From: an uncultured Anaerolineales bacterium
Lineage (GTDB): Bacteria > Chloroflexota > Anaerolineae > B4-G1 > SLSP01
Assembly (NCBI GenBank): GCA_964504195.1
Contig: CAZDDI010000005.1
Coordinates: forward strand, 1,175 to 65,174
Length of the DNA stretch: 64,000 nucleotides
Direction of reading: 5' to 3'
Shown: positions 1 through 64,000 of the stretch, one piece after another
How the letters are laid out: every line of letters starts with the position of its first letter
How positions within the stretch are numbered: the first letter of the stretch is position 1
Translations under genes and position numbers: made by a program
Notes under the pieces: generated by a model
Databases searched by the model: none
What the model was told of the DNA's origin: nothing
The model's input: the letters and a program-made list of their open reading frames with translations, nothing else

Positions 1-422
1 CGTCCGGAATTACCTTTTCTCAGCAGCGGCCAATCTCCGGCCATGACCAGGGTAGGCATTAACAGCACCAGTAATAAGACGGAAAACACGATTCTTACAC
101 GGCGAGCTGATTTGGTAAACATACGGGACTCCTTTCATAACTTAGAATTTGGTTGAGCAGATACAGCTGGAACACCAGCTTATTTTACCACATAATGCGC
201 AATATATCTGGCAACTTTCGCTTATAACCTTAGGCTACAACTGGCAATTGATGATTAGGTGATAAACTACAGTTTGGCTAAGCATCCAACACCTGCTCGG
301 AGCTGCTGATGATGAAGTTGGTGCGCAGATTGCGTTTGGCGATAGGACACCGCGGATCGGGGCGCGGCCCATCGCCGGTACACGAAAAGGCGCATCACAG
401 CCATCGGCGGCTGTGATGCGCC

Positions 423-1607
423 TTACTTATCCGCTAGCCTTACCGTGAATACGCGCCCATCGGAGATGAGCTCGATACATCCATGCTGATCGGTGCGGTA
501 GACGGGCGTAGTGCCCAAGCGCGCCAGCACGTCGGGCGCGGGGTCGCCATAGCGGTTCTCTGCCTCCACGCTGATAATAACGGTTTCCGGCGCGACAGCC
601 GCAAGGAAGTCTGGCGTACAGCAAGTTGCCGCGCCTTGACGCGGCAATAGCAGCGCGGTGCTGCGTAGCGCGTCGCCGTAACGTGCCACCAGTTCGCCTT
701 CTACCACCGTTGTGGCCGCGCCAGGGAGCAGCACACTCGTCTCGCCGTAGACCAGGCGCAGCACCAGTGGCCCAGCGACGCCCTCCGGCGGCCAGAGCAC
801 TTCAAGCGTCACGTCTTCATCCAGCTCCCAGCGGCCCCCAGCGAACAGCGTACCGGTGGTGTGCACCGGACGCGCGTCCAGCAGCTCGGCCCAGCGGGTG
901 GGCAAAGCGCCTTCGCGCTGCTCCCAAACCCCCGTGAGGACATAATCCACCCGGTAGCGCTCCAGCATAGGTACCAGCCCGGCCAAGCGCGCATTGCCAG
1001 GGCCGGTAAGCGCCACCAGTTCCACCCGGCGATCCCAGAACGGCAGCCGTCGCCCCACCCGACTGAGCAGGCGCGTAGGTTCAAGGCCGCCATCAATGAG
1101 CGCGTGTGCGCCGCGCGGTGTTTGCACGAGAATGGCATCGCCCTGGCCCACATCGAGGAAGTGGACATGCAGGCGGCCATCGGGCAGTTTGAGCGCGGTC
1201 GCGCCGAGCAAGATGAGCGCGGCGGCCCCGGCCATCCAGTACCGGCGCGCGCCCAGCAGGAACGCGCCGCGCCATGCCAGGCGTTGCGCGGACGAGGCGG
1301 TGAGCCACAGCGTCGCGCCACCCAGCAGCGCGTAATAGCTCCACACCAGTGGCAGGGTCATAAACTCCAGCGGCGCGGAGGCCCAGGGGACTTGGGCAGT
1401 GAGATAGACCATCTCGATAGTGTAGGTGAGAAATACCCAGGCCGACCACGCCACCAATTGCCCCAGGGCGGGCCAGACCAATGCCACTAACAACGCCACG
1501 CCCCCACAGATCATCACCGCTGGCTGAACAGAAGTTAGATTGTGAGAACAGTCGGATTCCTCCGATAGTTTTCGATACCTTGATTGAAGCATCCATGATA
1601 ATAACAT
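423..1607 (-). CDS. ComEC/Rec2-family membrane protein, short form carrying the metallo-beta-lactamase-like domain
   Basis: 394-aa ORF. Hydrophobic N-terminal segments are followed by HFLDVGQGDAILVQTPRGAHALIDGG, the hallmark motif of the ComEC/Rec2 MBL domain. GC-rich like the host genome. Confidence 0.6.
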   Translation of the reverse strand: MLLSWMLQSRYRKLSEESDCSHNLTSVQPAVMICGGVALLVALVWPALGQLVAWSAWVFLTYTIEMVYLTAQVPWASAPLEFMTLPLVWSYYALLGGATLWLTASSAQRLAWRGAFLLGARRYWMAGAAALILLGATALKLPDGRLHVHFLDVGQGDAILVQTPRGAHALIDGGLEPTRLLSRVGRRLPFWDRRVELVALTGPGNARLAGLVPMLERYRVDYVLTGVWEQREGALPTRWAELLDARPVHTTGTLFAGGRWELDEDVTLEVLWPPEGVAGPLVLRLVYGETSVLLPGAATTVVEGELVARYGDALRSTALLLPRQGAATCCTPDFLAAVAPETVIISVEAENRYGDPAPDVLARLGTTPVYRTDQHGCIELISDGRVFTVRLADK

Positions 1608-2069
1608 TGCAAAATAACAGCTAACCCAAGTTGCTACTTATTCGCTAGAATCTTTATAGGACATGGATTCTACGGATAAGAACAAAAAAATCCGCCTAGT
1701 CCGCAGAATCCGTGTCCTGAACCCTGAATCAACCGTGGCAACTTGGATTACATGTGGGATGCACAGAAATTCATTCATAGGTATTGCCACTAAATCCGCT
1801 AAACCTAAAGAGGCGTAAATTGCAGTAAATGTTATTCTCGATTTGCATCGACGACATCCTATGTGATACAATGATTTTAGAATAGTGAATATTCTCCGCT
1901 AATGCTTTGTCAAGCGTAATTTGAGAGGTAATACTGATTATTTTACGGCTAAATTAAAATTTTGCAGTTTCTTGTTTTGCACTTGACAGAACACTTAGAG
2001 ACAAAAGTAACCTTCTAATTCAGTAGGAAACCTTCAAGCCTACAACACTCCAAATAGAACTGGGGAAAA

Positions 2070-2115
2070 GGGGAGGATTTAGAACGCTGTGGCGTTCTAA
2101 ATCCTCCCCTTTTTT
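2070..2115 (+). terminator. Rho-independent terminator (18-bp perfect stem, TGTG loop, T6)
   Basis: GGGGAGGATTTAGAACGC-tgtg-GCGTTCTAAATCCTCCCC followed by TTTTTT. A TTGACA hexamer at 1983-1988 upstream could drive a short transcript ending here. Confidence 0.6.
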
Positions 2116-2128
2116 GTTAGCTGTTTTT

Positions 2129-2352
2129 AATAACAGTAGTTACGCGGTCGAAGCAGGTGGGGCGCACTTTTGACACTAAAACAGCATATTTGCTGCATCA
2201 ATAACGCAATTTGGGTTGGTTTTAAGTGCGGCCCACCTAAGGAATGGGTACGAAATAACTTATCCATTTGAACTCCAAATTGCGCCTGAAACGTCCAGAA
2301 AGCGGGACACTTATTTCGTACTCATTCCTAAACCGCGCAACTACTGTAATAA
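2129..2352. repeat. Nested-palindrome structured element (MITE-like or structured-RNA-like), ~225 bp
   Basis: Outer inverted repeat ACAGTAGTTACGCGGT (2133-2148) / ACCGCGCAACTACTGT (2332-2347). Inner hairpins AGGTGGGGCGCAC (2153-2167) / GTGCGGCCCACCT (2227-2239) and GGAATGGGTACGAAATAA (2241-2258) / TTATTTCGTACTCATTCC (2311-2328). Confidence 0.45.
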
Positions 2353-2552
2353 CTGAAACCAAAGTTTCCCTTTTGAGGTTTTTTCTGACTTTCTGAGAAC
2401 AATTGAAGGAGGTTAGTTAGTTATTTTTCAATGTATCACTTTATTGGATTTGACACAAGTATAACAAAAAAAATCAAAACACTCGATATTTCCCAACCAA
2501 AGACACAACATTTGACATAGAAACCTTAACTACAAATAGAAGAGGAGCGATA

Positions 2553-2759
2553 ATGCAAAACAGTGACTCGTCTTTACAAGATGCTTTATTTCACAATTCA
2601 CTTGTAGAAGTGTTGACTGAAATGGCTAAAAATTACATGCAACAATTAAGATTAGCCAGGAAAGGAAACAGTGTAATTAATAACGACGAAATGACAGGAG
2701 TTAAGGAAAGCAAAGGAATATTTATAACCCAGGTCGAAAACAACGCTGTAAGCTGCTAG
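2553..2759 (+). CDS. Small hypothetical protein (68 aa) in the AT-rich island
   Basis: ORF with a GAGGAG Shine-Dalgarno 6 nt upstream and a TTGACA at 2513-2518. A palindrome CGGGGATC-tagc-GATCCCCG at 2815-2838 lies downstream. No recognisable domain. Confidence 0.3.
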   Translation: MQNSDSSLQDALFHNSLVEVLTEMAKNYMQQLRLARKGNSVINNDEMTGVKESKGIFITQVENNAVSC

Positions 2760-3090
2760 AGGTAAACTCAGTAGATTACAGTTTGCTCGAATTGGATTGC
2801 AATATCCAGCCCAGAACGGGGATCTAGCGATCCCCGTTGAATATTTCGTGATCCACTGAAACTGGCTTGTGCCATAAAATCTTCATCAATTTTACTCACA
2901 CTGGTATCAATGCCTGTGCTACAAGGCTACGCCGGGCAAATCCGGCTTTACAACCGCGTAGACGAAGTGTTGTACTGTAGTCTCGTGATCGCTCACTAGG
3001 CGGGGTATTCATGTCGAATACTTTATGACAATAACCAAGTTTTCAGACAGGGAAGAAGTTTGTCTCAAAATTTCAAAGCATATATAGCAA

Positions 3091-3122
3091 GCACAATGTT
3101 GTTGATAACATTGTGCTTTTTT
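3091..3122 (+). terminator. Rho-independent terminator
   Basis: GCACAATGTT-gttgat-AACATTGTGC followed by TTTTTT, in AT-rich intergenic DNA. Confidence 0.5.
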
Positions 3123-3606
3123 ATAGTTACCCTCTTGTTATCAAAACAAATACATCTGCAATATACTCGAAAATTGAAATAAGAATTAATCATTGATAAC
3201 ATACAGTTGTTTTGTGTAAACAATCATACTAAAACCTCGCAGATTTTAATGTGAAATTGATACGTTACCTTGTCGTTTTGTAACAACAATTTCATCCTCA
3301 AGACTTCCACAGAACTTAGTAGAAATTTCTAGGCTTTCTGGAATTCGTATCAAGCTAACAGACTTAAGATAGAGAGAATTCACTCAAATCGAACAGTGTG
3401 AATAACTCTATTACCAGGAGATGATTTAATGGGAAATGTCTGGGGGTGGCTAAGAGCATCTAGCGTTTTTACGCAGCGTTGCTTTGTGTTGTTGCAAAAA
3501 ACCGTTTTTGGGGCACCCACTATCATTATAGCTGGTGACTTACTAAAATCCTCTATCTGTTCAATCACTGTTAAAAATCAGCATTTGGATGATAAGGCGG
3601 ATTACC

Positions 3607-4221
3607 ATGCAAACCCTGCGTAACACCTTCTCCGAACTCCTGGCCTGGGTGATAGCCGGCCTGCTCGTGGCTTGTATTGTGTGTTGCGTTATTCCTTATC
3701 TCGATACGACCATCCAGGACGCGCACTTGTGGTTTGCTACACCCCGGCCCACGCCGATAGCTGTGGTGCTGGATTTTGCGCCCGAAGACGAAGTGGGCGC
3801 ACGGGAAACGGTATATGCCTGGCTGCAAGCCCAGCAGGACTTAACGGCTCTTCCTACGCTTGATTTGGAAACCCGCGCCTATTACCTCGCTGGCGAAGCC
3901 CCCCGCTTGCGCCAGGGCGACTGGCCGATGTGGTATGGCCTGCGGTATGCCGTCGGCCCCGCTTCAGGCGCCTGGTTGTATTACTGGCCGGGCTGCCCGC
4001 CGTGCCCCGCGGGGTCTGCCTGTATAGCTTTGCCCAACAGCCCCCGCCCGAGCCTAGCCACCTTTGCCTACCCTGGTTTGTCCACCGCGCCCGAGGTGGG
4101 CGCGGCGCTGGCCTGGCGCGAGGAGCAAGCCTATATCGCGGTAATCTGGCCCGGCGTGTGTCCGCCGCCCGCGCCGGAACCCACCCGGCCTTACGTCGGC
4201 CCGACCGGGCCGGGCCAGTGA
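3607..4221 (+). CDS. Hypothetical membrane-anchored Pro/Cys-rich protein
   Basis: ORF 3589..4221. The ATG at 3607 has an AAGGCGG Shine-Dalgarno 6 nt upstream. N-terminal hydrophobic helix. The high-GC region begins here. Confidence 0.5.
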   Translation: MQTLRNTFSELLAWVIAGLLVACIVCCVIPYLDTTIQDAHLWFATPRPTPIAVVLDFAPEDEVGARETVYAWLQAQQDLTALPTLDLETRAYYLAGEAPRLRQGDWPMWYGLRYAVGPASGAWLYYWPGCPPCPAGSACIALPNSPRPSLATFAYPGLSTAPEVGAALAWREEQAYIAVIWPGVCPPPAPEPTRPYVGPTGPGQ

Positions 4222-4233
4222 GCGGAGCCTGCC

Positions 4234-4809
4234 ATGCCCTTACCAGTTACTTCTCCTAGTCCCCTGGTGCGCGCTGCTTGGTCGCCGGATGTCGGCTATT
4301 GGCAACTGGCGCAGAGTAGTGTGCTCCCGGCGTTCAAGCGCCTGGCGGCGGGGAAGCGGGATGCCGACGCACTCCTGTGCGCCGCCTTTAGTCCCCTGGT
4401 ACATTTGGTGTTGGAATTGGCGCTGGAACGGGGCATGGCCGGGTTGCCTAGTTTTTTGCGCGGCTTGACCCGCCCGCCCCGCCCGGAGAGCGCGACCCAC
4501 TGGGTGACGCCCGGCGCGGCCTGGAAATGGTTGCAAACATTACCGGCGGGCGAGGTCGCCGCGGTGTTTGACCTGCGCCCCGGCGGCGGGCCGGAATTGG
4601 ATACCTGGCCCTACGCGCCGCTCCTGGATCAGCAGGGGCGTATCCCGGAATTTCACCAGGAATTGTTACCGCTGGTGTTAAGCGTGTTGCAGGGCTGGGG
4701 CGCGAGTGTATTACTGATACCGCCGGCGCATACCCCGTTGCCCGTAGCACAGGCGCAGTGGGCAGCGTTATGTCAGGCGGCATCACCAGCCGGGAAGCGG
4801 GCCGGGTGA
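4234..4809 (+). CDS. Hypothetical protein
   Basis: 191-aa ORF with a GGAG Shine-Dalgarno, immediately downstream of the previous gene. No recognisable motif. Confidence 0.45.
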   Translation: MPLPVTSPSPLVRAAWSPDVGYWQLAQSSVLPAFKRLAAGKRDADALLCAAFSPLVHLVLELALERGMAGLPSFLRGLTRPPRPESATHWVTPGAAWKWLQTLPAGEVAAVFDLRPGGGPELDTWPYAPLLDQQGRIPEFHQELLPLVLSVLQGWGASVLLIPPAHTPLPVAQAQWAALCQAASPAGKRAG

Positions 4810-5159
4810 TACGCATTGCCCGCAAGCCGGGGTATGCGGCACGCGCTGCGGGTTTTCGTAACGGGCTATTTCGTGCCGCATACCCCCGCAATGCAGCGGT
4901 GGGGCTAAGCAGCGGAATATCAATCATTTTTACCCGTTTATTCGCGGTTTTTACGCCCATAACCGGCTTGTGGGCCACCTTGAGGAAGCGGAGCGTGACC
5001 CGTCTCGTGGGGGAGTGGCGGCTGGGTGGGGGGAATGCGGCACAAGGACAAGTTAGCCGTAATTGCCTGGTTTGTGCCGCATACGACCCCGGTTATTACC
5101 CGGGTTGACCCCGGTTGTACGGCGGCTCAGACACCGGGTTTCGACCAATGGCGACCCGC

Positions 5160-6010
5160 GCAAGCACGTCGGGGGTGACGCTAATAGGCAATGGTTATGC
5201 CCGGTTGCTACCCAGATAGCCCGCGCCAACGTCTAGGGTTACGCTGATGGGCTGCGGCTATTCGCGGTTGCCACCGGCGGCTCATGATAGTGCCTGGCGT
5301 CACACGGGCCAAGTCAACCCTGGTTTCCAGTGGCATCCCATGTAAACACGCCGGGGGATAGCGCTGATAGGCAATGGTTATGCCCGGTTGCCACCCGGAC
5401 AGCCTGCGATAACGCCCAGGTGGCTTTGATAGGCAACGGTTTTTCACCGGCGCCCCATGTAAGCACGCGGGGGATGGCGCTGATGGGCCGCGATTATTCG
5501 CCGTTGCTACCCGGATAGCCCGCGCTAATGCCGGGGGTGGCTTTGATAGGCAATAGTTTTTCACTGGCGGGCCGCGCGCGCGTTCTGGGTTACGCTGATG
5601 CGCCACGGCTATTCGCGGTTGCCACCGGCGGCGCATGATACTGCCTGGCGTCACACGGGCCAAGTCAACCCTGGTTTCCAGTGGCATCCCATGTAAACAC
5701 GCCGGGGGATAGCGCTGATAGGCAATGGTTATGCCCGGTTGCCACCCGGACAGCCTGCGATAACGCCCAGGTGGCTTTGATAGGCAACGGTTTTTCACCG
5801 GTGCCCCATGTAAGCACGCGGGGGATGGCGCTAACGCCGGGGGATGCGCTGATGCACGGTGGTTATTCGCGGTTACCACCAGCGGCCCGCGCGCGCGTCC
5901 AGCGTAACGCTGATGCGCCGCCGCTATTCGCGGTTGCCACCCGGATAGCCTGCGCTAACGCCCAGGTGACGCTGATAGACAACGGTTTCTCATGGGCGGC
6001 CCGCGCGAGC
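5160..6010. repeat. Complex tandem repeat array: ~13 degenerate 50-65-bp units organised into a ~351-bp higher-order repeat (about 1.7 copies, ~5233-5830)
   Basis: Recurrent unit GGGG[AT]T[AG]GCGCTGAT[AG]GGCAA[CT]GGTT.T.CCCGGTTGCCACCCGGA[CT]AGCC.GCG.TAACG. The identical spurious ORFs starting at 5330 and 5681 show the 351-bp period. No unique spacers, so it is not CRISPR-like. Confidence 0.7.
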
Positions 6011-6053
6011 GCCGGGGCCGTCCGGCTCAGTACCCTGTACAGGAGGTGCAAAG

Positions 6054-6488
6054 ATGCACCATGATGCCCCGCAGTTCATTCGGTATCTCGTCGCCCTCAC
6101 CGGGGGCGATCCGTGCCTGACCCAGATTCCGCGCGGGAAACATCCCCTGCGCATCCACACCCAGCGCGTGGGCGCTGTCCGGCTGGTCACCGTCGCGCCG
6201 GGTAGCGACCCCTTGCCCGAGGTGGATGAAACCGCGCTCAGCCCGCTGGTGGCCGCGCCCGGCACGGTGCTCTTGCGGGGGATCATCGCGGGGGTGCGCG
6301 ATACAGCCGCGGCGGACCGCGCGCTGTGGCTGACGCTGCCCGGCGCGGGGGCCGTGCCGCTGGTGGCAGCGGATGCGGACATTGCCGTGACCCTGCGCGG
6401 TTTGCTCCGCCGGCCCGTGATTGTGCGCGGCGTGTGCGCGGCACAGGGGATTGTTGTTCACATGGTGCAGGCGGAGGTCGCGCCGTGA
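6054..6488 (+). CDS. Hypothetical protein (144 aa)
   Basis: Strong AGGAGGT Shine-Dalgarno 7 nt upstream of the ATG, immediately after the repeat array. GC-rich codon usage. Confidence 0.55.
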   Translation: MHHDAPQFIRYLVALTGGDPCLTQIPRGKHPLRIHTQRVGAVRLVTVAPGSDPLPEVDETALSPLVAAPGTVLLRGIIAGVRDTAAADRALWLTLPGAGAVPLVAADADIAVTLRGLLRRPVIVRGVCAAQGIVVHMVQAEVAP

Positions 6489-6659
6489 GCAAGGCCAAGG
6501 GGCAACGAAAAAGCGCCGAAAGGTTCGGCGCTTTCAGAAGGTCCGTGCGTGGCTATCCGCACGCCAGGGTCAAGCTGACCCGCCTGGGCCCCCCCAGGCT
6601 TGGGCGGCTTTGAGACAGACTAACAGTTTTAGTATACCAGACTCAAGGAGGTACATGCA

Positions 6660-7184
6660 ATGCGAACTAAGATCGGCAGCGGGCTATTCCTGGCCCTCGT
6701 GGTGTTACCCCTGCTCATCGGCTATGTGACTGCGCCGTGTGATGCCTGGGGGGTGCCCGTAGTGTTGTCCCCGTACCGGCTGCGGCAGGCGCGCTATCTT
6801 GCCCAGGTTACGCGCTGGACGGACGCGGTGGCCGAAGTCGGCGCGACGCTAGACACCCTGGCCGCCGCGCCCGCGCCGCAGTCCACCAGCGCCGCGTTCC
6901 GCCTGGCGGAACAGGTTGGGCAAGCCGCTCAGCAGTTGGCGACCCTCGCGCCACCCCCCGCGCCGGCGGAGTATAGCCTGCTGGCGCTCCTGCTGGAACA
7001 AACGCGGGACACCTATGCGTATGCAGCGGAGCAATTGCTGGTCTTCTATGGCACCCAAGACCCGCAAGCGCTGGCCGCGGCGCACGTCTCGCTGGATTTA
7101 GCCGCGGCGGCCCTGGCGGAGGCGCGGGCCGGCAGTGCCGGGCTGACCTATCCGCTGTGCCGCGAGGTGTGGCATGAGCGGTGA
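6660..7184 (+). CDS. Hypothetical secreted protein (N-terminal signal-like hydrophobic segment)
   Basis: AAGGAGGT Shine-Dalgarno. MRTKIGSGLFLALVVLPLLIGYVTA signal-like N-terminus. Ala-rich. Confidence 0.55.
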   Translation: MRTKIGSGLFLALVVLPLLIGYVTAPCDAWGVPVVLSPYRLRQARYLAQVTRWTDAVAEVGATLDTLAAAPAPQSTSAAFRLAEQVGQAAQQLATLAPPPAPAEYSLLALLLEQTRDTYAYAAEQLLVFYGTQDPQALAAAHVSLDLAAAALAEARAGSAGLTYPLCREVWHER

Positions 7185-8418
7185 GCCGCCTGCCGCCGCG
7201 GCGGAAGCGCCGGCCATTGAACTAGAACTGCTCCGCGCACAACTGCGCAGTTGCCAAATGCGGCTGACCGGGCAGACCCGCGCCTATCAGCAGGCGGTGG
7301 CGGCGCTGCAGCCCTATCTGGAAACGCTGTTCCCCCAGGTATTCCCGCAGGCGTTGGCTCAGGGCTTGTCGGTGGTCACGGCGGGCGAGTATTGTTACCA
7401 GTACCACCTGCACGGCACTGATCCGCGGGAGCTCTTTGCCGGCGCGGAGGCGTCCCCGGCGGCGGCCCCCACAGCGGCGGCGGGGGCAGACGCGGGCGTG
7501 CCCCTGTCCGGCGACGCGGTGAAGTTCTTGTTCGCCGCGGGGCAGCAGGTGGTGTCCACCGCGATCAAAGCGCAGTGGGCGCAGCTCGCGGGCAAAGCGG
7601 TCAGCACGGCGAAGAACACGGTGCTGCCGGAACTGCTGGATAAAGGCTTACTGCGCGTGGAGCACATCCCGGCCCCCCGGTATCTCACCGGCTACGCCAG
7701 CGATGTCTGTTATGTGTTGACCGCAGCCGGGCGCGCGGAGCATCAGCGGCGGTTCAGTTGCGAGGCTGTGGACTACGCGGCCGCGTATGCCCCGCACAAA
7801 TCACCGGAAGCCTGGTGGCAGGTGCGCGCAGTCCAGGCGTTGGTGTTAGCGGGCAATACGCTGCCCGGCAACCAGCGCTGCACCTACGCGGTTTACGACC
7901 CCACCGGCGAGCCGGAAACAGCGGCGGAGGCCGGCTTTCAGCGGCGCTATGGGCAGAGCGAACCGGATGTCATTGTGGTCGTCACTTCGCTGTCACAGGG
8001 ACAGCCGAGCCGTATCGCGGTGGAGTCCGAGCGCGGCACTTACAACCCCACGCGCCTCAAGGCCAAGTTGCTCAAGAACTTGCAAGACTACGGCGCGGCA
8101 GGCTTCAGCGGCTGCTACTACATCGCCAACAACGGCGATACCGCTAGCAGCATCGCCGGGGCGCTCACCAAACTGCGCGCCGACCTCAAAGCGCACCCGG
8201 AAGCCGTGAGTACGCGCGGGTTTCTGGCCCTGTTCACCCTGGATGCGCTCAAAGACGCCTGGCTGCCTACGCCGCACTTCATTGACGCCGAGTTCTTCGA
8301 CCGGCAGACGCGGCGCGTGAGCGACCGCTGGCCGGCAGACGCGGCCAAGCCGGAGCGCTACTTCCGCTTTGCGCCCAAGGGCCAGGATGAAGGTGGCGGG
8401 GAGCGGGGGATGGGGTGA
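7174..8418 (+). CDS. Hypothetical protein, possibly a replication-relaxation / PD-(D/E)xK-like nuclease-fold protein (tentative)
   Basis: 414-aa ORF that overlaps the upstream gene by 11 nt (translational coupling). Segment EPDVIVVVTS...RIAVESERGTY resembles a PD-(D/E)xK core. Sits in a module with replication genes. Confidence 0.45.
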   Translation: MSGEPPAAAAEAPAIELELLRAQLRSCQMRLTGQTRAYQQAVAALQPYLETLFPQVFPQALAQGLSVVTAGEYCYQYHLHGTDPRELFAGAEASPAAAPTAAAGADAGVPLSGDAVKFLFAAGQQVVSTAIKAQWAQLAGKAVSTAKNTVLPELLDKGLLRVEHIPAPRYLTGYASDVCYVLTAAGRAEHQRRFSCEAVDYAAAYAPHKSPEAWWQVRAVQALVLAGNTLPGNQRCTYAVYDPTGEPETAAEAGFQRRYGQSEPDVIVVVTSLSQGQPSRIAVESERGTYNPTRLKAKLLKNLQDYGAAGFSGCYYIANNGDTASSIAGALTKLRADLKAHPEAVSTRGFLALFTLDALKDAWLPTPHFIDAEFFDRQTRRVSDRWPADAAKPERYFRFAPKGQDEGGGERGMG

Positions 8419-8489
8419 GGGGGAGGCAAGCCGCTGAGCCGCCTTTTCGCCTTCTCGCTGATTCACATTTTCGACAAGGAGAGTATCCC

Positions 8490-8696
8490 ATGAATGTAGA
8501 AACACTCTTGCTGTACGGTTTACGGCTGTGGCTGGCCGGGGGCATGCACCTCGGACAATTTTTGCTCCAGGTGGGGCCGTTCGTCCTGGCCGGAGCGGGG
8601 TTTGCGGGCTGGTGGCTCACCCAACGGCCCGCGCCCCGTGCCCCGCGTCGCTGGGAAGAGGTCGCCACCGACGGCCCGGCGTTCATCTTGCGGTAA
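8490..8696 (+). CDS. Small membrane protein (68 aa)
   Basis: Internal ATG of ORF 8415..8696 with a CAAGGAGAG Shine-Dalgarno. Two hydrophobic helices. Confidence 0.4.
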   Translation: MNVETLLLYGLRLWLAGGMHLGQFLLQVGPFVLAGAGFAGWWLTQRPAPRAPRRWEEVATDGPAFILR

Positions 8697-8724
8697 CCCC
8701 GCAGTTTAAGGAAAGGAGCGGCTC

Positions 8725-8913
8725 ATGTGCGTACCGAAGTTTTCGTGGGGCCGGCGCTGGGCCGGCCGCCTGTGGCGCGGCGGCGGACGCCTGCTGATGC
8801 GACTGGCGTTGGGGTGTATCACGTTGGGCGAGGCGCTGGCCGATTGGGGCTTGCGCTGCGCCATTTGGGGGAGCGGGGATGATCAACAGCAGCCGGGAGG
8901 CCCGGCATGTTGA
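8725..8913 (+). CDS. Small Arg/Trp-rich hypothetical protein (62 aa)
   Basis: AAGGAAAGGAG Shine-Dalgarno upstream. Overlaps the start of the next gene. Confidence 0.3.
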   Translation: MCVPKFSWGRRWAGRLWRGGGRLLMRLALGCITLGEALADWGLRCAIWGSGDDQQQPGGPAC

Positions 8914-10154
8914 CGCCGCGGCTGATGCAGCAGGCGCTCGCTGACCGGCTGGCGGGGCAAGCCGTGCCGCCCGTCAATCTGGCGCAGTGGAGCGAACCCT
9001 GGGCCAGCTGTTGGCGCGCGCTGGACGCCGCCGCGCCTGACGCACCGGCGCATACGGCCTTGTTCCAAGCGTTGGCCGACCGGCCCGACCGCGACCGGCT
9101 CATCGAAGCGCTCTTCAAACTGCAACCGGGCGCGCCAGCCCAGTATCCCACCCTGCAAGAACTGGCGGAGGGCCTGGCCCCTATTGCCTGGCTGTGGCCG
9201 GGCTGGATTCCGCGCGGGATGCTGACGCTCTTTGGCGCGGTGCCCGGCGTGGGCAAGTCGCTGGTGGCGCTGGATTTGTGCCGGCGCATTATCCACGGGA
9301 CCTCCTTCCCCGATGCCGCCCCCGTGGCTGCGCCCGGCGGGCCGGTGCTCTATGTGGACGCCGAGGCCGTGCCGCAGATCACGCACGAACGCGCCGCGGC
9401 CTGGCAGTTGGATATGCGCCGCCTGTACCTGATGTTGCCCGCTGGCGATGCGCTGCTGGACTTTGGGCGGGCCGCCGACCGCGACCGCCTGGTGGAAATG
9501 GTGTATACCCTGCGCCCGGCGCTGGTCATCGTAGACAGCCTGTCATCCGTGACGAGCAAGAGCGAGAACGCCGTCGAGGATGTGCGCGCGCTGTTGGGCT
9601 TTTTCGCCGGGTTAGCGCGGGAATACGCGCTGGGGCTGGTGCTGATCCACCACGCGCGCAAGCGGGGCCTGACGCTGGGCGGGGCCCCGCTGTTTACGCC
9701 CATCACGCTCGACGATTTCCGGGGCAGCGGCCACATCGTCGCGATGGCGCGCTCGGTGTTGGGCTTATCTGTGGTGCAGAATGGGCCGCAACCGGACAGC
9801 AATGGCCCGCGCCAACTGGAAGTCATCAAGAGCAACCTGGCGCGTGTCCCCGCGCCACTGGGCTTCGACCTGGTGGACGTGCCGCCGGCGGGCGTGGCAC
9901 TCCAGTGGGGCGCAGCGCCGCAGCCCTGGCAAGCACCGACCAAGTTGGATGAGTGCCGCCTGTGGTTGGCGACCTGGTTGCGCGAGGCGGCTGAGCCGTT
10001 AGCACCGAAGGAGATTGTCGCGGCCGCCCAGAGTCTGGGCTTCAGCCGCGCGATGGTGTTCCGGGCGCGGGAAGCGTTGGGCGAGCAGGTCCGCAACACG
10101 TCCGGGCGGCGAGATCCGCAGAACTTGTGGGGGTGGAACGGGGAGCAGTCCTAA
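8907..10154 (+). CDS. RecA-fold P-loop NTPase of the RepA/AAA_25 type (mobile-element replication or helicase-loader-like)
   Basis: Walker A GAVPGVGKS. Walker B-like LVIVDSL. LIHHARK motif typical of phage, plasmid and ICE RepA-like ATPases. Confidence 0.7.
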   Translation: MLTPRLMQQALADRLAGQAVPPVNLAQWSEPWASCWRALDAAAPDAPAHTALFQALADRPDRDRLIEALFKLQPGAPAQYPTLQELAEGLAPIAWLWPGWIPRGMLTLFGAVPGVGKSLVALDLCRRIIHGTSFPDAAPVAAPGGPVLYVDAEAVPQITHERAAAWQLDMRRLYLMLPAGDALLDFGRAADRDRLVEMVYTLRPALVIVDSLSSVTSKSENAVEDVRALLGFFAGLAREYALGLVLIHHARKRGLTLGGAPLFTPITLDDFRGSGHIVAMARSVLGLSVVQNGPQPDSNGPRQLEVIKSNLARVPAPLGFDLVDVPPAGVALQWGAAPQPWQAPTKLDECRLWLATWLREAAEPLAPKEIVAAAQSLGFSRAMVFRAREALGEQVRNTSGRRDPQNLWGWNGEQS

Positions 10155-10290
10155 CAGTCTCAAGAGTTCACTGTATTGGCACACCCCCCTGGGGCGCGCC
10201 CGGCGTTGAAACGCTGAGACAGTGAGATAGTTGCGACAGTAAGACAGTGGCGGGGGTACTGTCTCACTGTCGCAAGAGTTCACTGTTTTG
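10155..10290. promoter_or_regulatory. Cluster of at least 7 ACAGTG/CACTGT hexamer motifs with direct and inverted repeats; putative operator, iteron or origin region
   Basis: Direct repeat CAAGAGTTCACTGT at 10161-10174 and 10273-10286. GACAGT appears three times at 10218, 10235 and 10243. Inverted GAGACAGTGAG / CTCACTGTC. Confidence 0.35.
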
Positions 10291-10424
10291 ACCCCCACCG
10301 TCCGCTACCAGGGGTGTGCCCATGGGCGGGAGACAGTGACCTGCCGCGCGTTCGGCGTGGGAGGCGTTGTCGCGCGCCACCTGCGCTCGACGGCGCAGCA
10401 TGGCCCCCACACAGCTACCCCGGC

Positions 10425-10451
10425 TAATAATAATAATAATAATAATAATAA
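10425..10451. repeat. (TAA)9 microsatellite in an AT-rich tract ~48 bp upstream of the primase start codon
   Basis: Perfect trinucleotide repeat in an otherwise ~68% GC context, followed by TTTATATCTATTTATCTATCCC. Confidence 0.9.
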
Positions 10452-10498
10452 TTTATATCTATTTATCTATCCCTATCTCGCTCAGAAAGGCCCGGCCT

Positions 10499-11560
10499 AT
10501 GCCTGCTATTACCTGCCTCCCGACCCTGATTGCCACTATCAAAGCCCGGCTCGACCTGGCCGAACAGGTCATCATTCCCGACCTCGGCTCGCCGCAGACT
10601 CGCGGCCAACGGTTGGCCTGGCGCTGTCCGTTCCATGCGGATCATAATCCCTCGCTGTATCTCACGCCCGACGGCCAGGCGTACCGCTGCTTCGGCTGCG
10701 GCGCGCGGGGCGACGCCTTCACCTGGCTCATGGCGCGGCGCGGTTGGCCGTTTCGGAAGGCGCTGACCTACCTGGCCGACCTGACCGGGGTGGCGCTGGA
10801 TGACAACCGATCCCCGGCGCAAGCGGCGAAAGTCCCCGCACCGCCCAATGTGCAACCCCCTGGCGCGACCTGGCAAGCACGGGCGCGGCTATTGCTGGCG
10901 CGGGCGCAAGCGTTGTTGGAGGAGGACGCGGGCGCGGTAGGCCGGGCTTATTTGCAGGCACGAGGCTTGCAAGCACCCACCTGGCAGACGTGGGGCTTGG
11001 GCTGGTGTCCGCGCGAGGTGTTCGAGCCGCCGGAACGGTGGGGGTTGACGGGGAAGCAGATTTATCTACCGCGCGGTGTAGTGATCCCCCACTTTGTCGC
11101 TGGTGACCTGTGGGCGTTGAAAGTACGCCGCTTTGTGGGGGATACCCCGGTAACTGCTGACCAGGGCGGCAAGTACGGCGGGCCGCGCGGGGGACAGATT
11201 GCGCTCTACGGCGTGGACTTGCTGCGCGGCGGCGACCGCCCGTTGTTCCTGGTGGAAGCCGAGTTGGATGCGCTGCTGCTCTGGCAAGCAGCGGGCGACC
11301 TGGTGGACGCAGCGGCCCTGGGCAGCGCCAGCCGGACGTTGCCCGCGCGCTGGCTGGCGGCGTTGTTGCCGTATCCGCGCATCTATGCCGCGCTGGACGC
11401 CGACGGCGCGGGGACGCTGAACGCGGCGCGGCTGGCGGAGATCTCGGCGCGGATTACGTCGGTGCGGGTGCCGGCCGGCAAGGATATGACGGAGTATGGG
11501 CAAGGAGGCGGGGACGTGAGGGAGTGGGTGGAGATGGTGATGGGAATTGCAGAAAGATGA
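10499..11560 (+). CDS. DnaG-like DNA primase (CHC2 zinc finger + Toprim), mobile-element type
   Basis: CPFHADHNPSLYLTPDGQAYRCFGCGARGD is a CHC2 zinc finger. Downstream EAELDALL...ALDADGAG is Toprim-like. The annotated ORF start at 10367 would read through the (TAA)n run as Ile9; the ATG at 10499 is preferred. Confidence 0.75.
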   Translation: MPAITCLPTLIATIKARLDLAEQVIIPDLGSPQTRGQRLAWRCPFHADHNPSLYLTPDGQAYRCFGCGARGDAFTWLMARRGWPFRKALTYLADLTGVALDDNRSPAQAAKVPAPPNVQPPGATWQARARLLLARAQALLEEDAGAVGRAYLQARGLQAPTWQTWGLGWCPREVFEPPERWGLTGKQIYLPRGVVIPHFVAGDLWALKVRRFVGDTPVTADQGGKYGGPRGGQIALYGVDLLRGGDRPLFLVEAELDALLLWQAAGDLVDAAALGSASRTLPARWLAALLPYPRIYAALDADGAGTLNAARLAEISARITSVRVPAGKDMTEYGQGGGDVREWVEMVMGIAER

Positions 11561-11575
11561 GCGTAGTAAACCTGC

Positions 11576-12589
11576 TTACGCAGAACCGTTCCCCTGAGTA
11601 ATTCGACCGGCTACGTCTTGGTAGTGAGCCGCCGCTGCCGGATCGCCGACTGCCATGTACGCTTCGACCAGCCGCTTCAGGATGATGCGCCGGCAGGGCT
11701 GGTTGTCGGTGCGAGTCGTGATCTCCAATCCGGCGTGCAGGTGTTCCAGCGCCAACTCAAGTTGCCCCAGGGTCAGATAGGTCGCGCCCAGATTGCAGCG
11801 GATGACACCTTTTCCGGGCAAATCCGCCTCGGCCTGTGCAATCTCCAACGCTGCAAGGAAGTAGGGCAAAGCCGCTTGTGGGTGTTGATCCCGGAGTAGC
11901 GCGGTCCCCAGAAAATTGGCAGCGGATTTGATGCGCGGTCGGTCGCCGGCGGTGCGCGCTACGGCCAGCCCGGCGGTGAAATGCTCCGCCGCTGCGCCGT
12001 AGTCCGCAGCCTGTAAAGCGATCCGCCCCCGCAGGATGTGTACATCGGCGATGACCTCGGCCTCGCCGCGTTGCTCGGCCAACTGCTGTGTTTCTGGCAA
12101 CCAGGCCGTGGCCTTTTCCGATTTCCCCAACAGAAACCAGGCTTGCGCCAGATCCATGAACACGCGCGCTGCCGGAGCGGGGTAGTGCAGCGCGCGCACC
12201 AGGGCAGACGCAGCTTCGAGACAGCGCGCCGTCTCGGCATACTCGCCCAGGCGCATACACACTTCGGAGAGGTGCTGCTGCAACCAGAGCGTCAACAACG
12301 GATCATCCGTAGGCGCGCGTTGGACGAAATACTGCAAACACGCGCGCCAGGGCGCCCATTGCCCCTGATAGATCATGTAGCGATGCAGGCTGTGCGCCAG
12401 CGCCGCGCCTACGCTGCGGGTGGCGACGTGGGCGGCGCAGTGCTGTAATGTGTGGAGGATATTGGCTTGCGCCTGAGTCAACGCGGCGGGATCGGCCTGA
12501 TGCGCGTGGATGTAGGTTTGCCAGTACGCGCCGGCGCGGGCGATGCTGGCCTGGTAGACCTGCTGGCGTTCTGTGAGGGTTTCCATCAT
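11576..12589 (-). CDS. TPR-repeat protein, the C-terminal partner of a split STAND NTPase
   Basis: Multiple TPR-like helical repeats. Start MMETLTERQ overlaps the upstream stop in an ATGA arrangement. The ORF's listed start at 12670 lies inside the upstream gene. Confidence 0.6.
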   Translation of the reverse strand: MMETLTERQQVYQASIARAGAYWQTYIHAHQADPAALTQAQANILHTLQHCAAHVATRSVGAALAHSLHRYMIYQGQWAPWRACLQYFVQRAPTDDPLLTLWLQQHLSEVCMRLGEYAETARCLEAASALVRALHYPAPAARVFMDLAQAWFLLGKSEKATAWLPETQQLAEQRGEAEVIADVHILRGRIALQAADYGAAAEHFTAGLAVARTAGDRPRIKSAANFLGTALLRDQHPQAALPYFLAALEIAQAEADLPGKGVIRCNLGATYLTLGQLELALEHLHAGLEITTRTDNQPCRRIILKRLVEAYMAVGDPAAAAHYQDVAGRITQGNGSA

Positions 12590-14076
12590 ATGATAGGTTC
12601 GACGTCTGGCGCAGGCTGCACCAGCTCCGAGAGGATGAAGTTGCGCGTGAGCGGGTGGATGCTGTAGCACTTCTGGAGCGCATCCCCGCCGATTTCCAGC
12701 AGCGAGAGCCGCGCCAGCTCCCGGACCCCGGCGAGGGTTTGACGCTCATCCAGCCCACCGATGGCGACCAGGGCCTCCCACGGCCCGCCGGTCGTCGCCA
12801 GCAAGGGCAGGCTCAACAGGAGCTGGCGCGCGTCCGCTGAAAGCAGCTCCCAGGCCGCCCAGTAGATGAAGCGGTAGAAGGTCTCCAGATCGCCCCGTGC
12901 CTCGGCGATCTCCGCCAGCACTTGCGCCAACGGGCGCAGCGCCGCCTGCCCCACCACCAGTTTGAGCGCCAAGGGATTGCCGCCGGTCGCCTGATAGATG
13001 CGCGCCAGAATGGCATCATCCGCCTCCTGCAAAGCGCGCTCTCCCCGCTCCTGCGCGTGATAGCGCAACAACGCCGTCGCCGCAGCCGGCGGCAGCGCGC
13101 CCACATGCACGGAGGTGGCCTGCTCGAAGGTATCCAGGCGGTAGCGGCTGGTGATGAGCACCTTACTAGGGCCGGTAAGTGCCCAGAGTTCCTGCGCTAG
13201 AGCGCGATAATCGGCGGCGGTTTCCAGATTGTCCACCACCACCAGGTAGGGCTGCGCGTGGAGCAGCGCGTGCAAGGCTTCTCGCTTCTTGCCGCTGGGC
13301 CAGGCCGTGAAATGGGGGTTTCCGGTCTGCCGCGCGATGCTATTGAGCAGTTCATCCACGGTGAGCGCGGGCGCGGTAGAGAGCTGCACCTCGCTCCAGG
13401 CAAAGACCTGGCGCTGTGCAGTCTCCCAAACCAGGTGGGCGAAATCGCCTGCCTCTAGCGCTGCCAGCGCGACTGCGCGCGCCAGGGCGGTTTTGCCCAT
13501 GCCGCCCAGGCCATCCAGCACCACGAAGCGATGGCGCTCCGGCGCAGCGAGGAAATCGCGCGCGCGGGCCAGCAACGGCTCAACGCCGAACAGGCGGGTG
13601 TAGGTGGGTGGGGGCAGGTGTGCGCGCCAGGCGGCGGTTGGGGATTGGGGAGCGCTGTGCGCCCCGGCGATGCTATGATTTTCCCATTGGCACAGGAGCG
13701 CAGCGACTTGCTCAATACCTTGAGCCAGGTCGCGGTAATATTGCGCGCGGCTGACGTGCAACCGTGACGGGATGTCTTTGGGCGCGCTGCCCTGTTGGTA
13801 GGTTTGGGTGAGCGCCGTGTAGACGCGCAGGGCCGGGGCAGTATTCGCGGTATTGTCCGGCGGTTTCAACAGCGCCAACGCCTCATCGAGCAAAGCCTGC
13901 ACCAGCTGCCCGACTAGCACGGGTGTTACCTCTAGCCCTTCCGGCAACCGTCGCTGCACGAGATGCAGAGAGGCCAGCTCGCAAGCACCCAGAAAGGGCA
14001 GATCGTGATAGTGCTGCAAGGCCGCTTTGACGCGCGCCGCATCCGAAACCGCTGGTTGATGGGGTGGCAAATTCAT
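12586..14076 (-). CDS. STAND-class NTPase (NB-ARC/AAA domain) with an N-terminal helical domain
   Basis: Walker A VLDGLGGMGKTALA, followed by an NB-ARC-like arm. Confidence 0.65.
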   Translation of the reverse strand: MNLPPHQPAVSDAARVKAALQHYHDLPFLGACELASLHLVQRRLPEGLEVTPVLVGQLVQALLDEALALLKPPDNTANTAPALRVYTALTQTYQQGSAPKDIPSRLHVSRAQYYRDLAQGIEQVAALLCQWENHSIAGAHSAPQSPTAAWRAHLPPPTYTRLFGVEPLLARARDFLAAPERHRFVVLDGLGGMGKTALARAVALAALEAGDFAHLVWETAQRQVFAWSEVQLSTAPALTVDELLNSIARQTGNPHFTAWPSGKKREALHALLHAQPYLVVVDNLETAADYRALAQELWALTGPSKVLITSRYRLDTFEQATSVHVGALPPAAATALLRYHAQERGERALQEADDAILARIYQATGGNPLALKLVVGQAALRPLAQVLAEIAEARGDLETFYRFIYWAAWELLSADARQLLLSLPLLATTGGPWEALVAIGGLDERQTLAGVRELARLSLLEIGGDALQKCYSIHPLTRNFILSELVQPAPDVEPII

Positions 14077-14087
14077 CCTGTATCCAG

Positions 14088-14182
14088 TCTCAGTAGATCA
14101 CGATTTAGGCTCGTAGTGACGGCTTCAGCTGTTGGGAGAACCGCTAAAGCGGTCACTACCAACAGATCCGTGATCTACTGAG
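14088..14182. promoter_or_regulatory. Nested inverted repeat in a divergent promoter region
   Basis: TCTCAGTAGATCACG (14088-14102) pairs with CGTGATCTACTGAG (14169-14182), about 66 bp apart. An inner GTGACGGCTT / AAGCGGTCAC pair lies between them. Confidence 0.3.
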
Positions 14183-14302
14183 TCTAGGCAAAGTGTCACC
14201 TGGGTATTATACAACAAAGAGACACTTTGAGAAAATGAAGAGACACTAAGAGACACAAAATCGGTTAAGATAGAGAAAGGTTGCAAAATCAAGGAAGGGG
14301 AT

Positions 14303-14884
14303 ATGTCCTGGCTCACACTTTACAAAGTTGTGCAATGGCTCATTTTTAGCGTCTTCATTGTTTTCATTTCCGACCACCGCAAAAAGAACCCGGCTACGCC
14401 GCTGATTGATAAACGCTTGCTCCTGATGATGAAACTCTGCTATCCCATTACCTGCGTCATTCACGGCTATGTCATCACGACGATCCCACAAGTGCGCTGG
14501 ATTGACCTGGTGGCATTGGGTTGTGCGGCCATCGGTACCACGCTCATCGTTAGGTCGAAAATTGATCTAGGGCGCTATCATGCCTGGACGGGCTACTTCG
14601 CCGATATGCCGGAGTTTGTGACGCAGGGTATCTATGCCTATATGCGCCATCCGCTGTATGCCGGCATCAATATCTTCATCGCCGGAGATCTGCTCATTAT
14701 GAGCGGTCACGCTCCCTGGCAACTGACGCTGGTGATGGCCGCCATTTTGAGCTATATCATGTTCTTCACCACGCTCTCGGCGGTGCGGGAGACCCGGCAA
14801 CTGGCCGCTAAATTTGGGGCGCGTTTCGTGGCATATCAACAGCAGGTACACCCTTTTTTACCGCTGCGCAGATTTGATGCGTGA
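14303..14884 (+). CDS. Isoprenylcysteine carboxyl methyltransferase (ICMT) / phospholipid methyltransferase-family membrane protein
   Basis: Multi-transmembrane protein with MRHPLYAG (RHPxY) and an E/R-containing C-terminal motif typical of ICMT/PEMT. GC is lower than in the flanks. Confidence 0.7.
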   Translation: MSWLTLYKVVQWLIFSVFIVFISDHRKKNPATPLIDKRLLLMMKLCYPITCVIHGYVITTIPQVRWIDLVALGCAAIGTTLIVRSKIDLGRYHAWTGYFADMPEFVTQGIYAYMRHPLYAGINIFIAGDLLIMSGHAPWQLTLVMAAILSYIMFFTTLSAVRETRQLAAKFGARFVAYQQQVHPFLPLRRFDA

Positions 14885-14990
14885 GCTTGCAAACGGCAAA
14901 ACCCGGCGTGCTTGCACTTTGCGCTGTTTAGGTATACTTAATTTGATAAACCTTTGAAACATTCATGCTTCTATCATAGCGAGGTATACC

Positions 14991-17801
14991 ATGCCAGAAG
15001 AGAAATCGCAGATCACAGCTGTTTGCCCGGTTGAACCAACGCCGTTCGTGGGGCGGACGGAGGCGCTGAACACCCTGCGCGCGGCGCTGAAACTGACCCT
15101 GGCCGGCCAGGGTCAGGTGCGCTTTGTGGCGGGCGAGGGCGGCAGCGGCAAGACTACCTTGGTGACGGAATTTGTGCGCCGCGTGCAGGCGCGTCGCGCC
15201 GACCTGGTCGTGGCGCTGGGTGCCTGCAATGCGCAGACCGGCATCGGCGACCCGTACCTGCCGTTCCGCGAGGTGTTGCGCCTGCTCATCGGCGATGTCG
15301 AAGGGCAGCAGGCGCAGCGCGCTTTGACGCCGGAGAACCGCCGCCGCTTGCAAGAGTTGACGCAGCTGTCGGCGCAGGCTTTGGCGGAAATCGGCCCGGA
15401 TTTGATCGGCGTCTTCCTGCCCGGCGCCGGCCTCCTGGCAAAATTGGGCGCCTTCCTGGCTGATAAGGCCGGGTGGCTGGAGGCGCGCAAGGAAAAAGCC
15501 GCCGCGGTAGCACCCGAAGATATTGACGAAAGCCGCATTTTCGAGCAATATGTGGCGGTGCTGCGCCAGCTGGCCGCGCAACATCCGCTGATTTTGGTGG
15601 TGGATGATTTGCAGTGGGTGGATCAGGCCTCGGCGAGCTTGTTGTTCTACCTGATCCGGCAGCTGCGCGAAAGCCGCGTGCTTATTGTGGGGCTGTACCG
15701 GCCGGCGGAAGTGACTTTGGGGCGCGCGGGGCAGCGCCATCCGCTGGAGAAAATCCTCAACGAAGCCAGGCGCTATTATGGCGATCTGGTGCTGGATCTG
15801 GATCAGGCCGGAGCCGCCGAGGGCCGCCAGTTCGTTGAGGCGTTTTTGGATACGGAACCTAACCGGCTAGGGGCGGATTTCCGGGCGGCGTTGTTCCAGC
15901 ACACCGGCGGCCATCCATTGTTCACGGTGGAGCTGTTGCGCCATTTGCAGGAACGCGGCGACCTGGTACATGCGGCCGACGGCGCCTGGGTCGAGAGCGC
16001 GCGGGTCAGCTGGGATACATTGCCCGCGCAGGTCGAGGGCGTGATCGAAGAGCGCGTAGCGCGCCTGAGCGATGAACTCAAGGAAATTTTGTTGACGGCG
16101 AGTGTGGAAGGCGAGGAGTTCACGGCGCAGGTCGTGGCGCGGGTCGAGAGCTTGCCCGAAAGACGCTTGCTGCGGCGGCTGTGCCAGGAACTTGAACAGC
16201 AACATCGTTTGATCGGGCAACAAGGCGAGATGGAGGTGGGCGCGCACATTCTGGCGCGCTTCCGTTTCGCCCACATTCTTTTGCAACAACATTTCTATCA
16301 CCTTACGGGCGCAGAATGTCGCTCGTTACATGGTGAAATCGGCGAGATGCTGGAAGAGTTTTACGCCGGACAGACGGATGTCATCGTTTTGCAGCTGGCC
16401 CGGCACTTCGAGGCAGCGGGACTGTGGGGCAAAGCCGTGGCTTACCGGCTGCGGGCGGGCGCGCAAGCGCGGCAGTGTTACGCCTGCGCGGATGCAATCG
16501 CACACTACGAGCGCGCGCTGACGTTGGCAGGGAAGCTCGCGCCCGTGGATAGCCTGAGACCGCGTTTACAAGCATTGACCGGGTTGGGGGAATTGTTGAC
16601 CATTACTGGGCAATATGAACCGGCCCGCGCACGTCTGGAGGCGGCCTTGGCGGCGGCGCGGGAGGTGGGCGACCGCGACCAGGAGGCGCTAATCTGCCGC
16701 TGGCTGGCGCGCAGCTATGAAAACGCCGGCGACTATCCCACCGCGTTGGAATGGGTCCAGCGCGGACTGGCGGCCTTGCAGGGTCGGGAGACGGCGGAAG
16801 CTGTGCAATTGCGGCTGCTCGCCGGGCTGGTGCAGCTGCGGCGCGGGGAAATGGAGATAGCGCTGGAACAGGCCGAGCTCGCGCTACGGCTGGCGCAGGC
16901 TTTGGGCGACCAGTATGCTCTGGGGCGCACCTATGTGTTCTTGGCGGTGCTGACCTTGCAGCGCGGGCAGAATCAACATTCGGCGGGACTGGCGCAGCGC
17001 GGCCTGGACTGCTACACCCAGGCCGGCGACCTGGCGGGCCAGGCTACGGCGCACAATCAGATTGCCAATGCCCGGTTCAATAGGGGGGAGTGGTCAGCGG
17101 CCGCGGCGAGCTATACCCAGGCGCGGGATACCTTTCAGCGCATTGGCGACTTGCACAACCACACCATTGCCCAGAACAACCTCGGCGAGATTGCGCTCAA
17201 TCAAGGCCGGCTGGAGGATGCGTTGGCTGCGTATCATGAGGCGCTTCATTTGCAGGAGAAACTTCCCGACAGATCGCCCTATATTCTGGGCATTTTGCAC
17301 AACAACCTGGGCGCGGTGTACGTGCGCCGGGGCGAACTGGCGGCGGCCCGCGAGCACTTGCAAGCGAGCCTGGCGCACTTCGAGGCGGCCGGGTCGCGCG
17401 ATATTCTCCCGGAAGTCTATCGCCATCTGGGCGAGATTGCCTGGCAAGAGGGGGCTATGCCGGAGGCGGAAGCGGAAGCCCAACGCTCCCTCGCGCTGGC
17501 GCGGGAGTTGCAAGCCGAAAACGAGGCGGGGATCACGCTGCGCCTGCTGGGTGAACTGGCATTGGCGCGACAGGATTATGCCGTCGCTGCGGCGCACCTC
17601 CGCGAGAGCCTGGCGATTTTGCTCAAGTTGGGAGAGACCTATCAGGCGGCCCGCACGCGCCTGGCGCTGGCGCGCCTGGCCCTGGCCGTGGGCCGCCCGG
17701 CCGACGCCCGCGTTGAACTCGATGCCTGCGAGCCGGTCTTCGCGCAATTGGATGCCGCGCCCGACCTCGCGGCGGCGCGGGAACTGCGGGCGGGAATTTA
17801 G
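14991..17801 (+). CDS. Large ATP-binding regulatory protein, AAA_16 ATPase + TPR array (STAND-like)
   Basis: Walker A AGEGGSGKTTL. LILVVDDLQWVD Walker B. Long TPR-rich C-terminus of 936 aa. Confidence 0.7.
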   Translation: MPEEKSQITAVCPVEPTPFVGRTEALNTLRAALKLTLAGQGQVRFVAGEGGSGKTTLVTEFVRRVQARRADLVVALGACNAQTGIGDPYLPFREVLRLLIGDVEGQQAQRALTPENRRRLQELTQLSAQALAEIGPDLIGVFLPGAGLLAKLGAFLADKAGWLEARKEKAAAVAPEDIDESRIFEQYVAVLRQLAAQHPLILVVDDLQWVDQASASLLFYLIRQLRESRVLIVGLYRPAEVTLGRAGQRHPLEKILNEARRYYGDLVLDLDQAGAAEGRQFVEAFLDTEPNRLGADFRAALFQHTGGHPLFTVELLRHLQERGDLVHAADGAWVESARVSWDTLPAQVEGVIEERVARLSDELKEILLTASVEGEEFTAQVVARVESLPERRLLRRLCQELEQQHRLIGQQGEMEVGAHILARFRFAHILLQQHFYHLTGAECRSLHGEIGEMLEEFYAGQTDVIVLQLARHFEAAGLWGKAVAYRLRAGAQARQCYACADAIAHYERALTLAGKLAPVDSLRPRLQALTGLGELLTITGQYEPARARLEAALAAAREVGDRDQEALICRWLARSYENAGDYPTALEWVQRGLAALQGRETAEAVQLRLLAGLVQLRRGEMEIALEQAELALRLAQALGDQYALGRTYVFLAVLTLQRGQNQHSAGLAQRGLDCYTQAGDLAGQATAHNQIANARFNRGEWSAAAASYTQARDTFQRIGDLHNHTIAQNNLGEIALNQGRLEDALAAYHEALHLQEKLPDRSPYILGILHNNLGAVYVRRGELAAAREHLQASLAHFEAAGSRDILPEVYRHLGEIAWQEGAMPEAEAEAQRSLALARELQAENEAGITLRLLGELALARQDYAVAAAHLRESLAILLKLGETYQAARTRLALARLALAVGRPADARVELDACEPVFAQLDAAPDLAAARELRAGI

Positions 17802-17849
17802 CCACGAATTTCGCAAATTAGCACCAAGTTTATCTTGAGGAGGATAACC

Positions 17850-20800
17850 ATGTGGAATCGGCAGGTATTCAGATTGTTTGTGATGATGGGTGTCTTGCTG
17901 TTCGTTTTGCCCACCTCGGGCAGTGCGTGGGCTGAGAGAAATCAGCCGCCCATACCTTTTGAAAATATCCCAGAAGGTGAATTATTCGCGCCCTGCACGG
18001 TGGCCGGGTTCATCGCCACGAACACGGTGTGGAGTCCGGCGAGTTGCGACCCGTACATCGTGAACGGCAGTCTGATTGTGAACGCGGGGGTGGCGCTCAC
18101 CATTCAACCGGGGACGACGGTGCGCTTCGACGGCCAGAAGGCGTTGACCGTGAACGGGGCGTTGATCGCGCGGGGGACGGCAACGACGCCGATCACGTTT
18201 ACCTCGAACCTGGCGTATCCGGCGAAGGGGGATTGGGGCTACATCCATTTCACCAACAGCAGCGCGGACGCGACCTTCGACCCCGGCGGCAACTACACGG
18301 GCGGGAGCATCCTCCAGTACGCGGTCATCGAGTATGGCGGCGGGGGCAGCGCGAGCGAGAACGGGGCGGTGCGCATCGAGGCAGCGTCGCCGTACCTGGA
18401 TCACAACACCATCCGGCAGAATCGGGCGGATGGCATCCACGTATGGAGCGGGGAGGGCATCCGCATCACCAACAATACGATTAGCGATAACGGGATTGCT
18501 GGATCAGTCAATTCCAGTGGGATTTACGTTTCGGCCTCCGGCACGGCCCTGATTAGCGATAACATACTGACGAACAATGCCGGAGCGGGTATTGATCTTT
18601 ACGTCGGCACGGCGAATGTCAACGGCAACACGGCTACCGGTCATCCTTATGGCGGCATCTATGTTTCTGTTACGGCGCAGGCCGCCATCGTGGATAACGA
18701 AGTAAGTGGCAATGCCTGGAATGGCGGCATCTATGTTTCGGCTTCCAATGGCACAGCAACCATTAGCAATAACAATGTGCATCATAACTCCGCGAGTGCT
18801 ACGCCTAGAGGCGGTGGCATAACTGCCCGTGATGGTATATTCACCATTCAAGGGAATATGGTGAATAATAACAGTGGTAGCAATTCTGGTGGTATTGATT
18901 GTTACGGTTCTAGCGCTACCATTCGTGATAATACTATCACTTATAACAATAGTAGTTCTGGTTACGGTGGCGGCGGCGGCCTCCGCGTGTGGGGAAACGC
19001 GGCTACGGTGCTCAACAATACCATTACTCACAACACGGGTGATAATGGGGGTGGGATCTATGTTACTGGTTCAGCAACCATCGTGAACAACACTATCAGT
19101 AATAACACAGCCAACAATGTCGGCGGTGGCATACGCATCTGGAGTGGTTCCGCCACCATCAGCAATACCATACTCACCGGAAACTCGGCCCCCTATGGTG
19201 GCGCTATCTATGTCAGCGGCTCTGTGCCAGCCATCCAGCACAACACCATCACCAACAACGCCGCCACCGAACTCAACGGCGGCGGGGCGATCTATCTGGC
19301 GAACGGCTATCGCCCACTCATCAACTACAACGATTTCTACGGCAACACCGGCGGCGGCGCGACCAATTTCAACGACCTCTACAATGGCAACGCCGTCGGC
19401 GCGCCCGATGTCAATGCCCAAGACAACGATTGGGGTGAAACGGATCCCGAGGTTATCGAATCCCGTATCCACCACTACATTGACGACGCTTCTTTCAGTA
19501 TTGTAGATTACGCGCCTTACACCCTGGTCAACGCTCCGGCCAATTGCACGGTGGCCGGGTTTATCGCCACGAACACGGTGTGGAGTCCGGCGAGTTGCGA
19601 CCCGTACATCGTGAATGGCAGTCTGATTGTGAACGCGGGTGTCTCCTTGACCATCCAGCCGGGGACGACAGTGCGCTTCGACAGCCAGAAGGCATTGACG
19701 GTGAACGGGGCGTTGATCGCGCGGGGGATGGCAACGACGCCGATCACGTTTACCTCGAACCTGGCGTATCCGGCGAAGGGGGATTGGGGCTACATCCATT
19801 TCACCAACAGCAGCGCGGACGCGACCTTCGACCCCGGCGGCAACTACACGGGCGGGAGCATCCTCCAGTACGCGGTCATCGAGTATGGCGGCGGGGGCAG
19901 CGCGAGCGAGAACGGGGCGGTGCGCATCGAGGCAGCGTCGCCGTACCTGGATCACAACACCATCCGGCAGAATCGGGCGGATGGCATCCACGTATGGAGC
20001 GGGGAGGGCATCCGCATCACCAACAATACGATTAGCGATAACGGGATTGCTGGATCAGTCAATTCCAGTGGGATTTACGTTTCGGCCTCCGGCACGGCCC
20101 TGATTAGCGATAACATACTGACGAACAATGCCGGAGCGGGTATTGATCTTTACGTCGGCACGGCGAATGTCAACGGCAACACGGCTACCGGTCATCCTTA
20201 TGGCGGCATCTATGTTTCTGTTACGGCGCAGGCCGCCATCGTGGATAACGAAGTAAGTGGCAATGCCTGGAATGGCGGCATCTATGTTTCGGCTTCCAAT
20301 GGCACAGCAACCATTAGCAATAACAATGTGCATCATAACTCCGCGAGTGCTACGCCTAGAGGCGGTGGCATAACTGCCCGTGATGGTATATTCACCATTC
20401 AAGGGAATATGGTGAATAATAACAGTGGTAGCAATTCTGGTGGTATTGATTGTTACGGTTCTAGCGCTACCATTCGTGATAATACTATCACTTATAACAA
20501 TAGTAGTTCTGGTTACGGTGGCGGCGGCGGCCTCCGCGTGTGGGGAAACGCGGCTACGGTGCTCAACAATACCATTACTCACAACACGGGTGATAATGGG
20601 GGTGGGATCTATGTTACTGGTTCAGCAACCATCGTGAACAACACTATCAGTAATAACACAGCCAACAATGTCGGCGGTGGCATACGCATCTGGAGTGGTT
20701 CCGCCACCATCAGCAATACCATACTCACCGGAAACTCGGCCCCCTATGGTGGCGCTATCTATGTCAGCGGCTCTGTGCCAGCCATCCAGCACAACACCAT

Positions 20801-23800
20801 CACCAACAACGCCGCCACCGAACTCAACGGCGGCGGGGCGATCTACCTGGAGAACGGCTATCGCCCGCTCATCAATTACAATGACTTCTATGGCAATACC
20901 GGCGGCGGCGCGTCTAATTTTAACGACCTCTACAATGGCAACGCCGTCGGCGCGCCTGACATCAATGCCAAGAACAACTATTGGGGCACCACCGATCCCA
21001 ACGTCATCGAATCCCGCGTCTACCACTACATTGATGATGCTTCCCTCAGTATCGTGGACTACATCCCCTACTACTACACGTTACGCGATGACGCCGCGCT
21101 GCTTACTGCGCCGGTCACGGCCAATGTGCCAACCCCCATCACTTTTGCGCTCTATCGCATTGACGTGCCGCAGCCCGGCTCCGTCGTCACGGTCACGCTT
21201 TCTAATCTGCAACAGGATTTCGACCTGCTGCTCTTTGCCCCCGAACTCGATGAAGAAACCGGCAACCTGCGCGACCTGGCGCGCATCAGCAATATCGCCC
21301 GCATCAGCAATATCGGGCGGCTTAGCCAACTGGCGCGCATCAGCAACATCGCCCGCATCAGCAATATCGGGCAATTGCTCGGCATCGGCGATCTGGAAAG
21401 CCTCGCGCGCATCAGCAACATTGCCCGGATTAGCAATATCGCCCGCATCAGCAACATCGGCGAGACCGGCGCTTCCGGCACGCTGGTGGGCATCTCCGCT
21501 ACGCCGGGCCTGGCGGATGAGCAGATCGTCCACGAAGTTCACGAACTTGCCGGACCGTACTATGCCGCCGTGGGCGGCGCGTTTGCACAGGATAATGGCA
21601 CGCCGTTCACGCTCCAGGCGGTCATCCGGGGTTCGGATGATTCCTACACAATTATCAGCGGCGCTGTGCCGGTAACGTTTACCACTCCACCGCCTACCGA
21701 AGCCGTGCGCACGCTCATTCTCCACAATCCCACGCGCCTGGCGCAAAAATATCCCGGTCAAGCGGTAGAGATTCTGGATCTGACCGCGCAATTGGAGACG
21801 CTGGCCACGCTGCCGGAAGTGGATGGCGCGGTGATTTATCTGGATGATTATCCGGCGATTGTGCAGGCTTATCAGGATTGGGACATTCACGCCGACGATC
21901 CCTCGTGGGCCAACCGCGTCGCCGTGCATCTCAAGTCGCTGCTCTACAGTTTGGCGGAGGCCTACCCAGAATGGGAGTATCTGGTGCTGGTGGGGGGCGA
22001 TGAGATTATCCCCTATCGCCGCGTGGCCGATTATACTTACCTCGCCAACGAGCGCACCTACGAAATGGCGGATGCGGCGTTGCCGCTGGCGCGGGCGCGG
22101 CAGTTGCGCTATTATCTGAGCGACGACTACTACGCCGGGCTGCTGCCATTGCCACGCGATGGGCGCGAGTTCTACCTGCCGCACGTCGCCCTGGGGCGGC
22201 TGGTGGAATCGCCCGCAGAGATCACGGCGCAGGTGGAGGCGTTCCTCGCGCGGCCCGCGCTGGAACCCACGGACGCCCTGCTCACCGGCTACGAGTTCTT
22301 ATTGGATACAGTGGACGTGATGAGCCGCACGCTGGCGGCTTATGGCGTCGCCGAGCGGACGGCGTTGGCAGATAACACCTGGACGGCGCAGGACTTCCGC
22401 GACACGCTGTTCACGCAACCCACCGCGCCGGGGCTGATCGCGCTCAACTCGCACTTCACGCACTCCAGTTTCTTTCCCAATGATCCTAATGATGTGTACG
22501 CCACCGAAGTGACCGCCACCACGCGCTACAGCCATACGCTGGCGTTCAGCATCGGCTGTCACAGCGGCCTCAATGTGCCAGATGCCGCTTTCGCTGATGC
22601 GACGCTGGCGACAGACTGGGCGCAAGCCTGGACGCGGCAGGGGGCGACCTACCTCGGCAACACGGGCTACGGCTACGGCGACGCCGACCTGGTGGCCTAC
22701 TCCGAGCGGCTGATGGCGAACTTCGTGGGGCATCTGGGCGATTGGAGCGAAGGGCCGCAGACGGTGGGCCGCGCGCTCCTGCGCGCCAAGCAAGGGTATT
22801 TCAACGCGCTGGCGGCAGGGTCATTTACCAGTTACGATGAAAAGACCGTCGGTGTGATGACGCTTTACGGTTTCCCCATGCTTCAGATCAATTTGCCACT
22901 CACGACCACCGCGCCCTTTGGCGGCCCTAGTCTGGCGCAGGTCAAGCGCCTCGAGACAGCCGGGATGCAGGCGCAGGGGAACACCTCCGTGACAAGTACA
23001 CACATAGACTTGCATTTCAACTATACGCAACATTCTGCGCCTAACGGTGCGTACTATACCCTCGCCGGGAGTGAGGATGTACAGATAGTGGGGCATCGGC
23101 CCGTGCAGCCGCGCACCTCGGTCAATATAGCGCGCCCTGATGGTCAATACGCGCAGGGCGTTTTGTGGGTCGGCGGGACGTTCACTGAAAGCGCCGACTT
23201 CAACCCACTCATCGCGCGGTTGGTCACAGAGACCGTCACATCCACCGAACCGACCTACCCGATCACCCTGACTTGGTATCCTCAGCAACCCGGTTCGCTC
23301 AACACTTTCCTCAGTATTGACGCACAGATGCGCGAGCGGCTGGTGGTCGTGCCGGGGCAGTTCCGCGCCAACGGGACGGGGACGCCGACCGCAGGGACAC
23401 AGCGACTCTACACTGATCTGGCCTTCTACATATACTATGCTCCCTTTGATACCGAAGACTTTACCCCACCGGGTATCTGGGACGCACAGGCCGTGCAGCG
23501 CAGCAGCAGCGTGGACTTCGACGTGTGGACGAGCGACGAGAGCGGCATCCAGCGGGTGGTAGTCTTGTACCGTCGCCTCAATACGAATACCTGGTCAAAG
23601 GTGGAACTGACCCACGATTGGATGACCAGCCGGGCTACGGGCAGCGTGAACGACCTCACAGGCGAGTTCGAGTATTTTGTGCAAGCGGTGGATAGCGTGG
23701 GGAATGTGGGCGTGCGTTTCGATGGAAATATCATCACCAGGATGCACGCACTAACCGTCGAAAAGGTGGGGCAGGGGCTTGTCACAGTGTCGCCAACAGG

Positions 23801-24548
23801 CGGCGAATATGTGGCAGGCACGGCGGTGACGTTGACTGCAACCCCGGCAACTGGATGGGGTTTCGCCGGCTGGAGCGGCGCGTGCAACGGAACTGGCCTT
23901 TGCTACATCACCATGAACGCTGATCAGGCCGTCACGGCGACATTTGCCATCAATACCCACACCCTGACCGTGCAACAGGTGGGCCAGGGAACGATCAACC
24001 AGACGCCGCCAGGCGCCATCTTCGATTACGGCACAGTCATCACGCTGACCGCAACCCCGGCAACCGGTTGGCGTTTTTCCAATTGGAGCGGCGCGTGCAG
24101 CGGCAGCGGCGACTGCCATATCACCATGAACGCCGATAAGACCGTCACCGCAGTATTCAGTTGGATAGCGGTGTGCAGCCCCATTACCGACACTACGGTG
24201 AGCCTGCTGACAACCGGAGATTTGTATACCGATACCGTTGTCACGTTCCAGGCGGGGATTCTACCGCTCGACGCAACGCCGCCCTACTCGTACACCCTCG
24301 ATGACGGGGTGGAGATGAGCACCAGCAGCACGACATTCACCTTCACTCGCACCTTTGCCACACTCGGCGCGCATACCGTCACCTTTGCCGCGCGCAACTG
24401 CGGCCAAAGCACGCCGGTCACAGCCACAACGCATGTTACCATTGTGGCGCGGCCAGCACAGGATGAGCATTGGGTTTACTTGCCATTGGTGTTGCGGCAG
24501 CCTGCCCAGGCAGCCACAACCTTCACGCCGCGCCCGCCTGCTCGCTAA
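17850..24548 (+). CDS. Giant secreted surface protein with right-handed beta-helix repeat modules, (ARISNI)n repeat, C25/caspase-like peptidase-like domain and InlB B-repeat domains
   Basis: GAGGAGGA Shine-Dalgarno. Signal peptide. Repeated NNTI(T/S)xN...GGGI(Y/R)V PbH1-type turns. His/Cys dyad motifs NSHFTHSSFF...FSIGCHSGLN. Repeats VTLTATPATGW(G/R)F(A/S)(G/N)WSGAC..(T/S)G.C.ITMNAD resemble the divergent InlB B-repeat. Confidence 0.75.
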   Translation: MWNRQVFRLFVMMGVLLFVLPTSGSAWAERNQPPIPFENIPEGELFAPCTVAGFIATNTVWSPASCDPYIVNGSLIVNAGVALTIQPGTTVRFDGQKALTVNGALIARGTATTPITFTSNLAYPAKGDWGYIHFTNSSADATFDPGGNYTGGSILQYAVIEYGGGGSASENGAVRIEAASPYLDHNTIRQNRADGIHVWSGEGIRITNNTISDNGIAGSVNSSGIYVSASGTALISDNILTNNAGAGIDLYVGTANVNGNTATGHPYGGIYVSVTAQAAIVDNEVSGNAWNGGIYVSASNGTATISNNNVHHNSASATPRGGGITARDGIFTIQGNMVNNNSGSNSGGIDCYGSSATIRDNTITYNNSSSGYGGGGGLRVWGNAATVLNNTITHNTGDNGGGIYVTGSATIVNNTISNNTANNVGGGIRIWSGSATISNTILTGNSAPYGGAIYVSGSVPAIQHNTITNNAATELNGGGAIYLANGYRPLINYNDFYGNTGGGATNFNDLYNGNAVGAPDVNAQDNDWGETDPEVIESRIHHYIDDASFSIVDYAPYTLVNAPANCTVAGFIATNTVWSPASCDPYIVNGSLIVNAGVSLTIQPGTTVRFDSQKALTVNGALIARGMATTPITFTSNLAYPAKGDWGYIHFTNSSADATFDPGGNYTGGSILQYAVIEYGGGGSASENGAVRIEAASPYLDHNTIRQNRADGIHVWSGEGIRITNNTISDNGIAGSVNSSGIYVSASGTALISDNILTNNAGAGIDLYVGTANVNGNTATGHPYGGIYVSVTAQAAIVDNEVSGNAWNGGIYVSASNGTATISNNNVHHNSASATPRGGGITARDGIFTIQGNMVNNNSGSNSGGIDCYGSSATIRDNTITYNNSSSGYGGGGGLRVWGNAATVLNNTITHNTGDNGGGIYVTGSATIVNNTISNNTANNVGGGIRIWSGSATISNTILTGNSAPYGGAIYVSGSVPAIQHNTITNNAATELNGGGAIYLENGYRPLINYNDFYGNTGGGASNFNDLYNGNAVGAPDINAKNNYWGTTDPNVIESRVYHYIDDASLSIVDYIPYYYTLRDDAALLTAPVTANVPTPITFALYRIDVPQPGSVVTVTLSNLQQDFDLLLFAPELDEETGNLRDLARISNIARISNIGRLSQLARISNIARISNIGQLLGIGDLESLARISNIARISNIARISNIGETGASGTLVGISATPGLADEQIVHEVHELAGPYYAAVGGAFAQDNGTPFTLQAVIRGSDDSYTIISGAVPVTFTTPPPTEAVRTLILHNPTRLAQKYPGQAVEILDLTAQLETLATLPEVDGAVIYLDDYPAIVQAYQDWDIHADDPSWANRVAVHLKSLLYSLAEAYPEWEYLVLVGGDEIIPYRRVADYTYLANERTYEMADAALPLARARQLRYYLSDDYYAGLLPLPRDGREFYLPHVALGRLVESPAEITAQVEAFLARPALEPTDALLTGYEFLLDTVDVMSRTLAAYGVAERTALADNTWTAQDFRDTLFTQPTAPGLIALNSHFTHSSFFPNDPNDVYATEVTATTRYSHTLAFSIGCHSGLNVPDAAFADATLATDWAQAWTRQGATYLGNTGYGYGDADLVAYSERLMANFVGHLGDWSEGPQTVGRALLRAKQGYFNALAAGSFTSYDEKTVGVMTLYGFPMLQINLPLTTTAPFGGPSLAQVKRLETAGMQAQGNTSVTSTHIDLHFNYTQHSAPNGAYYTLAGSEDVQIVGHRPVQPRTSVNIARPDGQYAQGVLWVGGTFTESADFNPLIARLVTETVTSTEPTYPITLTWYPQQPGSLNTFLSIDAQMRERLVVVPGQFRANGTGTPTAGTQRLYTDLAFYIYYAPFDTEDFTPPGIWDAQAVQRSSSVDFDVWTSDESGIQRVVVLYRRLNTNTWSKVELTHDWMTSRATGSVNDLTGEFEYFVQAVDSVGNVGVRFDGNIITRMHALTVEKVGQGLVTVSPTGGEYVAGTAVTLTATPATGWGFAGWSGACNGTGLCYITMNADQAVTATFAINTHTLTVQQVGQGTINQTPPGAIFDYGTVITLTATPATGWRFSNWSGACSGSGDCHITMNADKTVTAVFSWIAVCSPITDTTVSLLTTGDLYTDTVVTFQAGILPLDATPPYSYTLDDGVEMSTSSTTFTFTRTFATLGAHTVTFAARNCGQSTPVTATTHVTIVARPAQDEHWVYLPLVLRQPAQAATTFTPRPPAR
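17994..21095 (+). repeat. In-frame tandem segmental duplication (2 x 1551 bp, 517 aa each) inside the giant gene
   Basis: Identical spurious ORFs recur at a +1551 offset (18029 and 19544; 18334 and 19885; 18504 and 20055). A few substitutions near the edges argue against an assembly artefact. Confidence 0.85.
21281..21460 (+). repeat. 18-bp tandem repeat, about 9-10 copies, encoding (ARISNI)n
   Basis: GC[GC]CGCATCAGCAA[TC]ATC repeated. Peptide ARISNIARISNIGRLSQLARISNIARISNIGQ... Confidence 0.85.
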
Positions 24549-24922
24549 GGCGGCGCGGCTATCCAGACAGCGCAAGGACGTAGAGCTGAGAAAGCGTCGC
24601 AGCCGTTTCTCCTCTGCGCCCTTGCGCATGCCGATTTTTTGGCGATTTCACTATGTCAAGTCGGCTCAAGCAGGCTGTAGCAGCCTCAGGGCTATCGCAT
24701 TTAGCCCCCAAAATGCTCCAAGCCCCCGTCCCGGGGGCGGTTTCAGGGTGAGATACTGCTTTGCAAGCGGTTTATTTGCGCCAAAGCCGCCCCGAGACGG
24801 GGCTTCGAGCGTTAAATGCGATTACCCTAGTAGCAGCCTGACTCAACGCTCGATCTCCCCTTGCACCACCCCCCGCCGCCGTGTTACACTGGTAGTACCA
24901 TTACCAACACGGAGGATAACCC

Positions 24923-25321
24923 ATGCCCTACCTGATCCTGGCCTTGCACTTGCTCGGCCTTAGCCTGGCCCCCGGCGCGCTGCGCTGGGTCTTGGCCCCG
25001 ATGTGGGGCGCGGCGGCGGCCCTGGCCTACTTTAAGCCCGACGACCGCGCCGCGACCACGAACTACGTCTACTTCTTCCTTGCCGGGAACGCCGGCCTCA
25101 TCTTTGGCTACCACATCGCCGCGCTGCTCGTCACCGGCACGCCGGAGCCGGGCGCGACAACGCTCTACGGCATCTCGGTGTGGCTGCTGGGCTTCGCCGT
25201 GATGTCTTGTATTGGCTTCTACGCCTACGTCCTGCGCTTTTTATTCTGGGACCGCACCACGCCGTTCTTCGGCGGGCGGCTGCAAAGCCGGGACGTGATC
25301 CAGCAGATCAAGCGACAGTGA
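24923..25321 (+). CDS. Hypothetical integral membrane protein (132 aa)
   Basis: GGAGGATAACCC Shine-Dalgarno. Four predicted transmembrane helices. Confidence 0.55.
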   Translation: MPYLILALHLLGLSLAPGALRWVLAPMWGAAAALAYFKPDDRAATTNYVYFFLAGNAGLIFGYHIAALLVTGTPEPGATTLYGISVWLLGFAVMSCIGFYAYVLRFLFWDRTTPFFGGRLQSRDVIQQIKRQ

Positions 25322-25324
25322 CGT

Positions 25325-25368
25325 GCTGCGTACTGCGTAAATTCCGGATTACGCAGTACGCAGTACGC
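25325..25368. repeat. Palindromic extragenic element, GTACTGCGTAA family, copy 1
   Basis: GCTGCGTACTGCGTAA-attccgga-TTACGCAGTACGCAGTACGC lies directly after the stop codon. A related copy is at 62358-62401. Confidence 0.5.
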
Positions 25369-25410
25369 AATAGCCGACACGCAACTTCCCCTAGAGAGGT
25401 AATCCTAGCC

Positions 25411-28400
25411 ATGACCCATCCCACCTTCAAAATGACCCTGACCCCCGACGGCGCGGCACTGCAAGCCTACGCCTGGGCAGAGAGCGCTGCCGCTTGGCGC
25501 GCGTGGTCGCCCTATGCGCTGCGCATCCTGCGCAAGCCCTACCGCCACGCGCGCACCCACCTGGAACTCACCGATGATGTCGTGAGCACCCTGTACGATC
25601 CGCAGTCCCAGCGCAACACCCCGGCGGCCTTTGGGCTCGCCAATGTGCCCGAACTGGGCCTCGTCCAGGTCTACGGCGGGCTGGCGACGGCAGACTCCCA
25701 AGAACTGGCCGTGCAAACGGCGGCGCTGCACTCCGCGCGCCTGGTCGCCGCGCTGCAAGGTCGCTTCCGGCAGTCGCGGTTCACGCTACTCGCCGCCGAA
25801 GAAGCCACGGCGTTCTACCGGCATCTGTGGGCTTGCCGCTGTACGGCGTCCCTGATCGGGCAACTGGTGCCCCGGATCGCGCCGGGGATGGGCTCCGGGC
25901 ACGGTATCAACCAACTGGTGACCACCGATGTCCAAGAACAACTGGAAGTCATCGCCGCGGCGCTGGCGGGGGAGCCGTTCGCCGTCCTCACCCTGGCGCA
26001 TCCCCTAAACGCGCTGGACATCCGGCAAATGCTGGCGGATACGGCGCAAGCCCTGAGTTACTTCGCTTCCAAAGTAAAGCAGAGCGAGTCGGCGAATATC
26101 AGCGCCGTGCTGCCGCTGTTTATCAACCCCGTGGCGCTGTTCAGCGAGCAGAGCCAGCGCACGACGCAGGTGGCGCGGGGCGACCAGCGGTTGACCAGCG
26201 AGCAAAACGCACACCGCCTGGCCGCCGGGCAGTCCGATGGGGTCACGGCTTACCGGCGAGAAACCGCCAGTAGCGCACAGCATCAGGGCGCGGAACGCAC
26301 GAGTTACCACGAGGAGCAGCGCAGCAGCGAGAACATCCGCGAACACGAAGAAAGCCGCGTCAATCTGGAACGCGACTATGCCGAGGCGTATAGCCTCGCG
26401 CGCTCCTACCAGGGCCGCGAGGCCGGGACGCTGACCACGCAGGGGCAGCGGGACGCCGATCAGACCGGGCAGCGGCAGCAGCACACGGCGGAACAGGGGC
26501 AGTTGCACAGCGTCGAAAGCATTGATGAGCAGGTCGCCGGCGTGCGCTCCGGCGCGGGCAGCCGCTCCAGCGTGGAAGCCTTCAGCGTGGGCGAACGCTA
26601 CGCCGGCGGCAGCAGTCGCGCCTGGCAGGGTAGTTATGATGAACAGACGCAGCGCGCGTTCAGCGGCGCGGGCCAGGAGCACACGGCGGAGGGCTATCGG
26701 CAAGCCGAGCAGCGCGCCGGCAGCCTGGTCAGCGGCGAGACCTTTGCGCGCACGACAGAAAACACGGTGCAGGGCGAGGGGGCACAGCTGCAGACCTACG
26801 CCGAGCGCGGCGTCGAAGGCGACCTCTCGCCGCGTGTTTTCGGCATCGGCGGCGGGGAAGTCATGGCGGCGGGCGAACGCGGCCATCTCACGCAGAGCCG
26901 CGACTCCGAACTGGCCCAGGCCGAAGGCGCGGCTAACCTGGTGCGCCAGACGCAGCAGGGCGAGGTGACGACCGGGGCGCAGGTGGCCGACAGCGCCTAC
27001 CAGCGCAGCGGGCAGCAGCAAGAAGGGCTGGGGCAGACCTGGCAAGGCCAGGAAAGTGTGCAGACCGCCGAGTGGCGCAGCGGGGGCGGGACGCGGAGCA
27101 GCCAGCTGGCCTATGGCTACAGTGAAGCCTATCAGGACGCCAGCCACACTGACCGGCAGGCGCAGCGCGCCTGGGACAGTCAGGTAGACCAGGACGCGGC
27201 CTGGCAGCAGGCGACCCGCGAGGGCTACCAGGGCGTCGAGCGTTTCGCGCGGGCGTTCGGCGGCAGTTACAGCGAGGCCGGGCAGCGCAGCGGGCATCTT
27301 TCACAGCAGGATGTGATCACTGCCGACCGCAACCTACAACGTGAGACCGAGCGCGTGCTGGACGGGTTCCGCGCAGAGACCTTCGCCGGGCACCGCGACA
27401 GCCAGGAGCAGGTGGCCGGCGTGGAAGCGCGGCAGGATGCCAAGATCGGCGCGGGGCGCGAGTTCGTGCAGGCCCAGGCCGCCGAACAGGTGGGGACGGC
27501 GGTAAGCGCCGCGGGGCGCACGCAGGTAACGACGCGCGGCGTCATGGGGCCGTCGGGCGGCTCGCTGGTGGCCGGGCTGGCCTTTGCGCGCCAGACCGTG
27601 GATATGCAGCGCGATCTGGTGGCGCAGTTGCTCGAGCAGCAGGTGCAGCGCCTGAACGCCGGGCTGGACACGGGGCTGTTCCTGACGCAGGTGACGCTGC
27701 TGGCCCCCGATGAATCCCGGCTGGAACGGCTGGCCGCCGCCGCGGTCGCCGCGATGCGCGAGGAGCACGTCGTGGTGCCGGTCGCGGTGCGCTCCGGGGA
27801 TGCGACGCTCTGGCAGCGCGCGGTGGCGCTGGACTTTGATGCGCGCCGCGAAGATGCCGCCGCCGGGCCGTTCGAGGCGTTGCGCCACGCGCAAACGCTC
27901 ACCGCCAACGAACTGGCGGCACTGGTGCATCCCATCAGGATTTCCGATGGGACCATTTCGGCCTCGCTGGACGCCTGGCCCGATGACCTCTCGCACCGGC
28001 GCACGCAGGGCGAGATCGCGCTGGGCCGGGTACTGGATGTGAACTTGCAGCCCGATTCTAACAACATCCACCGCTTTCGCGCCGATGAACTGATGCACGC
28101 CGTCATTGTGGGCGACTCCGGGTCAGGCAAGTCCAATTCGGCCTTGTGGTTTGTGTCGCAGGTAGTCAACGCTGTGCGCCAGGACGCGCAGGGCGACCCC
28201 CTCCCCGCGCCGACCACCGGGCCGGTGACGCCGCTGGCCCTGGGCGGGACGCCGCGCATCGGGGTGACGGTCTTCGATCCCACCGGGGAATGGCGCAAGT
28301 TGGGCAAGTTGATCCCGGCGGCGGACTTCCGGTACTACTCGCTGACGGATCCGCAGACGTATCCGTTACGGTTCAACCCCTTGCGCATCCCCAGCCCCTA

Positions 28401-29373
28401 CCTGGAACCGGCGAAGTGGGCGGCGGCGCTGGCGAAGCAGTGGCTGCTGGCGTACCCCGCCGGGGCGACGGGCTTCCACCACCTCAAGGGCGCGGTGCTC
28501 GACGCCTACCGCGCAGCGGGGGTCATCGAGCCGGACGGCAGCGCGCACCTGGAACGCTCGGCGAATCTGTGTATGGCCGACCTGCAACACGCCCTGGCCG
28601 CGCGCCTGGAGAAACTCCGCGAGGAGCGCAGCGATACGATTACGGCGGGGGTGGTCAAGCGCATTCTCGACAAGTTGGAAGAATTCCTGCCCGGCGGGGC
28701 GTATCACCGGGCCTTCGGGCAACCGGGTGGCACGACGGTGGTCGAGTGGACGGCTCCTGACAAGGCTACCGTGATCACCGGTAAGTTCGGCGATGACGGG
28801 CCGCTCAAGCAGTTCATCATCGGCCTGATGGTAGCAGGCATCTACCAGCACGCGGACGAGCGGTATGAGCATTACCTGCGCCAGCGGCGCACGATTCCGC
28901 AGCATTTGCTCTTCGTCGAGGAGGCCCATGTGGTGATGCGCTCGGACGCGAGTACCCAGACGGAAATCGCGCAAGCCATTGGCGAGGACGCCGGGCTGTG
29001 GAACAACATCACCGACCGGGGGCGGAAACTGGGGCTGTATCTGTGGACGTCGGCGCAGCATTGGGAGCCGTTGCCGGCGGGGGTAGTAACATCGAGCAGT
29101 ATTGCGATTATCCAGAAGGTAAGTACAATCAAAGATGCTGAGATCGCAGTCTCGAAGGCGGGGCGGCTACCGGGAAAGACCAGTATTGACGACTACTCGA
29201 AGTGGACGCTGAGTGTGCTCAATATGCCTACCGGGGTCGGCTACGTCCGGCGCACGCGGAAGACGCTCAGCCAGGAAGACGAGATGGAGATCTTCCCGGT
29301 GAACTTCGTGGATATTTCGGGGATTGCGCCGCCGTCGGATGCGGAGTTGGGGAGGATTGTGGTGAGGAAGTAA
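25411..29373 (+). CDS. Large protein (1320 aa): N-terminal domain, ~600-aa Q/E/R/G/A-rich low-complexity region, C-terminal HerA/VirB4-like (DUF87-type) P-loop ATPase
   Basis: Walker A AVIVGDSGSGKS. Walker B LLFVEEAH. GAGAGGTAATCC Shine-Dalgarno at the 25411 start; the listed ORF start at 25180 overlaps the previous gene. Confidence 0.6.
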   Translation: MTHPTFKMTLTPDGAALQAYAWAESAAAWRAWSPYALRILRKPYRHARTHLELTDDVVSTLYDPQSQRNTPAAFGLANVPELGLVQVYGGLATADSQELAVQTAALHSARLVAALQGRFRQSRFTLLAAEEATAFYRHLWACRCTASLIGQLVPRIAPGMGSGHGINQLVTTDVQEQLEVIAAALAGEPFAVLTLAHPLNALDIRQMLADTAQALSYFASKVKQSESANISAVLPLFINPVALFSEQSQRTTQVARGDQRLTSEQNAHRLAAGQSDGVTAYRRETASSAQHQGAERTSYHEEQRSSENIREHEESRVNLERDYAEAYSLARSYQGREAGTLTTQGQRDADQTGQRQQHTAEQGQLHSVESIDEQVAGVRSGAGSRSSVEAFSVGERYAGGSSRAWQGSYDEQTQRAFSGAGQEHTAEGYRQAEQRAGSLVSGETFARTTENTVQGEGAQLQTYAERGVEGDLSPRVFGIGGGEVMAAGERGHLTQSRDSELAQAEGAANLVRQTQQGEVTTGAQVADSAYQRSGQQQEGLGQTWQGQESVQTAEWRSGGGTRSSQLAYGYSEAYQDASHTDRQAQRAWDSQVDQDAAWQQATREGYQGVERFARAFGGSYSEAGQRSGHLSQQDVITADRNLQRETERVLDGFRAETFAGHRDSQEQVAGVEARQDAKIGAGREFVQAQAAEQVGTAVSAAGRTQVTTRGVMGPSGGSLVAGLAFARQTVDMQRDLVAQLLEQQVQRLNAGLDTGLFLTQVTLLAPDESRLERLAAAAVAAMREEHVVVPVAVRSGDATLWQRAVALDFDARREDAAAGPFEALRHAQTLTANELAALVHPIRISDGTISASLDAWPDDLSHRRTQGEIALGRVLDVNLQPDSNNIHRFRADELMHAVIVGDSGSGKSNSALWFVSQVVNAVRQDAQGDPLPAPTTGPVTPLALGGTPRIGVTVFDPTGEWRKLGKLIPAADFRYYSLTDPQTYPLRFNPLRIPSPYLEPAKWAAALAKQWLLAYPAGATGFHHLKGAVLDAYRAAGVIEPDGSAHLERSANLCMADLQHALAARLEKLREERSDTITAGVVKRILDKLEEFLPGGAYHRAFGQPGGTTVVEWTAPDKATVITGKFGDDGPLKQFIIGLMVAGIYQHADERYEHYLRQRRTIPQHLLFVEEAHVVMRSDASTQTEIAQAIGEDAGLWNNITDRGRKLGLYLWTSAQHWEPLPAGVVTSSSIAIIQKVSTIKDAEIAVSKAGRLPGKTSIDDYSKWTLSVLNMPTGVGYVRRTRKTLSQEDEMEIFPVNFVDISGIAPPSDAELGRIVVRK

Positions 29374-29482
29374 GGCAGGATGCGGTGCAAGATATTTTGA
29401 AATGAACTGGTATGCACCAGCTGCGGATATTGGGTGTAGGGGCTAGAAAATTTGACTTTTAGTTGAACTACTATATTATTGT

Positions 29483-29520
29483 GGACATGGCTCAAAACCC
29501 TGGAGAAGTCAGTTTGACAC
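29483..29520 (+). mobile_element. Solo terminal inverted repeat related to the IS at 36929-38532
   Basis: GGACATGGCTCAAAACCCTGGAGAAGTCAGTTTGACAC is ~34/36 identical to the reverse complement of that IS's right IR. The tip faces outward, to the left. Confidence 0.6.
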
Positions 29521-29541
29521 TTTCTGAAATAAGGAAATCTT

Positions 29542-31032
29542 ATGAACACAGCAAATTATATTTTACAATATGGTCAAGACGAAACTATAGCAATTATCAC
29601 AGAAAAATCCCAATATACCTACAAAGATCTGCGGAGTGCTGTGAACAAAATCGCTACCAAAATTCTAAGTATTGGAATTCTGCCTGGCGATGCAGTTGGA
29701 CTGCTTAGCGCAAACTCTTTGTTTTGGGTGGCTTCATATTTAGCCATTATGAAAATAGGGGGTATTGCAGTACCCTTTTCAACAACTTTGACAACAAAAC
29801 AATTTCAGCAAGCAGAGAGTTTTATTAAATGTAAGGCGATTTGTTTGCAGGAACTTTATCGTAGTAGATATGTGAGTGCATTAAAAAACAAACTGCCAAT
29901 AGTTAGCGAAAACATCCTGTTACCAACTGATTCAATGACGGTCGAAGAATCGCCGGAGACGGTGATAACTGATCCAGAGCAAGATGCAGCTTTCATGCTA
30001 ACTTCTGGAACAACTTCAGAGCCTAAGGTCGTGAGAGTTTCACATGAGAATATTCAATCGAATACCGAATCAATAATCAGCTATTTGGAAATCACTAATT
30101 CAGATCGCATAATGGTCATTCTTCCCTTCTTCTATTGCTTTGGTACATCTTTGTTGCATACACACTTGAGAGCGGGGGGCTCGCTTGTTATAAGCAATCG
30201 TTTTGCTTTCCCAGAAACCGTATTGAACTTGATGGAAACATATAATTGTACAGGCTTTGCTGGGGTGCCATCTACATATCAGATACTTCTCAGAAATACT
30301 ACTTTTCCCAAGCGTAAGCTGCCAATGTTAAAAAAAATCCAACAAGCTGGGGGAAAACTACCTTCTGTTCTCATAAAAGAGTTAAGGGCTATTTTGCCGG
30401 ATTCTAACATCTATATTATGTATGGACAAACAGAAGCTACAGCTCGACTATCGTATTTACACCCCGAAATGCTTGAAAGAAAATTAGGTTCAATAGGCAA
30501 GGGAATTCCAGGTGTTGAGTTGCGTGTAGTAGGAAGTCAAGGTATTGATGTTAGCCACGGTGAAGTTGGTGAAATCGTTGCAAAAGGAAAGAACATCACA
30601 AAAGGGTACTTGAATGATCTGCAAGCAACTGCGGTGAAGTTTAGAGACGGTAATCTGTATACAGGAGATTTAGCTACAGTAGATGAAGATGGCTTTATCT
30701 ATATCGTTGATCGTTCGAGTGATTTTATTAAATCATATGGACATCGAGTTAGTAGTCAACAGATTGAAGGTTGCATTTCAGAACTTCAAGATGTTATAAG
30801 CACAGCAGTTATTGGTGTTCAAGACGTTGTTCGAGGAGAAGCTATAGTAGCTTATGTAACTTTACATAAGAAATCTATTCTTTCTTCTGAGAATATAATC
30901 GCACACTGCAGACAAACACTACCAAGTTATATGATTCCGCGTGATGTGATCGTAGTAAGTGATCTGCCTATGAACGAACAGGGAAAGATATTGAAATCGG
31001 CACTCAAACAACAAGTCTTGGGTGAATTGTAG
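29542..31032 (+). CDS. AMP-dependent synthetase/ligase (acyl-CoA or acyl-ACP synthetase family)
   Basis: MLTSGTTSEPK (AMP-binding core), YGQTEA, and YTGDLA...DEDGFIYIVDRSSDFIKSYG motifs. AT-rich codon usage. Confidence 0.8.
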   Translation: MNTANYILQYGQDETIAIITEKSQYTYKDLRSAVNKIATKILSIGILPGDAVGLLSANSLFWVASYLAIMKIGGIAVPFSTTLTTKQFQQAESFIKCKAICLQELYRSRYVSALKNKLPIVSENILLPTDSMTVEESPETVITDPEQDAAFMLTSGTTSEPKVVRVSHENIQSNTESIISYLEITNSDRIMVILPFFYCFGTSLLHTHLRAGGSLVISNRFAFPETVLNLMETYNCTGFAGVPSTYQILLRNTTFPKRKLPMLKKIQQAGGKLPSVLIKELRAILPDSNIYIMYGQTEATARLSYLHPEMLERKLGSIGKGIPGVELRVVGSQGIDVSHGEVGEIVAKGKNITKGYLNDLQATAVKFRDGNLYTGDLATVDEDGFIYIVDRSSDFIKSYGHRVSSQQIEGCISELQDVISTAVIGVQDVVRGEAIVAYVTLHKKSILSSENIIAHCRQTLPSYMIPRDVIVVSDLPMNEQGKILKSALKQQVLGEL

Positions 31033-31049
31033 AGGGAGTTTAATATTCT

Positions 31050-33035
31050 ATGTGTGGTATTGCGGGTGCGATAGACCTAACTGGTGATAATCAGAATCCA
31101 TTTCCTGACGTTCGAACAATGGTTTCTATGTTAAAACATCGTGGCCCGGAAACTACGGGAGTCTACCATAGTAAATTTGTACACTTTGCTCATGCTCGGT
31201 TAAGCATTATTGACCTAGAAGGCGGTTTACAACCTATACCAAATGAAGATCGTACGCTTTGGGTAATCTGTAATGGGGAGTTTTATAATTTTATAGAGCT
31301 ACGAGAATTTCTGACAGCCAAAGGCCATCAATTCCTCACCGCTTCCGATACAGAAGTTCTTTTACACTTATATGAAGAAATAGGGGATGAGGCTGTAAAC
31401 AAACTTAACGGACAGTTTGGATTCGCTCTTTGGGATAGTGTTCGCCGCCGGCTATTACTTGGCCGAGATCGCTTTGGTATTCGCCCCCTCTTTTATGCAG
31501 TGAAGGACAATTATTTGCTGTTCGCGTCCGAAGTGAAGGCATTACTGGCTGCCAAAATCCAAACTCGCGTCGATTTTCATTCCTTAGCTCAAGTGTTTAC
31601 AACTTGGTCCCCCTTACCTGGAAAAACTATGTTAAAAGATGTATCTGAGGTTTTGCCTGGTCATATAGTCACGGTTAAGGTGGGAGAGGGAGTTGAATCG
31701 CGACCATATTGGCAATTGCAATTTCCAGCTAAAGAAGAAAGGCTTGACGGAGAAAAACTTGCTATCGAGGTAGAATCTATAAGAGAGGCGCTAACTAATG
31801 CTGTAAAGATTCGATTGAGAGCAGATGTACCAGTTGGTGCCTACCTAAGCGGAGGCCTGGATTCAACTTTTATCACGAGTCTTGCTCAAAAGATGAGTAA
31901 TCATCCTTTACATACTTTTTCTATTACATTTGATGATCCAGAATTTGACGAGAGTGAGTATCAATATCAAGTTGCTCACGAAATAGGTACAATTCACCAT
32001 ATTGTAAAATGCGATGTGCAAACAATTCGCAGAAATCTGCCGGACGTTGTATGGCACACTGAAACACCAGTACTTCGATTAGCTCCCGTTCCTATGTACC
32101 TTTTAGCACAATTAGTAAACCAACACAAGATAAAAGTGGTATTGACAGGTGAAGGTGCTGATGAATTTTTTGGAGGTTACGATATTTTTCGAGAAGCAAT
32201 GGTCCGACGTTTTATAGCCAGGGACCCTACTTCCAATATCAGACCTTTATTACTGAAGAGGTTATATGCTCACCTGCCTAATTTAAGCAAGCTCAGCCCT
32301 TCTTTGCTAAAAAAGTTTTATTGTAGAGATTCTGATAACTTATCCTCACCATACTATAGCCATACGCTTAGATGGGATAATACTTACCGTGCTTCTCGCC
32401 TGTTCTCCAAAGAACTTCTTCAGTATTTGCAGGATTATAATGTAATTGATGATATATCCACTTTGGTACCCAAACAAATAGAACAATGGTCTTCTCTTTC
32501 CCAAGCGCAGTACTTGGAAAGCGTTTTCTTCTTATCAAGCTACCTACTATCTTCTCAGGGAGATCGTATGGCTATGGCTCATGCAGTCGAAGGGCGATAT
32601 CCTTTCTTAGATCACCGACTTATAGAGTTGATTAATCAAATGCCTTCAAGATTTAAAATCAATGGGCTGCGGGGCGAAAAGTACATTCTCAAGTTAGCCT
32701 CCAGGGGATTGGTGCCTGATGTTATTAGATCTCGTTCAAAGTATCCTTATCGAGCTCCTGTTCAAAGTGTGTTTTCTAATCTTGCATTGCCCGATTATGC
32801 AAAGGAACTGTTATCAACAGTGAAATTGAAGACAAGTGGCTGCTTTGATCCGGTATTTGTACAAGAACTTGTAAAGAAGATACAAGAAGCACGATTCGTC
32901 GGGGAAATGGATCAAATGGCTTTTGTGGGCATTTTAACATATCAGATATTCCATGATCTTTTTATTGAAAAATTCAATGTTTCTGCACAATACAAACAAT
33001 CTGATTTTATAGATGTTACCAAAGTGTGGAATTAA
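31050..33035 (+). CDS. asnB: Asparagine synthetase B-family glutamine-dependent amidotransferase
   Basis: N-terminal MCGIAG with nucleophilic Cys2. PP-loop SGGLDS. 661 aa. Confidence 0.85.
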   Translation: MCGIAGAIDLTGDNQNPFPDVRTMVSMLKHRGPETTGVYHSKFVHFAHARLSIIDLEGGLQPIPNEDRTLWVICNGEFYNFIELREFLTAKGHQFLTASDTEVLLHLYEEIGDEAVNKLNGQFGFALWDSVRRRLLLGRDRFGIRPLFYAVKDNYLLFASEVKALLAAKIQTRVDFHSLAQVFTTWSPLPGKTMLKDVSEVLPGHIVTVKVGEGVESRPYWQLQFPAKEERLDGEKLAIEVESIREALTNAVKIRLRADVPVGAYLSGGLDSTFITSLAQKMSNHPLHTFSITFDDPEFDESEYQYQVAHEIGTIHHIVKCDVQTIRRNLPDVVWHTETPVLRLAPVPMYLLAQLVNQHKIKVVLTGEGADEFFGGYDIFREAMVRRFIARDPTSNIRPLLLKRLYAHLPNLSKLSPSLLKKFYCRDSDNLSSPYYSHTLRWDNTYRASRLFSKELLQYLQDYNVIDDISTLVPKQIEQWSSLSQAQYLESVFFLSSYLLSSQGDRMAMAHAVEGRYPFLDHRLIELINQMPSRFKINGLRGEKYILKLASRGLVPDVIRSRSKYPYRAPVQSVFSNLALPDYAKELLSTVKLKTSGCFDPVFVQELVKKIQEARFVGEMDQMAFVGILTYQIFHDLFIEKFNVSAQYKQSDFIDVTKVWN

Positions 33036-33055
33036 GCTGTTTTTAGGAGAGAAAT

Positions 33056-34030
33056 ATGAATTTCAACAAAGACATACTAGTTATTGACCCTGTTCACGAA
33101 GTAGAAAGGCTATCTGCGCTTATTCATGAATCACTTTTCAATAGATTCAAACGCAAAGGGGCTGTAATAGGAGTTAGTGGTGGAGTAGATTCCGCTACAA
33201 CACTGGCATTAGTTGTAAGAGCTATCGGGGCAGAAAACGTAATTGCGATAGCGATGCCAGATCAAGATTCCAATCCTGTGAGCGAAATTTTGGGAAAAGA
33301 TATCGCTACTAAATTCGGTGCATCTTTTGTCAAAGAAGACATAACACCGGTCCTTATCTCGCTCAAATGTTATGAACACCGCGATTCTGCTGTACGCAAA
33401 GTCTTCCCAGATTACAATCCAGATACAGATGGAATAAAATTAGTTTTGCCTACTGATTTATTGGGTAAAGGCAGTTTGAACGTATATTCTTTGGCGCTAG
33501 TTCGTAATGGAGAAGAGATTGGCCGACGTATTCTTCCCGCCCCCGTGTATCTAGAAATTGTAGCAGCATCAAATATGAAGCAGAGAACTCGTATGTTGAC
33601 ACTTTATTATCATGCTGAAAAACGGAATTACGCTGTTATAGGAACTGCTAACAAGAATGAACATGCGCAAGGTTTCTTCGTTAAGTATGGCGACGGAGGT
33701 GTTGATATACAACCTATTTTACACTTATACAAAACGCAGATTTATCAACTGGCGCAATACTTAAATGTGCCACAGGAAATAATAGATCGAACACCTACAA
33801 GTGATACTTACAGCGCTGAATGTACGCAAGAAGAATTCTATTTCAGACTCCCCTTTGAACTTATGGATTTGATCTGGTATGGATTTGAGCATGAGGTTTC
33901 TCCTGAAATAGTTGCTAATGAACTAAACCTTGCTACCAAACAGGTAGAAAACGTATATAGGGATCTAGCTCAAAAAGCAAGAAGCACTGAATACTTGCGT
34001 ATGGTTCCAATTACTAGCAATTCCAACTAA
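33056..34030 (+). CDS. NAD synthetase (NadE)-family PP-loop ATP pyrophosphatase / amidating enzyme
   Basis: GVSGGVDS PP-loop. YGDGGVDIQPI...LYKTQIYQLAQYLNVP matches the NadE-family C-terminal signature. Confidence 0.7.
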   Translation: MNFNKDILVIDPVHEVERLSALIHESLFNRFKRKGAVIGVSGGVDSATTLALVVRAIGAENVIAIAMPDQDSNPVSEILGKDIATKFGASFVKEDITPVLISLKCYEHRDSAVRKVFPDYNPDTDGIKLVLPTDLLGKGSLNVYSLALVRNGEEIGRRILPAPVYLEIVAASNMKQRTRMLTLYYHAEKRNYAVIGTANKNEHAQGFFVKYGDGGVDIQPILHLYKTQIYQLAQYLNVPQEIIDRTPTSDTYSAECTQEEFYFRLPFELMDLIWYGFEHEVSPEIVANELNLATKQVENVYRDLAQKARSTEYLRMVPITSNSN

Positions 34031-34078
34031 TCGAATTCTTAAATGTTTCTAAATCAATGACCCAGGGAGTGTAAGAAC

Positions 34079-34321
34079 GTGGAGATTAAAAACCGTATAC
34101 GTGAATTCATTATTACAAATTTTGTCACGGCTTCGGGAGTCTTTATAGATGACACTACTGCTTTGTTAGAGTCAGGTATTATTGACTCTACAGGTGTCAT
34201 GGAGATGCTACTCTTTGTCGAGGAAGAGTTTGATATCGAAGTTCCCCCCGAAGATCTTCTGCCTGAGAATTTTAACTCAATTGCAGGCTTGGCTGACTAT
34301 ATACAAAGAAAACTCACTTGA
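34079..34321 (+). CDS. Acyl carrier protein-like (phosphopantetheine-binding)
   Basis: 80 aa. LESGIIDSTGVMEML has the DSxxxxE-type Ser attachment motif. Apparent GTG start. Confidence 0.6.
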   Translation: MEIKNRIREFIITNFVTASGVFIDDTTALLESGIIDSTGVMEMLLFVEEEFDIEVPPEDLLPENFNSIAGLADYIQRKLT

Positions 34322-34355
34322 TCTTTCTCAGATTTAGATATTAAGGAGGGGAAAA

Positions 34356-35138
34356 ATGAGTTCCGCACAACTCAATTTTAGAGTTAACAAACCGGAGAAC
34401 ACAATCCGGATAGTATTTGTACATCATTCAACTGGGAGAAACCTAATACAACAGGGCGAAGTTCGGGAGTTAATGCAGACTCAAGCGTCGAGGACTGCGA
34501 TGCATTATGAATTTTGGGACCAAGACTATAACAAGATTGGTTTAAGTGATGCGTCTGGCAGCAAACTTGGGATAACTTTAAATATGCCAGGAGATAATAC
34601 TGACCCAGATGGGTTAGAAGCATTGTTTAGTCAACCAATTCATACTCCTCCAGACAATGCCTTAAGTGCTCTTCTCACTTTTGATGTGGTGATTTTCAAG
34701 TCTTGCTATCCAGTTTCAGCGATTCATAATGAGGAACAGTTGGAGCGTTACAAGCAGCACTATTTACGAATACGAGAGACCATGTTAGCAAATCCACAAA
34801 CCTTTTTTGTGGTTATGACTCCTCCTCCATTAATACCAAAACCATTTCCTGTATTTCCCGGGTCTTCTACTACACCAGAAGAAGCAAGGCGCGCAAGAGA
34901 GTTCGCAAATTGGTTAACGTCTGGAGAATTCATAGCAGAACTATCTAATGTTGCTGTTTTCGACTTTTTTGATTATTTAGCTGCGCCTGATGATTCTTCA
35001 AAACAAGCAAATATGCTCCGTGCAGAATATCGAAGCCTCTTAGGGTTTGATTCACACCCAAATTCGACCGCAAACAAAGCAGTCGCTCCGCTATTTGTGG
35101 ATTTTATCGTTAAAGGGATTCAACAATTCTTCAACTGA
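34356..35138 (+). CDS. SGNH/GDSL-hydrolase-like protein, cytoplasmic paralog (tentative fold call)
   Basis: AAGGAGGGG Shine-Dalgarno. Blocks VFVHHSTG, MPGDNTD (GxND-like) and DSHP (Asp/His-like) resemble the SGNH blocks I, III and V. Confidence 0.55.
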   Translation: MSSAQLNFRVNKPENTIRIVFVHHSTGRNLIQQGEVRELMQTQASRTAMHYEFWDQDYNKIGLSDASGSKLGITLNMPGDNTDPDGLEALFSQPIHTPPDNALSALLTFDVVIFKSCYPVSAIHNEEQLERYKQHYLRIRETMLANPQTFFVVMTPPPLIPKPFPVFPGSSTTPEEARRAREFANWLTSGEFIAELSNVAVFDFFDYLAAPDDSSKQANMLRAEYRSLLGFDSHPNSTANKAVAPLFVDFIVKGIQQFFN

Positions 35139-36058
35139 ATCTTCTTATAGCTAGCATTTTGTGACAACTCGTTTAGTTTTTAAGGATGTATTAGATGGTG
35201 AATAGTTCCATAAGTCAGGTTAAAAAAGCAAGATTACTATTTTTCACAATACTTTTGATAATTCTTTTCCTCTTAGGGCGAAGTTGGTTGCGTCCACAAG
35301 AGATATGGCCCTTTATTCTTAATGAAGGACAAAACAAACCGGAGAACACAATCCGGATAGTATTTGTACATCATTCAACTGGGAGAAACCTAATACAACA
35401 GGGCGAAGTTCGGGAGTTAATGCAGACTCAAGCGTCGAGGACTGCGATGCATTATGAATTTTGGGACCAAGACTATAACAAGATTGGTTTAAGTGATGCG
35501 TCTGGCAGCAAACTTGGGATAACTTTAAATATGCCAGGAGATAATACTGACCCAGATGGGTTAGAAGCATTGTTTAGTCAACCAATTCATACTCCTCCAG
35601 ACAATGCCTTAAGTGCTCTTCTCACTTTTGATGTGGTGATTTTCAAGTCTTGCTATCCAGTTTCAGCGATTCATAATGAGGAACAGTTGGAGCGTTACAA
35701 GCAGCACTATTTACGAATACGAGAGACCATGTTAGCAAATCCACAAACCTTTTTTGTGGTTATGACTCCTCCTCCATTAATACCAAAACCATTTCCTGTA
35801 TTTCCCGGGTCTTCTACTACACCAGAAGAAGCAAGGCGCGCAAGAGAGTTCGCAAATTGGTTAACGTCTGGAGAATTCATAGCAGAACTATCTAATGTTG
35901 CTGTTTTCGACTTTTTTGATTATTTAGCTGCGCCTGATGATTCTTCAAAACAAGCAAATATGCTCCGTGCAGAATATCGAAGCCTCTTAGGGTTTGATTC
36001 ACACCCAAATTCGACCGCAAACAAAGCAGTCGCTCCGCTATTTGTGGATTTTATCGTT
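34389..36058 (+). repeat. Tandem gene duplication: ~720-bp near-identical segments (34389-35110 and 35337-36058)
   Basis: Offset of ~948 bp. Identical antisense spurious ORFs at 34384..34623 and 35319..35570. Confidence 0.85.
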
Positions 36059-36091
36059 TCTAGTGTTGAAAAATGGTGTGCAGGTAGATAG
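35195..36091 (+). CDS. SGNH/GDSL-hydrolase-like protein, membrane-anchored paralog
   Basis: Same core as 34356..35138 but with an N-terminal transmembrane anchor KKARLLFFTILLIILFLLG and a different C-terminal tail. Confidence 0.55.
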   Translation: MVNSSISQVKKARLLFFTILLIILFLLGRSWLRPQEIWPFILNEGQNKPENTIRIVFVHHSTGRNLIQQGEVRELMQTQASRTAMHYEFWDQDYNKIGLSDASGSKLGITLNMPGDNTDPDGLEALFSQPIHTPPDNALSALLTFDVVIFKSCYPVSAIHNEEQLERYKQHYLRIRETMLANPQTFFVVMTPPPLIPKPFPVFPGSSTTPEEARRAREFANWLTSGEFIAELSNVAVFDFFDYLAAPDDSSKQANMLRAEYRSLLGFDSHPNSTANKAVAPLFVDFIVSSVEKWCAGR

Positions 36092-36093
36092 CA

Positions 36094-36840
36094 ATGATAG
36101 AGGAAGAAAAAACACCTTTCTGGCAAAAAGCAGGCAAATTCCTACTTCGATGGAGTCTAAGTAAGCATTTTGCCCATATCTATTTGCGTCCCCAGAACTA
36201 CAATATCCCCTATAACAAACCTGTTATGCTGTGTATTAACCACAGTTGCAGATGGGACGTTCCTTTATCGTTATTCTTATCTGAATCTATCCTACAGTTA
36301 GATAGCTATCTTATGGCGGCTCCTCAGGTTATACAAAAATACCCACTTATGTGTAGATTTGGGTGTTTTGAAGCAGATAGCTCTAATCCTATAGAAACTA
36401 CCCGGACTCTTAAATATGCGTCAACTCTTATAAGTGGTAAAAGTGATCGTTGCTTAATCATGTTTCCACAGGGAAGGTATAAGAGAAGCTATCAACGCCC
36501 TTTGGATTTCCGCCCTGGATTTGCTCAAATAGCACGTATAACACGCCCAGTAATCATCCTACCAGTAGCTTTTTATTATGAATACTTCATAGAAAGAATC
36601 CCCGAAGCATTTGTCAGCATAGGTCCTCCGGTGTTTGTTGAATCTCAAATTACGACCAACAAATTAGTCGAAGATGTTGAAGTAGCAGTAACCCGAGAAT
36701 TGGATGCTTTGCAGAAAGATATTACAAATAATCAACTTGATGAATTTATCGCTATACTTGAAGAGCAAAAGAATATGCTTATAAAACTGTGGCATAGATT
36801 TGACTCAGAATGGATAGAGAGAGCTAAACGTACACTTTAA
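36094..36840 (+). CDS. PlsC-family (lysophospholipid / 1-acylglycerol-3-phosphate-type) acyltransferase
   Basis: HxxxxD motif CINHSCRWDVP. ATGA overlap with the upstream gene. Confidence 0.7.
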   Translation: MIEEEKTPFWQKAGKFLLRWSLSKHFAHIYLRPQNYNIPYNKPVMLCINHSCRWDVPLSLFLSESILQLDSYLMAAPQVIQKYPLMCRFGCFEADSSNPIETTRTLKYASTLISGKSDRCLIMFPQGRYKRSYQRPLDFRPGFAQIARITRPVIILPVAFYYEYFIERIPEAFVSIGPPVFVESQITTNKLVEDVEVAVTRELDALQKDITNNQLDEFIAILEEQKNMLIKLWHRFDSEWIERAKRTL

Positions 36841-36928
36841 ACTCTCTGCTAAAGTTATAGAAAACACCATTTTCTTATATTAGGAAATAATAAGGTGTGA
36901 GATCTTGTAAAAACTCAGGGCGTTTTTT

Positions 36929-38532
36929 GGCATGGCTCAGAATCAGTTTGACACTTGGCAAACCGGCAGAAGCCCCGATAATACCGCTAACTTGAAGGGG
37001 GAGGGCTGGGCCATGGCAGCACGAAAATCTTTGTCGGTGACAGAGCGGCGGACGATTGCGGTAAAGATGTTGGACCCGGAACGCCCGCGCGGCACCCCCG
37101 GGCAATTGGCTGAGCAGTATAACCTGAGCCGACAGATGACGTACTATCTGGCGGATCGCGCGGAAAGGGCATTGGACGCGGCCCTGACGCCCCGCTCGGG
37201 GCCAGAGCCGCAGGATACGGTCATCACTGTCACCCCCGCGCGGTTGCGCCGGGCGGTGACCTTGGCGGCGTTGGTGGGCGTGTCGCAACGAGACACCCAG
37301 CTGCTCCTGGCGGAAGTGTTGGACACGCAACGCTCGACAGGGTATGTGGCCCAGGTCCTGGCGCAGGCAGAGCACTTGGCTGCCGCGCGCAACGGCGAAC
37401 TCCAGCTGCCCTTGGCAGGATTGCTGGCCGCGGATGAGCTCTTCTTGCACGCGCAACCGATTCTGGGCGTGGTGCAGCCGGCCAGTTTGTTTATTGCGGA
37501 TCTGCGGCTGACGGCCCACCGCGACGGGACGACGTGGGGCTGCACATTTCTCGACTTACCCGAGGTCGCAGGGGTGATTAGTGATGCTGGAGCGGGCTTG
37601 GCGGCCGGGGGTACCCTGGCCGCAGTTCCCTGTCAGGTGGGGGATTGGTTTCACCCGTTGCTGCAAGCGGCGTATATTGAAGCACAATACGAGCGGCAGG
37701 CTTATGCGGCCTTGGCCAAAGTCTATGCGCGGGAGGAGCAGTTGGCTCAGACCACCACTACGAAACGCTGGGAAAACCATTGGCAACAATACCTGCGTGA
37801 GGACGCCGTCGCCGCCCAAGCCATTGAGCGCTATGACCAATGGCGGCTGTTGCGGTGGCAGTTGCGCGCGTTGGCGGGGCAGTTTGACTGGGATACCGGG
37901 GCGGTACGTCAGCCGGAGACGGTGCAAGCGCACCTGCTGCTGCTGGCCGACCGCTTGGCCCCGTGGGCCGTGGGCACGCTGGCTCAGGCGCTGGTCCGCT
38001 TGCTGCGCACCCAAGCCGCAGCCTTGACCGTGGGACTGCCGCAACTGGCCCAAGCCCTGCAGCCGTTGGCGCAAGCTTGGGGAGCAGAGGCCGTCCGTGT
38101 GGTCTGCCGCCTGAGCCAAGCGTTGCACGAAGCTGCCTGTCCGGCCTGGTTGCCAGCGCAACGCCGCCACCTGGAACAGGCCATCACAGAGAGCCTCGCT
38201 TGGGCCAGTGCCTACCTGGGGCCCCATCTGGCGACCCTGCAACGCCTGCTGGCGGCCATCTTGGCCTACTGGCCGCGCACCAGCAGTGCCATCGAGTGCC
38301 TGAATAGCCTGTTGCGCCCGTATTTGAACGGCCGCAAGCAGGTCGATCAAGGGTTTCTGGACCTCTTCCGTTTCTATCATAACACCCATTGCTTTGTGCG
38401 GGGCAAGCGTGCGGGGGCCACGCCCCTGGAATTGGCCGGTGGTCCGGCGATTCCCGACCCGCTCGCCTTCCTCGGCCTCGGAGCAAAATCCTGATTTGTC
38501 AAACTGACTTCCCTAGGGTTTTGAGCCATGCC
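36929..38532 (+). mobile_element. Complete insertion sequence, tentatively IS256-like, with perfect 8-bp target-site duplication
   Basis: IRL GGCATGGCTCAGAATCAGTTTGACAC and IRR (reverse complement) GGCATGGCTCAAAACCCTAGGGAAGTCAGTTTGACA. Flanking direct repeat CGTTTTTT at 36921-36928 and 38533-38540. The body is GC-rich inside the AT-rich island. Confidence 0.7.
37010..38494 (+). CDS. Transposase (C-terminal TSSAIECLNSLLR resembles the IS256/mutator TTNxIExLN signature)
   Basis: Annotated ORF is 36932..38494. The ATG at 37010 has a GGGGGAGGG Shine-Dalgarno. N-terminal HTH-like segment. Confidence 0.65.
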   Translation, partial: AMAARKSLSVTERRTIAVKMLDPERPRGTPGQLAEQYNLSRQMTYYLADRAERALDAALTPRSGPEPQDTVITVTPARLRRAVTLAALVGVSQRDTQLLLAEVLDTQRSTGYVAQVLAQAEHLAAARNGELQLPLAGLLAADELFLHAQPILGVVQPASLFIADLRLTAHRDGTTWGCTFLDLPEVAGVISDAGAGLAAGGTLAAVPCQVGDWFHPLLQAAYIEAQYERQAYAALAKVYAREEQLAQTTTTKRWENHWQQYLREDAVAAQAIERYDQWRLLRWQLRALAGQFDWDTGAVRQPETVQAHLLLLADRLAPWAVGTLAQALVRLLRTQAAALTVGLPQLAQALQPLAQAWGAEAVRVVCRLSQALHEAACPAWLPAQRRHLEQAITESLAWASAYLGPHLATLQRLLAAILAYWPRTSSAIECLNSLLRPYLNGRKQVDQGFLDLFRFYHNTHCFVRGKRAGATPLELAGGPAIPDPLAFLGLGAKS

Positions 38533-40019
38533 CGTTTTTTGACTTCGAATTTTTTCTTGTTCTTGTGTATAGACCCTACCCATCCCGCCGCCAGTAACAT
38601 GCACCGTTGGGTCGCTTAATAATATTGTTTGGCACGCAAAAAGTTATTCGTTAAGAAAAGTGGTAATTCTTTATGTGTAACTTTTTTGAGGGGGTTTTAC
38701 TAGGATATCTTGAAGCAGCATTTAGAGCATGGAAAGACATGTTATTTGAAGAATTCTCTTGAAAGAAGTTTTTCTGTTCACCATTGATTGTTGCGTTATG
38801 GGTAATTATTCTAGGTCCTATGGTTGTTCCCTGATGGTCACTACATATTAGACATTATCGGAAATAAGGATTTGCAACTTGAATCATAAAATGTTCATAG
38901 TAAATTTTTAGCAATATAATACAAGGTTGTATTTGCGGTGTACTCACCCCATTTTAAGCAGGGAACATACTCTTATTCTTGCGCTATCACATAAAAAAAC
39001 AATCTTTACTACAAAACCTTTCACAAGGTGTGCCCCGCGAGATTTATTGCCTCATTGTCACATTATCAAGGATATTTTAAGCGGTATTACCACAGATTTT
39101 TAAGAAATAGCGATGGAGTTCTTCATAGATTGCACAACTTGTTTATTTTATTGCGCAAGATAAGATATTTCGTTTTATTTTTAATTTGCGTGGAATATCA
39201 AAAAATTATTTAAGATAATGTCTATTGATTGGAGCCAGCGCAGTAGGAATGGAGCGGATTACCTTGAAACATGGAAAGCGTTATTACGAAAGCCTCCTAG
39301 TAAATTTATGCAAAAAGAAAGAGATACTAGATGGTTACTCAAAAAAAATAACTCGCTTCTTAAGTTGTGGAGATAATTAACAGCCACTGATATCAAACAG
39401 AGTTATGTGAATAGTTTCTCAAAGCGACAGATTTACATATCTAATTCTATATCAGATTAAGTAATAAATATAGTTTGCGTATTTTAAAAATAATCTTTAA
39501 ATGAAGAAAATCACAGTAATAGGAAGTGGTAATGTCGGCGGTTCTATAGCCCAACGGCTTGCAGATGCGGGGGGAGTTAATATTGTCCTGGTTGACAGAC
39601 TTGGGGATTTAGCGCGAGGAAAAAGCCTTGACCTTTATGAGTCCCTGCCCCTTATTGGTATAGATACTGATATCGTTGGTACTTCAAATTATGAGGAGAC
39701 AGCAGAATCGGATGTTGTAATCATCACAGCAGGCATTCCGCGCAAATCGAAAATGACGAGGAATGATTTACTGGATTCGAATGCGGAAATTGTTGCGGAG
39801 TGTGTATCGGCAGCTATCGAGTATTCTCCCAATAGTATTTTACTCATAGTAACTAACCCAGTATGTGCTATGTCTCATGTGGCTTACATCGCCAGCAAAT
39901 TCCCCAAACAACGTGTTATTGGGTTGTCTGGTTTGTTAGATACATCACGTATGAGAGCTTTTATAGCTACCGAAATTGGTGTTTCTGTGGAGAGCATTCA
40001 GGCACTTGTAATAGGTGAC

Positions 40020-41212
40020 CTAGCCACCGGACACTTTTTTCAAAAGTACGGTAGCCAGTAGATACGGAACGTCTCTTCATTGGTAATGTGGCGATTGACC
40101 ATCTCCAAACCAATGCGGAAAATGCTCAAATCCCGGCGGTCGGCCCGGTCGACCAGATACCGCTGACTGTTTTTGATGACCCGGGAACCATAGGCGATGA
40201 GCCACAGGTAGACCAAGACCACCCCTAAAGTCAGGCGGGAGAGGCGCAAAAAATGGCGGAGTTGGGTGCTTTCTAAATCAAAACCGTGCCCCTTGAGATC
40301 GCCAAACAGCTCCTCAATCCACATCCGTTTGCGGTACAAGCGCAAGGCTGCGCGGAGATCGGGAAAATTGGTCGCCAAGAGCCAGGGGTGAGCTTCTCCG
40401 GGCTGCCAATAAGCGGCCAGGTTGACGTGATAGGCGTGCTTGTGGGTCAGCTGGGCTTGGGGGTGCCACACCTGTTGGCGCCAGCGCGTGATCAGGGTTG
40501 CAAAGGGCTGCCACCCGCCCTGAGGCTGGACTTGGACCTGGGTATCGCGGGCTTGGCGCAAGACATATTTCCAACCCACGCGGTCTAACCATTTTAATAC
40601 CGCTACTGCGCCAAATTCACCGTCTCCCGCCAGATACACTTGTGCGCCGGCGGGCATTAAGCTGTGAACGTAGGCCAGCAAGGCTATTTGTTTCCGGCCA
40701 CTACTGTGCCCGCGCGGGCCTTGCACCCACGTCCAGGCGATAGGAATGGCCCGCCGCCGATAAGCGACTGCCACCATCAGCAGTTGGTGATTAAAGCCAA
40801 TTTTGCTGCCATCGAGCAACAACCGAATCGGCAGGCCCTGGGCGACGATTTCAGCCAAGATGTTTTCCGCGAGTGGGCGATACCAAGCGCGCACGCGAAT
40901 GGCCGGGTTGTCCAGCAGCCGGCGGATTTTGCGGGTCTTGCTGGGATTGGTGGCCGGGCCCGGAATTTCCTTCGCCACCTTGTACAGGTATACCGACCCG
41001 CAAAAGAACAGGCCCATCAAGAACTGGGCGAAGACTTTTAAGCGGCCCTGATGTTCATCCGGCAACCAGGTTGCCAAATCCGCGTGTAGTTGATGTGCTA
41101 ATTGACTGCGTGCATTCATAGAACCTCCTTGCAAGATTATGCTTATTTATAACCATATAATTATTGTTTATCTTTGTCAAGTCATTCCTGACAAAAAGTG
41201 TCCGGTGGCTAG
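40020..41212 (-). mobile_element. IS4-family insertion sequence (1193 bp) with 20-bp terminal IRs and 9-bp target-site duplication
   Basis: IRs are CTAGCCACCGGACACTTTTT at 40020 and the reverse complement ending at 41212. Direct repeat ATAGGTGAC at 40011-40019 and 41213-41221. Confidence 0.8.
40040..41134 (-). CDS. IS4-family DDE transposase
   Basis: YRKRMWIEELFGDLK matches the IS4 Y-x2-R-x3-E-x6-K signature. 364 aa. GC-rich. Confidence 0.8.
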   Translation of the reverse strand: MQGGSMNARSQLAHQLHADLATWLPDEHQGRLKVFAQFLMGLFFCGSVYLYKVAKEIPGPATNPSKTRKIRRLLDNPAIRVRAWYRPLAENILAEIVAQGLPIRLLLDGSKIGFNHQLLMVAVAYRRRAIPIAWTWVQGPRGHSSGRKQIALLAYVHSLMPAGAQVYLAGDGEFGAVAVLKWLDRVGWKYVLRQARDTQVQVQPQGGWQPFATLITRWRQQVWHPQAQLTHKHAYHVNLAAYWQPGEAHPWLLATNFPDLRAALRLYRKRMWIEELFGDLKGHGFDLESTQLRHFLRLSRLTLGVVLVYLWLIAYGSRVIKNSQRYLVDRADRRDLSIFRIGLEMVNRHITNEETFRIYWLPYF

Positions 41213-41955
41213 ATAGGTGACCATAGTGACAACATGCTACCCCTTACAAATTATTCCAATATTGCAGGTATTCCTCTCTCTGAGATAATGACCGGAGAAC
41301 AGATAGAGCGAGTTATAGTTCATACTAAAAATAGCGGAACCGAAATTGTAAATTTGTTAAAGACGGGAAGTGCTTATTACGCCCCTTCGGCTGCTGTGCT
41401 TGAGATCGTGGACTCCATTTTGAAAGACAAGAAAAAAATACTTCCTTGTGCGGTTTATCTAGAAGGCGAATTTGGAATCAATGATACCTTTATTGGGGTA
41501 CCGGCAAAAATCGGTAGGGGTGGTGTGGAACAAGTCTTCGAAATCATCCTTAGTATGGACGAAATAACATTGTTACAAAAGTCAGCGAATTCCATAAAGC
41601 AAATTGTTAATACACTAGGTCGGGTGGGGTGATGAAAGTGGTGGATCCAAACTGGGTCTTTAACTGCCTTCGGCGACGCGGGACGCGCCGCCGAAACTTG
41701 GATGAAACCGGCCAGCTCCTCGGCATGCAAGCGACTTTTGGCTGGCGACTTACCCGTCGCTTCATTCGACAGCTTTGCCCGCCACTTGCGCGCGCTGTGT
41801 GTGACTCAAAAACTAACTCAAGAGACCTGCTCTAGTGTACTGGACTTTCTATTCGAAAAAATCACTTTGCTATCACTCTCTATCCCATGCTACAATAAAA
41901 CCATAACACTGTAACCAACGCTCACCGCAGGAACCTCCATGCCTGCACATCCAAA

Positions 41956-42002
41956 GGGGAGGCCGCGACAATGCCCGGTATTGTTGCGACCTCCCCTTTT
42001 TT
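41956..42002 (+). terminator. Rho-independent terminator
   Basis: GGGGAGGCCGCGACAAT...ATTGTTGCGACCTCCCC followed by TTTTTT, at the right edge of the AT-rich island. Confidence 0.6.
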
Positions 42003-42035
42003 GTTGTCCCCAATCCCATACCCAGGAGTCACAAC

Positions 42036-42587
42036 ATGCCCAAAGTCATTCCCTTGCTCATCCTCATCGCCCTGGCCCTGCTCTGGCCCGGCTGCACCCC
42101 CACGCCGCCGCCCGGCGATGCCCTCCCCCCGCATCCCATCGTCGTCGCCACGCCCACGCCGGGCGCGGCGCAGCTCCGCGTCACCCGCGCTATCACCCAG
42201 GCCAATACGCCGCTGCCCACTGCAAGCAGCGCGCTGACCCTGACCGCGCCTCTGTCCTTGCATCTCGCGGTCCCGCCGCCCGGTATCCGCGTCATCGTCA
42301 CTGCCGAGGTGCAGAACACCGGCGCGGCTGCGCTCGCCCTGCCCCGCGCCGAGTTCACCCTGCACGATAACGCCGGGCAAGTCTACAGCCGCGATCGCGC
42401 CGCAGAACTGGCCCTGCTCGATACCCCGCTGCTCGCGGAGCACTCCCTGCCGCCCGGCGCACAAGCCACAGGCGCGCTGGTTTTCGCCGTCAGCCAGGAG
42501 TACGCGCCGCCGCTGCGCCTGGTAACGCGACTCCCCGGCAGCCCGCCGCTTATGTCCACCTCGTTCACGCTTGAGGAGGAGAACTGA
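42036..42587 (+). CDS. Lipoprotein (signal peptide + lipobox Cys), hypothetical
   Basis: MPKVIPLLILIALALLWPGC signal peptide. Pro/Ala-rich linker. CCAGGAG Shine-Dalgarno. Confidence 0.55.
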   Translation: MPKVIPLLILIALALLWPGCTPTPPPGDALPPHPIVVATPTPGAAQLRVTRAITQANTPLPTASSALTLTAPLSLHLAVPPPGIRVIVTAEVQNTGAAALALPRAEFTLHDNAGQVYSRDRAAELALLDTPLLAEHSLPPGAQATGALVFAVSQEYAPPLRLVTRLPGSPPLMSTSFTLEEEN

Positions 42588-42588
42588 G

Positions 42589-43248
42589 ATGCGCCACGTC
42601 CTGTGCATTGCCCCCCAAGAGAGTCAGGCCGAAGCCTTGAGCGCCGCCCTCGCCAGCGTGCCGGAGGTGCTGGTCGTCGGTATCTGTGATCCAGCGCAGG
42701 CCGCGCAACTGGCCCGCGTGGTCGGCGCGGATTTGCTCGTCGCCAGCCATGACGTAGCCTTGCCCGACACTGGTTTGCCCGTGTTCACTGCGCCGGAAGA
42801 TGCTGATCCGGCGGAAGCGTTGCAAGCCTACCTGGAAGCACACGCTAAGCCTGCGCCAGAATCTCCACCAGCGACACCCCGTCTGCCCTTTGCGCCGGTG
42901 ACGCGGCAAGTGCGCCTGGGCTTCTACGGCGTGCGCGGCGGCGTGGGCGTGACCACGGCTGCTGTCACCGCCGCCAAACTGCTGGCCGCACAGGGACAGC
43001 GCGTGGCGCTCTACGATGCCGCCCAACGCGGCGACCCGTACCTGCTGCTGGGCCTCACGCCGTCCGCTCAACCCGCCAGCGCGGAGGGGATCACGGTCTA
43101 CCCCGCGCTGCCCACCGCCGACGCTGAGGCCGCCGCGGCCAGCATCATTGATGGCGGACGGGAACGCCGGCTGTTTCCGGCGCGCTGGCTGGCGCTGGAG
43201 CACCCTCTGGCGGAAGCCGAAATTGCCAAACTGCTGGGATTAGCCTAA
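42589..43248 (+). CDS. CpaE/TadZ-like protein, degenerate (receiver-like N-domain + partial deviant P-loop)
   Basis: GVRGGVGVTT resembles the CpaE GxKGGVGKTT loop but the protein is short. GGAGGAG Shine-Dalgarno at MRHVL. Confidence 0.45.
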   Translation: MRHVLCIAPQESQAEALSAALASVPEVLVVGICDPAQAAQLARVVGADLLVASHDVALPDTGLPVFTAPEDADPAEALQAYLEAHAKPAPESPPATPRLPFAPVTRQVRLGFYGVRGGVGVTTAAVTAAKLLAAQGQRVALYDAAQRGDPYLLLGLTPSAQPASAEGITVYPALPTADAEAAAASIIDGGRERRLFPARWLALEHPLAEAEIAKLLGLA

Positions 43249-43256
43249 AACTCGAC

Positions 43257-43286
43257 TTGCATCCGCCCCCGGCGGTATGGTATAGT
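43257..43286 (+). promoter_or_regulatory. Sigma-70-like promoter with extended -10
   Basis: TTGCAT (43257-43262), 18-nt spacer, TGgTATAGT (43278-43286). Confidence 0.4.
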
Positions 43287-43292
43287 AAAAGA

Positions 43293-43487
43293 GGCGCGCA
43301 GGAACGGCCTGCGTCGCCCCGCGGGATGCCGTAAAGCGCACCCGTAATACACGCAGAGCGGGAATCCTACCAGCCCGCTGGCCCGGTGGCGCCGCGTAAA
43401 CCGCGCGCTCGGGCAATTCACTATAGGGGAGGCCCAGGACTGCCCGGAGTAATCCACTCCGGCACAGTCCGGGCCTCCCCATTTTTG
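43293..43487 (+). ncRNA. Candidate ~195-nt small RNA or terminated 5' leader (promoter to intrinsic terminator)
   Basis: Bounded upstream by the promoter above. Ends in a long hairpin GGGGAGGCCCAGGACTGCCCGGAGT-aatcc-ACTCCGGCACAGTCCGGGCCTCCCC (43427-43480) followed by ATTTTT. No credible ORF on either strand. Confidence 0.35.
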
Positions 43488-43529
43488 TAGCTATTCGCCA
43501 TCCAGTCCTGTTACGGAGTGTAGCCGGGG

Positions 43530-44081
43530 ATGTTATTGCTGAGCATCGGCGCCAAAGGCGGCTTAGGTACCACCACACTGGCCTATCAGATTAGCCAGTG
43601 CGCGGGAGCGCTGCCGCTGGACGCTGCCGACGGGCAACTGCTCCGGTGGGTGGGTGGGGCCGGCCTGGACCTGAGCGCCGTCCCGCAGTGGACCGCCAGC
43701 CGGCGCAGCCGCGCGGTCGAGCACCTCATCCGCACCCGGCCCGCGCTGCTGTGGACGCCCGCGTGTAACGTGTGGGCGGCGGCGGTGGCCGCCTTTGTGC
43801 GCGACCTGGCCGCCGTCGGGCACGTCAGTGTAGATGGCGGCCTGGCCCCGCCCGCGCCGCTGGTAGACCTGGCGACCGTCATCCTCATCGTCAGCAGCGA
43901 TGATCCAGTCGCACGCTGGCACGAACAACGCCTCAAACAACAGTGGCCGCAGGCGCGCGCCCTGGTCGGCGATGTCCAGGCCGCGGCGCCCGCCCTGGTG
44001 GAGCAATTACTGGGCGTCCCGCCGCGGCAAGCCTGGTGGAAGCAAGCCCGCTCCTGGCGGCCCACAGGGAAAAACGCCTGA
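43530..44081 (+). CDS. ParA/CpaE-like degenerate ATPase-domain protein
   Basis: N-terminal IGAKGGLGTTTLA deviant Walker A. 183 aa. Confidence 0.4.
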   Translation: MLLLSIGAKGGLGTTTLAYQISQCAGALPLDAADGQLLRWVGGAGLDLSAVPQWTASRRSRAVEHLIRTRPALLWTPACNVWAAAVAAFVRDLAAVGHVSVDGGLAPPAPLVDLATVILIVSSDDPVARWHEQRLKQQWPQARALVGDVQAAAPALVEQLLGVPPRQAWWKQARSWRPTGKNA

Positions 44082-44117
44082 ACCGGCTTTCCCTTTACGC
44101 AATAATCTGGAGGAAAT

Positions 44118-45029
44118 ATGCGCATTTTGAAATCCATTCAATTCTGGCTCGGTCTGCTCCTCGTCGGCGGGGCCTTTGTGGGCGTCCTGCTCTTCGCCCA
44201 ACTCACTACCCCGCCCACTTACGAAGTCGCCATTGCGACCCAGGACATCCCGGCGTATACCACGCTGCAAGACGCCTACACCTACGGCTACATTGTCTTG
44301 GATCGGCAGTCGTTCAGCCCGTCCTTGCTGCAAGTGGTGGTGTCGCCAGCCGCGCTGCAAGCCATGCTGGCCGATGGGGTCTTCGTCGAGACGGTGCGCG
44401 CGGGCGACGTGCTGAACCGGGGGCGCATCGCCACCGGGGAGAATGCGGAGAAAGTCCGCCGCCTGGCCCTGGCGCTCACTGACCCCGCGTTGGTCATCAA
44501 GTCCATCCCGGTCAGCGCCCAGAGCACGCCGTATATCGCCGTGGGCGATCTGGTAGACCTCTACGCGACGCTGGGCAGCGTGCGCGCCACGGAGTTAGCC
44601 ACAGCGACCGTGTTGCCCCTACCGCCCCACGTCACCCCACCGCCACCGACGCCCGCACCGCCACCAGATTTCGCGGTGTTGCTCCAGCCCGTGACCCTGA
44701 CGCTGCAATTGCCCGTGACCAAGCGGGTGGTGGGCGGAGCGCTGGTCGTCCGCGTCAACCGCGAGCAAATCCCGAATCCGCAGTACGGCGCGATGACCGC
44801 CGATGGGCAGGCCCCCGCGCCGTTCATCGCCGGCAACGTCATCAGCGTGGATGTGCTCGTCCCGGAGACCTCCGCTGAGGCGCTGGATTGGGCCGTGTTC
44901 AATGGCAAGATGTCCCTCGCCGTGCGGCCCGCGCTGTGGCGCGCGACGCTGGATGCCGGGCAAGCCCTGCCGGAGACGCCAGGATTCGCCTGGGAAGATT
45001 TCAATGCCGTGTTCTGGAGCGGCCGGTAG
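44118..45029 (+). CDS. cpaB: Flp pilus assembly protein CpaB/RcpC (N-terminal transmembrane + SAF domain)
   Basis: GGAGGAAATATG Shine-Dalgarno. N-terminal transmembrane segment, then the CpaB pattern IATQDIPAYTTL... Confidence 0.7.
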   Translation: MRILKSIQFWLGLLLVGGAFVGVLLFAQLTTPPTYEVAIATQDIPAYTTLQDAYTYGYIVLDRQSFSPSLLQVVVSPAALQAMLADGVFVETVRAGDVLNRGRIATGENAEKVRRLALALTDPALVIKSIPVSAQSTPYIAVGDLVDLYATLGSVRATELATATVLPLPPHVTPPPPTPAPPPDFAVLLQPVTLTLQLPVTKRVVGGALVVRVNREQIPNPQYGAMTADGQAPAPFIAGNVISVDVLVPETSAEALDWAVFNGKMSLAVRPALWRATLDAGQALPETPGFAWEDFNAVFWSGR

Positions 45030-45098
45030 TCTAGGTAGCCGGTAGTAGGTAAACGGTAGCAGGCAGACCGTCACTTCGTTTACCTTATTACCCTAATC

Positions 45099-45140
45099 CC
45101 GTCTACCGTCTACCGTCTACCGTCTACCGTCTACCGTGTA
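45099..45140. repeat. (CCGTCTA) heptamer tandem repeat, about 6 copies, 14 bp upstream of cpaE
   Basis: CCGTCTA x5 + CCGTGTA. Preceded (45030-45075) by several copies of the complementary CGGTAG motif, forming a mirrored arrangement. Confidence 0.85.
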
Positions 45141-45153
45141 CTGAGGAGCAGCC

Positions 45154-46521
45154 ATGGAACGCATCAAGATCGTCATTGGCACATCCGCCTGGGCCGACGC
45201 GCAAACGCTGGAACGCGCCCTGGCCGATACGCCGGAACTCCAGATCATCGCCGGGCCGACCACGGCTTCCGGCGTCTACCGCGACGCGACCGAGATGGAC
45301 GCCGATCTGGTGTTGCTTTCACCGACGTTGCCCGGTTTCCGACCCGACCTGGTGAGCGAGCTGCTGCACTCCGACGCCCGGCCCATTGCCAGTATTGGCC
45401 TGCTCGCGCCGCTGGAATCCCGCACCGACGAATTATTGGCGTTGGGCATGAAAGGCTACATCTCGCTGCCGCTCGACCCGGCCCAACTGCGCCGCCTGCT
45501 GGAACTCATCCCGGAAGCCGTCACCCAGGCCCGCGCCGAGCGCGCCAGCCGTAGTTACGTCCCGCTGGACACGCCCACGTTGCACACCGTCGCCGAGGCC
45601 GGCTGGCAACGCCTGGTCATCGCCCTGTGGGGCACCGGCGGCGGGGTGGGCAAAACCAGCCTGTCCATCAATTTGGCCGCGGCCCTGGGCGTACACGCCA
45701 AACGCAGTACCTTGCTCATGGATTTGGACATGACGCGCGGCGCGCTGGCCCCGCGATTGGGGCTGGTCCCGGAGCGCAACCTGTTCGCGTTGCTCAACGC
45801 CTTATTGCCCGATTACCTACGCCAGCAGAGCGGCAGTTGTCCGCCGCTGGCCCTCAAGGACAAGGTGCAACTGTGGGGCAGCGCCCGCGCTTCCAAACTG
45901 GACTGCCTGGGCGGGCTGCCGGCCATGCACATCGCGGGACTACCGCTCTTCCGGGAAGACCCGGCGCGCACGCAGGCATTACTCCGGGCGATCCTGGACA
46001 CCGCGCACAAGCAATATGATTTCGTGGTGCTGGACTTGGGGCCGGACATCAACAATGATGTACATTTTGCCGCGCTGGACGCCGCCGACCTGGTGCTCAC
46101 CGTGGTCCGCCCCGACCGGGCCGACATTTATTCCACGGCACAGACCGTGCCGCGCCTCAAGCAAGTCTTCGGCGAGGACATCGGCAAGTTCGAATTGGTC
46201 ATCAACCAGTGGAGCGAGGCCGCCGGCATCCGCTTGAAAGACCTGATTGCGGCCATCGGCATGAAGAAGTTCGCGCAAGTGCCCTACGACCCGGCCCTGA
46301 CCTACGCCAACAATCAACAGCGGCCCCTGGTGCTGGACAAGCCCAACCCCACGAGCGATGCCATCGTCTCAATGGCGGTGCGTTTTTTCCCGCCGCTGGG
46401 CCCGATCTGGGTGCGCCAGGGCGGGCGCGTCGAAGGCGACGCCGCCGCATTCAAAACGCCGGCGCGCCGCCCGGGGCCGGGCCTCTGGCAGCAAGTACGC
46501 GGCGTGTTCACGGAGAAGTGA
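45154..46521 (+). CDS. cpaE: CpaE/TadZ pilus-assembly ATPase-like protein (receiver-like N-domain + MinD/ParA-type domain)
   Basis: GTGGGVGKTSLSINLAAAL P-loop. 455 aa. Confidence 0.75.
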   Translation: MERIKIVIGTSAWADAQTLERALADTPELQIIAGPTTASGVYRDATEMDADLVLLSPTLPGFRPDLVSELLHSDARPIASIGLLAPLESRTDELLALGMKGYISLPLDPAQLRRLLELIPEAVTQARAERASRSYVPLDTPTLHTVAEAGWQRLVIALWGTGGGVGKTSLSINLAAALGVHAKRSTLLMDLDMTRGALAPRLGLVPERNLFALLNALLPDYLRQQSGSCPPLALKDKVQLWGSARASKLDCLGGLPAMHIAGLPLFREDPARTQALLRAILDTAHKQYDFVVLDLGPDINNDVHFAALDAADLVLTVVRPDRADIYSTAQTVPRLKQVFGEDIGKFELVINQWSEAAGIRLKDLIAAIGMKKFAQVPYDPALTYANNQQRPLVLDKPNPTSDAIVSMAVRFFPPLGPIWVRQGGRVEGDAAAFKTPARRPGPGLWQQVRGVFTEK

Positions 46522-46627
46522 TGCTTGTTGCTAGAAGCTGGTTGCTGGTATCCAGTCACGAGCATCGAGCAACCAGCATCCAGTAACAAGCAACGAGCAC
46601 CCAGTAACCAGCCTACAAGGAGTCCCT

Positions 46628-47962
46628 ATGTCCCAACCTTCCGCCTTTGCCCAACGGGTGGCCGCGCAAGCGACCACCCAGCAAGCCGATCCCTACGCGG
46701 GCTTGCTCGCCGCCGCGCGGGAACGCCTGGCCGCGCAGTTCAGCCTGGAAGCCCTACGCGCGCCCACCGCCGCACAGGAACAAGAAGCCGAGACCGCGTT
46801 GCGCGCTCTCGTCGCAGCCCAGGTCGCCAGCGCCGTCCAACAGGGGCGCCCCTTCGCCGAGAGCGGCGAACAGCTCCTGCTGCGTTTGCAATACGACATC
46901 TTCGGCTACGGGGTCATTACCCCGTATCTGAATACGCCCACCGTCGAGGAAATCATGATCAACGGCCCGGATGTGATCTGGATTGACGATGCGGAGCGAG
47001 GGATGTACCGCGCCAGCGCGCGCTTCGCCCATGCCCGCGAGGTGCAAAAACTGGTAGACCGCATCGCGGCGCGGCATGGCCGGCGCTTTGACCGCTCCAA
47101 TCCGCGCGTCAATGCCAAGATGCCCGATGGCAGTCGCCTGAACGCCGTGCTCGAACCGTTGGTAGACAACGTCCCCATCGCGGTCACCATTCGCCGCCAC
47201 CGCCTGGTGGCGCGCACGCTGGCCGACCTGGTGGAACTGGGCACGCTCACCGCCGAAGTCGCCGGGTTCTTGCAAGCCAGCGTCCTGGGCCGCCTGAACA
47301 TCATCGTGGCGGGCGGCACGGGGTCGGGTAAGACCAATACCCTCAACGCGCTGTGCGCGGTCTTGCCCCCGGAGGAGCGCGTCGTCACCGTCGAAGACAC
47401 GCCGGAGCTGCAATTGGCGCGGGACAACTGGCTGGCATTGGTCACTACCGAAGAAACCGAAGAAGGCCAGCGGGCCATTACCCTGGATGACCTGATCATC
47501 AACGCGCTGCGGATGCGGCCTGACCGCATCGTGACCGGCGAGGCGCGCGGCGCGGAAATCCGCTCGGTCTTGATGGCCGCCAACACCGGCCATGATGGGC
47601 AACTGCTCACCCTGCACGCCAACGGCGTCCACGAGATCGCCAGCCGGGTGGGGCAGATGTGGCAGTTGGCCGACTCCGGCATGGCCCCCGGCGTGGTCAC
47701 GCGCTATCTGGTGGATGCCTTCGACCTGGTGCTCTACATCGAGCGCATCACCGTGGCCGGGCAACGCCGCCGCGTCGTGCGGCAGGTAGCCGAACTCCTG
47801 CCCGCTCGCCAGATGGAAGGCGACACGCCCGCCGTGAATGTTCTGTGGCAGGATACCGGGAGTGGCTTGCAGTGGACGGGCCTGTATCCCGAAACCCTGG
47901 AAGAGCGCATCCGCCAGCACACCGGGCAGCGCGCTAATCTGCGCCAATATCTCAAGAGGTAG
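46628..47962 (+). CDS. cpaF: CpaF/TadA secretion ATPase (VirB11/GspE superfamily)
   Basis: Walker A IIVAGGTGSGKTNTLNAL. VTVEDTPEL. His-box GHDG. 444 aa. Confidence 0.85.
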   Translation: MSQPSAFAQRVAAQATTQQADPYAGLLAAARERLAAQFSLEALRAPTAAQEQEAETALRALVAAQVASAVQQGRPFAESGEQLLLRLQYDIFGYGVITPYLNTPTVEEIMINGPDVIWIDDAERGMYRASARFAHAREVQKLVDRIAARHGRRFDRSNPRVNAKMPDGSRLNAVLEPLVDNVPIAVTIRRHRLVARTLADLVELGTLTAEVAGFLQASVLGRLNIIVAGGTGSGKTNTLNALCAVLPPEERVVTVEDTPELQLARDNWLALVTTEETEEGQRAITLDDLIINALRMRPDRIVTGEARGAEIRSVLMAANTGHDGQLLTLHANGVHEIASRVGQMWQLADSGMAPGVVTRYLVDAFDLVLYIERITVAGQRRRVVRQVAELLPARQMEGDTPAVNVLWQDTGSGLQWTGLYPETLEERIRQHTGQRANLRQYLKR

Positions 47963-47966
47963 CCCG

Positions 47967-48899
47967 ATGTTCAAACGCAAAATGCCCTTGTGGGTCGTCA
48001 TCGCCACGCGGCAACGCCAAGTCCCGGAAGCCCTGGACGCCGCCCTGGCGCAATTGAGCGCGGTGCAGCTGGAACGCCGGGAAGCGCTGAGTTGCAGCGG
48101 GGCGTACCGCGCGCTCGCGGGCGCACACTTAGCGATTGTAGATACTGCCGACCTGCGCGCGGATGCCGCTGCTCCGGCGCTGGCAGTCGCCTTGCAGAGT
48201 CCCGGGCTAGTCGTCGTAGACAGCGCGACCTTCCTGGCCGCGCCGCTGCACTATCTGGAATTGGCCGCCGCCGCGCGCGGGTTGGGCGGGGTGTGGCCGC
48301 CGCGGCGCGGGGCATTCACGGCGCTGGCGGGGGGCGTGGGCAAGACGACGCTGGCCCTGGCGACCGCGCAGGCTTTTCACCGCGCAACGGGGTTGGCGGC
48401 GGTGGTCATCGAACTCAGCCCCGGCCCGGCGGCGCTGCTGGCCGTGACCGAAACGTCCGGGGCCGATCTGTACCAGATCATCACGCAAGGCGCGCCGTAT
48501 CCAGTGTGGCGCGGGGTGACGCTGGCCCCGCTGAACTGGGAGACCGCGCGGTTGCTCCCCACGGCGCAACTGACCGCGGCCTGGGAGGCGTTGGCGGCGC
48601 AGCATATCTTGACGCTTTACGATGCGCCGGCCGGGCATCCGTTGTGGGAACACGTCCAGGCGGACCTGACCCTGGTGCTGGCCGACCACCGCCCCGACGC
48701 GCAAGCCGCCGCCGTAGCAGTGGTGGCGCAGGTCCGCGCGCGGGGGCAGGCAGCGGCCCTGGTGCTCAACCGCGCGGGGCTGGGAGGGCGCTTAGCCCTG
48801 CCCGAAGCGCCCGTGGTGACCCTGGCCGCGGCGCGCGACCCGCAGCGCTGCGGCGCGCAACTCTTGCCGGCCCTCTATCCGGGCTGGCGGCGACGCTAA
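47967..48899 (+). CDS. Additional CpaE/ParA-like protein
   Basis: ALAGGVGKTTLALA deviant Walker A. Start at MFKRKM is internal to the listed ORF 47838. Confidence 0.5.
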   Translation: MFKRKMPLWVVIATRQRQVPEALDAALAQLSAVQLERREALSCSGAYRALAGAHLAIVDTADLRADAAAPALAVALQSPGLVVVDSATFLAAPLHYLELAAAARGLGGVWPPRRGAFTALAGGVGKTTLALATAQAFHRATGLAAVVIELSPGPAALLAVTETSGADLYQIITQGAPYPVWRGVTLAPLNWETARLLPTAQLTAAWEALAAQHILTLYDAPAGHPLWEHVQADLTLVLADHRPDAQAAAVAVVAQVRARGQAAALVLNRAGLGGRLALPEAPVVTLAAARDPQRCGAQLLPALYPGWRRR

Positions 48900-49108
48900 A
48901 ACATGCCGGAGGGAGTGGATGTTCCCTATACCTGTCTGGTTAATGCAGCTCCCCTTACGGGGCGCGGGGCTCGTCGCGCCGGGCCCGGAGCTGCCCCCTT
49001 TTGGGAGTCCGCCGGTGCTCATCCGGCTGGTGCTGGTGACGCTAGGGGCGCTGGGGGGCAGTTTCCTGCTCGGCGTGGGGTTAGCGGCGGGTTTCCCGGA
49101 GGATACCG

Positions 49109-50134
49109 ATGAGTCATAAGAGTCAAGCCGTACTCGGGTGTCTGGCGCTGCTGCTGGCGGCGCTGAGCGGGTATGCGGTGTGGCGGTTTTTCGACCGCTT
49201 GACGCTGACTACTACGCTGCCCGTGCCCAACCAGGCCATTCCCGCCGGGGCCTGGATTGAGGCCGGGATGCTCACGGAACGGGTGGTGCCGCGCGCGCTG
49301 GCCGCTGAGCCGGTGTATACCCGCGCCGCCGACCTGGTGGGCCGGGTCGCGCAGGTGCCGCTGTATCCGGGGCTGGTGGTGTACCAGGCGTATGCCGTGC
49401 CGCCGGCGCAGTACCGCCTGGTAGCCGATCCGACGCTAACGGTGATCTCCCTCCCCGTAGACCCGGCGCGGGCCGTGGGCGGGCAGCTGCAACCGGGACA
49501 CCAGATTGACCTGTGGCAAGTGCCGCTGGCGCGCGCCGGGGCCGCCGGGGAGGCCCCGCGCCTGACGCCGACGCTGGTGCTGAGCGCGGTGCAAGTCGTG
49601 GACGTGCGCGGGGCGTCCGGGCAGGCCGTGGCCCGCCAACCGCAGGCCGTGCCGGGGCAGGCGGCGGGGCAGAGTGCGCCTGCGGGGGCCGCTTTGCCGC
49701 TGCATATTCTGACTGTGGCCGTGCCGGTGTCGCAAACGCAGCCGCTCTTGAGCCTCATCGCCGCAGAGCACTCCCAGCAGGCCGCGCTGTGGGTAGCCCT
49801 GGCGCCGCTGGTGCGTCCGGCGGGGCCGGCGGCGGCGCTGCCGCCGAGTACCCCGCCCCCGCCCGGGGCCAGTCTCGCGCCGCCGGCCGCGCTGCCGGGA
49901 ATGCCCCGGTTAGTGGTGCGCCAGGTGCTGGGCACGGCGGGCGGCGGGAGCGCGGTATATGAGCGCCCCGGCGGGCCCCAAGTGGGAGAGTTGCCCGCGG
50001 GCGCGCTGGTCATAGTGCTGACCGGGCCGCAGCCGGACGCGGGGGGCGAGCTGTGGTATCACGTCACGCAACACGGCAGCCAGGCGGTCAGCGGCTGGAT
50101 GCGCGGGCCGGCGCTCAGTGCGGAGGAGCCCTGA
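49109..50134 (+). CDS. Second CpaB/RcpC-like protein with Pro/Ala-rich linker and C-terminal SH3-like tail
   Basis: GGAGGATACCG Shine-Dalgarno. N-terminal transmembrane segment. The TLTTTLPVPNQAIPAGAWI pattern parallels the first cpaB. Confidence 0.6.
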   Translation: MSHKSQAVLGCLALLLAALSGYAVWRFFDRLTLTTTLPVPNQAIPAGAWIEAGMLTERVVPRALAAEPVYTRAADLVGRVAQVPLYPGLVVYQAYAVPPAQYRLVADPTLTVISLPVDPARAVGGQLQPGHQIDLWQVPLARAGAAGEAPRLTPTLVLSAVQVVDVRGASGQAVARQPQAVPGQAAGQSAPAGAALPLHILTVAVPVSQTQPLLSLIAAEHSQQAALWVALAPLVRPAGPAAALPPSTPPPPGASLAPPAALPGMPRLVVRQVLGTAGGGSAVYERPGGPQVGELPAGALVIVLTGPQPDAGGELWYHVTQHGSQAVSGWMRGPALSAEEP

Positions 50135-51369
50135 TGTTACTGGACGCCACCCTGGTAGAAACGCTGCGCACCTACATTTTGGAGCGTGGGCTGGCCGTGC
50201 CGGGCTGGGGCAGTAGCGCGGCTGAATTGCGCGCTTTCGAGGGGGCGCTGGCCGAGGCGCTGGTGCAACTGCGCCTGGCGTCCCAGGTCGCGGCGGTGCC
50301 GGAAGCCGCTCACCACCTGGCCCGGCGCTTGACGGGGGTGGGGATCTTGCAGCCCTTGCTGGACGATCCCACCGACACGCTCCAGGAAATCATCGTGCGT
50401 GACGGTTGGGTGCAAGTAGAGCGGCAGGGCGTCATCCAGGAGCTCGGGGCCCTGGCACCGGACGCGGAGTTCGCGGCGCTGATTGCGCGGACCAGTGATT
50501 TGGCGCGGCGGCAGACGACCGGCGCGCGCCCGTATGTGCTGGTGGACTTGCCCGACGGGGCGCGGTTCACCGCCTTGCTGCCGCCCTTGTCGGCGCAGGG
50601 CAGCGCGATCAATATACGCCGTTTTCCGCGCGCGCGCCTAGACCTGACAGCACTGGTCGCGCAGGGGTTCTTTGCCCCCGCGCCGCCGCCAGTGGGGGCA
50701 GCGTTCCCGGCCGTTACCGGGCAGCCCGTGGCGGACTATCTGGCGACGCTGGCCCAAACCGGCAGCGCCTCGCTGTTGATCTCCGGCGAATTCTCGGCGG
50801 GCAAGTCCACGCTCTTGGGCGCGCTGGCCTCCCTACTGCCCGCGACCACCCAGGTAGCGGTGGTGGAGACCTTTAAAGAATTGCCGCTGGCGCACCCGCA
50901 CCCGCTGCGCGTGGTGGTGCCAGGCGACCGGGCGGACTTTCCCAGTATGGACGAGGTGCTCAACGTCGTCATCACGCGGATGCGCCCGGACCTGCTCATT
51001 GTGGGGGAAATTGTGCGCGCCGAGGCGCCGCGATTTCTCGAAGCGGTTAATTTGGGGAAACGCGCCTGGGCCACGATTCACGCCGGGAGCGCCCTGGGCG
51101 CGCTCTACCGGCTGGAGACCAAAGCCCTGAGCAGCGGGCTGCCCCACCCGGCCGTGCGCGAGCAGTTGGCCCAGAGTGTGGACCTGGTGATCCATTTGGC
51201 CCGGGAGGGCGGCGCGCGGCGCATCGCTGAAGTCGCGCTGGTCCGGGGCTTGACGCCGGCCGGCGGGTATGACTTGCAGTATCTCCCGGTCGGGCGCGTC
51301 CCGGAACGGAGCGCGGGGCTGGTTGCCCTGTGGGCGCGCGGCAGCGCGGCGGCGGAGGGCCGGGCATGA
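50134..51369 (+). CDS. Second CpaF/TadA-family secretion ATPase
   Basis: Walker A LLISGEFSAGKSTLLGAL. VETFKELPL. ATGA overlap with the upstream gene. Confidence 0.8.
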   Translation: MLLDATLVETLRTYILERGLAVPGWGSSAAELRAFEGALAEALVQLRLASQVAAVPEAAHHLARRLTGVGILQPLLDDPTDTLQEIIVRDGWVQVERQGVIQELGALAPDAEFAALIARTSDLARRQTTGARPYVLVDLPDGARFTALLPPLSAQGSAINIRRFPRARLDLTALVAQGFFAPAPPPVGAAFPAVTGQPVADYLATLAQTGSASLLISGEFSAGKSTLLGALASLLPATTQVAVVETFKELPLAHPHPLRVVVPGDRADFPSMDEVLNVVITRMRPDLLIVGEIVRAEAPRFLEAVNLGKRAWATIHAGSALGALYRLETKALSSGLPHPAVREQLAQSVDLVIHLAREGGARRIAEVALVRGLTPAGGYDLQYLPVGRVPERSAGLVALWARGSAAAEGRA

Positions 51370-52241
51370 GCCCCGGGCTGTACTGGTTGGCGCGGCTGCT
51401 CCCGCCGGGCTTAGCTGCCCTCGGCGCGGGGCTGTTGGCGTATGTTGCGCTGAGCGTCCTGGAGTCCGCCGGACGCGGACTGCGGCGGCGGTACGGGCGG
51501 CTGCGCTGGACGCCCACGCCTACCGGCGGGGAATTGCAGGTGGGGGCGCGGCGCGTGCTGGTGACGCCCAGCCGGTTGCTGCCGTTAGGGCTAGGGCTGG
51601 GCCTGGCCCTGCTGTGGCGCACGCCCCTGTTCGCCGCCTGGACGCTGCTGCTGGGCGGGATCGCTACCGGCCTCACGCAGGCCGCGCGGCCCCGCGTCAC
51701 CCTGGCGGGGCGCGCGCAGCAAGAATTGTTCTTGAGCGCCCTGCATAGCCGGTATGCCGTGGCACAATCGCTGGCCGCGGCGCTGGCCGGCGCGGCGCTG
51801 GATTTGGAAGACCCTACGGCGGAGTTGGTGCTGGCCGTGAGCGAGAGCGGCCGCCGGGTGCGCCTGGGCCTGCCGCTGCCCCTGGCGCTGCGCCCGCTGG
51901 CCGTTCAGGGGGGCTTATTGCAGCGGCTGGCCACGGTCTTGAGCCACGCCCCCGGCGCGGCGGCCGCCGAAACCCACGCCCTGCTGGAGAGCCTGATGGC
52001 GGCGGCGCGGCAACAACGCCACCGGGCTGCCCGCGCGCAAGTGACGCTGACCGTGGTGCGGCTGACCTGGCGCGTCCTGGTAACCGTCAATGTGCTCGCC
52101 GCGGCCCTGAGCGCGCTGCTCCCGGCCTGGCGCAGTTATTATCTGGCGCACCCCACGCCGTACCTGCTGAGTACCGCGCTGGCGCTGGGCGGCTATGGCT
52201 ACTTGCGGTTCCAGAGCCAAGCCCTGGAGGATAGCCTGTGA
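51366..52241 (+). CDS. tadB: TadB-like inner-membrane platform protein (T2SS-F type)
   Basis: Polytopic membrane protein in the canonical position after cpaF. ATGA overlap. Confidence 0.55.
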   Translation: MSPGLYWLARLLPPGLAALGAGLLAYVALSVLESAGRGLRRRYGRLRWTPTPTGGELQVGARRVLVTPSRLLPLGLGLGLALLWRTPLFAAWTLLLGGIATGLTQAARPRVTLAGRAQQELFLSALHSRYAVAQSLAAALAGAALDLEDPTAELVLAVSESGRRVRLGLPLPLALRPLAVQGGLLQRLATVLSHAPGAAAAETHALLESLMAAARQQRHRAARAQVTLTVVRLTWRVLVTVNVLAAALSALLPAWRSYYLAHPTPYLLSTALALGGYGYLRFQSQALEDSL

Positions 52242-53026
52242 GCTGGGCCGGGATCCCGGCACTGAGCGCTGCCCTGGGGGTGCTGAGTCTCACCCTGGCG
52301 CTGGGCCGCACCGGAAACGCCCTCTGGCGCGCGCACCGCCGCCGGCGCCACTGGCTAACGGGGCCCGCGGGGCCGCCGCCGGTGACCGCCGCGGAGCTCT
52401 ATGGGCTGGCGCCGTTACTGCCCTGGCTGCTGGGGACGGCGCTCTTGGGTGGGGCAGTGGCCTACACCCTGTTCGTGGGGCCGGCGCGCTATCTAGGGCC
52501 GTTAGCCGCCCTGGCGCCCCTGTTCTGGCAACGCGCGCGCCGCCGCGCCGGGCAACGGCAGATCCGGCAGGAAGTGCTGGAGTTGCTGGAAACCTTGCGC
52601 CTCTATGGCGCGTTAGCGCCCACGCCGGGCGCGGCGTTGGCCCTGGCGTTGGCCGAGGCGCGCCCCGGCCAGTTATGGGCGCGGCTGCGCGCCCACCGGG
52701 AGGTGTTGGCGTTGGCGGGCCCCGAGGCGCTCTTGCGCACGGTGGCCGGGGAAGTGGCGTCCCCCGAACTGCGGCGGCTGGTGAGCCGGGTGCGCGCGGC
52801 CCAGGCCGGGAACACCGCCCTGGCGCGCGCTTTGCAGGCGGCGACGGACGAATTAGTGGCAGAGGTACACCGGGAGCTGGAAGAAATGGTGGAGGCCGCG
52901 CCGCCGCGGTTGCTCCTGCCCAGCCTGGTGCTGCTCTTGCCCCCCGCGCTGGTGGTGGTCTTGACCCCGCCAGTGCAAGCCCTCTTGGACACGCTGGCAG
53001 GCGCGGGTCCGGGGCTGGGGCGGTAA
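52238..53026 (+). CDS. tadC: TadC-like inner-membrane platform protein
   Basis: Polytopic membrane protein. GTG start overlapping the upstream stop. Confidence 0.55.
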   Translation: MSWAGIPALSAALGVLSLTLALGRTGNALWRAHRRRRHWLTGPAGPPPVTAAELYGLAPLLPWLLGTALLGGAVAYTLFVGPARYLGPLAALAPLFWQRARRRAGQRQIRQEVLELLETLRLYGALAPTPGAALALALAEARPGQLWARLRAHREVLALAGPEALLRTVAGEVASPELRRLVSRVRAAQAGNTALARALQAATDELVAEVHRELEEMVEAAPPRLLLPSLVLLLPPALVVVLTPPVQALLDTLAGAGPGLGR

Positions 53027-53056
53027 CCTCCCGGGGCTGGGGAAAGGGAAAGCCAG

Positions 53057-53173
53057 ATGCGATTTCTGCGAGGCCAACACGCGGGCCAGCTGGCCGAATG
53101 GGTGGTGGGGGTGCTCCTGGCGGGCAGCCTGGGGTGCCTGATCCTCACCTGGTTAGCCGGGGCCGGCCCGTGA
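53057..53173 (+). CDS. flp: Flp-family pilin 1 (38 aa)
   Basis: Not in the supplied ORF track because it is shorter than 60 aa. MRFLRGQHAGQLAEWVVGVLL shows the Flp G-x4-E(W) processing motif, then a hydrophobic helix. GGAAAGGG Shine-Dalgarno. Confidence 0.65.
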   Translation: MRFLRGQHAGQLAEWVVGVLLAGSLGCLILTWLAGAGP

Positions 53174-53209
53174 TGGCGGGCGTTAATTCAAATTTCAAGG
53201 AGGGTGACG

Positions 53210-53383
53210 ATGCGTTTTCTTACCGGTACACACGCCGGCGATACGGTTGAATGGATTGTGGGCTTGATTCTGGTGGTGAGCGTGGTGGGTTCGATGATCT
53301 ACACCATTGCGCATTCCAGTAAAGTCCAGGGGGGGCTGACCAACGGGTGGATCGCGGGGATTCCCGCGCCGACTAGCCCGTAA
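53210..53383 (+). CDS. flp: Flp-family pilin 2 (57 aa)
   Basis: MRFLTGTHAGDTVEWIVGLILVV. AAGGAGGGTGA Shine-Dalgarno. Confidence 0.65.
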   Translation: MRFLTGTHAGDTVEWIVGLILVVSVVGSMIYTIAHSSKVQGGLTNGWIAGIPAPTSP

Positions 53384-53460
53384 GGCCAGCCCGGACCTGC
53401 GGGCAGCCTGCCCTGCCCGCTTAGGTAACCATTACTTTTTTGCAGTTGGAGGGAGGCACT

Positions 53461-53607
53461 ATGCGCTTTTTACAGGGCACGCGCGCGCAAAGCGCGGTGG
53501 AATGGTTGGTCGTAGCGGCCATTGTGGTGGGCGTGCTGGGCGGGCTGCTCTGGCAAATCCACGCGACGTTGGCGCTTAAATTGCGGGAGTATCACGATGC
53601 ACTCTGA
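53461..53607 (+). CDS. flp: Flp-family pilin 3 (48 aa)
   Basis: MRFLQGTRAQSAVEWLVVAAIVV. GGAGGGAGG Shine-Dalgarno. A hairpin GCGGGCAG/CTGCCCGC lies between pilin 2 and pilin 3. Confidence 0.65.
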   Translation: MRFLQGTRAQSAVEWLVVAAIVVGVLGGLLWQIHATLALKLREYHDAL

Positions 53608-54232
53608 AGTGGTCGCGTGCGGGTTGCCGCTGGGCGCCCTGGTGGTGCTGGGCTGGTTGGCGCCGTTGGCCTGGAGTGACGCGCGCACCGGCGCAGTCTC
53701 CGCGAAAGGCACGGCTATCCCGCTGGTACTCGTGGGCCTGCTCCGCGTGGGGCTGTGGCCCCCGGATGGGGCAGTCTGGCCCGGCGGGGTAGCGGTGACG
53801 GCGGCGTTAGCGATGCTGGTGTTGTCGGACACGCGCTGGGCCACGCTCCCGGCGGGCGTGGCCGCGCTCGGCCTGGGGCTGGGGGGGCCGGAGACGCAGG
53901 TGCTCGTGGGCAGTTGGTTTGCCGCTTTGCTGCTTACCTTATTGGGCATCTGGGGCGCGGGCGATGGCAAAATTTTCGCCACGTTGCTGGCGGTCTTTCC
54001 CGATGCGCGGCTCCTCGGCGCGCTGGGGCTCGCCGTGACGGTGGGCAGCGGCCTGGCCGTGCTGCGCCGGGATGGCCTGACCACCCCCTGGGTCTTGCAG
54101 GCGGTCCTGCACGCGGCGCTGCGGGGGGAGTTTCCGGCCCGCACGGGCGCGGTGGGGACGCACCCGACCGTGCCGTGGCTGGCGCTGGGGACGCTGGGCT
54201 ATCTGGCCCTGCGCCTGGGAGGCATTTGGTGA
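53597..54232 (+). CDS. tadV: Prepilin peptidase TadV/CpaA (A24-family aspartyl protease)
   Basis: Polytopic. GAGDGKIF matches the GxGDxK motif of CpaA. The start overlaps the pilin 3 stop. Confidence 0.7.
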   Translation: MHSEVVACGLPLGALVVLGWLAPLAWSDARTGAVSAKGTAIPLVLVGLLRVGLWPPDGAVWPGGVAVTAALAMLVLSDTRWATLPAGVAALGLGLGGPETQVLVGSWFAALLLTLLGIWGAGDGKIFATLLAVFPDARLLGALGLAVTVGSGLAVLRRDGLTTPWVLQAVLHAALRGEFPARTGAVGTHPTVPWLALGTLGYLALRLGGIW

Positions 54233-54648
54233 AGGCGCGCGGCCCTGACGAACGCGGGCAGGCCGGGATCGAGATGCTGGTGGTGCTGCTCCTGCTTGTC
54301 CCGTTGGTGTGGGGCGGGCTGCGTTTGACCCAGGGGGTCGGCGCGCGGCACGCGCTGGACACGGCGACGGCAACCGCGGCGCGCCACATCGCGCTAGACC
54401 CCGGCGCGTGGGAGAGCGCCTTAATCCGGGTGCAGGCTGGCGTAGATGGCGCGTTGCTGGGCCCGGTAGGGCCGGTAACGTGCCAGGTGACGGCGGCGGG
54501 CGTTCCGGTAGTGCCTACCGGATTAGCCTTTGGCACGCCGTTTGCCGTGACGTGCAGCGTACCGTTCTCGGGGCAATTACCTTTTGCGGCAGCCGCGCCG
54601 CGGACATTGACCAGCACGCAGTGGGCCATCCTGGAACGCTATCCGTGA
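54229..54648 (+). CDS. TadE-like pseudopilin
   Basis: N-terminal ERGQAGIEMLVVLLLLVPL is the TadE signature. GTG start with GTGA overlap. Confidence 0.55.
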   Translation: MKARGPDERGQAGIEMLVVLLLLVPLVWGGLRLTQGVGARHALDTATATAARHIALDPGAWESALIRVQAGVDGALLGPVGPVTCQVTAAGVPVVPTGLAFGTPFAVTCSVPFSGQLPFAAAAPRTLTSTQWAILERYP

Positions 54649-54667
54649 TGCGCGGAGGACGCTAATT

Positions 54668-55297
54668 TTGGAAGGAGCGCGCTATGTTTCACCAATTGGG
54701 GGGCCCCTAATGGGCGTGGGGTTCTTACCGGCGGGGGGCCGCGACCGGTCTGGGGCTCCCGACGCGCACTGCGGGGGGCCGGGGCGGCCCCCGCGGCAGG
54801 CGGACGGGCAAGCAACCCTGGCCGCCGCGCTGAGCCTGCTGGTACTGGTGCTCCTGCTGGCCGGACTGCTCGACCTGGCGCAGAGCTGGGCGACCCGCAG
54901 TTGGGCGTACCGCGTGGCCGAGGCGGCGGCCCTGGCGGGGGTGGCGCAAGGCCGCGACTATGGCGCGTATGTGGCGACCGGGGTGCCGGCATTGCACCCG
55001 CTGGTGGCGGAGATGGCGGCGGGCACGACGCTGGAAACGGCCCTGGCCGCGCGTGGGCAGCTCAGCGGCGCGACATACGTTATTCGCGTCCATCCCACGC
55101 CCGGAATGTTAACCTATCCCGGCTATCCACCCGTCCCGCACGCGGCCCAGCCGCCAGGCGACTGGACGCCGACGGCCCCGGCGGTAGCGGTCTATCTGAC
55201 GCTGCCGCGCACCCCCGGGTTCTACGGGTGGGTGAACGGGAACGCGCCGGCACGGCTCCATGTGTTCGCCGCGGCGGAACTGGTGACCGCGCCATGA
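54668..55297 (+). CDS. TadE/TadG-like protein
   Basis: RQADGQATLAAALSLLVLVLLLAG N-terminal helix. GGAGGA upstream. Confidence 0.45.
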   Translation: MEGARYVSPIGGPLMGVGFLPAGGRDRSGAPDAHCGGPGRPPRQADGQATLAAALSLLVLVLLLAGLLDLAQSWATRSWAYRVAEAAALAGVAQGRDYGAYVATGVPALHPLVAEMAAGTTLETALAARGQLSGATYVIRVHPTPGMLTYPGYPPVPHAAQPPGDWTPTAPAVAVYLTLPRTPGFYGWVNGNAPARLHVFAAAELVTAP

Positions 55298-56436
55298 AGC
55301 CGGGGCGACGCTGGCTATGGGGCGGGCTCCTCTTGCTGCTCCTGGGCGGGCTGCGCGCGGATGCCGCGCCCGCGCCCGCCACCGGGCGGACGTATACGCT
55401 GTATGCCCAGGCCGAGTTCACCGGCCCCGCGTGTGGCGCGGGGTGGCAGTGGCAGGATGGCTGGGGCGCGGCGACTTATAGCTGCACTGGGGACACCGTG
55501 CGCCTGCTGCCCGCCAGCGCCACGACTCAGTATCGCACGACCGGTTTGCTGTGGCGCAACGATCTCTTGCCCAGCAGCGGCAATCTCGCTATCGAAACCC
55601 GCGTGCGGCTGGCCGCCTATGCCGGGTATGGCAATGATCCGCTGGTGTTGCTGCCCAGCCCCTATCACGGCGAACGGCAATGCTACGACGGGGTGCAGGG
55701 CCATCACCAGAATGCGCCGGCCTGTCCGGTAGCGCCGCCCCCGGGCTACTGGGGCGTCCACGGCGCGGGCAATGCACATACCCTGTATATCGGGCTGTTC
55801 GGCCAGGACTACCTGGAAATCCCGGCGACCACCCACTGGCATATCGTGCGCTGGGAGTATACCGCGGCGACACACCAGTGGGTCATGCGAGTCTTCCGCA
55901 CGGCAGCGCAGCCCCCCGGAACGCAGCCGTATGCCGGGCCGCCCACGGCGACGTATACCGTGACGGCGGCGCTGCGCCCGCAAGCGGTGCGCCTGGGGCA
56001 TCCGCTGTATTTCACCGGGCCCGAGGGCGCTTATGGCCCTGGCTATTGGAGCAGCCCGGAGACGGATTATCTGCGGGTCTGGACGTGGACCGCCTATGCG
56101 CTGGCCCCGACGCTCACCCGGGAGTATCCCTGGCTGGTCTGGTATGGCCCGCAGGTGGGCCAGCCGACCCAAGTGCTGCGCGGGACGGGTTACACGCCCC
56201 AGGGCGCGGTCACGGTGCAGGTGGCGGGGCCCGCCGGGTGCGGCCGGCACACCTATCTGGTCACCGCGGACGCGGCTGGGGCGTGGACCCTGGACGCGCT
56301 GAGCAGCGGCGAGGGGTGGTTCGGCACGGCTTGCCGGGGGACCTGGCAGGCCACGGCTACGGATGCGGCCAGCGGCTTGGGCAGTCCGGCCGCTACCTGG
56401 ACGGTGGCCTGGTTTCCGGTGCGGCGGACGCGCTGA
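55294..56436 (+). CDS. Secreted hypothetical protein (signal peptide, Trp/Gly/Tyr-rich), possibly pilus-associated
   Basis: MKPGRRWLWGGLLLLLLGGLRADAA signal peptide. ATGA overlap with the upstream gene. Confidence 0.5.
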   Translation: MKPGRRWLWGGLLLLLLGGLRADAAPAPATGRTYTLYAQAEFTGPACGAGWQWQDGWGAATYSCTGDTVRLLPASATTQYRTTGLLWRNDLLPSSGNLAIETRVRLAAYAGYGNDPLVLLPSPYHGERQCYDGVQGHHQNAPACPVAPPPGYWGVHGAGNAHTLYIGLFGQDYLEIPATTHWHIVRWEYTAATHQWVMRVFRTAAQPPGTQPYAGPPTATYTVTAALRPQAVRLGHPLYFTGPEGAYGPGYWSSPETDYLRVWTWTAYALAPTLTREYPWLVWYGPQVGQPTQVLRGTGYTPQGAVTVQVAGPAGCGRHTYLVTADAAGAWTLDALSSGEGWFGTACRGTWQATATDAASGLGSPAATWTVAWFPVRRTR

Positions 56437-56494
56437 GGGGCGCGGGGTAGGGACAGGGGCAGGCTCATATTTACCGAAGGGAGGCATTAGATTC

Positions 56495-57385
56495 ATGACT
56501 TTAGCTACTACAGTCTGGTTTTGGGCGGCTCTGGCTGCGGCCGGGGTATGGCTGGCCTGGCTGGCCGCTACGACCCGCGCCTATGTGCGCGTGGCCCCGG
56601 TGACGCAGTCCGGACTGCTGGCGCGGCTGGACGCCCGCTTGCAAGCTGCGGAGGTACCCGTGACGGCCCGCGAGTTCTTGCTGACGGGCCTGGCGATTGG
56701 CGCGGGGTTGGCCGGGGGAGCGCTGCTGGTGCTGGGGCCGACGGTGCTGGCGGCGGTCGTGCTCCTGAGCGGGCCGGTGATTTACTGGCAGGTGTGGGCC
56801 GCGAAACTGGCGCGCTACCGGCGTGCGTATCTACTGGCGCTGGACAAGGCCATTGAGACGCTGCTCCGCGCCTACACGGCCAATCCCAATCTCAACGCGG
56901 CCTTGCAGGAAGCCACGCCCTATATGCTGGAACCCGTGCGCAGCGATTTCGTGCAGGTGGTCACCGCTTTGCAGACCGGCACCAGCATCAGCGACGCGGT
57001 GTATCAGGTGGCTGAGCGTCGCGCTAACCCCTATTTCGACATGCTGGCCGAAGCCCTGGCGGTGCGCGAGCAGCAGGGCGGCAAACTCAAGAGCGTGCTC
57101 CAGGGCTTGCAGAGCCTCATGCACGGCGTCATCCAGATTCAGAACGAAATCCGCGCCCGGCAAACGCAGCCCCAACTAGAGGGGGCGATTGTCGCAGTAG
57201 CGCCGTTCGGCTTCTTGATCCTGCTCAAGGTGGGCATGGCGCAATACGAGGGCGGTTTCTACGCCACCCTGGAAGGGCAGCTGGTGCTGGCAGTGGCGAT
57301 TATCTTTTCCGGCCTGGCCTATCTGCTGGCGCAGAAAATCGCCCGCGCGGGCCTGGATCTGGAAGCCCAAGGGGGGGGCCGATGA
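56495..57385 (+). CDS. Second TadB-like platform protein
   Basis: GAAGGGAGG Shine-Dalgarno. Three transmembrane regions with a cytoplasmic T2SS-F-like domain. Confidence 0.6.
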   Translation: MTLATTVWFWAALAAAGVWLAWLAATTRAYVRVAPVTQSGLLARLDARLQAAEVPVTAREFLLTGLAIGAGLAGGALLVLGPTVLAAVVLLSGPVIYWQVWAAKLARYRRAYLLALDKAIETLLRAYTANPNLNAALQEATPYMLEPVRSDFVQVVTALQTGTSISDAVYQVAERRANPYFDMLAEALAVREQQGGKLKSVLQGLQSLMHGVIQIQNEIRARQTQPQLEGAIVAVAPFGFLILLKVGMAQYEGGFYATLEGQLVLAVAIIFSGLAYLLAQKIARAGLDLEAQGGGR

Positions 57386-58284
57386 CCGCGGCGCACTGGT
57401 GGTGGGCGGGCCTGGCCGCCCTGGGGACCGGCTTGCTGGTCACCGCCGGCCAGCGCCGCGCGCCGCGGGCGCTGGGGCTACCGGACCGGGGACTGGCCCA
57501 GCGCCCGCTGGTAGACCGGCTCTTTGGCGCGTGGGCGGAAGGGCTATTGCAGCGCCGCAATGCGCCGGACATAGAGACTCGCCTCCAGCAGGCCGGGCTG
57601 TGGCAACGCGCGGGCGCGCTCTATCCCGATGTCCGCACTTTCTATGCCTATTGCCTGGCAAGCGCGACGCTGCTGGCCGGGCTGGGGCTGGGCGGGGGCC
57701 TCTTGCTGGCGCTGCTGGGCGAGCTGCCGCTTACCCTGGCGGTGGGGTTGGCCGTGGGGCTGGGCGCGCTGGGCGGGTTTCTGCCGGTCGGGGATCTGCG
57801 CAGCCAAATCGCGCACCGCGATGATCGCATGGTGGCCGATATGGCGTCCGCGCTTGACCGGCTGGCGAATTTCCTGGCGGCGGGCTATCCCTTGCCCTAC
57901 GCCATCCACGAGTTGGCCCAGCGGCCCGGCGGCGTGTTCGTGGCCGAGTTACGGGAGGTGGCGGCGCATTACGACGTGAGCGGCGATTTGGTGGCCGGGG
58001 TAGAAGCCCTCTTGGAAACCAACGGCCATCTGCCGCCGCTGCTGCCGTTTGCCACGCTGCTCAAGACCGCGACACGGCTGGGCGGCGGCGTCAGCGAAGC
58101 GCTGCGCGCCCTGGCGGCAGAGCTGCGCGCGGAACTGACCCAACGCATCACGGCGCGGGGCTATCGCAACACGGTCTTGATGATCGTGCCGGCGTTTTTC
58201 GCCATCCTCGCCACGCTGTTGGTGTTGGCCGCGCCGGGCGCCCTGCGCGCCTTTGCCAGCCTGGGCGCGGGCGGCGGGTGGTAA
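57382..58284 (+). CDS. Second TadC-like platform protein
   Basis: ATGA overlap with the upstream gene. Polytopic with a T2SS-F-like central domain. Confidence 0.6.
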   Translation: MTAAHWWWAGLAALGTGLLVTAGQRRAPRALGLPDRGLAQRPLVDRLFGAWAEGLLQRRNAPDIETRLQQAGLWQRAGALYPDVRTFYAYCLASATLLAGLGLGGGLLLALLGELPLTLAVGLAVGLGALGGFLPVGDLRSQIAHRDDRMVADMASALDRLANFLAAGYPLPYAIHELAQRPGGVFVAELREVAAHYDVSGDLVAGVEALLETNGHLPPLLPFATLLKTATRLGGGVSEALRALAAELRAELTQRITARGYRNTVLMIVPAFFAILATLLVLAAPGALRAFASLGAGGGW

Positions 58285-58408
58285 GCCGCGCCGCGGGGGC
58301 GCAAAATCTACCGGAGGGGGTGTGGCGCTAGTACGACGGGGAGTAGCGCGCCCCAGCTGCTTCGACTCAGGTTTTAATTTCACCAATAGGAGGTTTTGAC
58401 CAACGCTT

Positions 58409-58690
58409 ATGAGATGGACGTTACGAGTAGCGGGCCTGGAGCAGGCGGTGCTCCGCCGGTATTGCCAGGCCACTGCCCACCCGGTAGCGCGGCGCTGGGC
58501 CGCGGTATGCCAGGGGCGGATACGGACAGCGCTCGCCCGCGAAGAAGGGCAAGGGCTGTTGGAGTATATTATCGCCATCGCCGGCGTGTTTGTCGTGGCG
58601 GCGGCGGTGTTGGCGCTGTATCGCGCCGTGCAGGGCAAGTACGGGGAGGCGACCACCAGTGTCAATTCCCTGAGTATTTCTGCGCCCTGA
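58409..58690 (+). CDS. Flp-like pilin with an unusually long leader
   Basis: EEGQGLLEYIIAIAGVFVVAAAV is a canonical Flp G/xxxxEY + helix. AGGAGGT upstream. The true start may be internal. Confidence 0.5.
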   Translation: MRWTLRVAGLEQAVLRRYCQATAHPVARRWAAVCQGRIRTALAREEGQGLLEYIIAIAGVFVVAAAVLALYRAVQGKYGEATTSVNSLSISAP

Positions 58691-58746
58691 CTTAACCAGA
58701 GCGGGCGCCGGCCACCGGCGCCCGCTCCCCTGAAGGAGGTATCCCG

Positions 58747-59172
58747 ATGACCCAAATTTCTCCCCCGCCTGCGCGCCAGAGTGAGCGCGGGCAAGCCTTG
58801 TTGGAAATGTTGTTGGTGCTGCCGGTCTTTCTGTTTTTGACCGGCGCCATCCTCGGCATCGGCTGGACGTACTGGGTCCGCCTGAATCACGCGGCCTACG
58901 CGCAAGAAGTGACCACGCTGGCCGGCAAAGCCAATGCCTTGGCCGCCGGGGCCGCCGGGGCGGCGCGCTTTATGGCCGGGAGCAATGTGGACTTCGGCGC
59001 GCACACGACGGTCTCCCACCTCACCCTCCAGCGTGGCGTCCAGGCGACCGCGCGCTATCCGGGGCCGGAGTTGCTGCTGTGGGACCTGGCCGCGCCAGAA
59101 ATCACGGCGGGCGCGTTCACCCGCTGGGAACAGTTCTATGCCGGGCCGCCGGCGGCGGGCGCCTTCGAATGA
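58747..59172 (+). CDS. TadE-like pseudopilin
   Basis: SERGQALLEMLLVLPVFLFL. AAGGAGGT Shine-Dalgarno. Confidence 0.6.
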   Translation: MTQISPPPARQSERGQALLEMLLVLPVFLFLTGAILGIGWTYWVRLNHAAYAQEVTTLAGKANALAAGAAGAARFMAGSNVDFGAHTTVSHLTLQRGVQATARYPGPELLLWDLAAPEITAGAFTRWEQFYAGPPAAGAFE

Positions 59173-59609
59173 GGCGCGGGGCCCGGCGCTACCCGGATGA
59201 ACGCGGGCAAGCCGCTTTGGAAATGCTCCTGGCGCTGCCGGTGCTCATGTTAATCCTGGCCGCCGTGTTGGGCTTTGGGCGGGTGCTCTTCGTGGCCCTG
59301 GCCGTAGACCAGGCGGCTTTCAGCGGGGGACGCTTCGCGGCGGAGAGCCTCAATCCGTATCAGGCGGCGTATCAAGCCGCCCGCGCGACGGCCGGGAATC
59401 TGACCGCCAGCGGCCTGGACGCGACGGCCGCGACCTGGCAACTCCAGGCGGCGGGCTGGCAGCGCGGTGGGGCCGTGACCAACCGCGTGGGGGTGGCCGT
59501 ACCAGTGGGCGACATCCCGCTGGCCCCGCTGCTGTTCGGCGGGGAGCGGGTGTCCGTGTGGCAGCAAGCTACGTTCCGCGTGCAGCGCTGGAAGTCGCGG
59601 TGGCAATGA
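59169..59609 (+). CDS. TadE-like pseudopilin
   Basis: DERGQAALEMLLALPVLMLIL. ATGA overlap with the upstream gene. Confidence 0.55.
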   Translation: MRRGARRYPDERGQAALEMLLALPVLMLILAAVLGFGRVLFVALAVDQAAFSGGRFAAESLNPYQAAYQAARATAGNLTASGLDATAATWQLQAAGWQRGGAVTNRVGVAVPVGDIPLAPLLFGGERVSVWQQATFRVQRWKSRWQ

Positions 59610-60124
59610 GGCGGATGACGGACGACGGACGACCGCCGACGGCAGCAGCGCCCTGCCCCGCGCCATTGCAAGTAACTGACAGCAGTCAGCGGTCACCGCT
59701 CGCAACCTGCTTGCAAGATGAGCGCGGCCAGGTGCTCGTGTGGTTGCTGATTCTGCTACCGCTTTTGCTGCTCATGGCGGGCATCCTCATCGAAGGCGGC
59801 CTCATGTACCGCGCCTACCGCCTGGCGCAATTGGCCGCCGATAGCGCCGCGCACGCCGCCGCGCAGGAACTTGATACGGCGCTGTACCTGCGCACCGGGC
59901 GCGTGGCCTTGACCCCGCAGGCCGCCGCAGTCGCGCAAGCCTTCGCCGCGCCCAACGCGCGCGGTCCGATCACTTGCGGGACGCCGCAGATCTGGGCCAA
60001 CCAGGTGGAACTCATCTGCCAGGCTACGTTACACCCGGTAGTGCTGGTCAATGGCCCGCCGGTGCGTGTGACGGTGCGCGGCCGCGCCCGCCCCGCGTGG
60101 GGCGCGCTGCTCGAGGGCGAGTGA
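59606..60124 (+). CDS. TadG/TadE-like pseudopilin
   Basis: DERGQVLVWLLILLPLLLLMAG. ATGA overlap with the upstream gene. Confidence 0.55.
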   Translation: MRRMTDDGRPPTAAAPCPAPLQVTDSSQRSPLATCLQDERGQVLVWLLILLPLLLLMAGILIEGGLMYRAYRLAQLAADSAAHAAAQELDTALYLRTGRVALTPQAAAVAQAFAAPNARGPITCGTPQIWANQVELICQATLHPVVLVNGPPVRVTVRGRARPAWGALLEGE

Positions 60125-60223
60125 GCGAGCAGGCGAGTCAGCGAAAAAACGCATCCACGCATCAGCAAGCGCACGCTTGATTATCCGACTAAAGACTATC
60201 TGACTACGGACAAGGAGGAAACC

Positions 60224-60886
60224 ATGAAACTCAAATCCACGGCTTTGATTTTGGGAGCAGTCTTGCTCATCTTCACAGGCGTGTTGGGCGCGTGCGGGAG
60301 CCGGGTGTATCAGCAGCTTACCGCGCCGCGCGTGGCCCCGGCCGCAGCGCCTGACCCGCGCCTGACGCCGGCGCTCCTGGCGACTGCGTCGCCGCCCCCG
60401 CCAGTGGCGGGCAGCGCCCCGGCCACGCCCGCCGCGGCGGAGCAGGCCGCCGTGCGCGCCGCCTTTGCCGCGCTCTTACCCCGCGCGCGGGTGTTATCCG
60501 CCGATGCGGCGACGTTGCGCGCCTATGACCGCGCCGCGCAGACCGCCGCCGCGCAAGCGCAGCTGGCCCCGGACTATGCCTGGCCCCCCTTACACAGCGA
60601 TTTCGTCTTCGTCTATACCGCGTTAGGGCCGGAGAATCCCCTCAGTTGCGCCGCCCCGGACGCCTGCCGCCTCACGCAGGCGGTGCTGGGCATTCAGGCG
60701 GTGTTGCTGCTGGACCCGGCCTTGTGCGTCCCGGACAGCGCGCCGTGTCTGACGCCGCTGGCCGACCACCAGGTTGACGCCCGCGACAATCTCATCACGG
60801 CGGATTTCCAACGTGATCTTGACGGCGCGTGGCGCTTGTGCGGCTGGGAGATTACCCCGCTGCCCGCGCCGCCGCCAGGCTGGTAG
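60224..60886 (+). CDS. Lipoprotein, hypothetical
   Basis: AAGGAGGAAACC Shine-Dalgarno. MKLKSTALILGAVLLIFTGVLGAC lipobox. Confidence 0.5.
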   Translation: MKLKSTALILGAVLLIFTGVLGACGSRVYQQLTAPRVAPAAAPDPRLTPALLATASPPPPVAGSAPATPAAAEQAAVRAAFAALLPRARVLSADAATLRAYDRAAQTAAAQAQLAPDYAWPPLHSDFVFVYTALGPENPLSCAAPDACRLTQAVLGIQAVLLLDPALCVPDSAPCLTPLADHQVDARDNLITADFQRDLDGAWRLCGWEITPLPAPPPGW

Positions 60887-60896
60887 GCACCCGCCG

Positions 60897-62357
60897 ATGA
60901 CGCGCTGGTGGGTGCGCTTACTGATTTGGGCGCTGGTGACGGCGCTGTTGGTGGGGCTGTGGCACTGGGCCGGTGCCGCGCCGGTGGGCGCGTGTTGTAC
61001 GCCGCCGGCCAATGGCTGTTGCGGGACGCCGGCGAGCGGCTGTTTCCTGTGCCAAACCCAGGATGACGGCGGCGGCGGTAGCGGCGGCACCACCCCGCCC
61101 GGCCCGCCGGCCCCCACCCCGCCGCCCGGGCCGGGGGACCCGCCGGGGCCGCCCGGAACCCCCGCGCCGCCGCCGCCCACGCCCGCGCCCCCGCCGGGGC
61201 TGCCCGGAGCCGGCTACTATACTAGCGCGTGTGATGCGGTGCTGCTCGGTTGCCCGCACGGGTGGGCGGTGGTGCTCTGGTGGTGTGTGCCCGGCGGACA
61301 GTGTTATCTGGTGCGCGCGCGCTGCGCGGCGGCGGGCGAGTGCGACCTGGTAACGCCTACGCCGCGTCCTACGCCCGGCGCGGGCGACCCGTCGCAGTGG
61401 CCGTGCGCGGATGTGCCGGACGTGTACCCCGGCGGCCTGGATCAGACCTGCGACGACTGGCAATGGGATTTGCGCGTGCAGGTGCAGATCCCGCCCGCGC
61501 AAGTGCTGCGCCATCCCTGGCCGCGCGCGCTGGTGGGGTTGCCCACTACCCTCTGGTACACGGGGGCGCCGCAGCGCGTCGAGCAGTTCTCAGCGGGCCG
61601 CGCCTTCCCCTGTCAGGTCCAGCCGGGCGCGGCGTATAGTCGGCTGGGGGATGTCCCCGCGTGCCCGGCCCCTATCGGCGCACCCAGCGCCGGCACGCGG
61701 GTTAATCTGCAACTGGGCGTGGCCTGGCAGCGCTGGCAGCTGGGCGGCCCGGCCGTGTACGGCTACACGCCACCGTATGAGGTGCGGGTCACAGTGGAAG
61801 AGCGCGCCTGGAATGCGGCGGGCGCGGCGGAGGGCTACGTCTTACAGCACACCTTCGAGACCTCGTCGTATGGCCTCATCGCCAATGGCCCGCGCTGGAA
61901 TCCAGCCTGTCAAGACCGCGCGTGTGCCTGTGATGAGCGGGTGGCCGGCTGGGATATGCCCGCGTATCAGGGCAGTGTGCAGACCTGGTGGTATCCGCTG
62001 TGGACGTGGAAATATGATGAACTGCACTGCACCCGCCGCGAGTGGGGGCCCTGCTTCTACCGCGCGGAGCCGCCGCTGGGCCAGCCTTACCAGACGTGTG
62101 CGGAGGCGGAGCATTACCAACTGGAAGTCTGCACGGAATGGCAGTGGCGCCCGGTCACCGGGCCGCTGTTTGGGTGTCCCGGTGAGCAACAGGGCGCGTG
62201 GTGTGTGTATGATTTGCGGGGGTTGGGCTATCACCCGCTGACCCCCTGGGCCGCTGCGGAGACGGCCGGCGCCGATGCGCACGGGGTGCCCTGCGGCAGT
62301 TTCACGCCGGGTTTGGCGATTCCGGTCATCGAAGCGCAATCTATCTTAATTCCGTAG
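60897..62357 (+). CDS. Secreted Cys-rich protein with poly-Pro/Gly linker, hypothetical
   Basis: N-terminal transmembrane/signal segment. CCTPPANGCCGTPASGCFLC cluster. PPGPPAPTPPPGPG linker. The listed ORF start at 60774 overlaps the upstream gene. Confidence 0.5.
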   Translation: MTRWWVRLLIWALVTALLVGLWHWAGAAPVGACCTPPANGCCGTPASGCFLCQTQDDGGGGSGGTTPPGPPAPTPPPGPGDPPGPPGTPAPPPPTPAPPPGLPGAGYYTSACDAVLLGCPHGWAVVLWWCVPGGQCYLVRARCAAAGECDLVTPTPRPTPGAGDPSQWPCADVPDVYPGGLDQTCDDWQWDLRVQVQIPPAQVLRHPWPRALVGLPTTLWYTGAPQRVEQFSAGRAFPCQVQPGAAYSRLGDVPACPAPIGAPSAGTRVNLQLGVAWQRWQLGGPAVYGYTPPYEVRVTVEERAWNAAGAAEGYVLQHTFETSSYGLIANGPRWNPACQDRACACDERVAGWDMPAYQGSVQTWWYPLWTWKYDELHCTRREWGPCFYRAEPPLGQPYQTCAEAEHYQLEVCTEWQWRPVTGPLFGCPGEQQGAWCVYDLRGLGYHPLTPWAAAETAGADAHGVPCGSFTPGLAIPVIEAQSILIP

Positions 62358-62401
62358 GACGTACTGCGTAAAGGCGGCGCTGGTTACGCAATACGCAGTC
62401 C
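62358..62401. repeat. Palindromic extragenic element, GTACTGCGTAA family, copy 2
   Basis: GGACGTACTGCGTAA-aggcggcgctgg-TTACGCAATACGCAGTCC lies directly after the stop codon. It shares the CGTACTGCGTAA / TTACGCA.TACGCAGT arms with the 25325 copy. Confidence 0.5.
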
Positions 62402-62465
62402 GCCTTAAAACCAGTAACCAGCAACCAGTTTCAAAGAATTATTCTATGCACAAGGAGTGTGAACG

Positions 62466-62882
62466 ATGAATAACATTTCGCTTTCGGGGGTGGTGGTGCG
62501 GCGGCGGGTGTCGCCGGATCAGACGACGGTCTACCGGATGTTGATTCCCCGCCAGCCGGGGATGTTGCCGAATCCTGACGGCAAGAACTTCGATGCGATT
62601 GACGTGTGTTTCCCGCAGGCCGTGGGCCGCGCGCCCGCGTGGCAGCCGGGCGACCAGGTGGAAGTGGCCGGGTTCTTGCAGCAGCGCGATACGCGGGAGA
62701 GCCTGGTTCACCTGTTGCGCCGCGCTGAAGGCTGGAGCGCCGGGGAACACCCCGCGTTGCCCAAGGCGGGCACGGGGTTTGTGCAGCAGGCCAAGGTCGA
62801 GGTGGTGGCAACGCAGTGGCGGTGGTTGGGCCGGAAGGAGGAGCGCGAAGCAAGTCGGCCCGCAGCGCCGTCCGCAGCGTAG
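62466..62882 (+). CDS. Hypothetical protein, possibly OB-fold/SSB-like (weak)
   Basis: CAAGGAGTG Shine-Dalgarno. The N-terminal pattern MNNISLSGVVVRRRVSPDQTTVYRML resembles SSB N-termini only loosely. Confidence 0.4.
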   Translation: MNNISLSGVVVRRRVSPDQTTVYRMLIPRQPGMLPNPDGKNFDAIDVCFPQAVGRAPAWQPGDQVEVAGFLQQRDTRESLVHLLRRAEGWSAGEHPALPKAGTGFVQQAKVEVVATQWRWLGRKEEREASRPAAPSAA

Positions 62883-62967
62883 TTTTGTAACCCGTCTTGG
62901 TGCAGTGTGCCGCCCCCACGCCAGTTCTCGTGGGGGCGGTGTGGTTAATCTGCCCGCGCGACGGCGC

Positions 62968-63582
62968 TCAGGGGATGTCCTGATAGCCGGCTGCAAGCAA
63001 TGTGGGACATTTACGGTCCAAATCCAGGTAGAGGATGTGAGCGCCTACCGGGCCGCGGAAGCCCAGGCGTTGATAATAGCGGATTAGCCCGGCCCTGGCG
63101 GTTTCCAACTCTGCGGGTGTCAGTTGCGCGGCATTCAGGGGTTGGGCGGTGAGCAGCACCAGGCTACAGCCGTGTCCAAACCGCCGAATCGTCTCCCAGA
63201 GCGCGGCCAGACCCATCTTGTACCCCTGGAAAGCCGGCACAATGCTCAGGTGTTGGATAATCAAGACGTTTTCTCCCCTGACCTGTTCGGACAGCGTGCC
63301 TTGGAGCTCCCCGTTGGCATCGTAGAGCAGGTCGTAGTAGGGGAGTAGCCCGCGGGACCCCTCGCCCGCGGCATCGAAGACATCCCAAATGTTTACCTCA
63401 TTATCAATCGCAGCTTCAACATCTACATAACAGGCGGTGATTTCCCCGGCTACGTTGTCCGCGTCCGTATCCGTGGAGTGAGGGGTAACTTCCATGATCT
63501 TTCCGGTAATGTCAGTAAACAGATCATCCTCGTTCAAGGGACCCGCATTGACAAATGTGCTCAGCGTATAGTGAATAATCAT
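62968..63582 (-). CDS. Hypothetical acidic protein (204 aa)
   Basis: Clean ORF on the minus strand. No recognised motif. Confidence 0.45.
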   Translation of the reverse strand: MIIHYTLSTFVNAGPLNEDDLFTDITGKIMEVTPHSTDTDADNVAGEITACYVDVEAAIDNEVNIWDVFDAAGEGSRGLLPYYDLLYDANGELQGTLSEQVRGENVLIIQHLSIVPAFQGYKMGLAALWETIRRFGHGCSLVLLTAQPLNAAQLTPAELETARAGLIRYYQRLGFRGPVGAHILYLDLDRKCPTLLAAGYQDIP

Positions 63583-63711
63583 CTGCGATGGCTCCTGAAT
63601 AGTATGGAACAGTGAATTCGGTTATATGATAGCCATACTTGCTATATTGGGGATTACCGTTGAAAAGGATCCGCAGCCTTTTCAAAACTTCTATAATGAC
63701 ATACATTTGCT

Positions 63712-64000
63712 TTACCCTACGATAACCGGCTCCAGCGCGATCAGATCGGCAAATTCATCGGGATGTAATTGTTCATACTCTTTTTGATGAACGATTTGGT
63801 ACCGCCATTCGACCTCGGTGAGTTGCGTGGCGTTCTCGCACCACAGCACAGCAGCGCGATTCTTGGGCGCAACGGTAAGGTCTTCACGGCCTTTGGTTTC
63901 GATGAGATGATGCACGCCGTCGCTGGTGACGGCGACGAAATCCGGCTCGTAATAACGCAGGTTCGCCACGTTGTCGGTATAGGGAATGCTGAAACCGAAA
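63712..64000 (-). CDS. Partial CDS (continues beyond the window): C-terminal PD-(D/E)xK-type nuclease domain
   Basis: YEPDFVAVTSDGVHHLIETKGRE contains PD...E.K. The open frame runs to the window edge, so the N-terminus is missing. Confidence 0.45.
   Translation of the reverse strand, partial: FGFSIPYTDNVANLRYYEPDFVAVTSDGVHHLIETKGREDLTVAPKNRAAVLWCENATQLTEVEWRYQIVHQKEYEQLHPDEFADLIALEPVIVG

Follow-up and report, generated by a model that had tools for sequence, protein, structure and literature searches.

Tad loci are found in about one third of 3,780 Chloroflexota genomes (PMC12488501). Those of the Chloroflexales comprise rcpC-tadZABC, tadEEG, and flp (PMC7332563), and a Tad locus has also been reported from Litorilinea aerophila (10.1101/2025.08.19.671072). 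Two Tad gene clusters in one organism are known from Micrococcus luteus, where tad-1 and tad-2 lie 1.2 Mbp apart, each with its own TadA; the single tadV is outside both, flp is in one cluster only, there is no TadZ, and the Flp pilus serves competence (PMC4322843).

The window considered here, a 64,000-nt stretch of DNA from an uncultured Anaerolineales bacterium, contains a compound Tad/Flp locus with all genes on the + strand (Table 1). A preliminary description placed it at 42.6-60.1 kb (42589-60124), but it continues on both sides, from ~42036 to ~62882 (about 42.0-62.9 kb). It encodes two CpaF, two TadB/TadC pairs, two CpaB-like and four ParA/TadZ-like proteins, four small Flp pilins, one TadV, and five TadE/TadG pseudopilins. 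All of these genes are intact, and the calls agree with those made public by JGI for an identical metagenome contig. A gene for a secretin (RcpA/CpaC), TadD, or RcpB is absent from the locus, which is thus of the secretin-less type. The gene inventory first given is borne out, and so is the compound character of the locus: its genes, among them those for two intact ATPases, a pair of platforms, and several pilins, are closely packed and all run in the same direction. The statement that most junctions are ATGA or GTGA overlaps was too strong; these account for just seven of 23, with two further overlaps of 1 nt and 11 nt, the latter between flp3 and the start of tadV. GC3 is 0.74-0.88 throughout except in flp2 (0.69) and flp3 (0.735), and outside these two its uniformity therefore gives no sign of recent import.

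Table 1. Genes of the compound Tad/Flp locus and its conserved neighbours, in order along the window. A caret stands at the predicted prepilin cleavage site; L-numbers denote the loci compared.
Feature	Block	Coordinates	Strand	Evidence
Secreted DUF4352/DUF3426 protein	A	42036..42587	+	Pfam DUF3426 2.9e-7, DUF4352 5.3e-7
ParAa, TadZ-like	A	42589..43248	+	Weak CbiA and KGGVGR-variant AAA matches
ORFb, short ParA-like protein	A	43530..44081	+	KGGLGTTT, no GK[ST]; no Pfam or NCBIfam match
CpaB1, divergent CpaB/RcpC-like	A	44118..45029	+	TIGR03177 3.5e-4, below cut-off
CpaE/TadZ	A	45154..46521	+	Pfam AAA_31 1.7e-12, CbiA 1.1e-10, ParA 9.4e-7; TIGR03815 2.1e-10
CpaF1, canonical Tad ATPase	A	46628..47962	+	Pfam T2SSE 6e-43
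ParAc, TadZ-like, first block C gene	C	47967..48899	+	Weak CbiA/ParA matches; hhalign to CpaE 82%
Small 66-aa ORF, doubtful status		48919..49119	+	JGI call; no family match
CpaB2, SAF/RcpC-type	C	49109..50134	+	RcpC 2.3e-5, SAF 3.6e-3, TIGR03177 2.9e-11
CpaF2, divergent Tad ATPase	C	50134..51369	+	T2SSE 2.2e-18; TIGR03819 3.7e-42
TadB1, TadB-type platform protein	C	51366..52241	+	hhalign: TadB2 97.7% vs TadC2 59%; no Pfam match
TadC1, TadC-type platform protein	C	52238..53026	+	hhalign: TadC2 97.6% vs TadB2 83%; T2SSF 1.8e-4, below threshold
flp1, short (38-aa) extra Flp-like pilin gene, uncertain status	C	53057..53173	+	MRFLRGQHA^GQLAEW, then hydrophobic stretch
flp2, Flp pilin, 57 aa, conserved type ending GIPxP	C	53210..53383	+	Strong RBS
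flp3, Flp pilin, 48 aa, conserved type ending NDAL	C	53461..53607	+	
TadV, A24-type aspartic prepilin peptidase without methyltransferase domain	C	53597..54232	+	Pfam A24 2.4e-3, below threshold
TadE1, pseudopilin	C	54229..54648	+	ERG^QAGIEM; TadE 3.5e-3
TadG1, TadG-like pseudopilin	C	54710..55297	+	Pfam Tad 2.8e-3
Sec, signal-peptide protein, last block C gene	C	55294..56436	+	Six homologues; no Pfam match
TadB2, canonical platform protein	B	56495..57385	+	T2SSF 2.4e-10
TadC2, canonical platform protein	B	57382..58284	+	T2SSF 1.3e-9
flp4, long-leader Flp pilin	B	58409..58690	+	EEG^QGLLEY
TadE2, pseudopilin	B	58747..59172	+	TadE 1.5e-5, above threshold
TadE3, pseudopilin	B	59169..59609	+	TadE 4.2e-8
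TadG2, TadG-like pseudopilin	B	59606..60124	+	Pfam Tad 3.5e-8, TadE 6.9e-7; TIGR03816 1.2e-3
Lipoprotein-like protein, conserved block B member	B	60224..60886	+	3' of TadG2 in L089, L092, L009; no Pfam match
Pro-rich, Cys/Trp-rich membrane-anchored protein, conserved last block B gene	B	60897..62357	+	Orthologues; start taken at MTRWWV; no Pfam match
138-aa protein, conserved downstream neighbour		62466..62882	+	44% orthologue immediately 3' of Pro-rich gene in L089; Pfam SSB_1 only at E = 0.25

The two gene sets are interleaved rather than tandem, so the implied layout of one set followed by the other was wrong. Blocks A and B make up one canonical Tad operon, and block C (47967-56436, ParAc to Sec) is a divergent module nested inside it, between cpaF1 and tadB2. 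In block A, the best solved-structure match of CpaF1 is Caulobacter CpaF (206 bits, 6.5e-60), and its motifs can be read off the sequence (Walker A GGTGSGKT, Asp box VEDTPEL, Walker B DRIVTGE, His box LHANG). CpaE/TadZ joins an atypical receiver-like N-terminus to a ParA-type ATPase with GGGVGKTS. Of the four ParA-like genes it and ParAc have a GKT P-loop, while ParAa and ORFb, as first described, are degenerate and without the P-loop lysine. ParAa has a receiver-like N-terminus and a ParA-like domain with the P-loop GVRGGVGVTT; its orthologues in L089-L091 all lack the lysine as well, which makes the absence a conserved trait rather than the mark of a pseudogene. The ORFb motif is kept in five orthologues (35-63% identity). 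CpaB1 has orthologues at 40-85% identity and matches the CpaB2 family over ~105 N-terminal residues (hhalign 96%). Both CpaB proteins score under curated cut-offs. The DUF4352/DUF3426 protein is a conserved upstream neighbour, with orthologues immediately 5' of ParAa in L091, L089, L007, and L092. In block B, TadB2 and TadC2 clear the Pfam T2SSF threshold, whereas TadB1 and TadC1 of block C fall short and were assigned by profile-profile comparison. The flp4 leader is 34-47 aa, against 16-30 aa in its orthologues. Orthologues of the Pro-rich protein are 59% identical in L089, 51% in L092, and 28-34% in L008, L009, L021, and L037.

Block C begins with ParAc, just 4 nt past the cpaF1 stop codon. 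ParAc is syntenic in ~25 loci, and its P-loop, GG[VT]G[KR]T, is found in 22 of 23 family members, L019 having Cys for Lys/Arg. There is no space for the following 66-aa ORF in L007, because ParAc and CpaB2 abut there. CpaB2 has an SH3-like C-terminus, and its L092 orthologue carries SAF, RcpC, and SH3_3 domains. CpaF2 also has Caulobacter CpaF as its best solved-structure match (98 bits, 4.8e-27). Across 14 family members, down to 37% identity, the residues of its Walker A, Walker B, and His box never vary. The Asp box is a variant, ET(F)xE in place of EDxxE, a correction to the earlier description, which gave both ATPases full VirB11-type Walker motifs. TadB1 has only 41 representative clusters among 1.84 billion proteins. 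Matches to the TadE1 family HMM were found in module C loci, and TadE1 resembles TadG1 (hhalign 95%). Sec combines a beta-sandwich domain at the N-terminus with a conserved C-terminal domain that contains Cys; its AF2 model has a pLDDT of 68, with only weak, lectin/adhesin-like Foldseek matches, and in ~12 surveyed loci the corresponding position gave partial tblastn matches. Block C is a fast-evolving module restricted to the Chloroflexota.

Flp-type pilins and TadE/TadG proteins are encoded separately in each of the two modules. The three tandem pilins and the long-leader one first described were all found, with flp1 of uncertain status; the closest relative, L007, does not have it, and it is not among the JGI calls. 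The tandem genes follow the pattern MRFLxG..A^xxxxEW, and flp2 orthologues occur across module C loci. The only A24 prepilin peptidase gene in the combined loci sits in block C. The L093 orthologue of this TadV exceeds the A24 threshold, at 30.4 bits, and the L008 one has a precomputed A24 match of E <= 1e-5. Catalytic D28 and D123 are invariant (25/25), and the GD.K motif nearly so (G122 in 23/25, K125 in 24/25).

The two Tad gene sets diverged anciently. CpaF1 and CpaF2 are 27.6% identical, TadC1 and TadC2 are barely detectable as similar by BLASTP (E = 0.03), and TadB1 and TadB2 are not detectable by it at all. HMMs split the ATPases cleanly into two groups (520-600 vs 135-230 bits), CpaF2 scoring 552 bits with the F2 HMM and 191 with the F1 HMM. 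A CpaF phylogeny had been proposed as a check; in a neighbor-joining tree, with a simple distance model and modest support (F2 node label 60/100), the two belong to different clades, both of which include orthologues from distant Chloroflexota, and are distinct and anciently diverged. L008 has orthologues of both, and every gene copy is 37-85% identical to orthologues elsewhere in the phylum.

The gene order of block C is common to ~30 Chloroflexota MAG loci, making it a syntenic unit, and in about half of them a second Tad set adjoins it. Three arrangements were found: A-C-B, in the window and L007; A-B-C, in the more distant relatives L008, L009, L021, L024, L025, and L037; and C'-A-B. Since the two modules are found paired repeatedly among Chloroflexota MAGs, the locus is unusual, as first claimed, only in part. 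The canonical operon is contiguous, as A-B, in L089 and L092, and nothing of block C lies within 10 kb of it in L089. No other Tad set was found within the 7-10 kb upstream of block C in 10 loci (L019, L022, L027, L028, L029, L031, L033, L034, L036, L065), nor in the 4.5 kb present upstream in L011; block C loci were judged alone within ±10 kb, and a partner module could sit elsewhere in the genome. In L091 and L093, relatives by CpaF1 (83-85%), the canonical operon is intact and most of block C has been lost, but a 42-43-aa MRFL-type pilin and TadV (52% identical to the window TadV) are retained exactly between cpaF1 and tadB2. Block C, and likewise the canonical operon, would thus appear to be an autonomous unit. 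Their independence is blurred by L009, with two block-C-type (MRFL..EW) pilin genes inside canonical block B, and by L092, where a block-C-like set (TadV, CpaB2, TadB1, TadC1, flp) without CpaF2 is directly upstream of block A.

The most likely reading, of moderate confidence, is that the locus is a composite of two anciently diverged, secretin-less Tad (type IVc/Flp) modules, likely co-transcribed, with TadV in common. The order A-C-B would have arisen by a block rearrangement that set C between cpaF1 and tadB2. Each CpaF hexamer would dock on its own TadB/TadC platform and polymerise the Flp pilins of its module, with that module's TadE/TadG minor pilins as primers. Gene content, and the retention of tadV in L091 and L093, suggest that TadV is shared, although a second TadV could sit elsewhere in the genome; it would cleave both pilin classes, [A/G]^xxxxEW (flp1-3) and G^QxxxE[Y/M] (flp4 and the TadE proteins). 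If this is correct, the cell makes Flp filaments of two kinds, which would serve to attach to surfaces or to move, and both depend on one peptidase.

A less likely, though serious, alternative is that the modules are non-redundant halves of a single pilus apparatus, with both ATPase/platform sets needed for one Flp filament, or for one filament of mixed pilins. In M. luteus both tad clusters look complete, and yet one Flp pilus requires every gene of the two (PMC4322843; PMC6916266). The recurrence of adjacency in three orders, the 4-nt cpaF1-parAc gap, the single TadV in the locus, the block-C-type pilin genes within block B of L009, and the retention in L092 of block-C platform genes beside CpaF1 are all consistent with such interdependence. 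However, each module here has its own major and minor pilins, while M. luteus has flp in one cluster only; the canonical operon outlived the loss of the block C motor and platform in L091 and L093, and stands without any of C within 10 kb in L089; and ~10 block C loci are partnerless within the 7-10 kb upstream that were covered.

It is improbable that CpaF1 and CpaF2 are specialised motors of one machine acting on the same filament, for example in extension and retraction by analogy with PilB/PilT. One bifunctional CpaF is the norm in Tad systems (PMC6920026, PMC11300603); with two encoded in the same operon, the roles could in principle be split. Each ATPase, however, is inherited together with a TadB/TadC pair, a CpaB, a ParA-like protein, and pilins of its own, the modules separate in evolution, and CpaF2 retains all catalytic motifs, with no mark of a retraction-only enzyme.

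Very doubtful, too, is a second set that is decaying or non-functional, or that belongs to another system (T2SS, T4SS, or an archaeal Epd-like pilus). Eight of the 11 block C proteins are below curated Pfam/NCBIfam thresholds or without any match, flp1 is short and not conserved, and relatives have partly lost the block, but there are no frameshifts or internal stops in its genes, and synteny and catalytic residues are kept across ~30 lineages. CpaF2 best matches TadA/CpaF, with FlaI, afGspE, and VirB11 far lower, and the split TadB + TadC platform, Flp motif, and methyltransferase-less A24 peptidase are Tad hallmarks. Recent tandem duplication of one Tad operon, suggested by the same gene categories occurring twice in one array and by the misleading term "internally duplicated" in the preliminary description, has next to no probability and is refuted by the BLASTP divergence, the separate ATPase clades, the HMM separation, and the orthologues of each copy elsewhere in the Chloroflexota.

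The composite reading can be set beside several known systems. Like M. luteus, this is a monoderm-type organism with two seemingly complete Tad sets, each with its own TadA and platform, and one prepilin peptidase. The differences are that a single array here holds both sets, fused and nested, with tadV inside one of them, that both have Flp genes, and that there are four TadZ/ParA-like genes. DNA uptake is the role of the M. luteus pilus; any such role for the window locus would be hypothetical.

In Pseudomonas aeruginosa, one prepilin peptidase, PilD/XcpA, serves both the type IVa pili and the type II secretion system. The window locus may be analogous, with one peptidase for two assembly machines and distinct pilin sets, except that both machines are of Tad type, in one array, and that sharing is read from gene content and from tadV having been kept in L091 and L093.

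Among the Chloroflexota, blocks A and B fit reported Tad loci, also in having several tadZ copies and no secretin; the block C lineage, the way it is paired with the canonical operon, and the nested order are absent from the three accounts cited (PMC7332563, 10.1101/2025.08.19.671072, PMC12488501). In comparison with the flp-tad locus of Aggregatibacter actinomycetemcomitans and cpa of Caulobacter crescentus, the parts are alike: CpaF/TadA, split TadB + TadC, CpaB/RcpC, TadZ/CpaE with a receiver-like N-terminus, small Flp with a G/XXXXEY-type site, a methyltransferase-less TadV aspartic peptidase, and TadE/F/G pseudopilins. Unlike canonical loci, that of the window is without secretin, TadD, and RcpB, has each core part twice except TadV, has two extra P-loop-degenerate ParA-like genes, and in flp1-3 has Ala at -1 and Trp for Tyr after Glu. 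It adds a lineage-specific variant to a well-known system and is not a new kind of machine.

The Tad region of the window is about 70% G+C, with all genes between 42.0 and 62.9 kb on the + strand (Table). The gene calls coincide with the JGI calls on an identical 109-kb metagenome contig (Ga0334883_1000223; JGI 3300033177). Two genes, flp1 and a 66-aa ORF at 48919-49119, are regarded as doubtful. Block A (the DUF4352 gene through cpaF1) and block B (tadB2 through the Pro-rich protein gene) are the halves of a canonical operon, and a divergent module, block C (ParAc through Sec, 47967-56436), is nested between them, with spacers of 4 nt on the cpaF1 side and 58 nt on the tadB2 side. The two sets are thus nested and not in tandem. 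A preliminary description had ATGA or GTGA overlaps at most junctions; such overlaps occur at only 7 of 23. GC3 is 0.74-0.88 across the region and lower in small pilin genes (flp2 0.69, flp3 0.735). Scans of 42.4-62.4 kb with consensus promoters (1 vs 1.3) and terminators (8 vs 10.6) gave no excess over shuffles, and so say nothing on operon structure.

Table. Genes of the Tad region, with the evidence for each where recorded (hhalign values are probabilities).
Feature	Coordinates	Strand	Evidence or remark
DUF4352 protein	42036-42587	+	
ParAa	42589-43248	+	P-loop GVRGGVGVTT
ORFb	43530-44081	+	ParA-like, KGGLGTTT
CpaB1	44118-45029	+	weak support only
CpaE	45154-46521	+	AAA_31, CbiA, TIGR03815
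CpaF1	46628-47962	+	T2SSE 6e-43
ParAc	47967-48899	+	hhalign to CpaE 82%
CpaB2	49109-50134	+	TIGR03177, RcpC, SAF, all sub-cut-off; hhalign to CpaB1 96%
CpaF2	50134-51369	+	T2SSE 2e-18
TadB1	51366-52241	+	hhalign to TadB2 97.7% vs TadC2 59%
TadC1	52238-53026	+	hhalign to TadC2 97.6% vs TadB2 83%
flp1	53057-53173	+	short, doubtful gene
flp2	53210-53383	+	
flp3	53461-53607	+	
TadV	53597-54232	+	A24 peptidase, weak match
TadE1	54229-54648	+	sub-threshold Pfam, profile homology
TadG1	54710-55297	+	sub-threshold Pfam, profile homology
Sec (secreted protein)	55294-56436	+	
TadB2	56495-57385	+	passes Pfam threshold
TadC2	57382-58284	+	passes Pfam threshold
flp4	58409-58690	+	EEG/QGLLEY
TadE2	58747-59172	+	passes Pfam threshold
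TadE3	59169-59609	+	passes Pfam threshold
TadG2	59606-60124	+	passes Pfam threshold; TIGR03816 1.2e-3
Lipoprotein-like protein	60224-60886	+	
Pro-rich protein	~60897-62357	+	
138-aa protein	62466-62882	+	

The inventory in the preliminary description (two ATPases, two platforms, four pilins, TadV and pseudopilins) was borne out by Pfam, NCBIfam, PDB and hhalign comparisons. For both CpaF copies the best relative of solved structure is Caulobacter CpaF, at 206 bits for CpaF1 and 98 for CpaF2 (vs afGspE 68, VirB11 65 and FlaI 58 for the latter), and TIGR03819, the TadA family, is the top NCBIfam model. Both are CpaF/TadA-type secretion ATPases, with Walker A and Walker B motifs, an Asp box and a His box; in CpaF2 the Asp box is a variant, ETFxE, with Thr in place of Asp and both Glu invariant in the family alignment. 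Each set has a two-part platform, TadB and TadC being separate proteins with one T2SSF domain apiece, and ParA-like (TadZ/CpaE) and SAF-domain (CpaB/RcpC) proteins are also present. Since CpaB2, TadB1, TadC1, flp1-3, TadV, TadE1 and TadG1 were sub-threshold or without any match, family alignments from related loci were used to build profiles for comparison with hhalign; each platform protein of block C matched its own counterpart better than the alternative, and TadE1 and TadG1 joined the TadE/TadF/TadG pseudopilins. An NCBIfam scan of flp2-4, TadV, TadE1, TadE3, TadG1, TadG2, TadB2 and TadC2 gave only the TadG2 match. The two degenerate ParA-like genes noted earlier are ParAa and ORFb, whose P-loops lack the lysine, as do those of all their orthologues; judged by this conservation, they are degenerate but retained ParA-like proteins, not pseudogenes.

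Small Flp pilins (about 40-90 aa, with a G/XXXXEY site and a hydrophobic stretch) are present in both sets. The three in tandem share MRFLxGxxA/xxxxEW followed by a hydrophobic stretch, their relatives having mostly G/xxxxE[YW]; flp1, although present as described, is a short, lineage-specific extra. The leader of flp4 extends 34-47 residues ahead of its motif. None of the window pilins reaches Pfam Flp_Fap, for which one orthologue in the related locus L008 has a weak match. TadV, of 211 aa with no extra domain, is the single methyltransferase-less aspartic prepilin peptidase; all 25 family members aligned have both D28 and D123, the latter within GxGDxK, and its orthologue in L093 is above the Pfam A24 threshold. 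No gene between 42036 and 62882 matched the secretin RcpA/CpaC, TadD or RcpB. The locus is of the secretin-less (monoderm-type) form, as expected for Chloroflexota, whose Tad systems are without secretins (PMC12488501).

Two other proteins were also considered. Sec has only six homologues, and its AF2 model (pLDDT 68), compared with the PDB by Foldseek, weakly matched beta-sandwich folds of a lectin/adhesin-like kind (TM ~0.2). The 138-aa protein was a candidate SSB-like link to DNA uptake, a lead dropped on sequence and fold searches: it does not resemble the true SSB of locus L089, and it has no PDB sequence match and no significant Foldseek match (single-sequence AF2 model, pLDDT 51). Its L089 orthologue (18025-18471, 44% identity) also directly follows the Pro-rich gene, and the genuine SSB gene of L089 (PF00436) is at 6470-6928, between ParAa and ORFb.

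Both sets thus consist of complete, intact Tad core parts, and the locus is compound, as first proposed. It is not internally duplicated. CpaF1 and CpaF2 are just 27.6% identical, and by BLASTP the similarity of TadC1 to TadC2 is marginal and that of TadB1 to TadB2 undetectable. Family HMMs separate the ATPases (520-600 bits with the cognate model vs 135-230 with the other). In a bootstrapped NJ tree (42 sequences, 338 columns; a simple distance method with modest support), the CpaF2 family is monophyletic and the CpaF1 clade separate (88/100), the two lying among bacterial Tad ATPases and not as sister groups. With weak support, the CpaF2 family falls inside bacterial Tad, apart from most sampled archaeal ATPases; the exceptions, archaeal L064 and L075, lie next to the bacterial Tad group. 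L008 holds orthologues of both, so the split is older than lineages whose CpaF2 is only 43% identical. A recent duplication within the locus is ruled out by the identity, the separate clades and the orthologues in other genomes, and a recent horizontal import of block C by the uniform GC3.

The CpaF2 family comprises ~115 clusters (41-73% identity), all from metagenomes or MAGs, those with names being Chloroflexi or Anaerolineae. When a single genome was scanned for each species, the family turned up in Chloroflexota MAGs and in one MAG labelled Thermogutta, probably a binning error. The next-best matches, at 35% identity or less, are in Actinomycetota, Bacillota, Alphaproteobacteria and archaea. 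Block C is also rare: for its TadB1, a search of 1.84 billion proteins gave only 41 representative clusters, 12 of them at E <= 1e-10.

Across ~35 related loci, block C was mapped as a conserved syntenic unit, ParAc-CpaB2-CpaF2-TadB1-TadC1-Flp(2-3)-TadV-TadE1-TadG1-Sec. Block B (TadB2-TadC2-flp4-TadE-TadE-TadG-lipoprotein-ProRich) lies upstream of ParAc in L008, L009, L021, L024, L025 and L037; in L008 it is preceded by CpaE-CpaF1, giving the order A-B-C. The order A-C-B, with block C exactly between cpaF1 and tadB2, is that of the window and of L007, its 71-82% relative. In L089 (CpaF1 identity 59%) A and B are contiguous, with neither block C nor any A24 peptidase within 10 kb; in L090 (46%) the cpaF/tadB junction holds six unrelated surface-protein genes; in L091 and L093 (83-85%) it holds only a 42-43-aa MRFL-type pilin gene and a TadV 52% identical to that of the window; and in L092 (67%) A-B is preceded by a block-C-like set without CpaF2. 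For CpaF1, CpaE, TadC2 and TadV, roughly equal distances separate the window, L007 and L091 from one another, with L089 as outgroup. The simplest history from these comparisons would have block C moving into the cpaF1/tadB2 junction in the common ancestor of the first three, and the L091/L093 lineage later deleting all of it except the pilin gene and tadV.

Where there is enough flank to judge (~21 loci), a second ATPase/platform set lies beside block C in ~10; the other ~11 have no partner set within an upstream flank of 7-10 kb (ten loci) or 4.5 kb (L011). In L014 and L038 the partner is of a third, more distant type: a CpaF-like ATPase just upstream of ParAc (L014 4231-7900, L038 3-2400; 214-232 bits on the F1 HMM), accompanied by faint TadB/TadC-like ORFs, which indicates that block C can pair with different partner modules. 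In L009 (1703-2483) two MRFL..EW pilin genes of the block C type stand beside the flp4-type pilin in block B, evidence that pilin genes have moved between modules.

Several of these loci have further features. The CpaF2-less set of L092 (205-5440), directly upstream of the canonical DUF4352-ParAa...CpaF1 block, consists, in this order, of a HerA/DUF87-like P-loop ATPase (550 aa), TadV-like, CpaB2-like (SAF + RcpC + SH3_3), TadB1-like and TadC1-like proteins, and a Flp gene (37 aa). The MAG CAZNRX01 has two different copies of block C, L017 and L036 (CpaF2 52% and 37% identical to that of the window), representing either two such systems per genome or a binning artefact. In L007 (MAG MFD02416.bin.2.12, the closest), ParAa, CpaB1 and TadB2/TadC2 are split across reading frames (2729-4998, 17638-19427); these look like assembly indel errors, not real pseudogenes. 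Insertions are frequent in the canonical operon of the relatives, a hot-spot for them: L091 has a pair of serine-recombinase genes between cpaE and cpaF (8392-10001), the surface-protein genes of L090 (11435-17914; Peptidase_S74, TSP3/Big domains) lie between cpaF and tadB, and three large genes, one with a CLIPPER domain, lie between tadE2 and tadE3 in L091 and L093.

Elsewhere in the window, a lactate/malate dehydrogenase gene (whole site 39501-41632) is interrupted by an IS element, whose transposase (40040-41134, -) is of the DDE_Tnp_1 family; the gene is thereby divided into Ldh_1_N (39501-40061) and Ldh_1_C (~41288-41632) parts. Low-GC islands (0.39-0.44, against a background of 0.65-0.73) occur at 2000-4000, 30000-36000 and 38000-40000. 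The block at 29.5-36 kb was probably acquired horizontally, given its low GC and its genes, which encode an AMP-binding enzyme (29542-31032) and, next to it, an asparagine synthase (31050-33035). At 8907-11560 an AAA_25 (RepA/DnaB-like) ATPase gene adjoins one for a DnaG-type primase (CHC2 zinc finger + Toprim), a pairing usually seen in plasmid-like replicons or integrated mobile elements. Two STAND NTPases, an NB-ARC protein (12586-14076, -) and an AAA_16-TPR protein (14991-17801, +), adjoin a 2237-aa beta-helix/NosD-repeat protein (17835-24548); a nearby 1397-aa protein (25180-29373) has no Pfam match.

The single A24 peptidase gene is inside block C, the canonical operon has none of its own in every locus examined, and tadV has been kept at the same position where the rest of block C is lost. 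Judging from this distribution, TadV would process both pilin classes. Each CpaF would pair with the TadB/TadC platform, CpaB and ParA-like protein that are encoded and inherited alongside it, and each machine would build filaments from the Flp pilins of its own set, with the TadE/TadG proteins of that set as primers, so that two filament types could come out of one co-transcribed array. This scheme of a shared peptidase and one motor and platform per pilin set is the most likely one, with about even chances of being correct. The main alternative, less likely than this scheme, by analogy with what has been shown genetically in Micrococcus luteus, is that the two modules may be interdependent; in its favour are the recurrence of their adjacency in three different gene orders, the block-C-type pilin genes within block B of L009, and the ATPase-less set of L092. 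It is unlikely, if still worth entertaining, that block C is a previously unrecognised, deep-branching, Chloroflexota-specific Tad lineage functionally locked to the co-resident canonical Tad (by the only peptidase and by pilin/platform exchange), the two together making a two-motor, two-platform composite nanomachine, although the intermediates (block C alone, A-B-C, A-C-B, C' without ATPase, and a flp + tadV remnant) are consistent with this. A PilB/PilT-like split of labour between CpaF1 and CpaF2 is less likely, since each motor travels with its own platform. Two further readings conflict with the data: that the second set is decaying or pseudogenised, against which stand the conserved motifs of CpaF2 and TadV and the synteny, and that it belongs to another secretion system (T2SS, T4aP, T4SS VirB11, archaellum, archaeal pili), against which stand the TadA/CpaF best matches of CpaF2 and the split platform.

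In some Chloroflexota lineages, then, there is a second Tad module, so strongly diverged that standard profile thresholds largely miss it; it recurs beside the canonical operon and carries the peptidase that the latter appears to need. This is no new kind of machine, and is a specialist matter.

Bacterial genomes often hold several Tad loci, so two Tad sets alone are no surprise. In the Chloroflexota, Tad loci without secretins are reported in about one third of genomes (PMC12488501), and it has been suggested that Tad pili power the adhesion and surface motility of filamentous members of the phylum (PMC7332563). The Tad loci already reported for the phylum are of the kind seen in blocks A and B; block C, its coupling to a canonical operon and the nested order are not described in these reports (PMC7332563; 10.1101/2025.08.19.671072; PMC12488501). 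In M. luteus there are two tad clusters that both look complete and both include a TadA, yet a single Flp competence pilus requires the pair of them (PMC4322843; reviewed in PMC6916266). A pilus of that type is defined by the need for both sets in one filament and by DNA uptake, with ComEA/ComEC present; no Pfam match to ComEA/ComEC was found among the proteins scanned, which were those of the Tad locus and of ten ORFs upstream, each 394 aa or longer. The natural series seen here, of block C alone, tandem, nested, ATPase-less and as a peptidase-only remnant, could be used for asking how type IV filament machines that are paralogues come to depend on each other or share parts, the same question raised by the two essential tad clusters of M. 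luteus.

Follow-up and report, generated by a model that had tools for sequence, protein, structure and literature searches.

A family of structured, terminator-ended RNAs in Chloroflexota, probable leaders, with a copy inside a Tad-like pilus locus

Does the DNA between two genes of a Tad-like pilus locus in an uncultured Anaerolineales bacterium specify a separate RNA, and if so, what might that RNA control? The region in question, positions 43257-43487 of a 64,000-nucleotide stretch (the window, to which coordinates refer unless another locus is named), had been predicted from its letters to hold a promoter-to-terminator RNA unit that could be either a trans-acting sRNA or a terminated leader governing pilus gene expression. 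Anaerolineae are dominant filamentous bacteria of anaerobic digesters and activated sludge, and their Tad/Flp pilus clusters are conserved, highly transcribed and linked to cell aggregation (PMC4877987).

The features of the locus, all on the forward strand, are as follows.

42571-43248, +: upstream gene of 225 aa, weak ParA/CbiA-type P-loop (sub-threshold P-loop matches in Pfam)
43257-43262, +: putative -35 element TTGCAT, read directly in the sequence
43281-43286, +: putative -10 element TATAGT, with a TG extension at 43278-43279, inside the 18-nt spacer
43293-43318, +: predicted hairpin P1' (GGCGCGCAGG-AACGG-CCUGCGUCGCC), in both the MFE and the centroid fold
43321-43345, +: hairpin P2' of the predicted fold
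43357-43379, +: hairpin P3, the family signature, from the fold and a local covariance-model match
43381-43414, +: hairpin P4', a variable helix of the predicted fold whose family equivalent, P4, covaries
43426-43486, +: P5, predicted intrinsic terminator, with a hairpin at 43426-43480 followed by A and UUUUU at 43481-43486
43530-44081, +: downstream gene of 183 aa, whose P-loop-like N-terminus has GTT in place of GKT
44118-58284, +: rest of the Tad-like locus, behind the P5 terminator (Pfam); its first gene, also +, encodes 303 aa
45154-46521, +: CpaE-like gene (AAA_31/CbiA; Pfam)
46628-47962, +: CpaF/T2SSE gene (Pfam)
49109-50134, +: RcpC/CpaB-like gene (Pfam E = 2.3e-5, 24.7 bits, under the gathering cut-off of 28.8)
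50053-51369, +: second T2SSE gene (Pfam)
56363-57385 and 57382-58284, +: two T2SSF genes (Pfam)

The locus contains the CpaF-type, CpaE-type, CpaB/RcpC and TadB/TadC (T2SSF) genes of a Tad (Flp) pilus. The window as a whole is a compositional mosaic of segments of about 40% GC and segments of 65-72% GC. The former encode housekeeping functions, among them an AMP-binding enzyme, an asparagine synthase, an NAD synthase and a lactate/malate dehydrogenase whose gene is interrupted by an IS, and the latter encode a primase, an AAA_25 protein, STAND NTPases and the entire Tad locus. The Tad locus is therefore located on acquired DNA that begins directly after the dehydrogenase gene. The two genes that flank the unit had been described as degenerate cpaE-like genes, a description that receives weak support: the upstream gene has sub-threshold P-loop matches, hhalign pairs the N-terminus of the 183-aa family with the Walker-A region of the CpaE-like protein at a probability of 66%, and BLASTP gave no significant match. 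Both genes encode, at best, degenerate P-loop proteins. The 183-aa protein is found with the same neighbors on metagenomic contigs of several independent assemblies, and its homologues carry the label Anaerolineae wherever a name is attached.

The putative promoter begins 8 nt after the stop codon of the 225-aa gene (43248). It was called near-consensus in the original prediction, which is accurate for the -10 element (five of six positions, in addition to the TG extension) but not for the -35 element, which matches TTGACA at only three of six. Because of this poor -35, a generic promoter scan of the window did not list it. A degenerate form of the promoter block occurs once in the window and not at all in shuffled sequences, and the 18-nt spacer contains an inverted repeat (CCGCC..GGCGG). 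From these elements we infer promoter activity, with a predicted transcription start near 43293.

The leader that would result is about 190 nt long, non-coding and strongly structured. When modeled as a 198-nt transcript (43293-43490), it forms five hairpins in series with a folding energy of -109.9 kcal/mol. Dinucleotide-shuffled versions give -81.4 +/- 4.7 kcal/mol (z = -6.0), and none of 200 was equally stable. In P3 the stem GCGGG/CCCGC (43358-43362 and 43374-43378) closes an 11-nt loop, AAUCCUACCAG (43363-43373). The P5 hairpin starts 139 nt after the -10 element and has the arms GGGGAGGCCC...GGGCCUCCCC; it had been read as a perfect 24-bp hairpin, which must be corrected to 23 bp (10+6+7) around a terminal loop of 5 nt, the stem being broken by a bulge of one nucleotide and by a 1x2 internal loop. 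A terminator scan of the window did not pick up P5 because its stem is interrupted. The hairpin and its T-tract, which ends 43 nt upstream of the next ATG at 43530, suggest that transcription would terminate here. The only long ORFs over the unit are antisense (43240-43578 and 43245-43457), and their products match orthologous loci only across a short stretch overlapping the conserved promoter. No conserved ORF was found in the leader on either strand, in agreement with the earlier statement that no plausible ORF is present. With these corrections, the sequence features of the proposed promoter-to-terminator unit are confirmed.

Conservation in relatives had been suggested as a check, and the unit is indeed kept. 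It is present between the same two genes in loci L007, L008, L012, L014 and L056, which carry the closest relatives of the 183-aa gene (64-74% protein identity). All five units align to the window unit from promoter through terminator, and the promoter block GACTTGC..CGGTnTGnTATAGT is kept in L007, L008, L012 and L014. Also conserved in the orthologues are the hairpin GCGGG-AAnCCUUCAnG-CCCGC and the terminator GGGGAGG...CCUCCCC-UUUU, and outside these three blocks the units differ in sequence and length. L007 shows compensatory changes both in P3 (GCAGG/CCUGC) and in the terminator (GGGAAGG/CCUUCCC), and its predicted fold has these five hairpins as well (z = -7.4). The P1' position in L007 is occupied by a hairpin with a different stem (CAGC/GCUG for CAGG/CCUG) and the P2' position by a hairpin of unrelated sequence. 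A MAFFT/RNAalifold alignment of six window-clade sequences was left out as it misplaced the P3 of the window. The two flanking genes directly adjoin or overlap each other in the more distant relatives L009, L010 and L011, so the unit is an insertion in one clade. A model match in L009 (1642-1756 of that locus) was rejected as a member, being a different long hairpin with neither P3 nor a U-tract.

We collected further examples with a pattern scan in which the P3 loop is joined to the GGGRAGG/CCTYCCC ends of the terminator, followed by a covariance model (R1) built on 69 sequences from which the window and its clade were left out. Members are defined by a P3 with a stem of 5-7 bp around an 11-nt loop, AANCCUNCNNG, and, 25-55 nt after P3, a GGGRAGG/CCUYCCC outer stem with a U-tract; the window unit has both features in its P3 and P5. 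Among Bacteria and Archaea, searched with one genome per species, 45 stretches fit the pattern. Nineteen are real units with U-tracts, all in Chloroflexota MAGs (Anaerolineae, Pelolinea, Thermoflexus and 'Chloroflexia') and at most six per MAG, and the remaining stretches are chance matches in coding DNA of other phyla. The pattern scan of JGI metagenomes gave 74 further loci. In total the family has 77 distinct sequences, all from Chloroflexota, mostly Anaerolineae, and often several per genome. Many members are close relatives, and the effective sequence number is 1.51. As the pattern requires the P3 loop and GGGRAGG/CCTYCCC, the apparent invariance of both is partly circular; only the short copies found by the model (at 41.9 kb of the window and at the cluster head of L056) are free of this circularity. 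The model recovers the orthologues of the window unit with E-values of 7e-21 (L014), 3e-17 (L008), 4e-14 (L012), 2e-13 (L056) and 2e-12 (L007).

No Rfam 15 family, c-di-GMP-I/II and other riboswitches, T-box, 6S and known sRNAs included, matched anywhere in the window at the gathering threshold, a scan that had been proposed as a check for riboswitches. At E <= 10 the surroundings of the unit gave only noise of at most 17 bits, and eight common-form loci gave noise and one tRNA. We found no description of this RNA in the literature. These sequences thus represent an uncatalogued Chloroflexota family of structured RNAs, probably 5' leaders, of which the window unit is one copy. A regulatory leader that ends in a terminator is a known kind of element; what is new is the family, together with its signature and the modular way in which it has spread.

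The common form of the RNA consists of P1, GAAAAGGUCU, P2, GAAC, P3 (7 bp with the loop AAGCCUUCAAG), GCG, P4, AAAUGAAA, and P5 with its U-tract. The same order of five hairpins is seen in the fold of the window unit and in L007. The 11-nt signature loop of P3, AANCCUNC..G, is the best-conserved unpaired element, and the stem that closes it varies in a compensatory manner across the family (GCAGG/CCUGC, GUAGG/CCUAC). When 75 sequences were aligned to the model, 97.9% of cells were paired. Double changes occur in 28 of 44 pairs, compared with 14.1 +/- 1.5 in shuffles (0 of 500) and 11-12 with slid partners, counts that are inflated by an alignment fitted to the model and by the many near relatives. 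Compensatory changes are found in all five helices, including all six pairs of P4. In P5 the outer stem GGGGAGG/CCUCCCC is kept while the inner stem covaries. Antisense matches to the model are the palindromic terminator read in reverse. Long and short forms of the RNA have only P3 and the terminator in common.

The window itself contains three copies of the family, at 43.3 kb, 41.9 kb and 2.0 kb. The second and third are as follows.

41867-42002, +: short-form copy, from a promoter scan, a covariance-model match and the sequence
1843-2116, +: copy in 41%-GC DNA, from the P3 motif, a model match and an inverted repeat

The 41.9-kb copy has a promoter TTGCTA-N18-(TG)TACAAT at 41867-41896, the P3 hairpin GCAGG-AACCUCCAUG-CCUGC (41927-41946) and the terminator AAAGGGGAGGCC...GACCUCCCCUUUUUU (41953-42002). 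It matches the model at 41876-42001 (23.9 bits, E = 2.6e-5), its fold has a z of -6.7, and it is followed by a Shine-Dalgarno sequence (SD) and the ATG (42036) of a DUF4352/DUF3426 lipoprotein gene that opens the cluster. The 2.0-kb copy has a promoter-like TTGCAT-N18-TACAAT at 1843-1872, the P3 hairpin GUAGG-AAACCUUCAAG-CCUAC (2021-2045, with the P3 motif match at 2026-2040) and a terminator with perfect 22-bp arms, AAAAGGGGAGGAUUUAGAACGC/GCGUUCUAAAUCCUCCCCUUUU (2066-2113). It matches the model at 1961-2114 (59.7 bits, E = 3.7e-15) and has the same P3 loop and the same terminator ends as the 43.3-kb copy. Two stretches of the window combine the P3 loop with a GGGRAGG...CCTYCCC hairpin, whereas the number expected from shuffles is 0.00. 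A blastn search of the window with the 43.3-kb locus gave no second copy because the others are too diverged, and the motif and the model were needed to find them. The 43.3-kb copy does not score significantly over its full length; it matches only locally, at P3 (43358-43378, 11.8 bits) and P5 (8 bits), as its 5' hairpins and P4 are too diverged from the model. Its synteny with significantly matching orthologues places it in the family as a divergent member.

In 67 of 72 distinct contexts the terminator is followed by a same-strand SD and ORF, mostly 21-35 nt away. The ORFs come from five or more unrelated families, and clustering of the neighboring genes revealed none common to all contexts. 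At 28 loci the RNA precedes, in order, a DUF4352 lipoprotein, a 243-aa P-loop-like protein, a 186-aa P-loop-like protein, a 315-aa protein and a CpaE-like protein, which is the head of the Tad-associated cluster. At 11 loci it precedes small ORFs, an HTH protein and a large serine recombinase. Further copies are situated before FtsK/SpoIIIE or Replic_Relax genes, or after a tRNA-linked tyrosine integrase. The pattern scan of IMG/VR viral contigs gave no matches, and blastn against PLSDB plasmids with the common form and the 43.3-kb copy gave none either, so the link to mobile elements rests only on the neighboring integrase, recombinase, FtsK and relaxase genes. The putative promoter moves together with the RNA: the 43.3-kb copy, L007, L095 and L098 all have the block ACTCGACTTGCA ahead of their -35. 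The unit is thus a portable promoter-leader-terminator module, located before accessory operons. These contexts bear on the earlier suggestion of a terminated leader for pilus genes. The leader part is favored, as the unit is conserved in orthologous Tad clusters and members almost always lie directly upstream of same-strand genes. However, the element is confined neither to this site nor to pilus genes, being part of a multi-copy family that has three members in this window and also heads the operons of integrative elements.

The 20-45 nt between terminator and next start codon leave no room for another promoter. The downstream genes would thus be transcribed through the terminator, and read-through is presumably the point of control. 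We propose that transcription of the 43.3-kb unit would begin about 7 nt past the extended -10, near 43293, that the nascent leader would fold into P1'-P4', and that most polymerases would halt at P5 and so yield a free RNA of some 190 nt. Only upon read-through of P5 would the 183-aa gene be expressed, and with it the Tad genes that follow (the 303-aa gene, CpaE, CpaF and others). A trans-acting factor, most likely a protein, would bind P3 (loop AANCCUNC..G) while the RNA is being made and allow the polymerase to ignore P5, in the manner of the LoaP leader hairpin or lambda boxB. The short copy at 41.9 kb may gate the first two genes of the cluster likewise. Recognition of P3 by such a factor fits the family because long and short forms share nothing else but the terminator. 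We consider the chances about even that the leader module gates downstream operons by conditional termination through factor-dependent antitermination at P3.

Antitermination by a factor is favored over a switch within the RNA because no conserved alternative antiterminator pairing was found. In folds of truncated transcripts the partner of the terminator 5' arm is inconsistent among members: it is the 3' arm of P2 in 26 of 77 sequences, the P3 loop in about 12, and absent in the 43.3-kb copy. This result, which answers a proposed search for antiterminator structures, weakens the classical attenuator or riboswitch picture. Several specific pairings were considered and rejected. A pseudoknot of J1/2 AAGGU with P3-loop GCCUU is conserved in the common form, but it never covaries and is absent from the 43.3-kb copy and the short forms. 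Pairing of the P3 loop with the base of the terminator (CCUU:AAGG, or CCUA:UAGG in the 43.3-kb copy) is contradicted by the head copy of L056, which has CCUAC with AAAGG. The loop could also pair with GGAGG in the arm of the terminator, but CCUAC variants are mismatched there and this provides no general rule, and the loop variants CCUAC and CCUCC have no covarying partner. A leader-peptide attenuator was likewise rejected, as no ORF is conserved and the AUG found in J4/5 of some members is ACA in others. A phmmer search of low sensitivity with RfaH and NusG among 7072 ORFs from all family loci (about 1.1 Mb) gave no match.

Other explanations account for part of these observations. In GC-rich DNA hairpins and spurious ORFs are common, and the unit might be no more than a promoter-like string and a hairpin that happen to lie together between two genes, or else a small protein gene that escaped annotation. 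We find this hardly credible given the compensatory changes in orthologues that conserve the unit, the family-wide model matches, the expectation of 0.00 for the pattern in the window and the lack of a conserved ORF. A plain constitutive promoter with a leaky terminator could serve as unregulated punctuation, setting the ratio of short RNA to downstream transcript and stabilising the 5' end of the mRNA with no signal being sensed. The lack of an identified effector or switch would agree with this, as would a portable module that functions in many contexts. However, such an arrangement needs neither the covariation in P1-P4 nor a conserved P3 loop, and GC stems of such great length, followed by U-tracts, should terminate efficiently and not leak, making this explanation improbable. 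A trans-acting sRNA is, in our estimate, unlikely, although it has the better claim. The terminated RNA of about 190 nt would then be the product, its pyrimidine-rich, anti-Shine-Dalgarno-like P3 loop (CCUUC, CCUAC or CCUCC) pairing with the ribosome-binding sites of target mRNAs, and read-through would be incidental or a second function. A unit with its own promoter and strong terminator, present in several copies per genome that have the loop in common while other helices vary, is equally typical of trans-acting sRNAs; that P3 carries the best-conserved unpaired element and that no antiterminator fold is conserved also agree with this. Against it, in 67 of the 72 contexts and across unrelated families, an SD and ORF on the same strand follow at a close and constant distance that leaves no room for another promoter, and units are placed inside or at the head of operons that require transcription across them. 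Position 7 of the loop also varies (U/A/C), and no co-varying target is identifiable.

A small-molecule riboswitch of a new class, responding for example to c-di-GMP, appears less likely still. Its ligand would bind P1-P4 and so determine whether P5 forms. The order of promoter, structured conserved RNA, terminator and gene is as expected of a riboswitch, and several copies per genome before pilus and other genes are typical of second-messenger riboswitches. The common form has a conserved unpaired J1/2, AAAAGGUC, in addition to its P3 loop, an AAGGU:GCCUU/ACCUU pseudoknot is possible, and an element on mobile DNA needs an effector in every host, for which a universal metabolite would qualify. 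However, no Rfam riboswitch matches even at E <= 10, the hairpins are independent and in a row with no closing helix, and the short forms, with P3 and the terminator only, offer too little for an aptamer. The pseudoknot lacks covariation and is missing from the 43.3-kb copy, there is no consistent expression-platform switch, and the downstream genes are neither metabolic nor transport genes.

A conserved and covarying RNA with a clear signature (the P3 loop and the GGGGAGG terminator) before pilus and mobile-element operons is a testable regulatory element, for which the covariance model provides a means of annotation and the P3 hairpin a handle for finding the effector. The results also show the whole unit moving as a module, which may be placed in front of a cluster or among its genes, and such spread is relevant to how operons gained by horizontal transfer come with regulation of their own. 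A bolder and rather doubtful reading is that the family is the RNA half of an undescribed system, either a new hairpin-dependent processive antitermination or a new (second-messenger) riboswitch class, carried as a plug-in cassette by integrative elements and transferred Tad-pilus islands. If so, the operons of both would be gated by a host-wide signal.

The nearest precedent is found in the LoaP leaders of the dfn and mln operons of Bacillus velezensis, in which a small conserved hairpin and an intrinsic terminator precede long operons, and LoaP suppresses termination through these two elements of the dfn leader (PMC12691694). The Anaerolineae family likewise places a hairpin and a terminator ahead of long operons of a horizontally acquired type, with further terminators inside the operon and proposed control by read-through with no alternative RNA fold. 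However, the LoaP hairpin has a UNCG tetraloop where P3 has the 11-nt AANCCUNC..G loop, and no gene for LoaP or another NusG paralogue was found near any family member. The Anaerolineae RNAs also have four extra covarying hairpins and a promoter that appears to travel with the leader, and they occur in another phylum. Other cis-acting structured RNAs that let polymerase pass terminators are the lambda nut boxB, HK022 put and Bacillus EAR RNAs, which are placed just after a promoter or between early operon genes in mobile or accessory DNA. Like the 43.3-kb copy, EAR comes after the second gene of its operon and before the third. These RNAs have no sequence or Rfam similarity to the Anaerolineae family and are not known to have an adjacent strong terminator of their own as an integral conserved part, and the Anaerolineae motif is on no IMG/VR viral contig.

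The c-di-GMP-I and -II riboswitches (the GEMM families of Rfam) are terminator-ended leaders that occur several times per genome, often before pilus genes. In contrast to them, the Anaerolineae family gives no match to their covariance models at any threshold, and it consists of serial hairpins with neither a tetraloop-receptor pair nor a kink-turn pseudoknot core. Listeria LhrC1-5, the streptococcal csRNAs and RsaE/RoxS are multi-copy sRNAs with CU-rich, anti-SD-like loops and their own promoters and terminators. The Anaerolineae RNAs resemble them in that several paralogous copies occur per genome, each between a promoter and a terminator, and in that the pyrimidine-rich loop is conserved, but those sRNA genes are free-standing whereas the members of this family are fixed 21-35 nt before a gene, inside operons or mobile elements. 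Countertranscript-driven attenuation in conjugative plasmids is exemplified by prgQ/Anti-Q of pCF10 and RNAIII of pIP501. There an antisense promoter within the leader is needed, and none is conserved in the Anaerolineae family, but in both cases the leader of a mobile-element operon ends at an intrinsic terminator, whose use in the plasmids decides the expression of transfer or replication genes.

The GC content of the window is extremely mosaic along its length (1–64000), for example:

2001–4000, low-GC segment, 43% GC
4001–14000, high-GC segment, 64–68% GC
30001–36000, low-GC segment, 39–40% GC
41200–41600, low-GC segment, ~40% GC
42001–62000, high-GC segment, 65–73% GC

The segments of ~40% GC contain housekeeping genes, namely those for an AMP-binding enzyme (29542–31032), asparagine synthase (31050–33035), NAD synthase (33056–34030) and Ldh/Mdh, while primase, AAA_25, NB-ARC/STAND, giant ORFs and the Tad locus occupy segments of 65–72% GC. 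The low-/high-GC junction was found again in independent assemblies. The GC mosaic and gene content suggest that the host genome is low-GC and carries large acquired high-GC islands. An insertion sequence interrupts a lactate/malate dehydrogenase gene at 39501–41632:

39501–40061, Ldh_1_N, N-terminal part of the interrupted dehydrogenase
40040–41134, minus strand, DDE_Tnp_1 transposase, between Ldh_1_N and Ldh_1_C
41234–41632, Ldh_1_C, C-terminal part of the interrupted dehydrogenase

Among the other loci compared, L011 has a large serine recombinase gene inside or adjoining its Tad-associated cluster (5868–6264), and a gene of this type is also found at the distal end of small-ORF operons headed by the RNA (large serine recombinase loci also being L041, 1707–3434, and L036). 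These positions suggest that such clusters are parts of integrative elements. Within the window, a single Tad-like locus encodes two T2SSE-family ATPases (46628–47962 and 50053–51369). Several large ORFs between the T2SSE and T2SSF genes have no Pfam match:

51330–52241, large ORF
52195–53250, large ORF
54901–56436, large ORF

The promoters of the RNA family contain a short inverted repeat in the spacer between the -35 and -10 elements, both in the window (43263–43280) and in the syntenic loci L008, L012 and L014, as well as in the common form. The repeat shows compensatory changes between family members (CCGCC..GGCGG, CCGGC..GCCGG and CCGCA..TGCGG, with CCATG..CATGG in the common form), and may be an operator within the promoter for a DNA-binding regulator. 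Upstream of the promoter, L008 (1–150) and L012 (2540–2700) share an extra conserved non-coding stretch of ~150 nt (GTCTGTTTCCTCAGTATACCTGAAACTGTTCC...), which is absent in the window.

The terminator at 2066–2113 is nearly symmetric, as is the P5 terminator hairpin of most family members, with an A-tract followed by GGGGAGG...CCUCCCC and a U-tract. Because of this near-symmetry, the covariance model also matches the antisense strand of the terminator, at 30–48 bits. Such terminators could stop transcription arriving from either direction. A long imperfect hairpin in the related cluster of L009 (1690–1760; GGGAGUAAGAAGUAGGGAGUAGGGG...CCUCCCCCCUACUCCCUACUUCUUAC), between genes for 187-aa and 310-aa proteins, was rejected as a family member, having neither the signature P3 hairpin nor a U-tract.

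Nested inverted repeats lie downstream of the 2-kb RNA copy, at 2130–2350:

2130–2148/2332–2350, inverted repeat pair
2240–2258/2311–2329, nested inverted repeat pair
2553–2759, 68-aa ORF downstream

The repeats build a hairpin-rich insert of ~220 nt that separates the terminator from the 68-aa ORF, the start of which is similar to a small ORF directly 3' of the RNA in another locus, L111. Either a MITE-like insertion or a further RNA could account for this insert.
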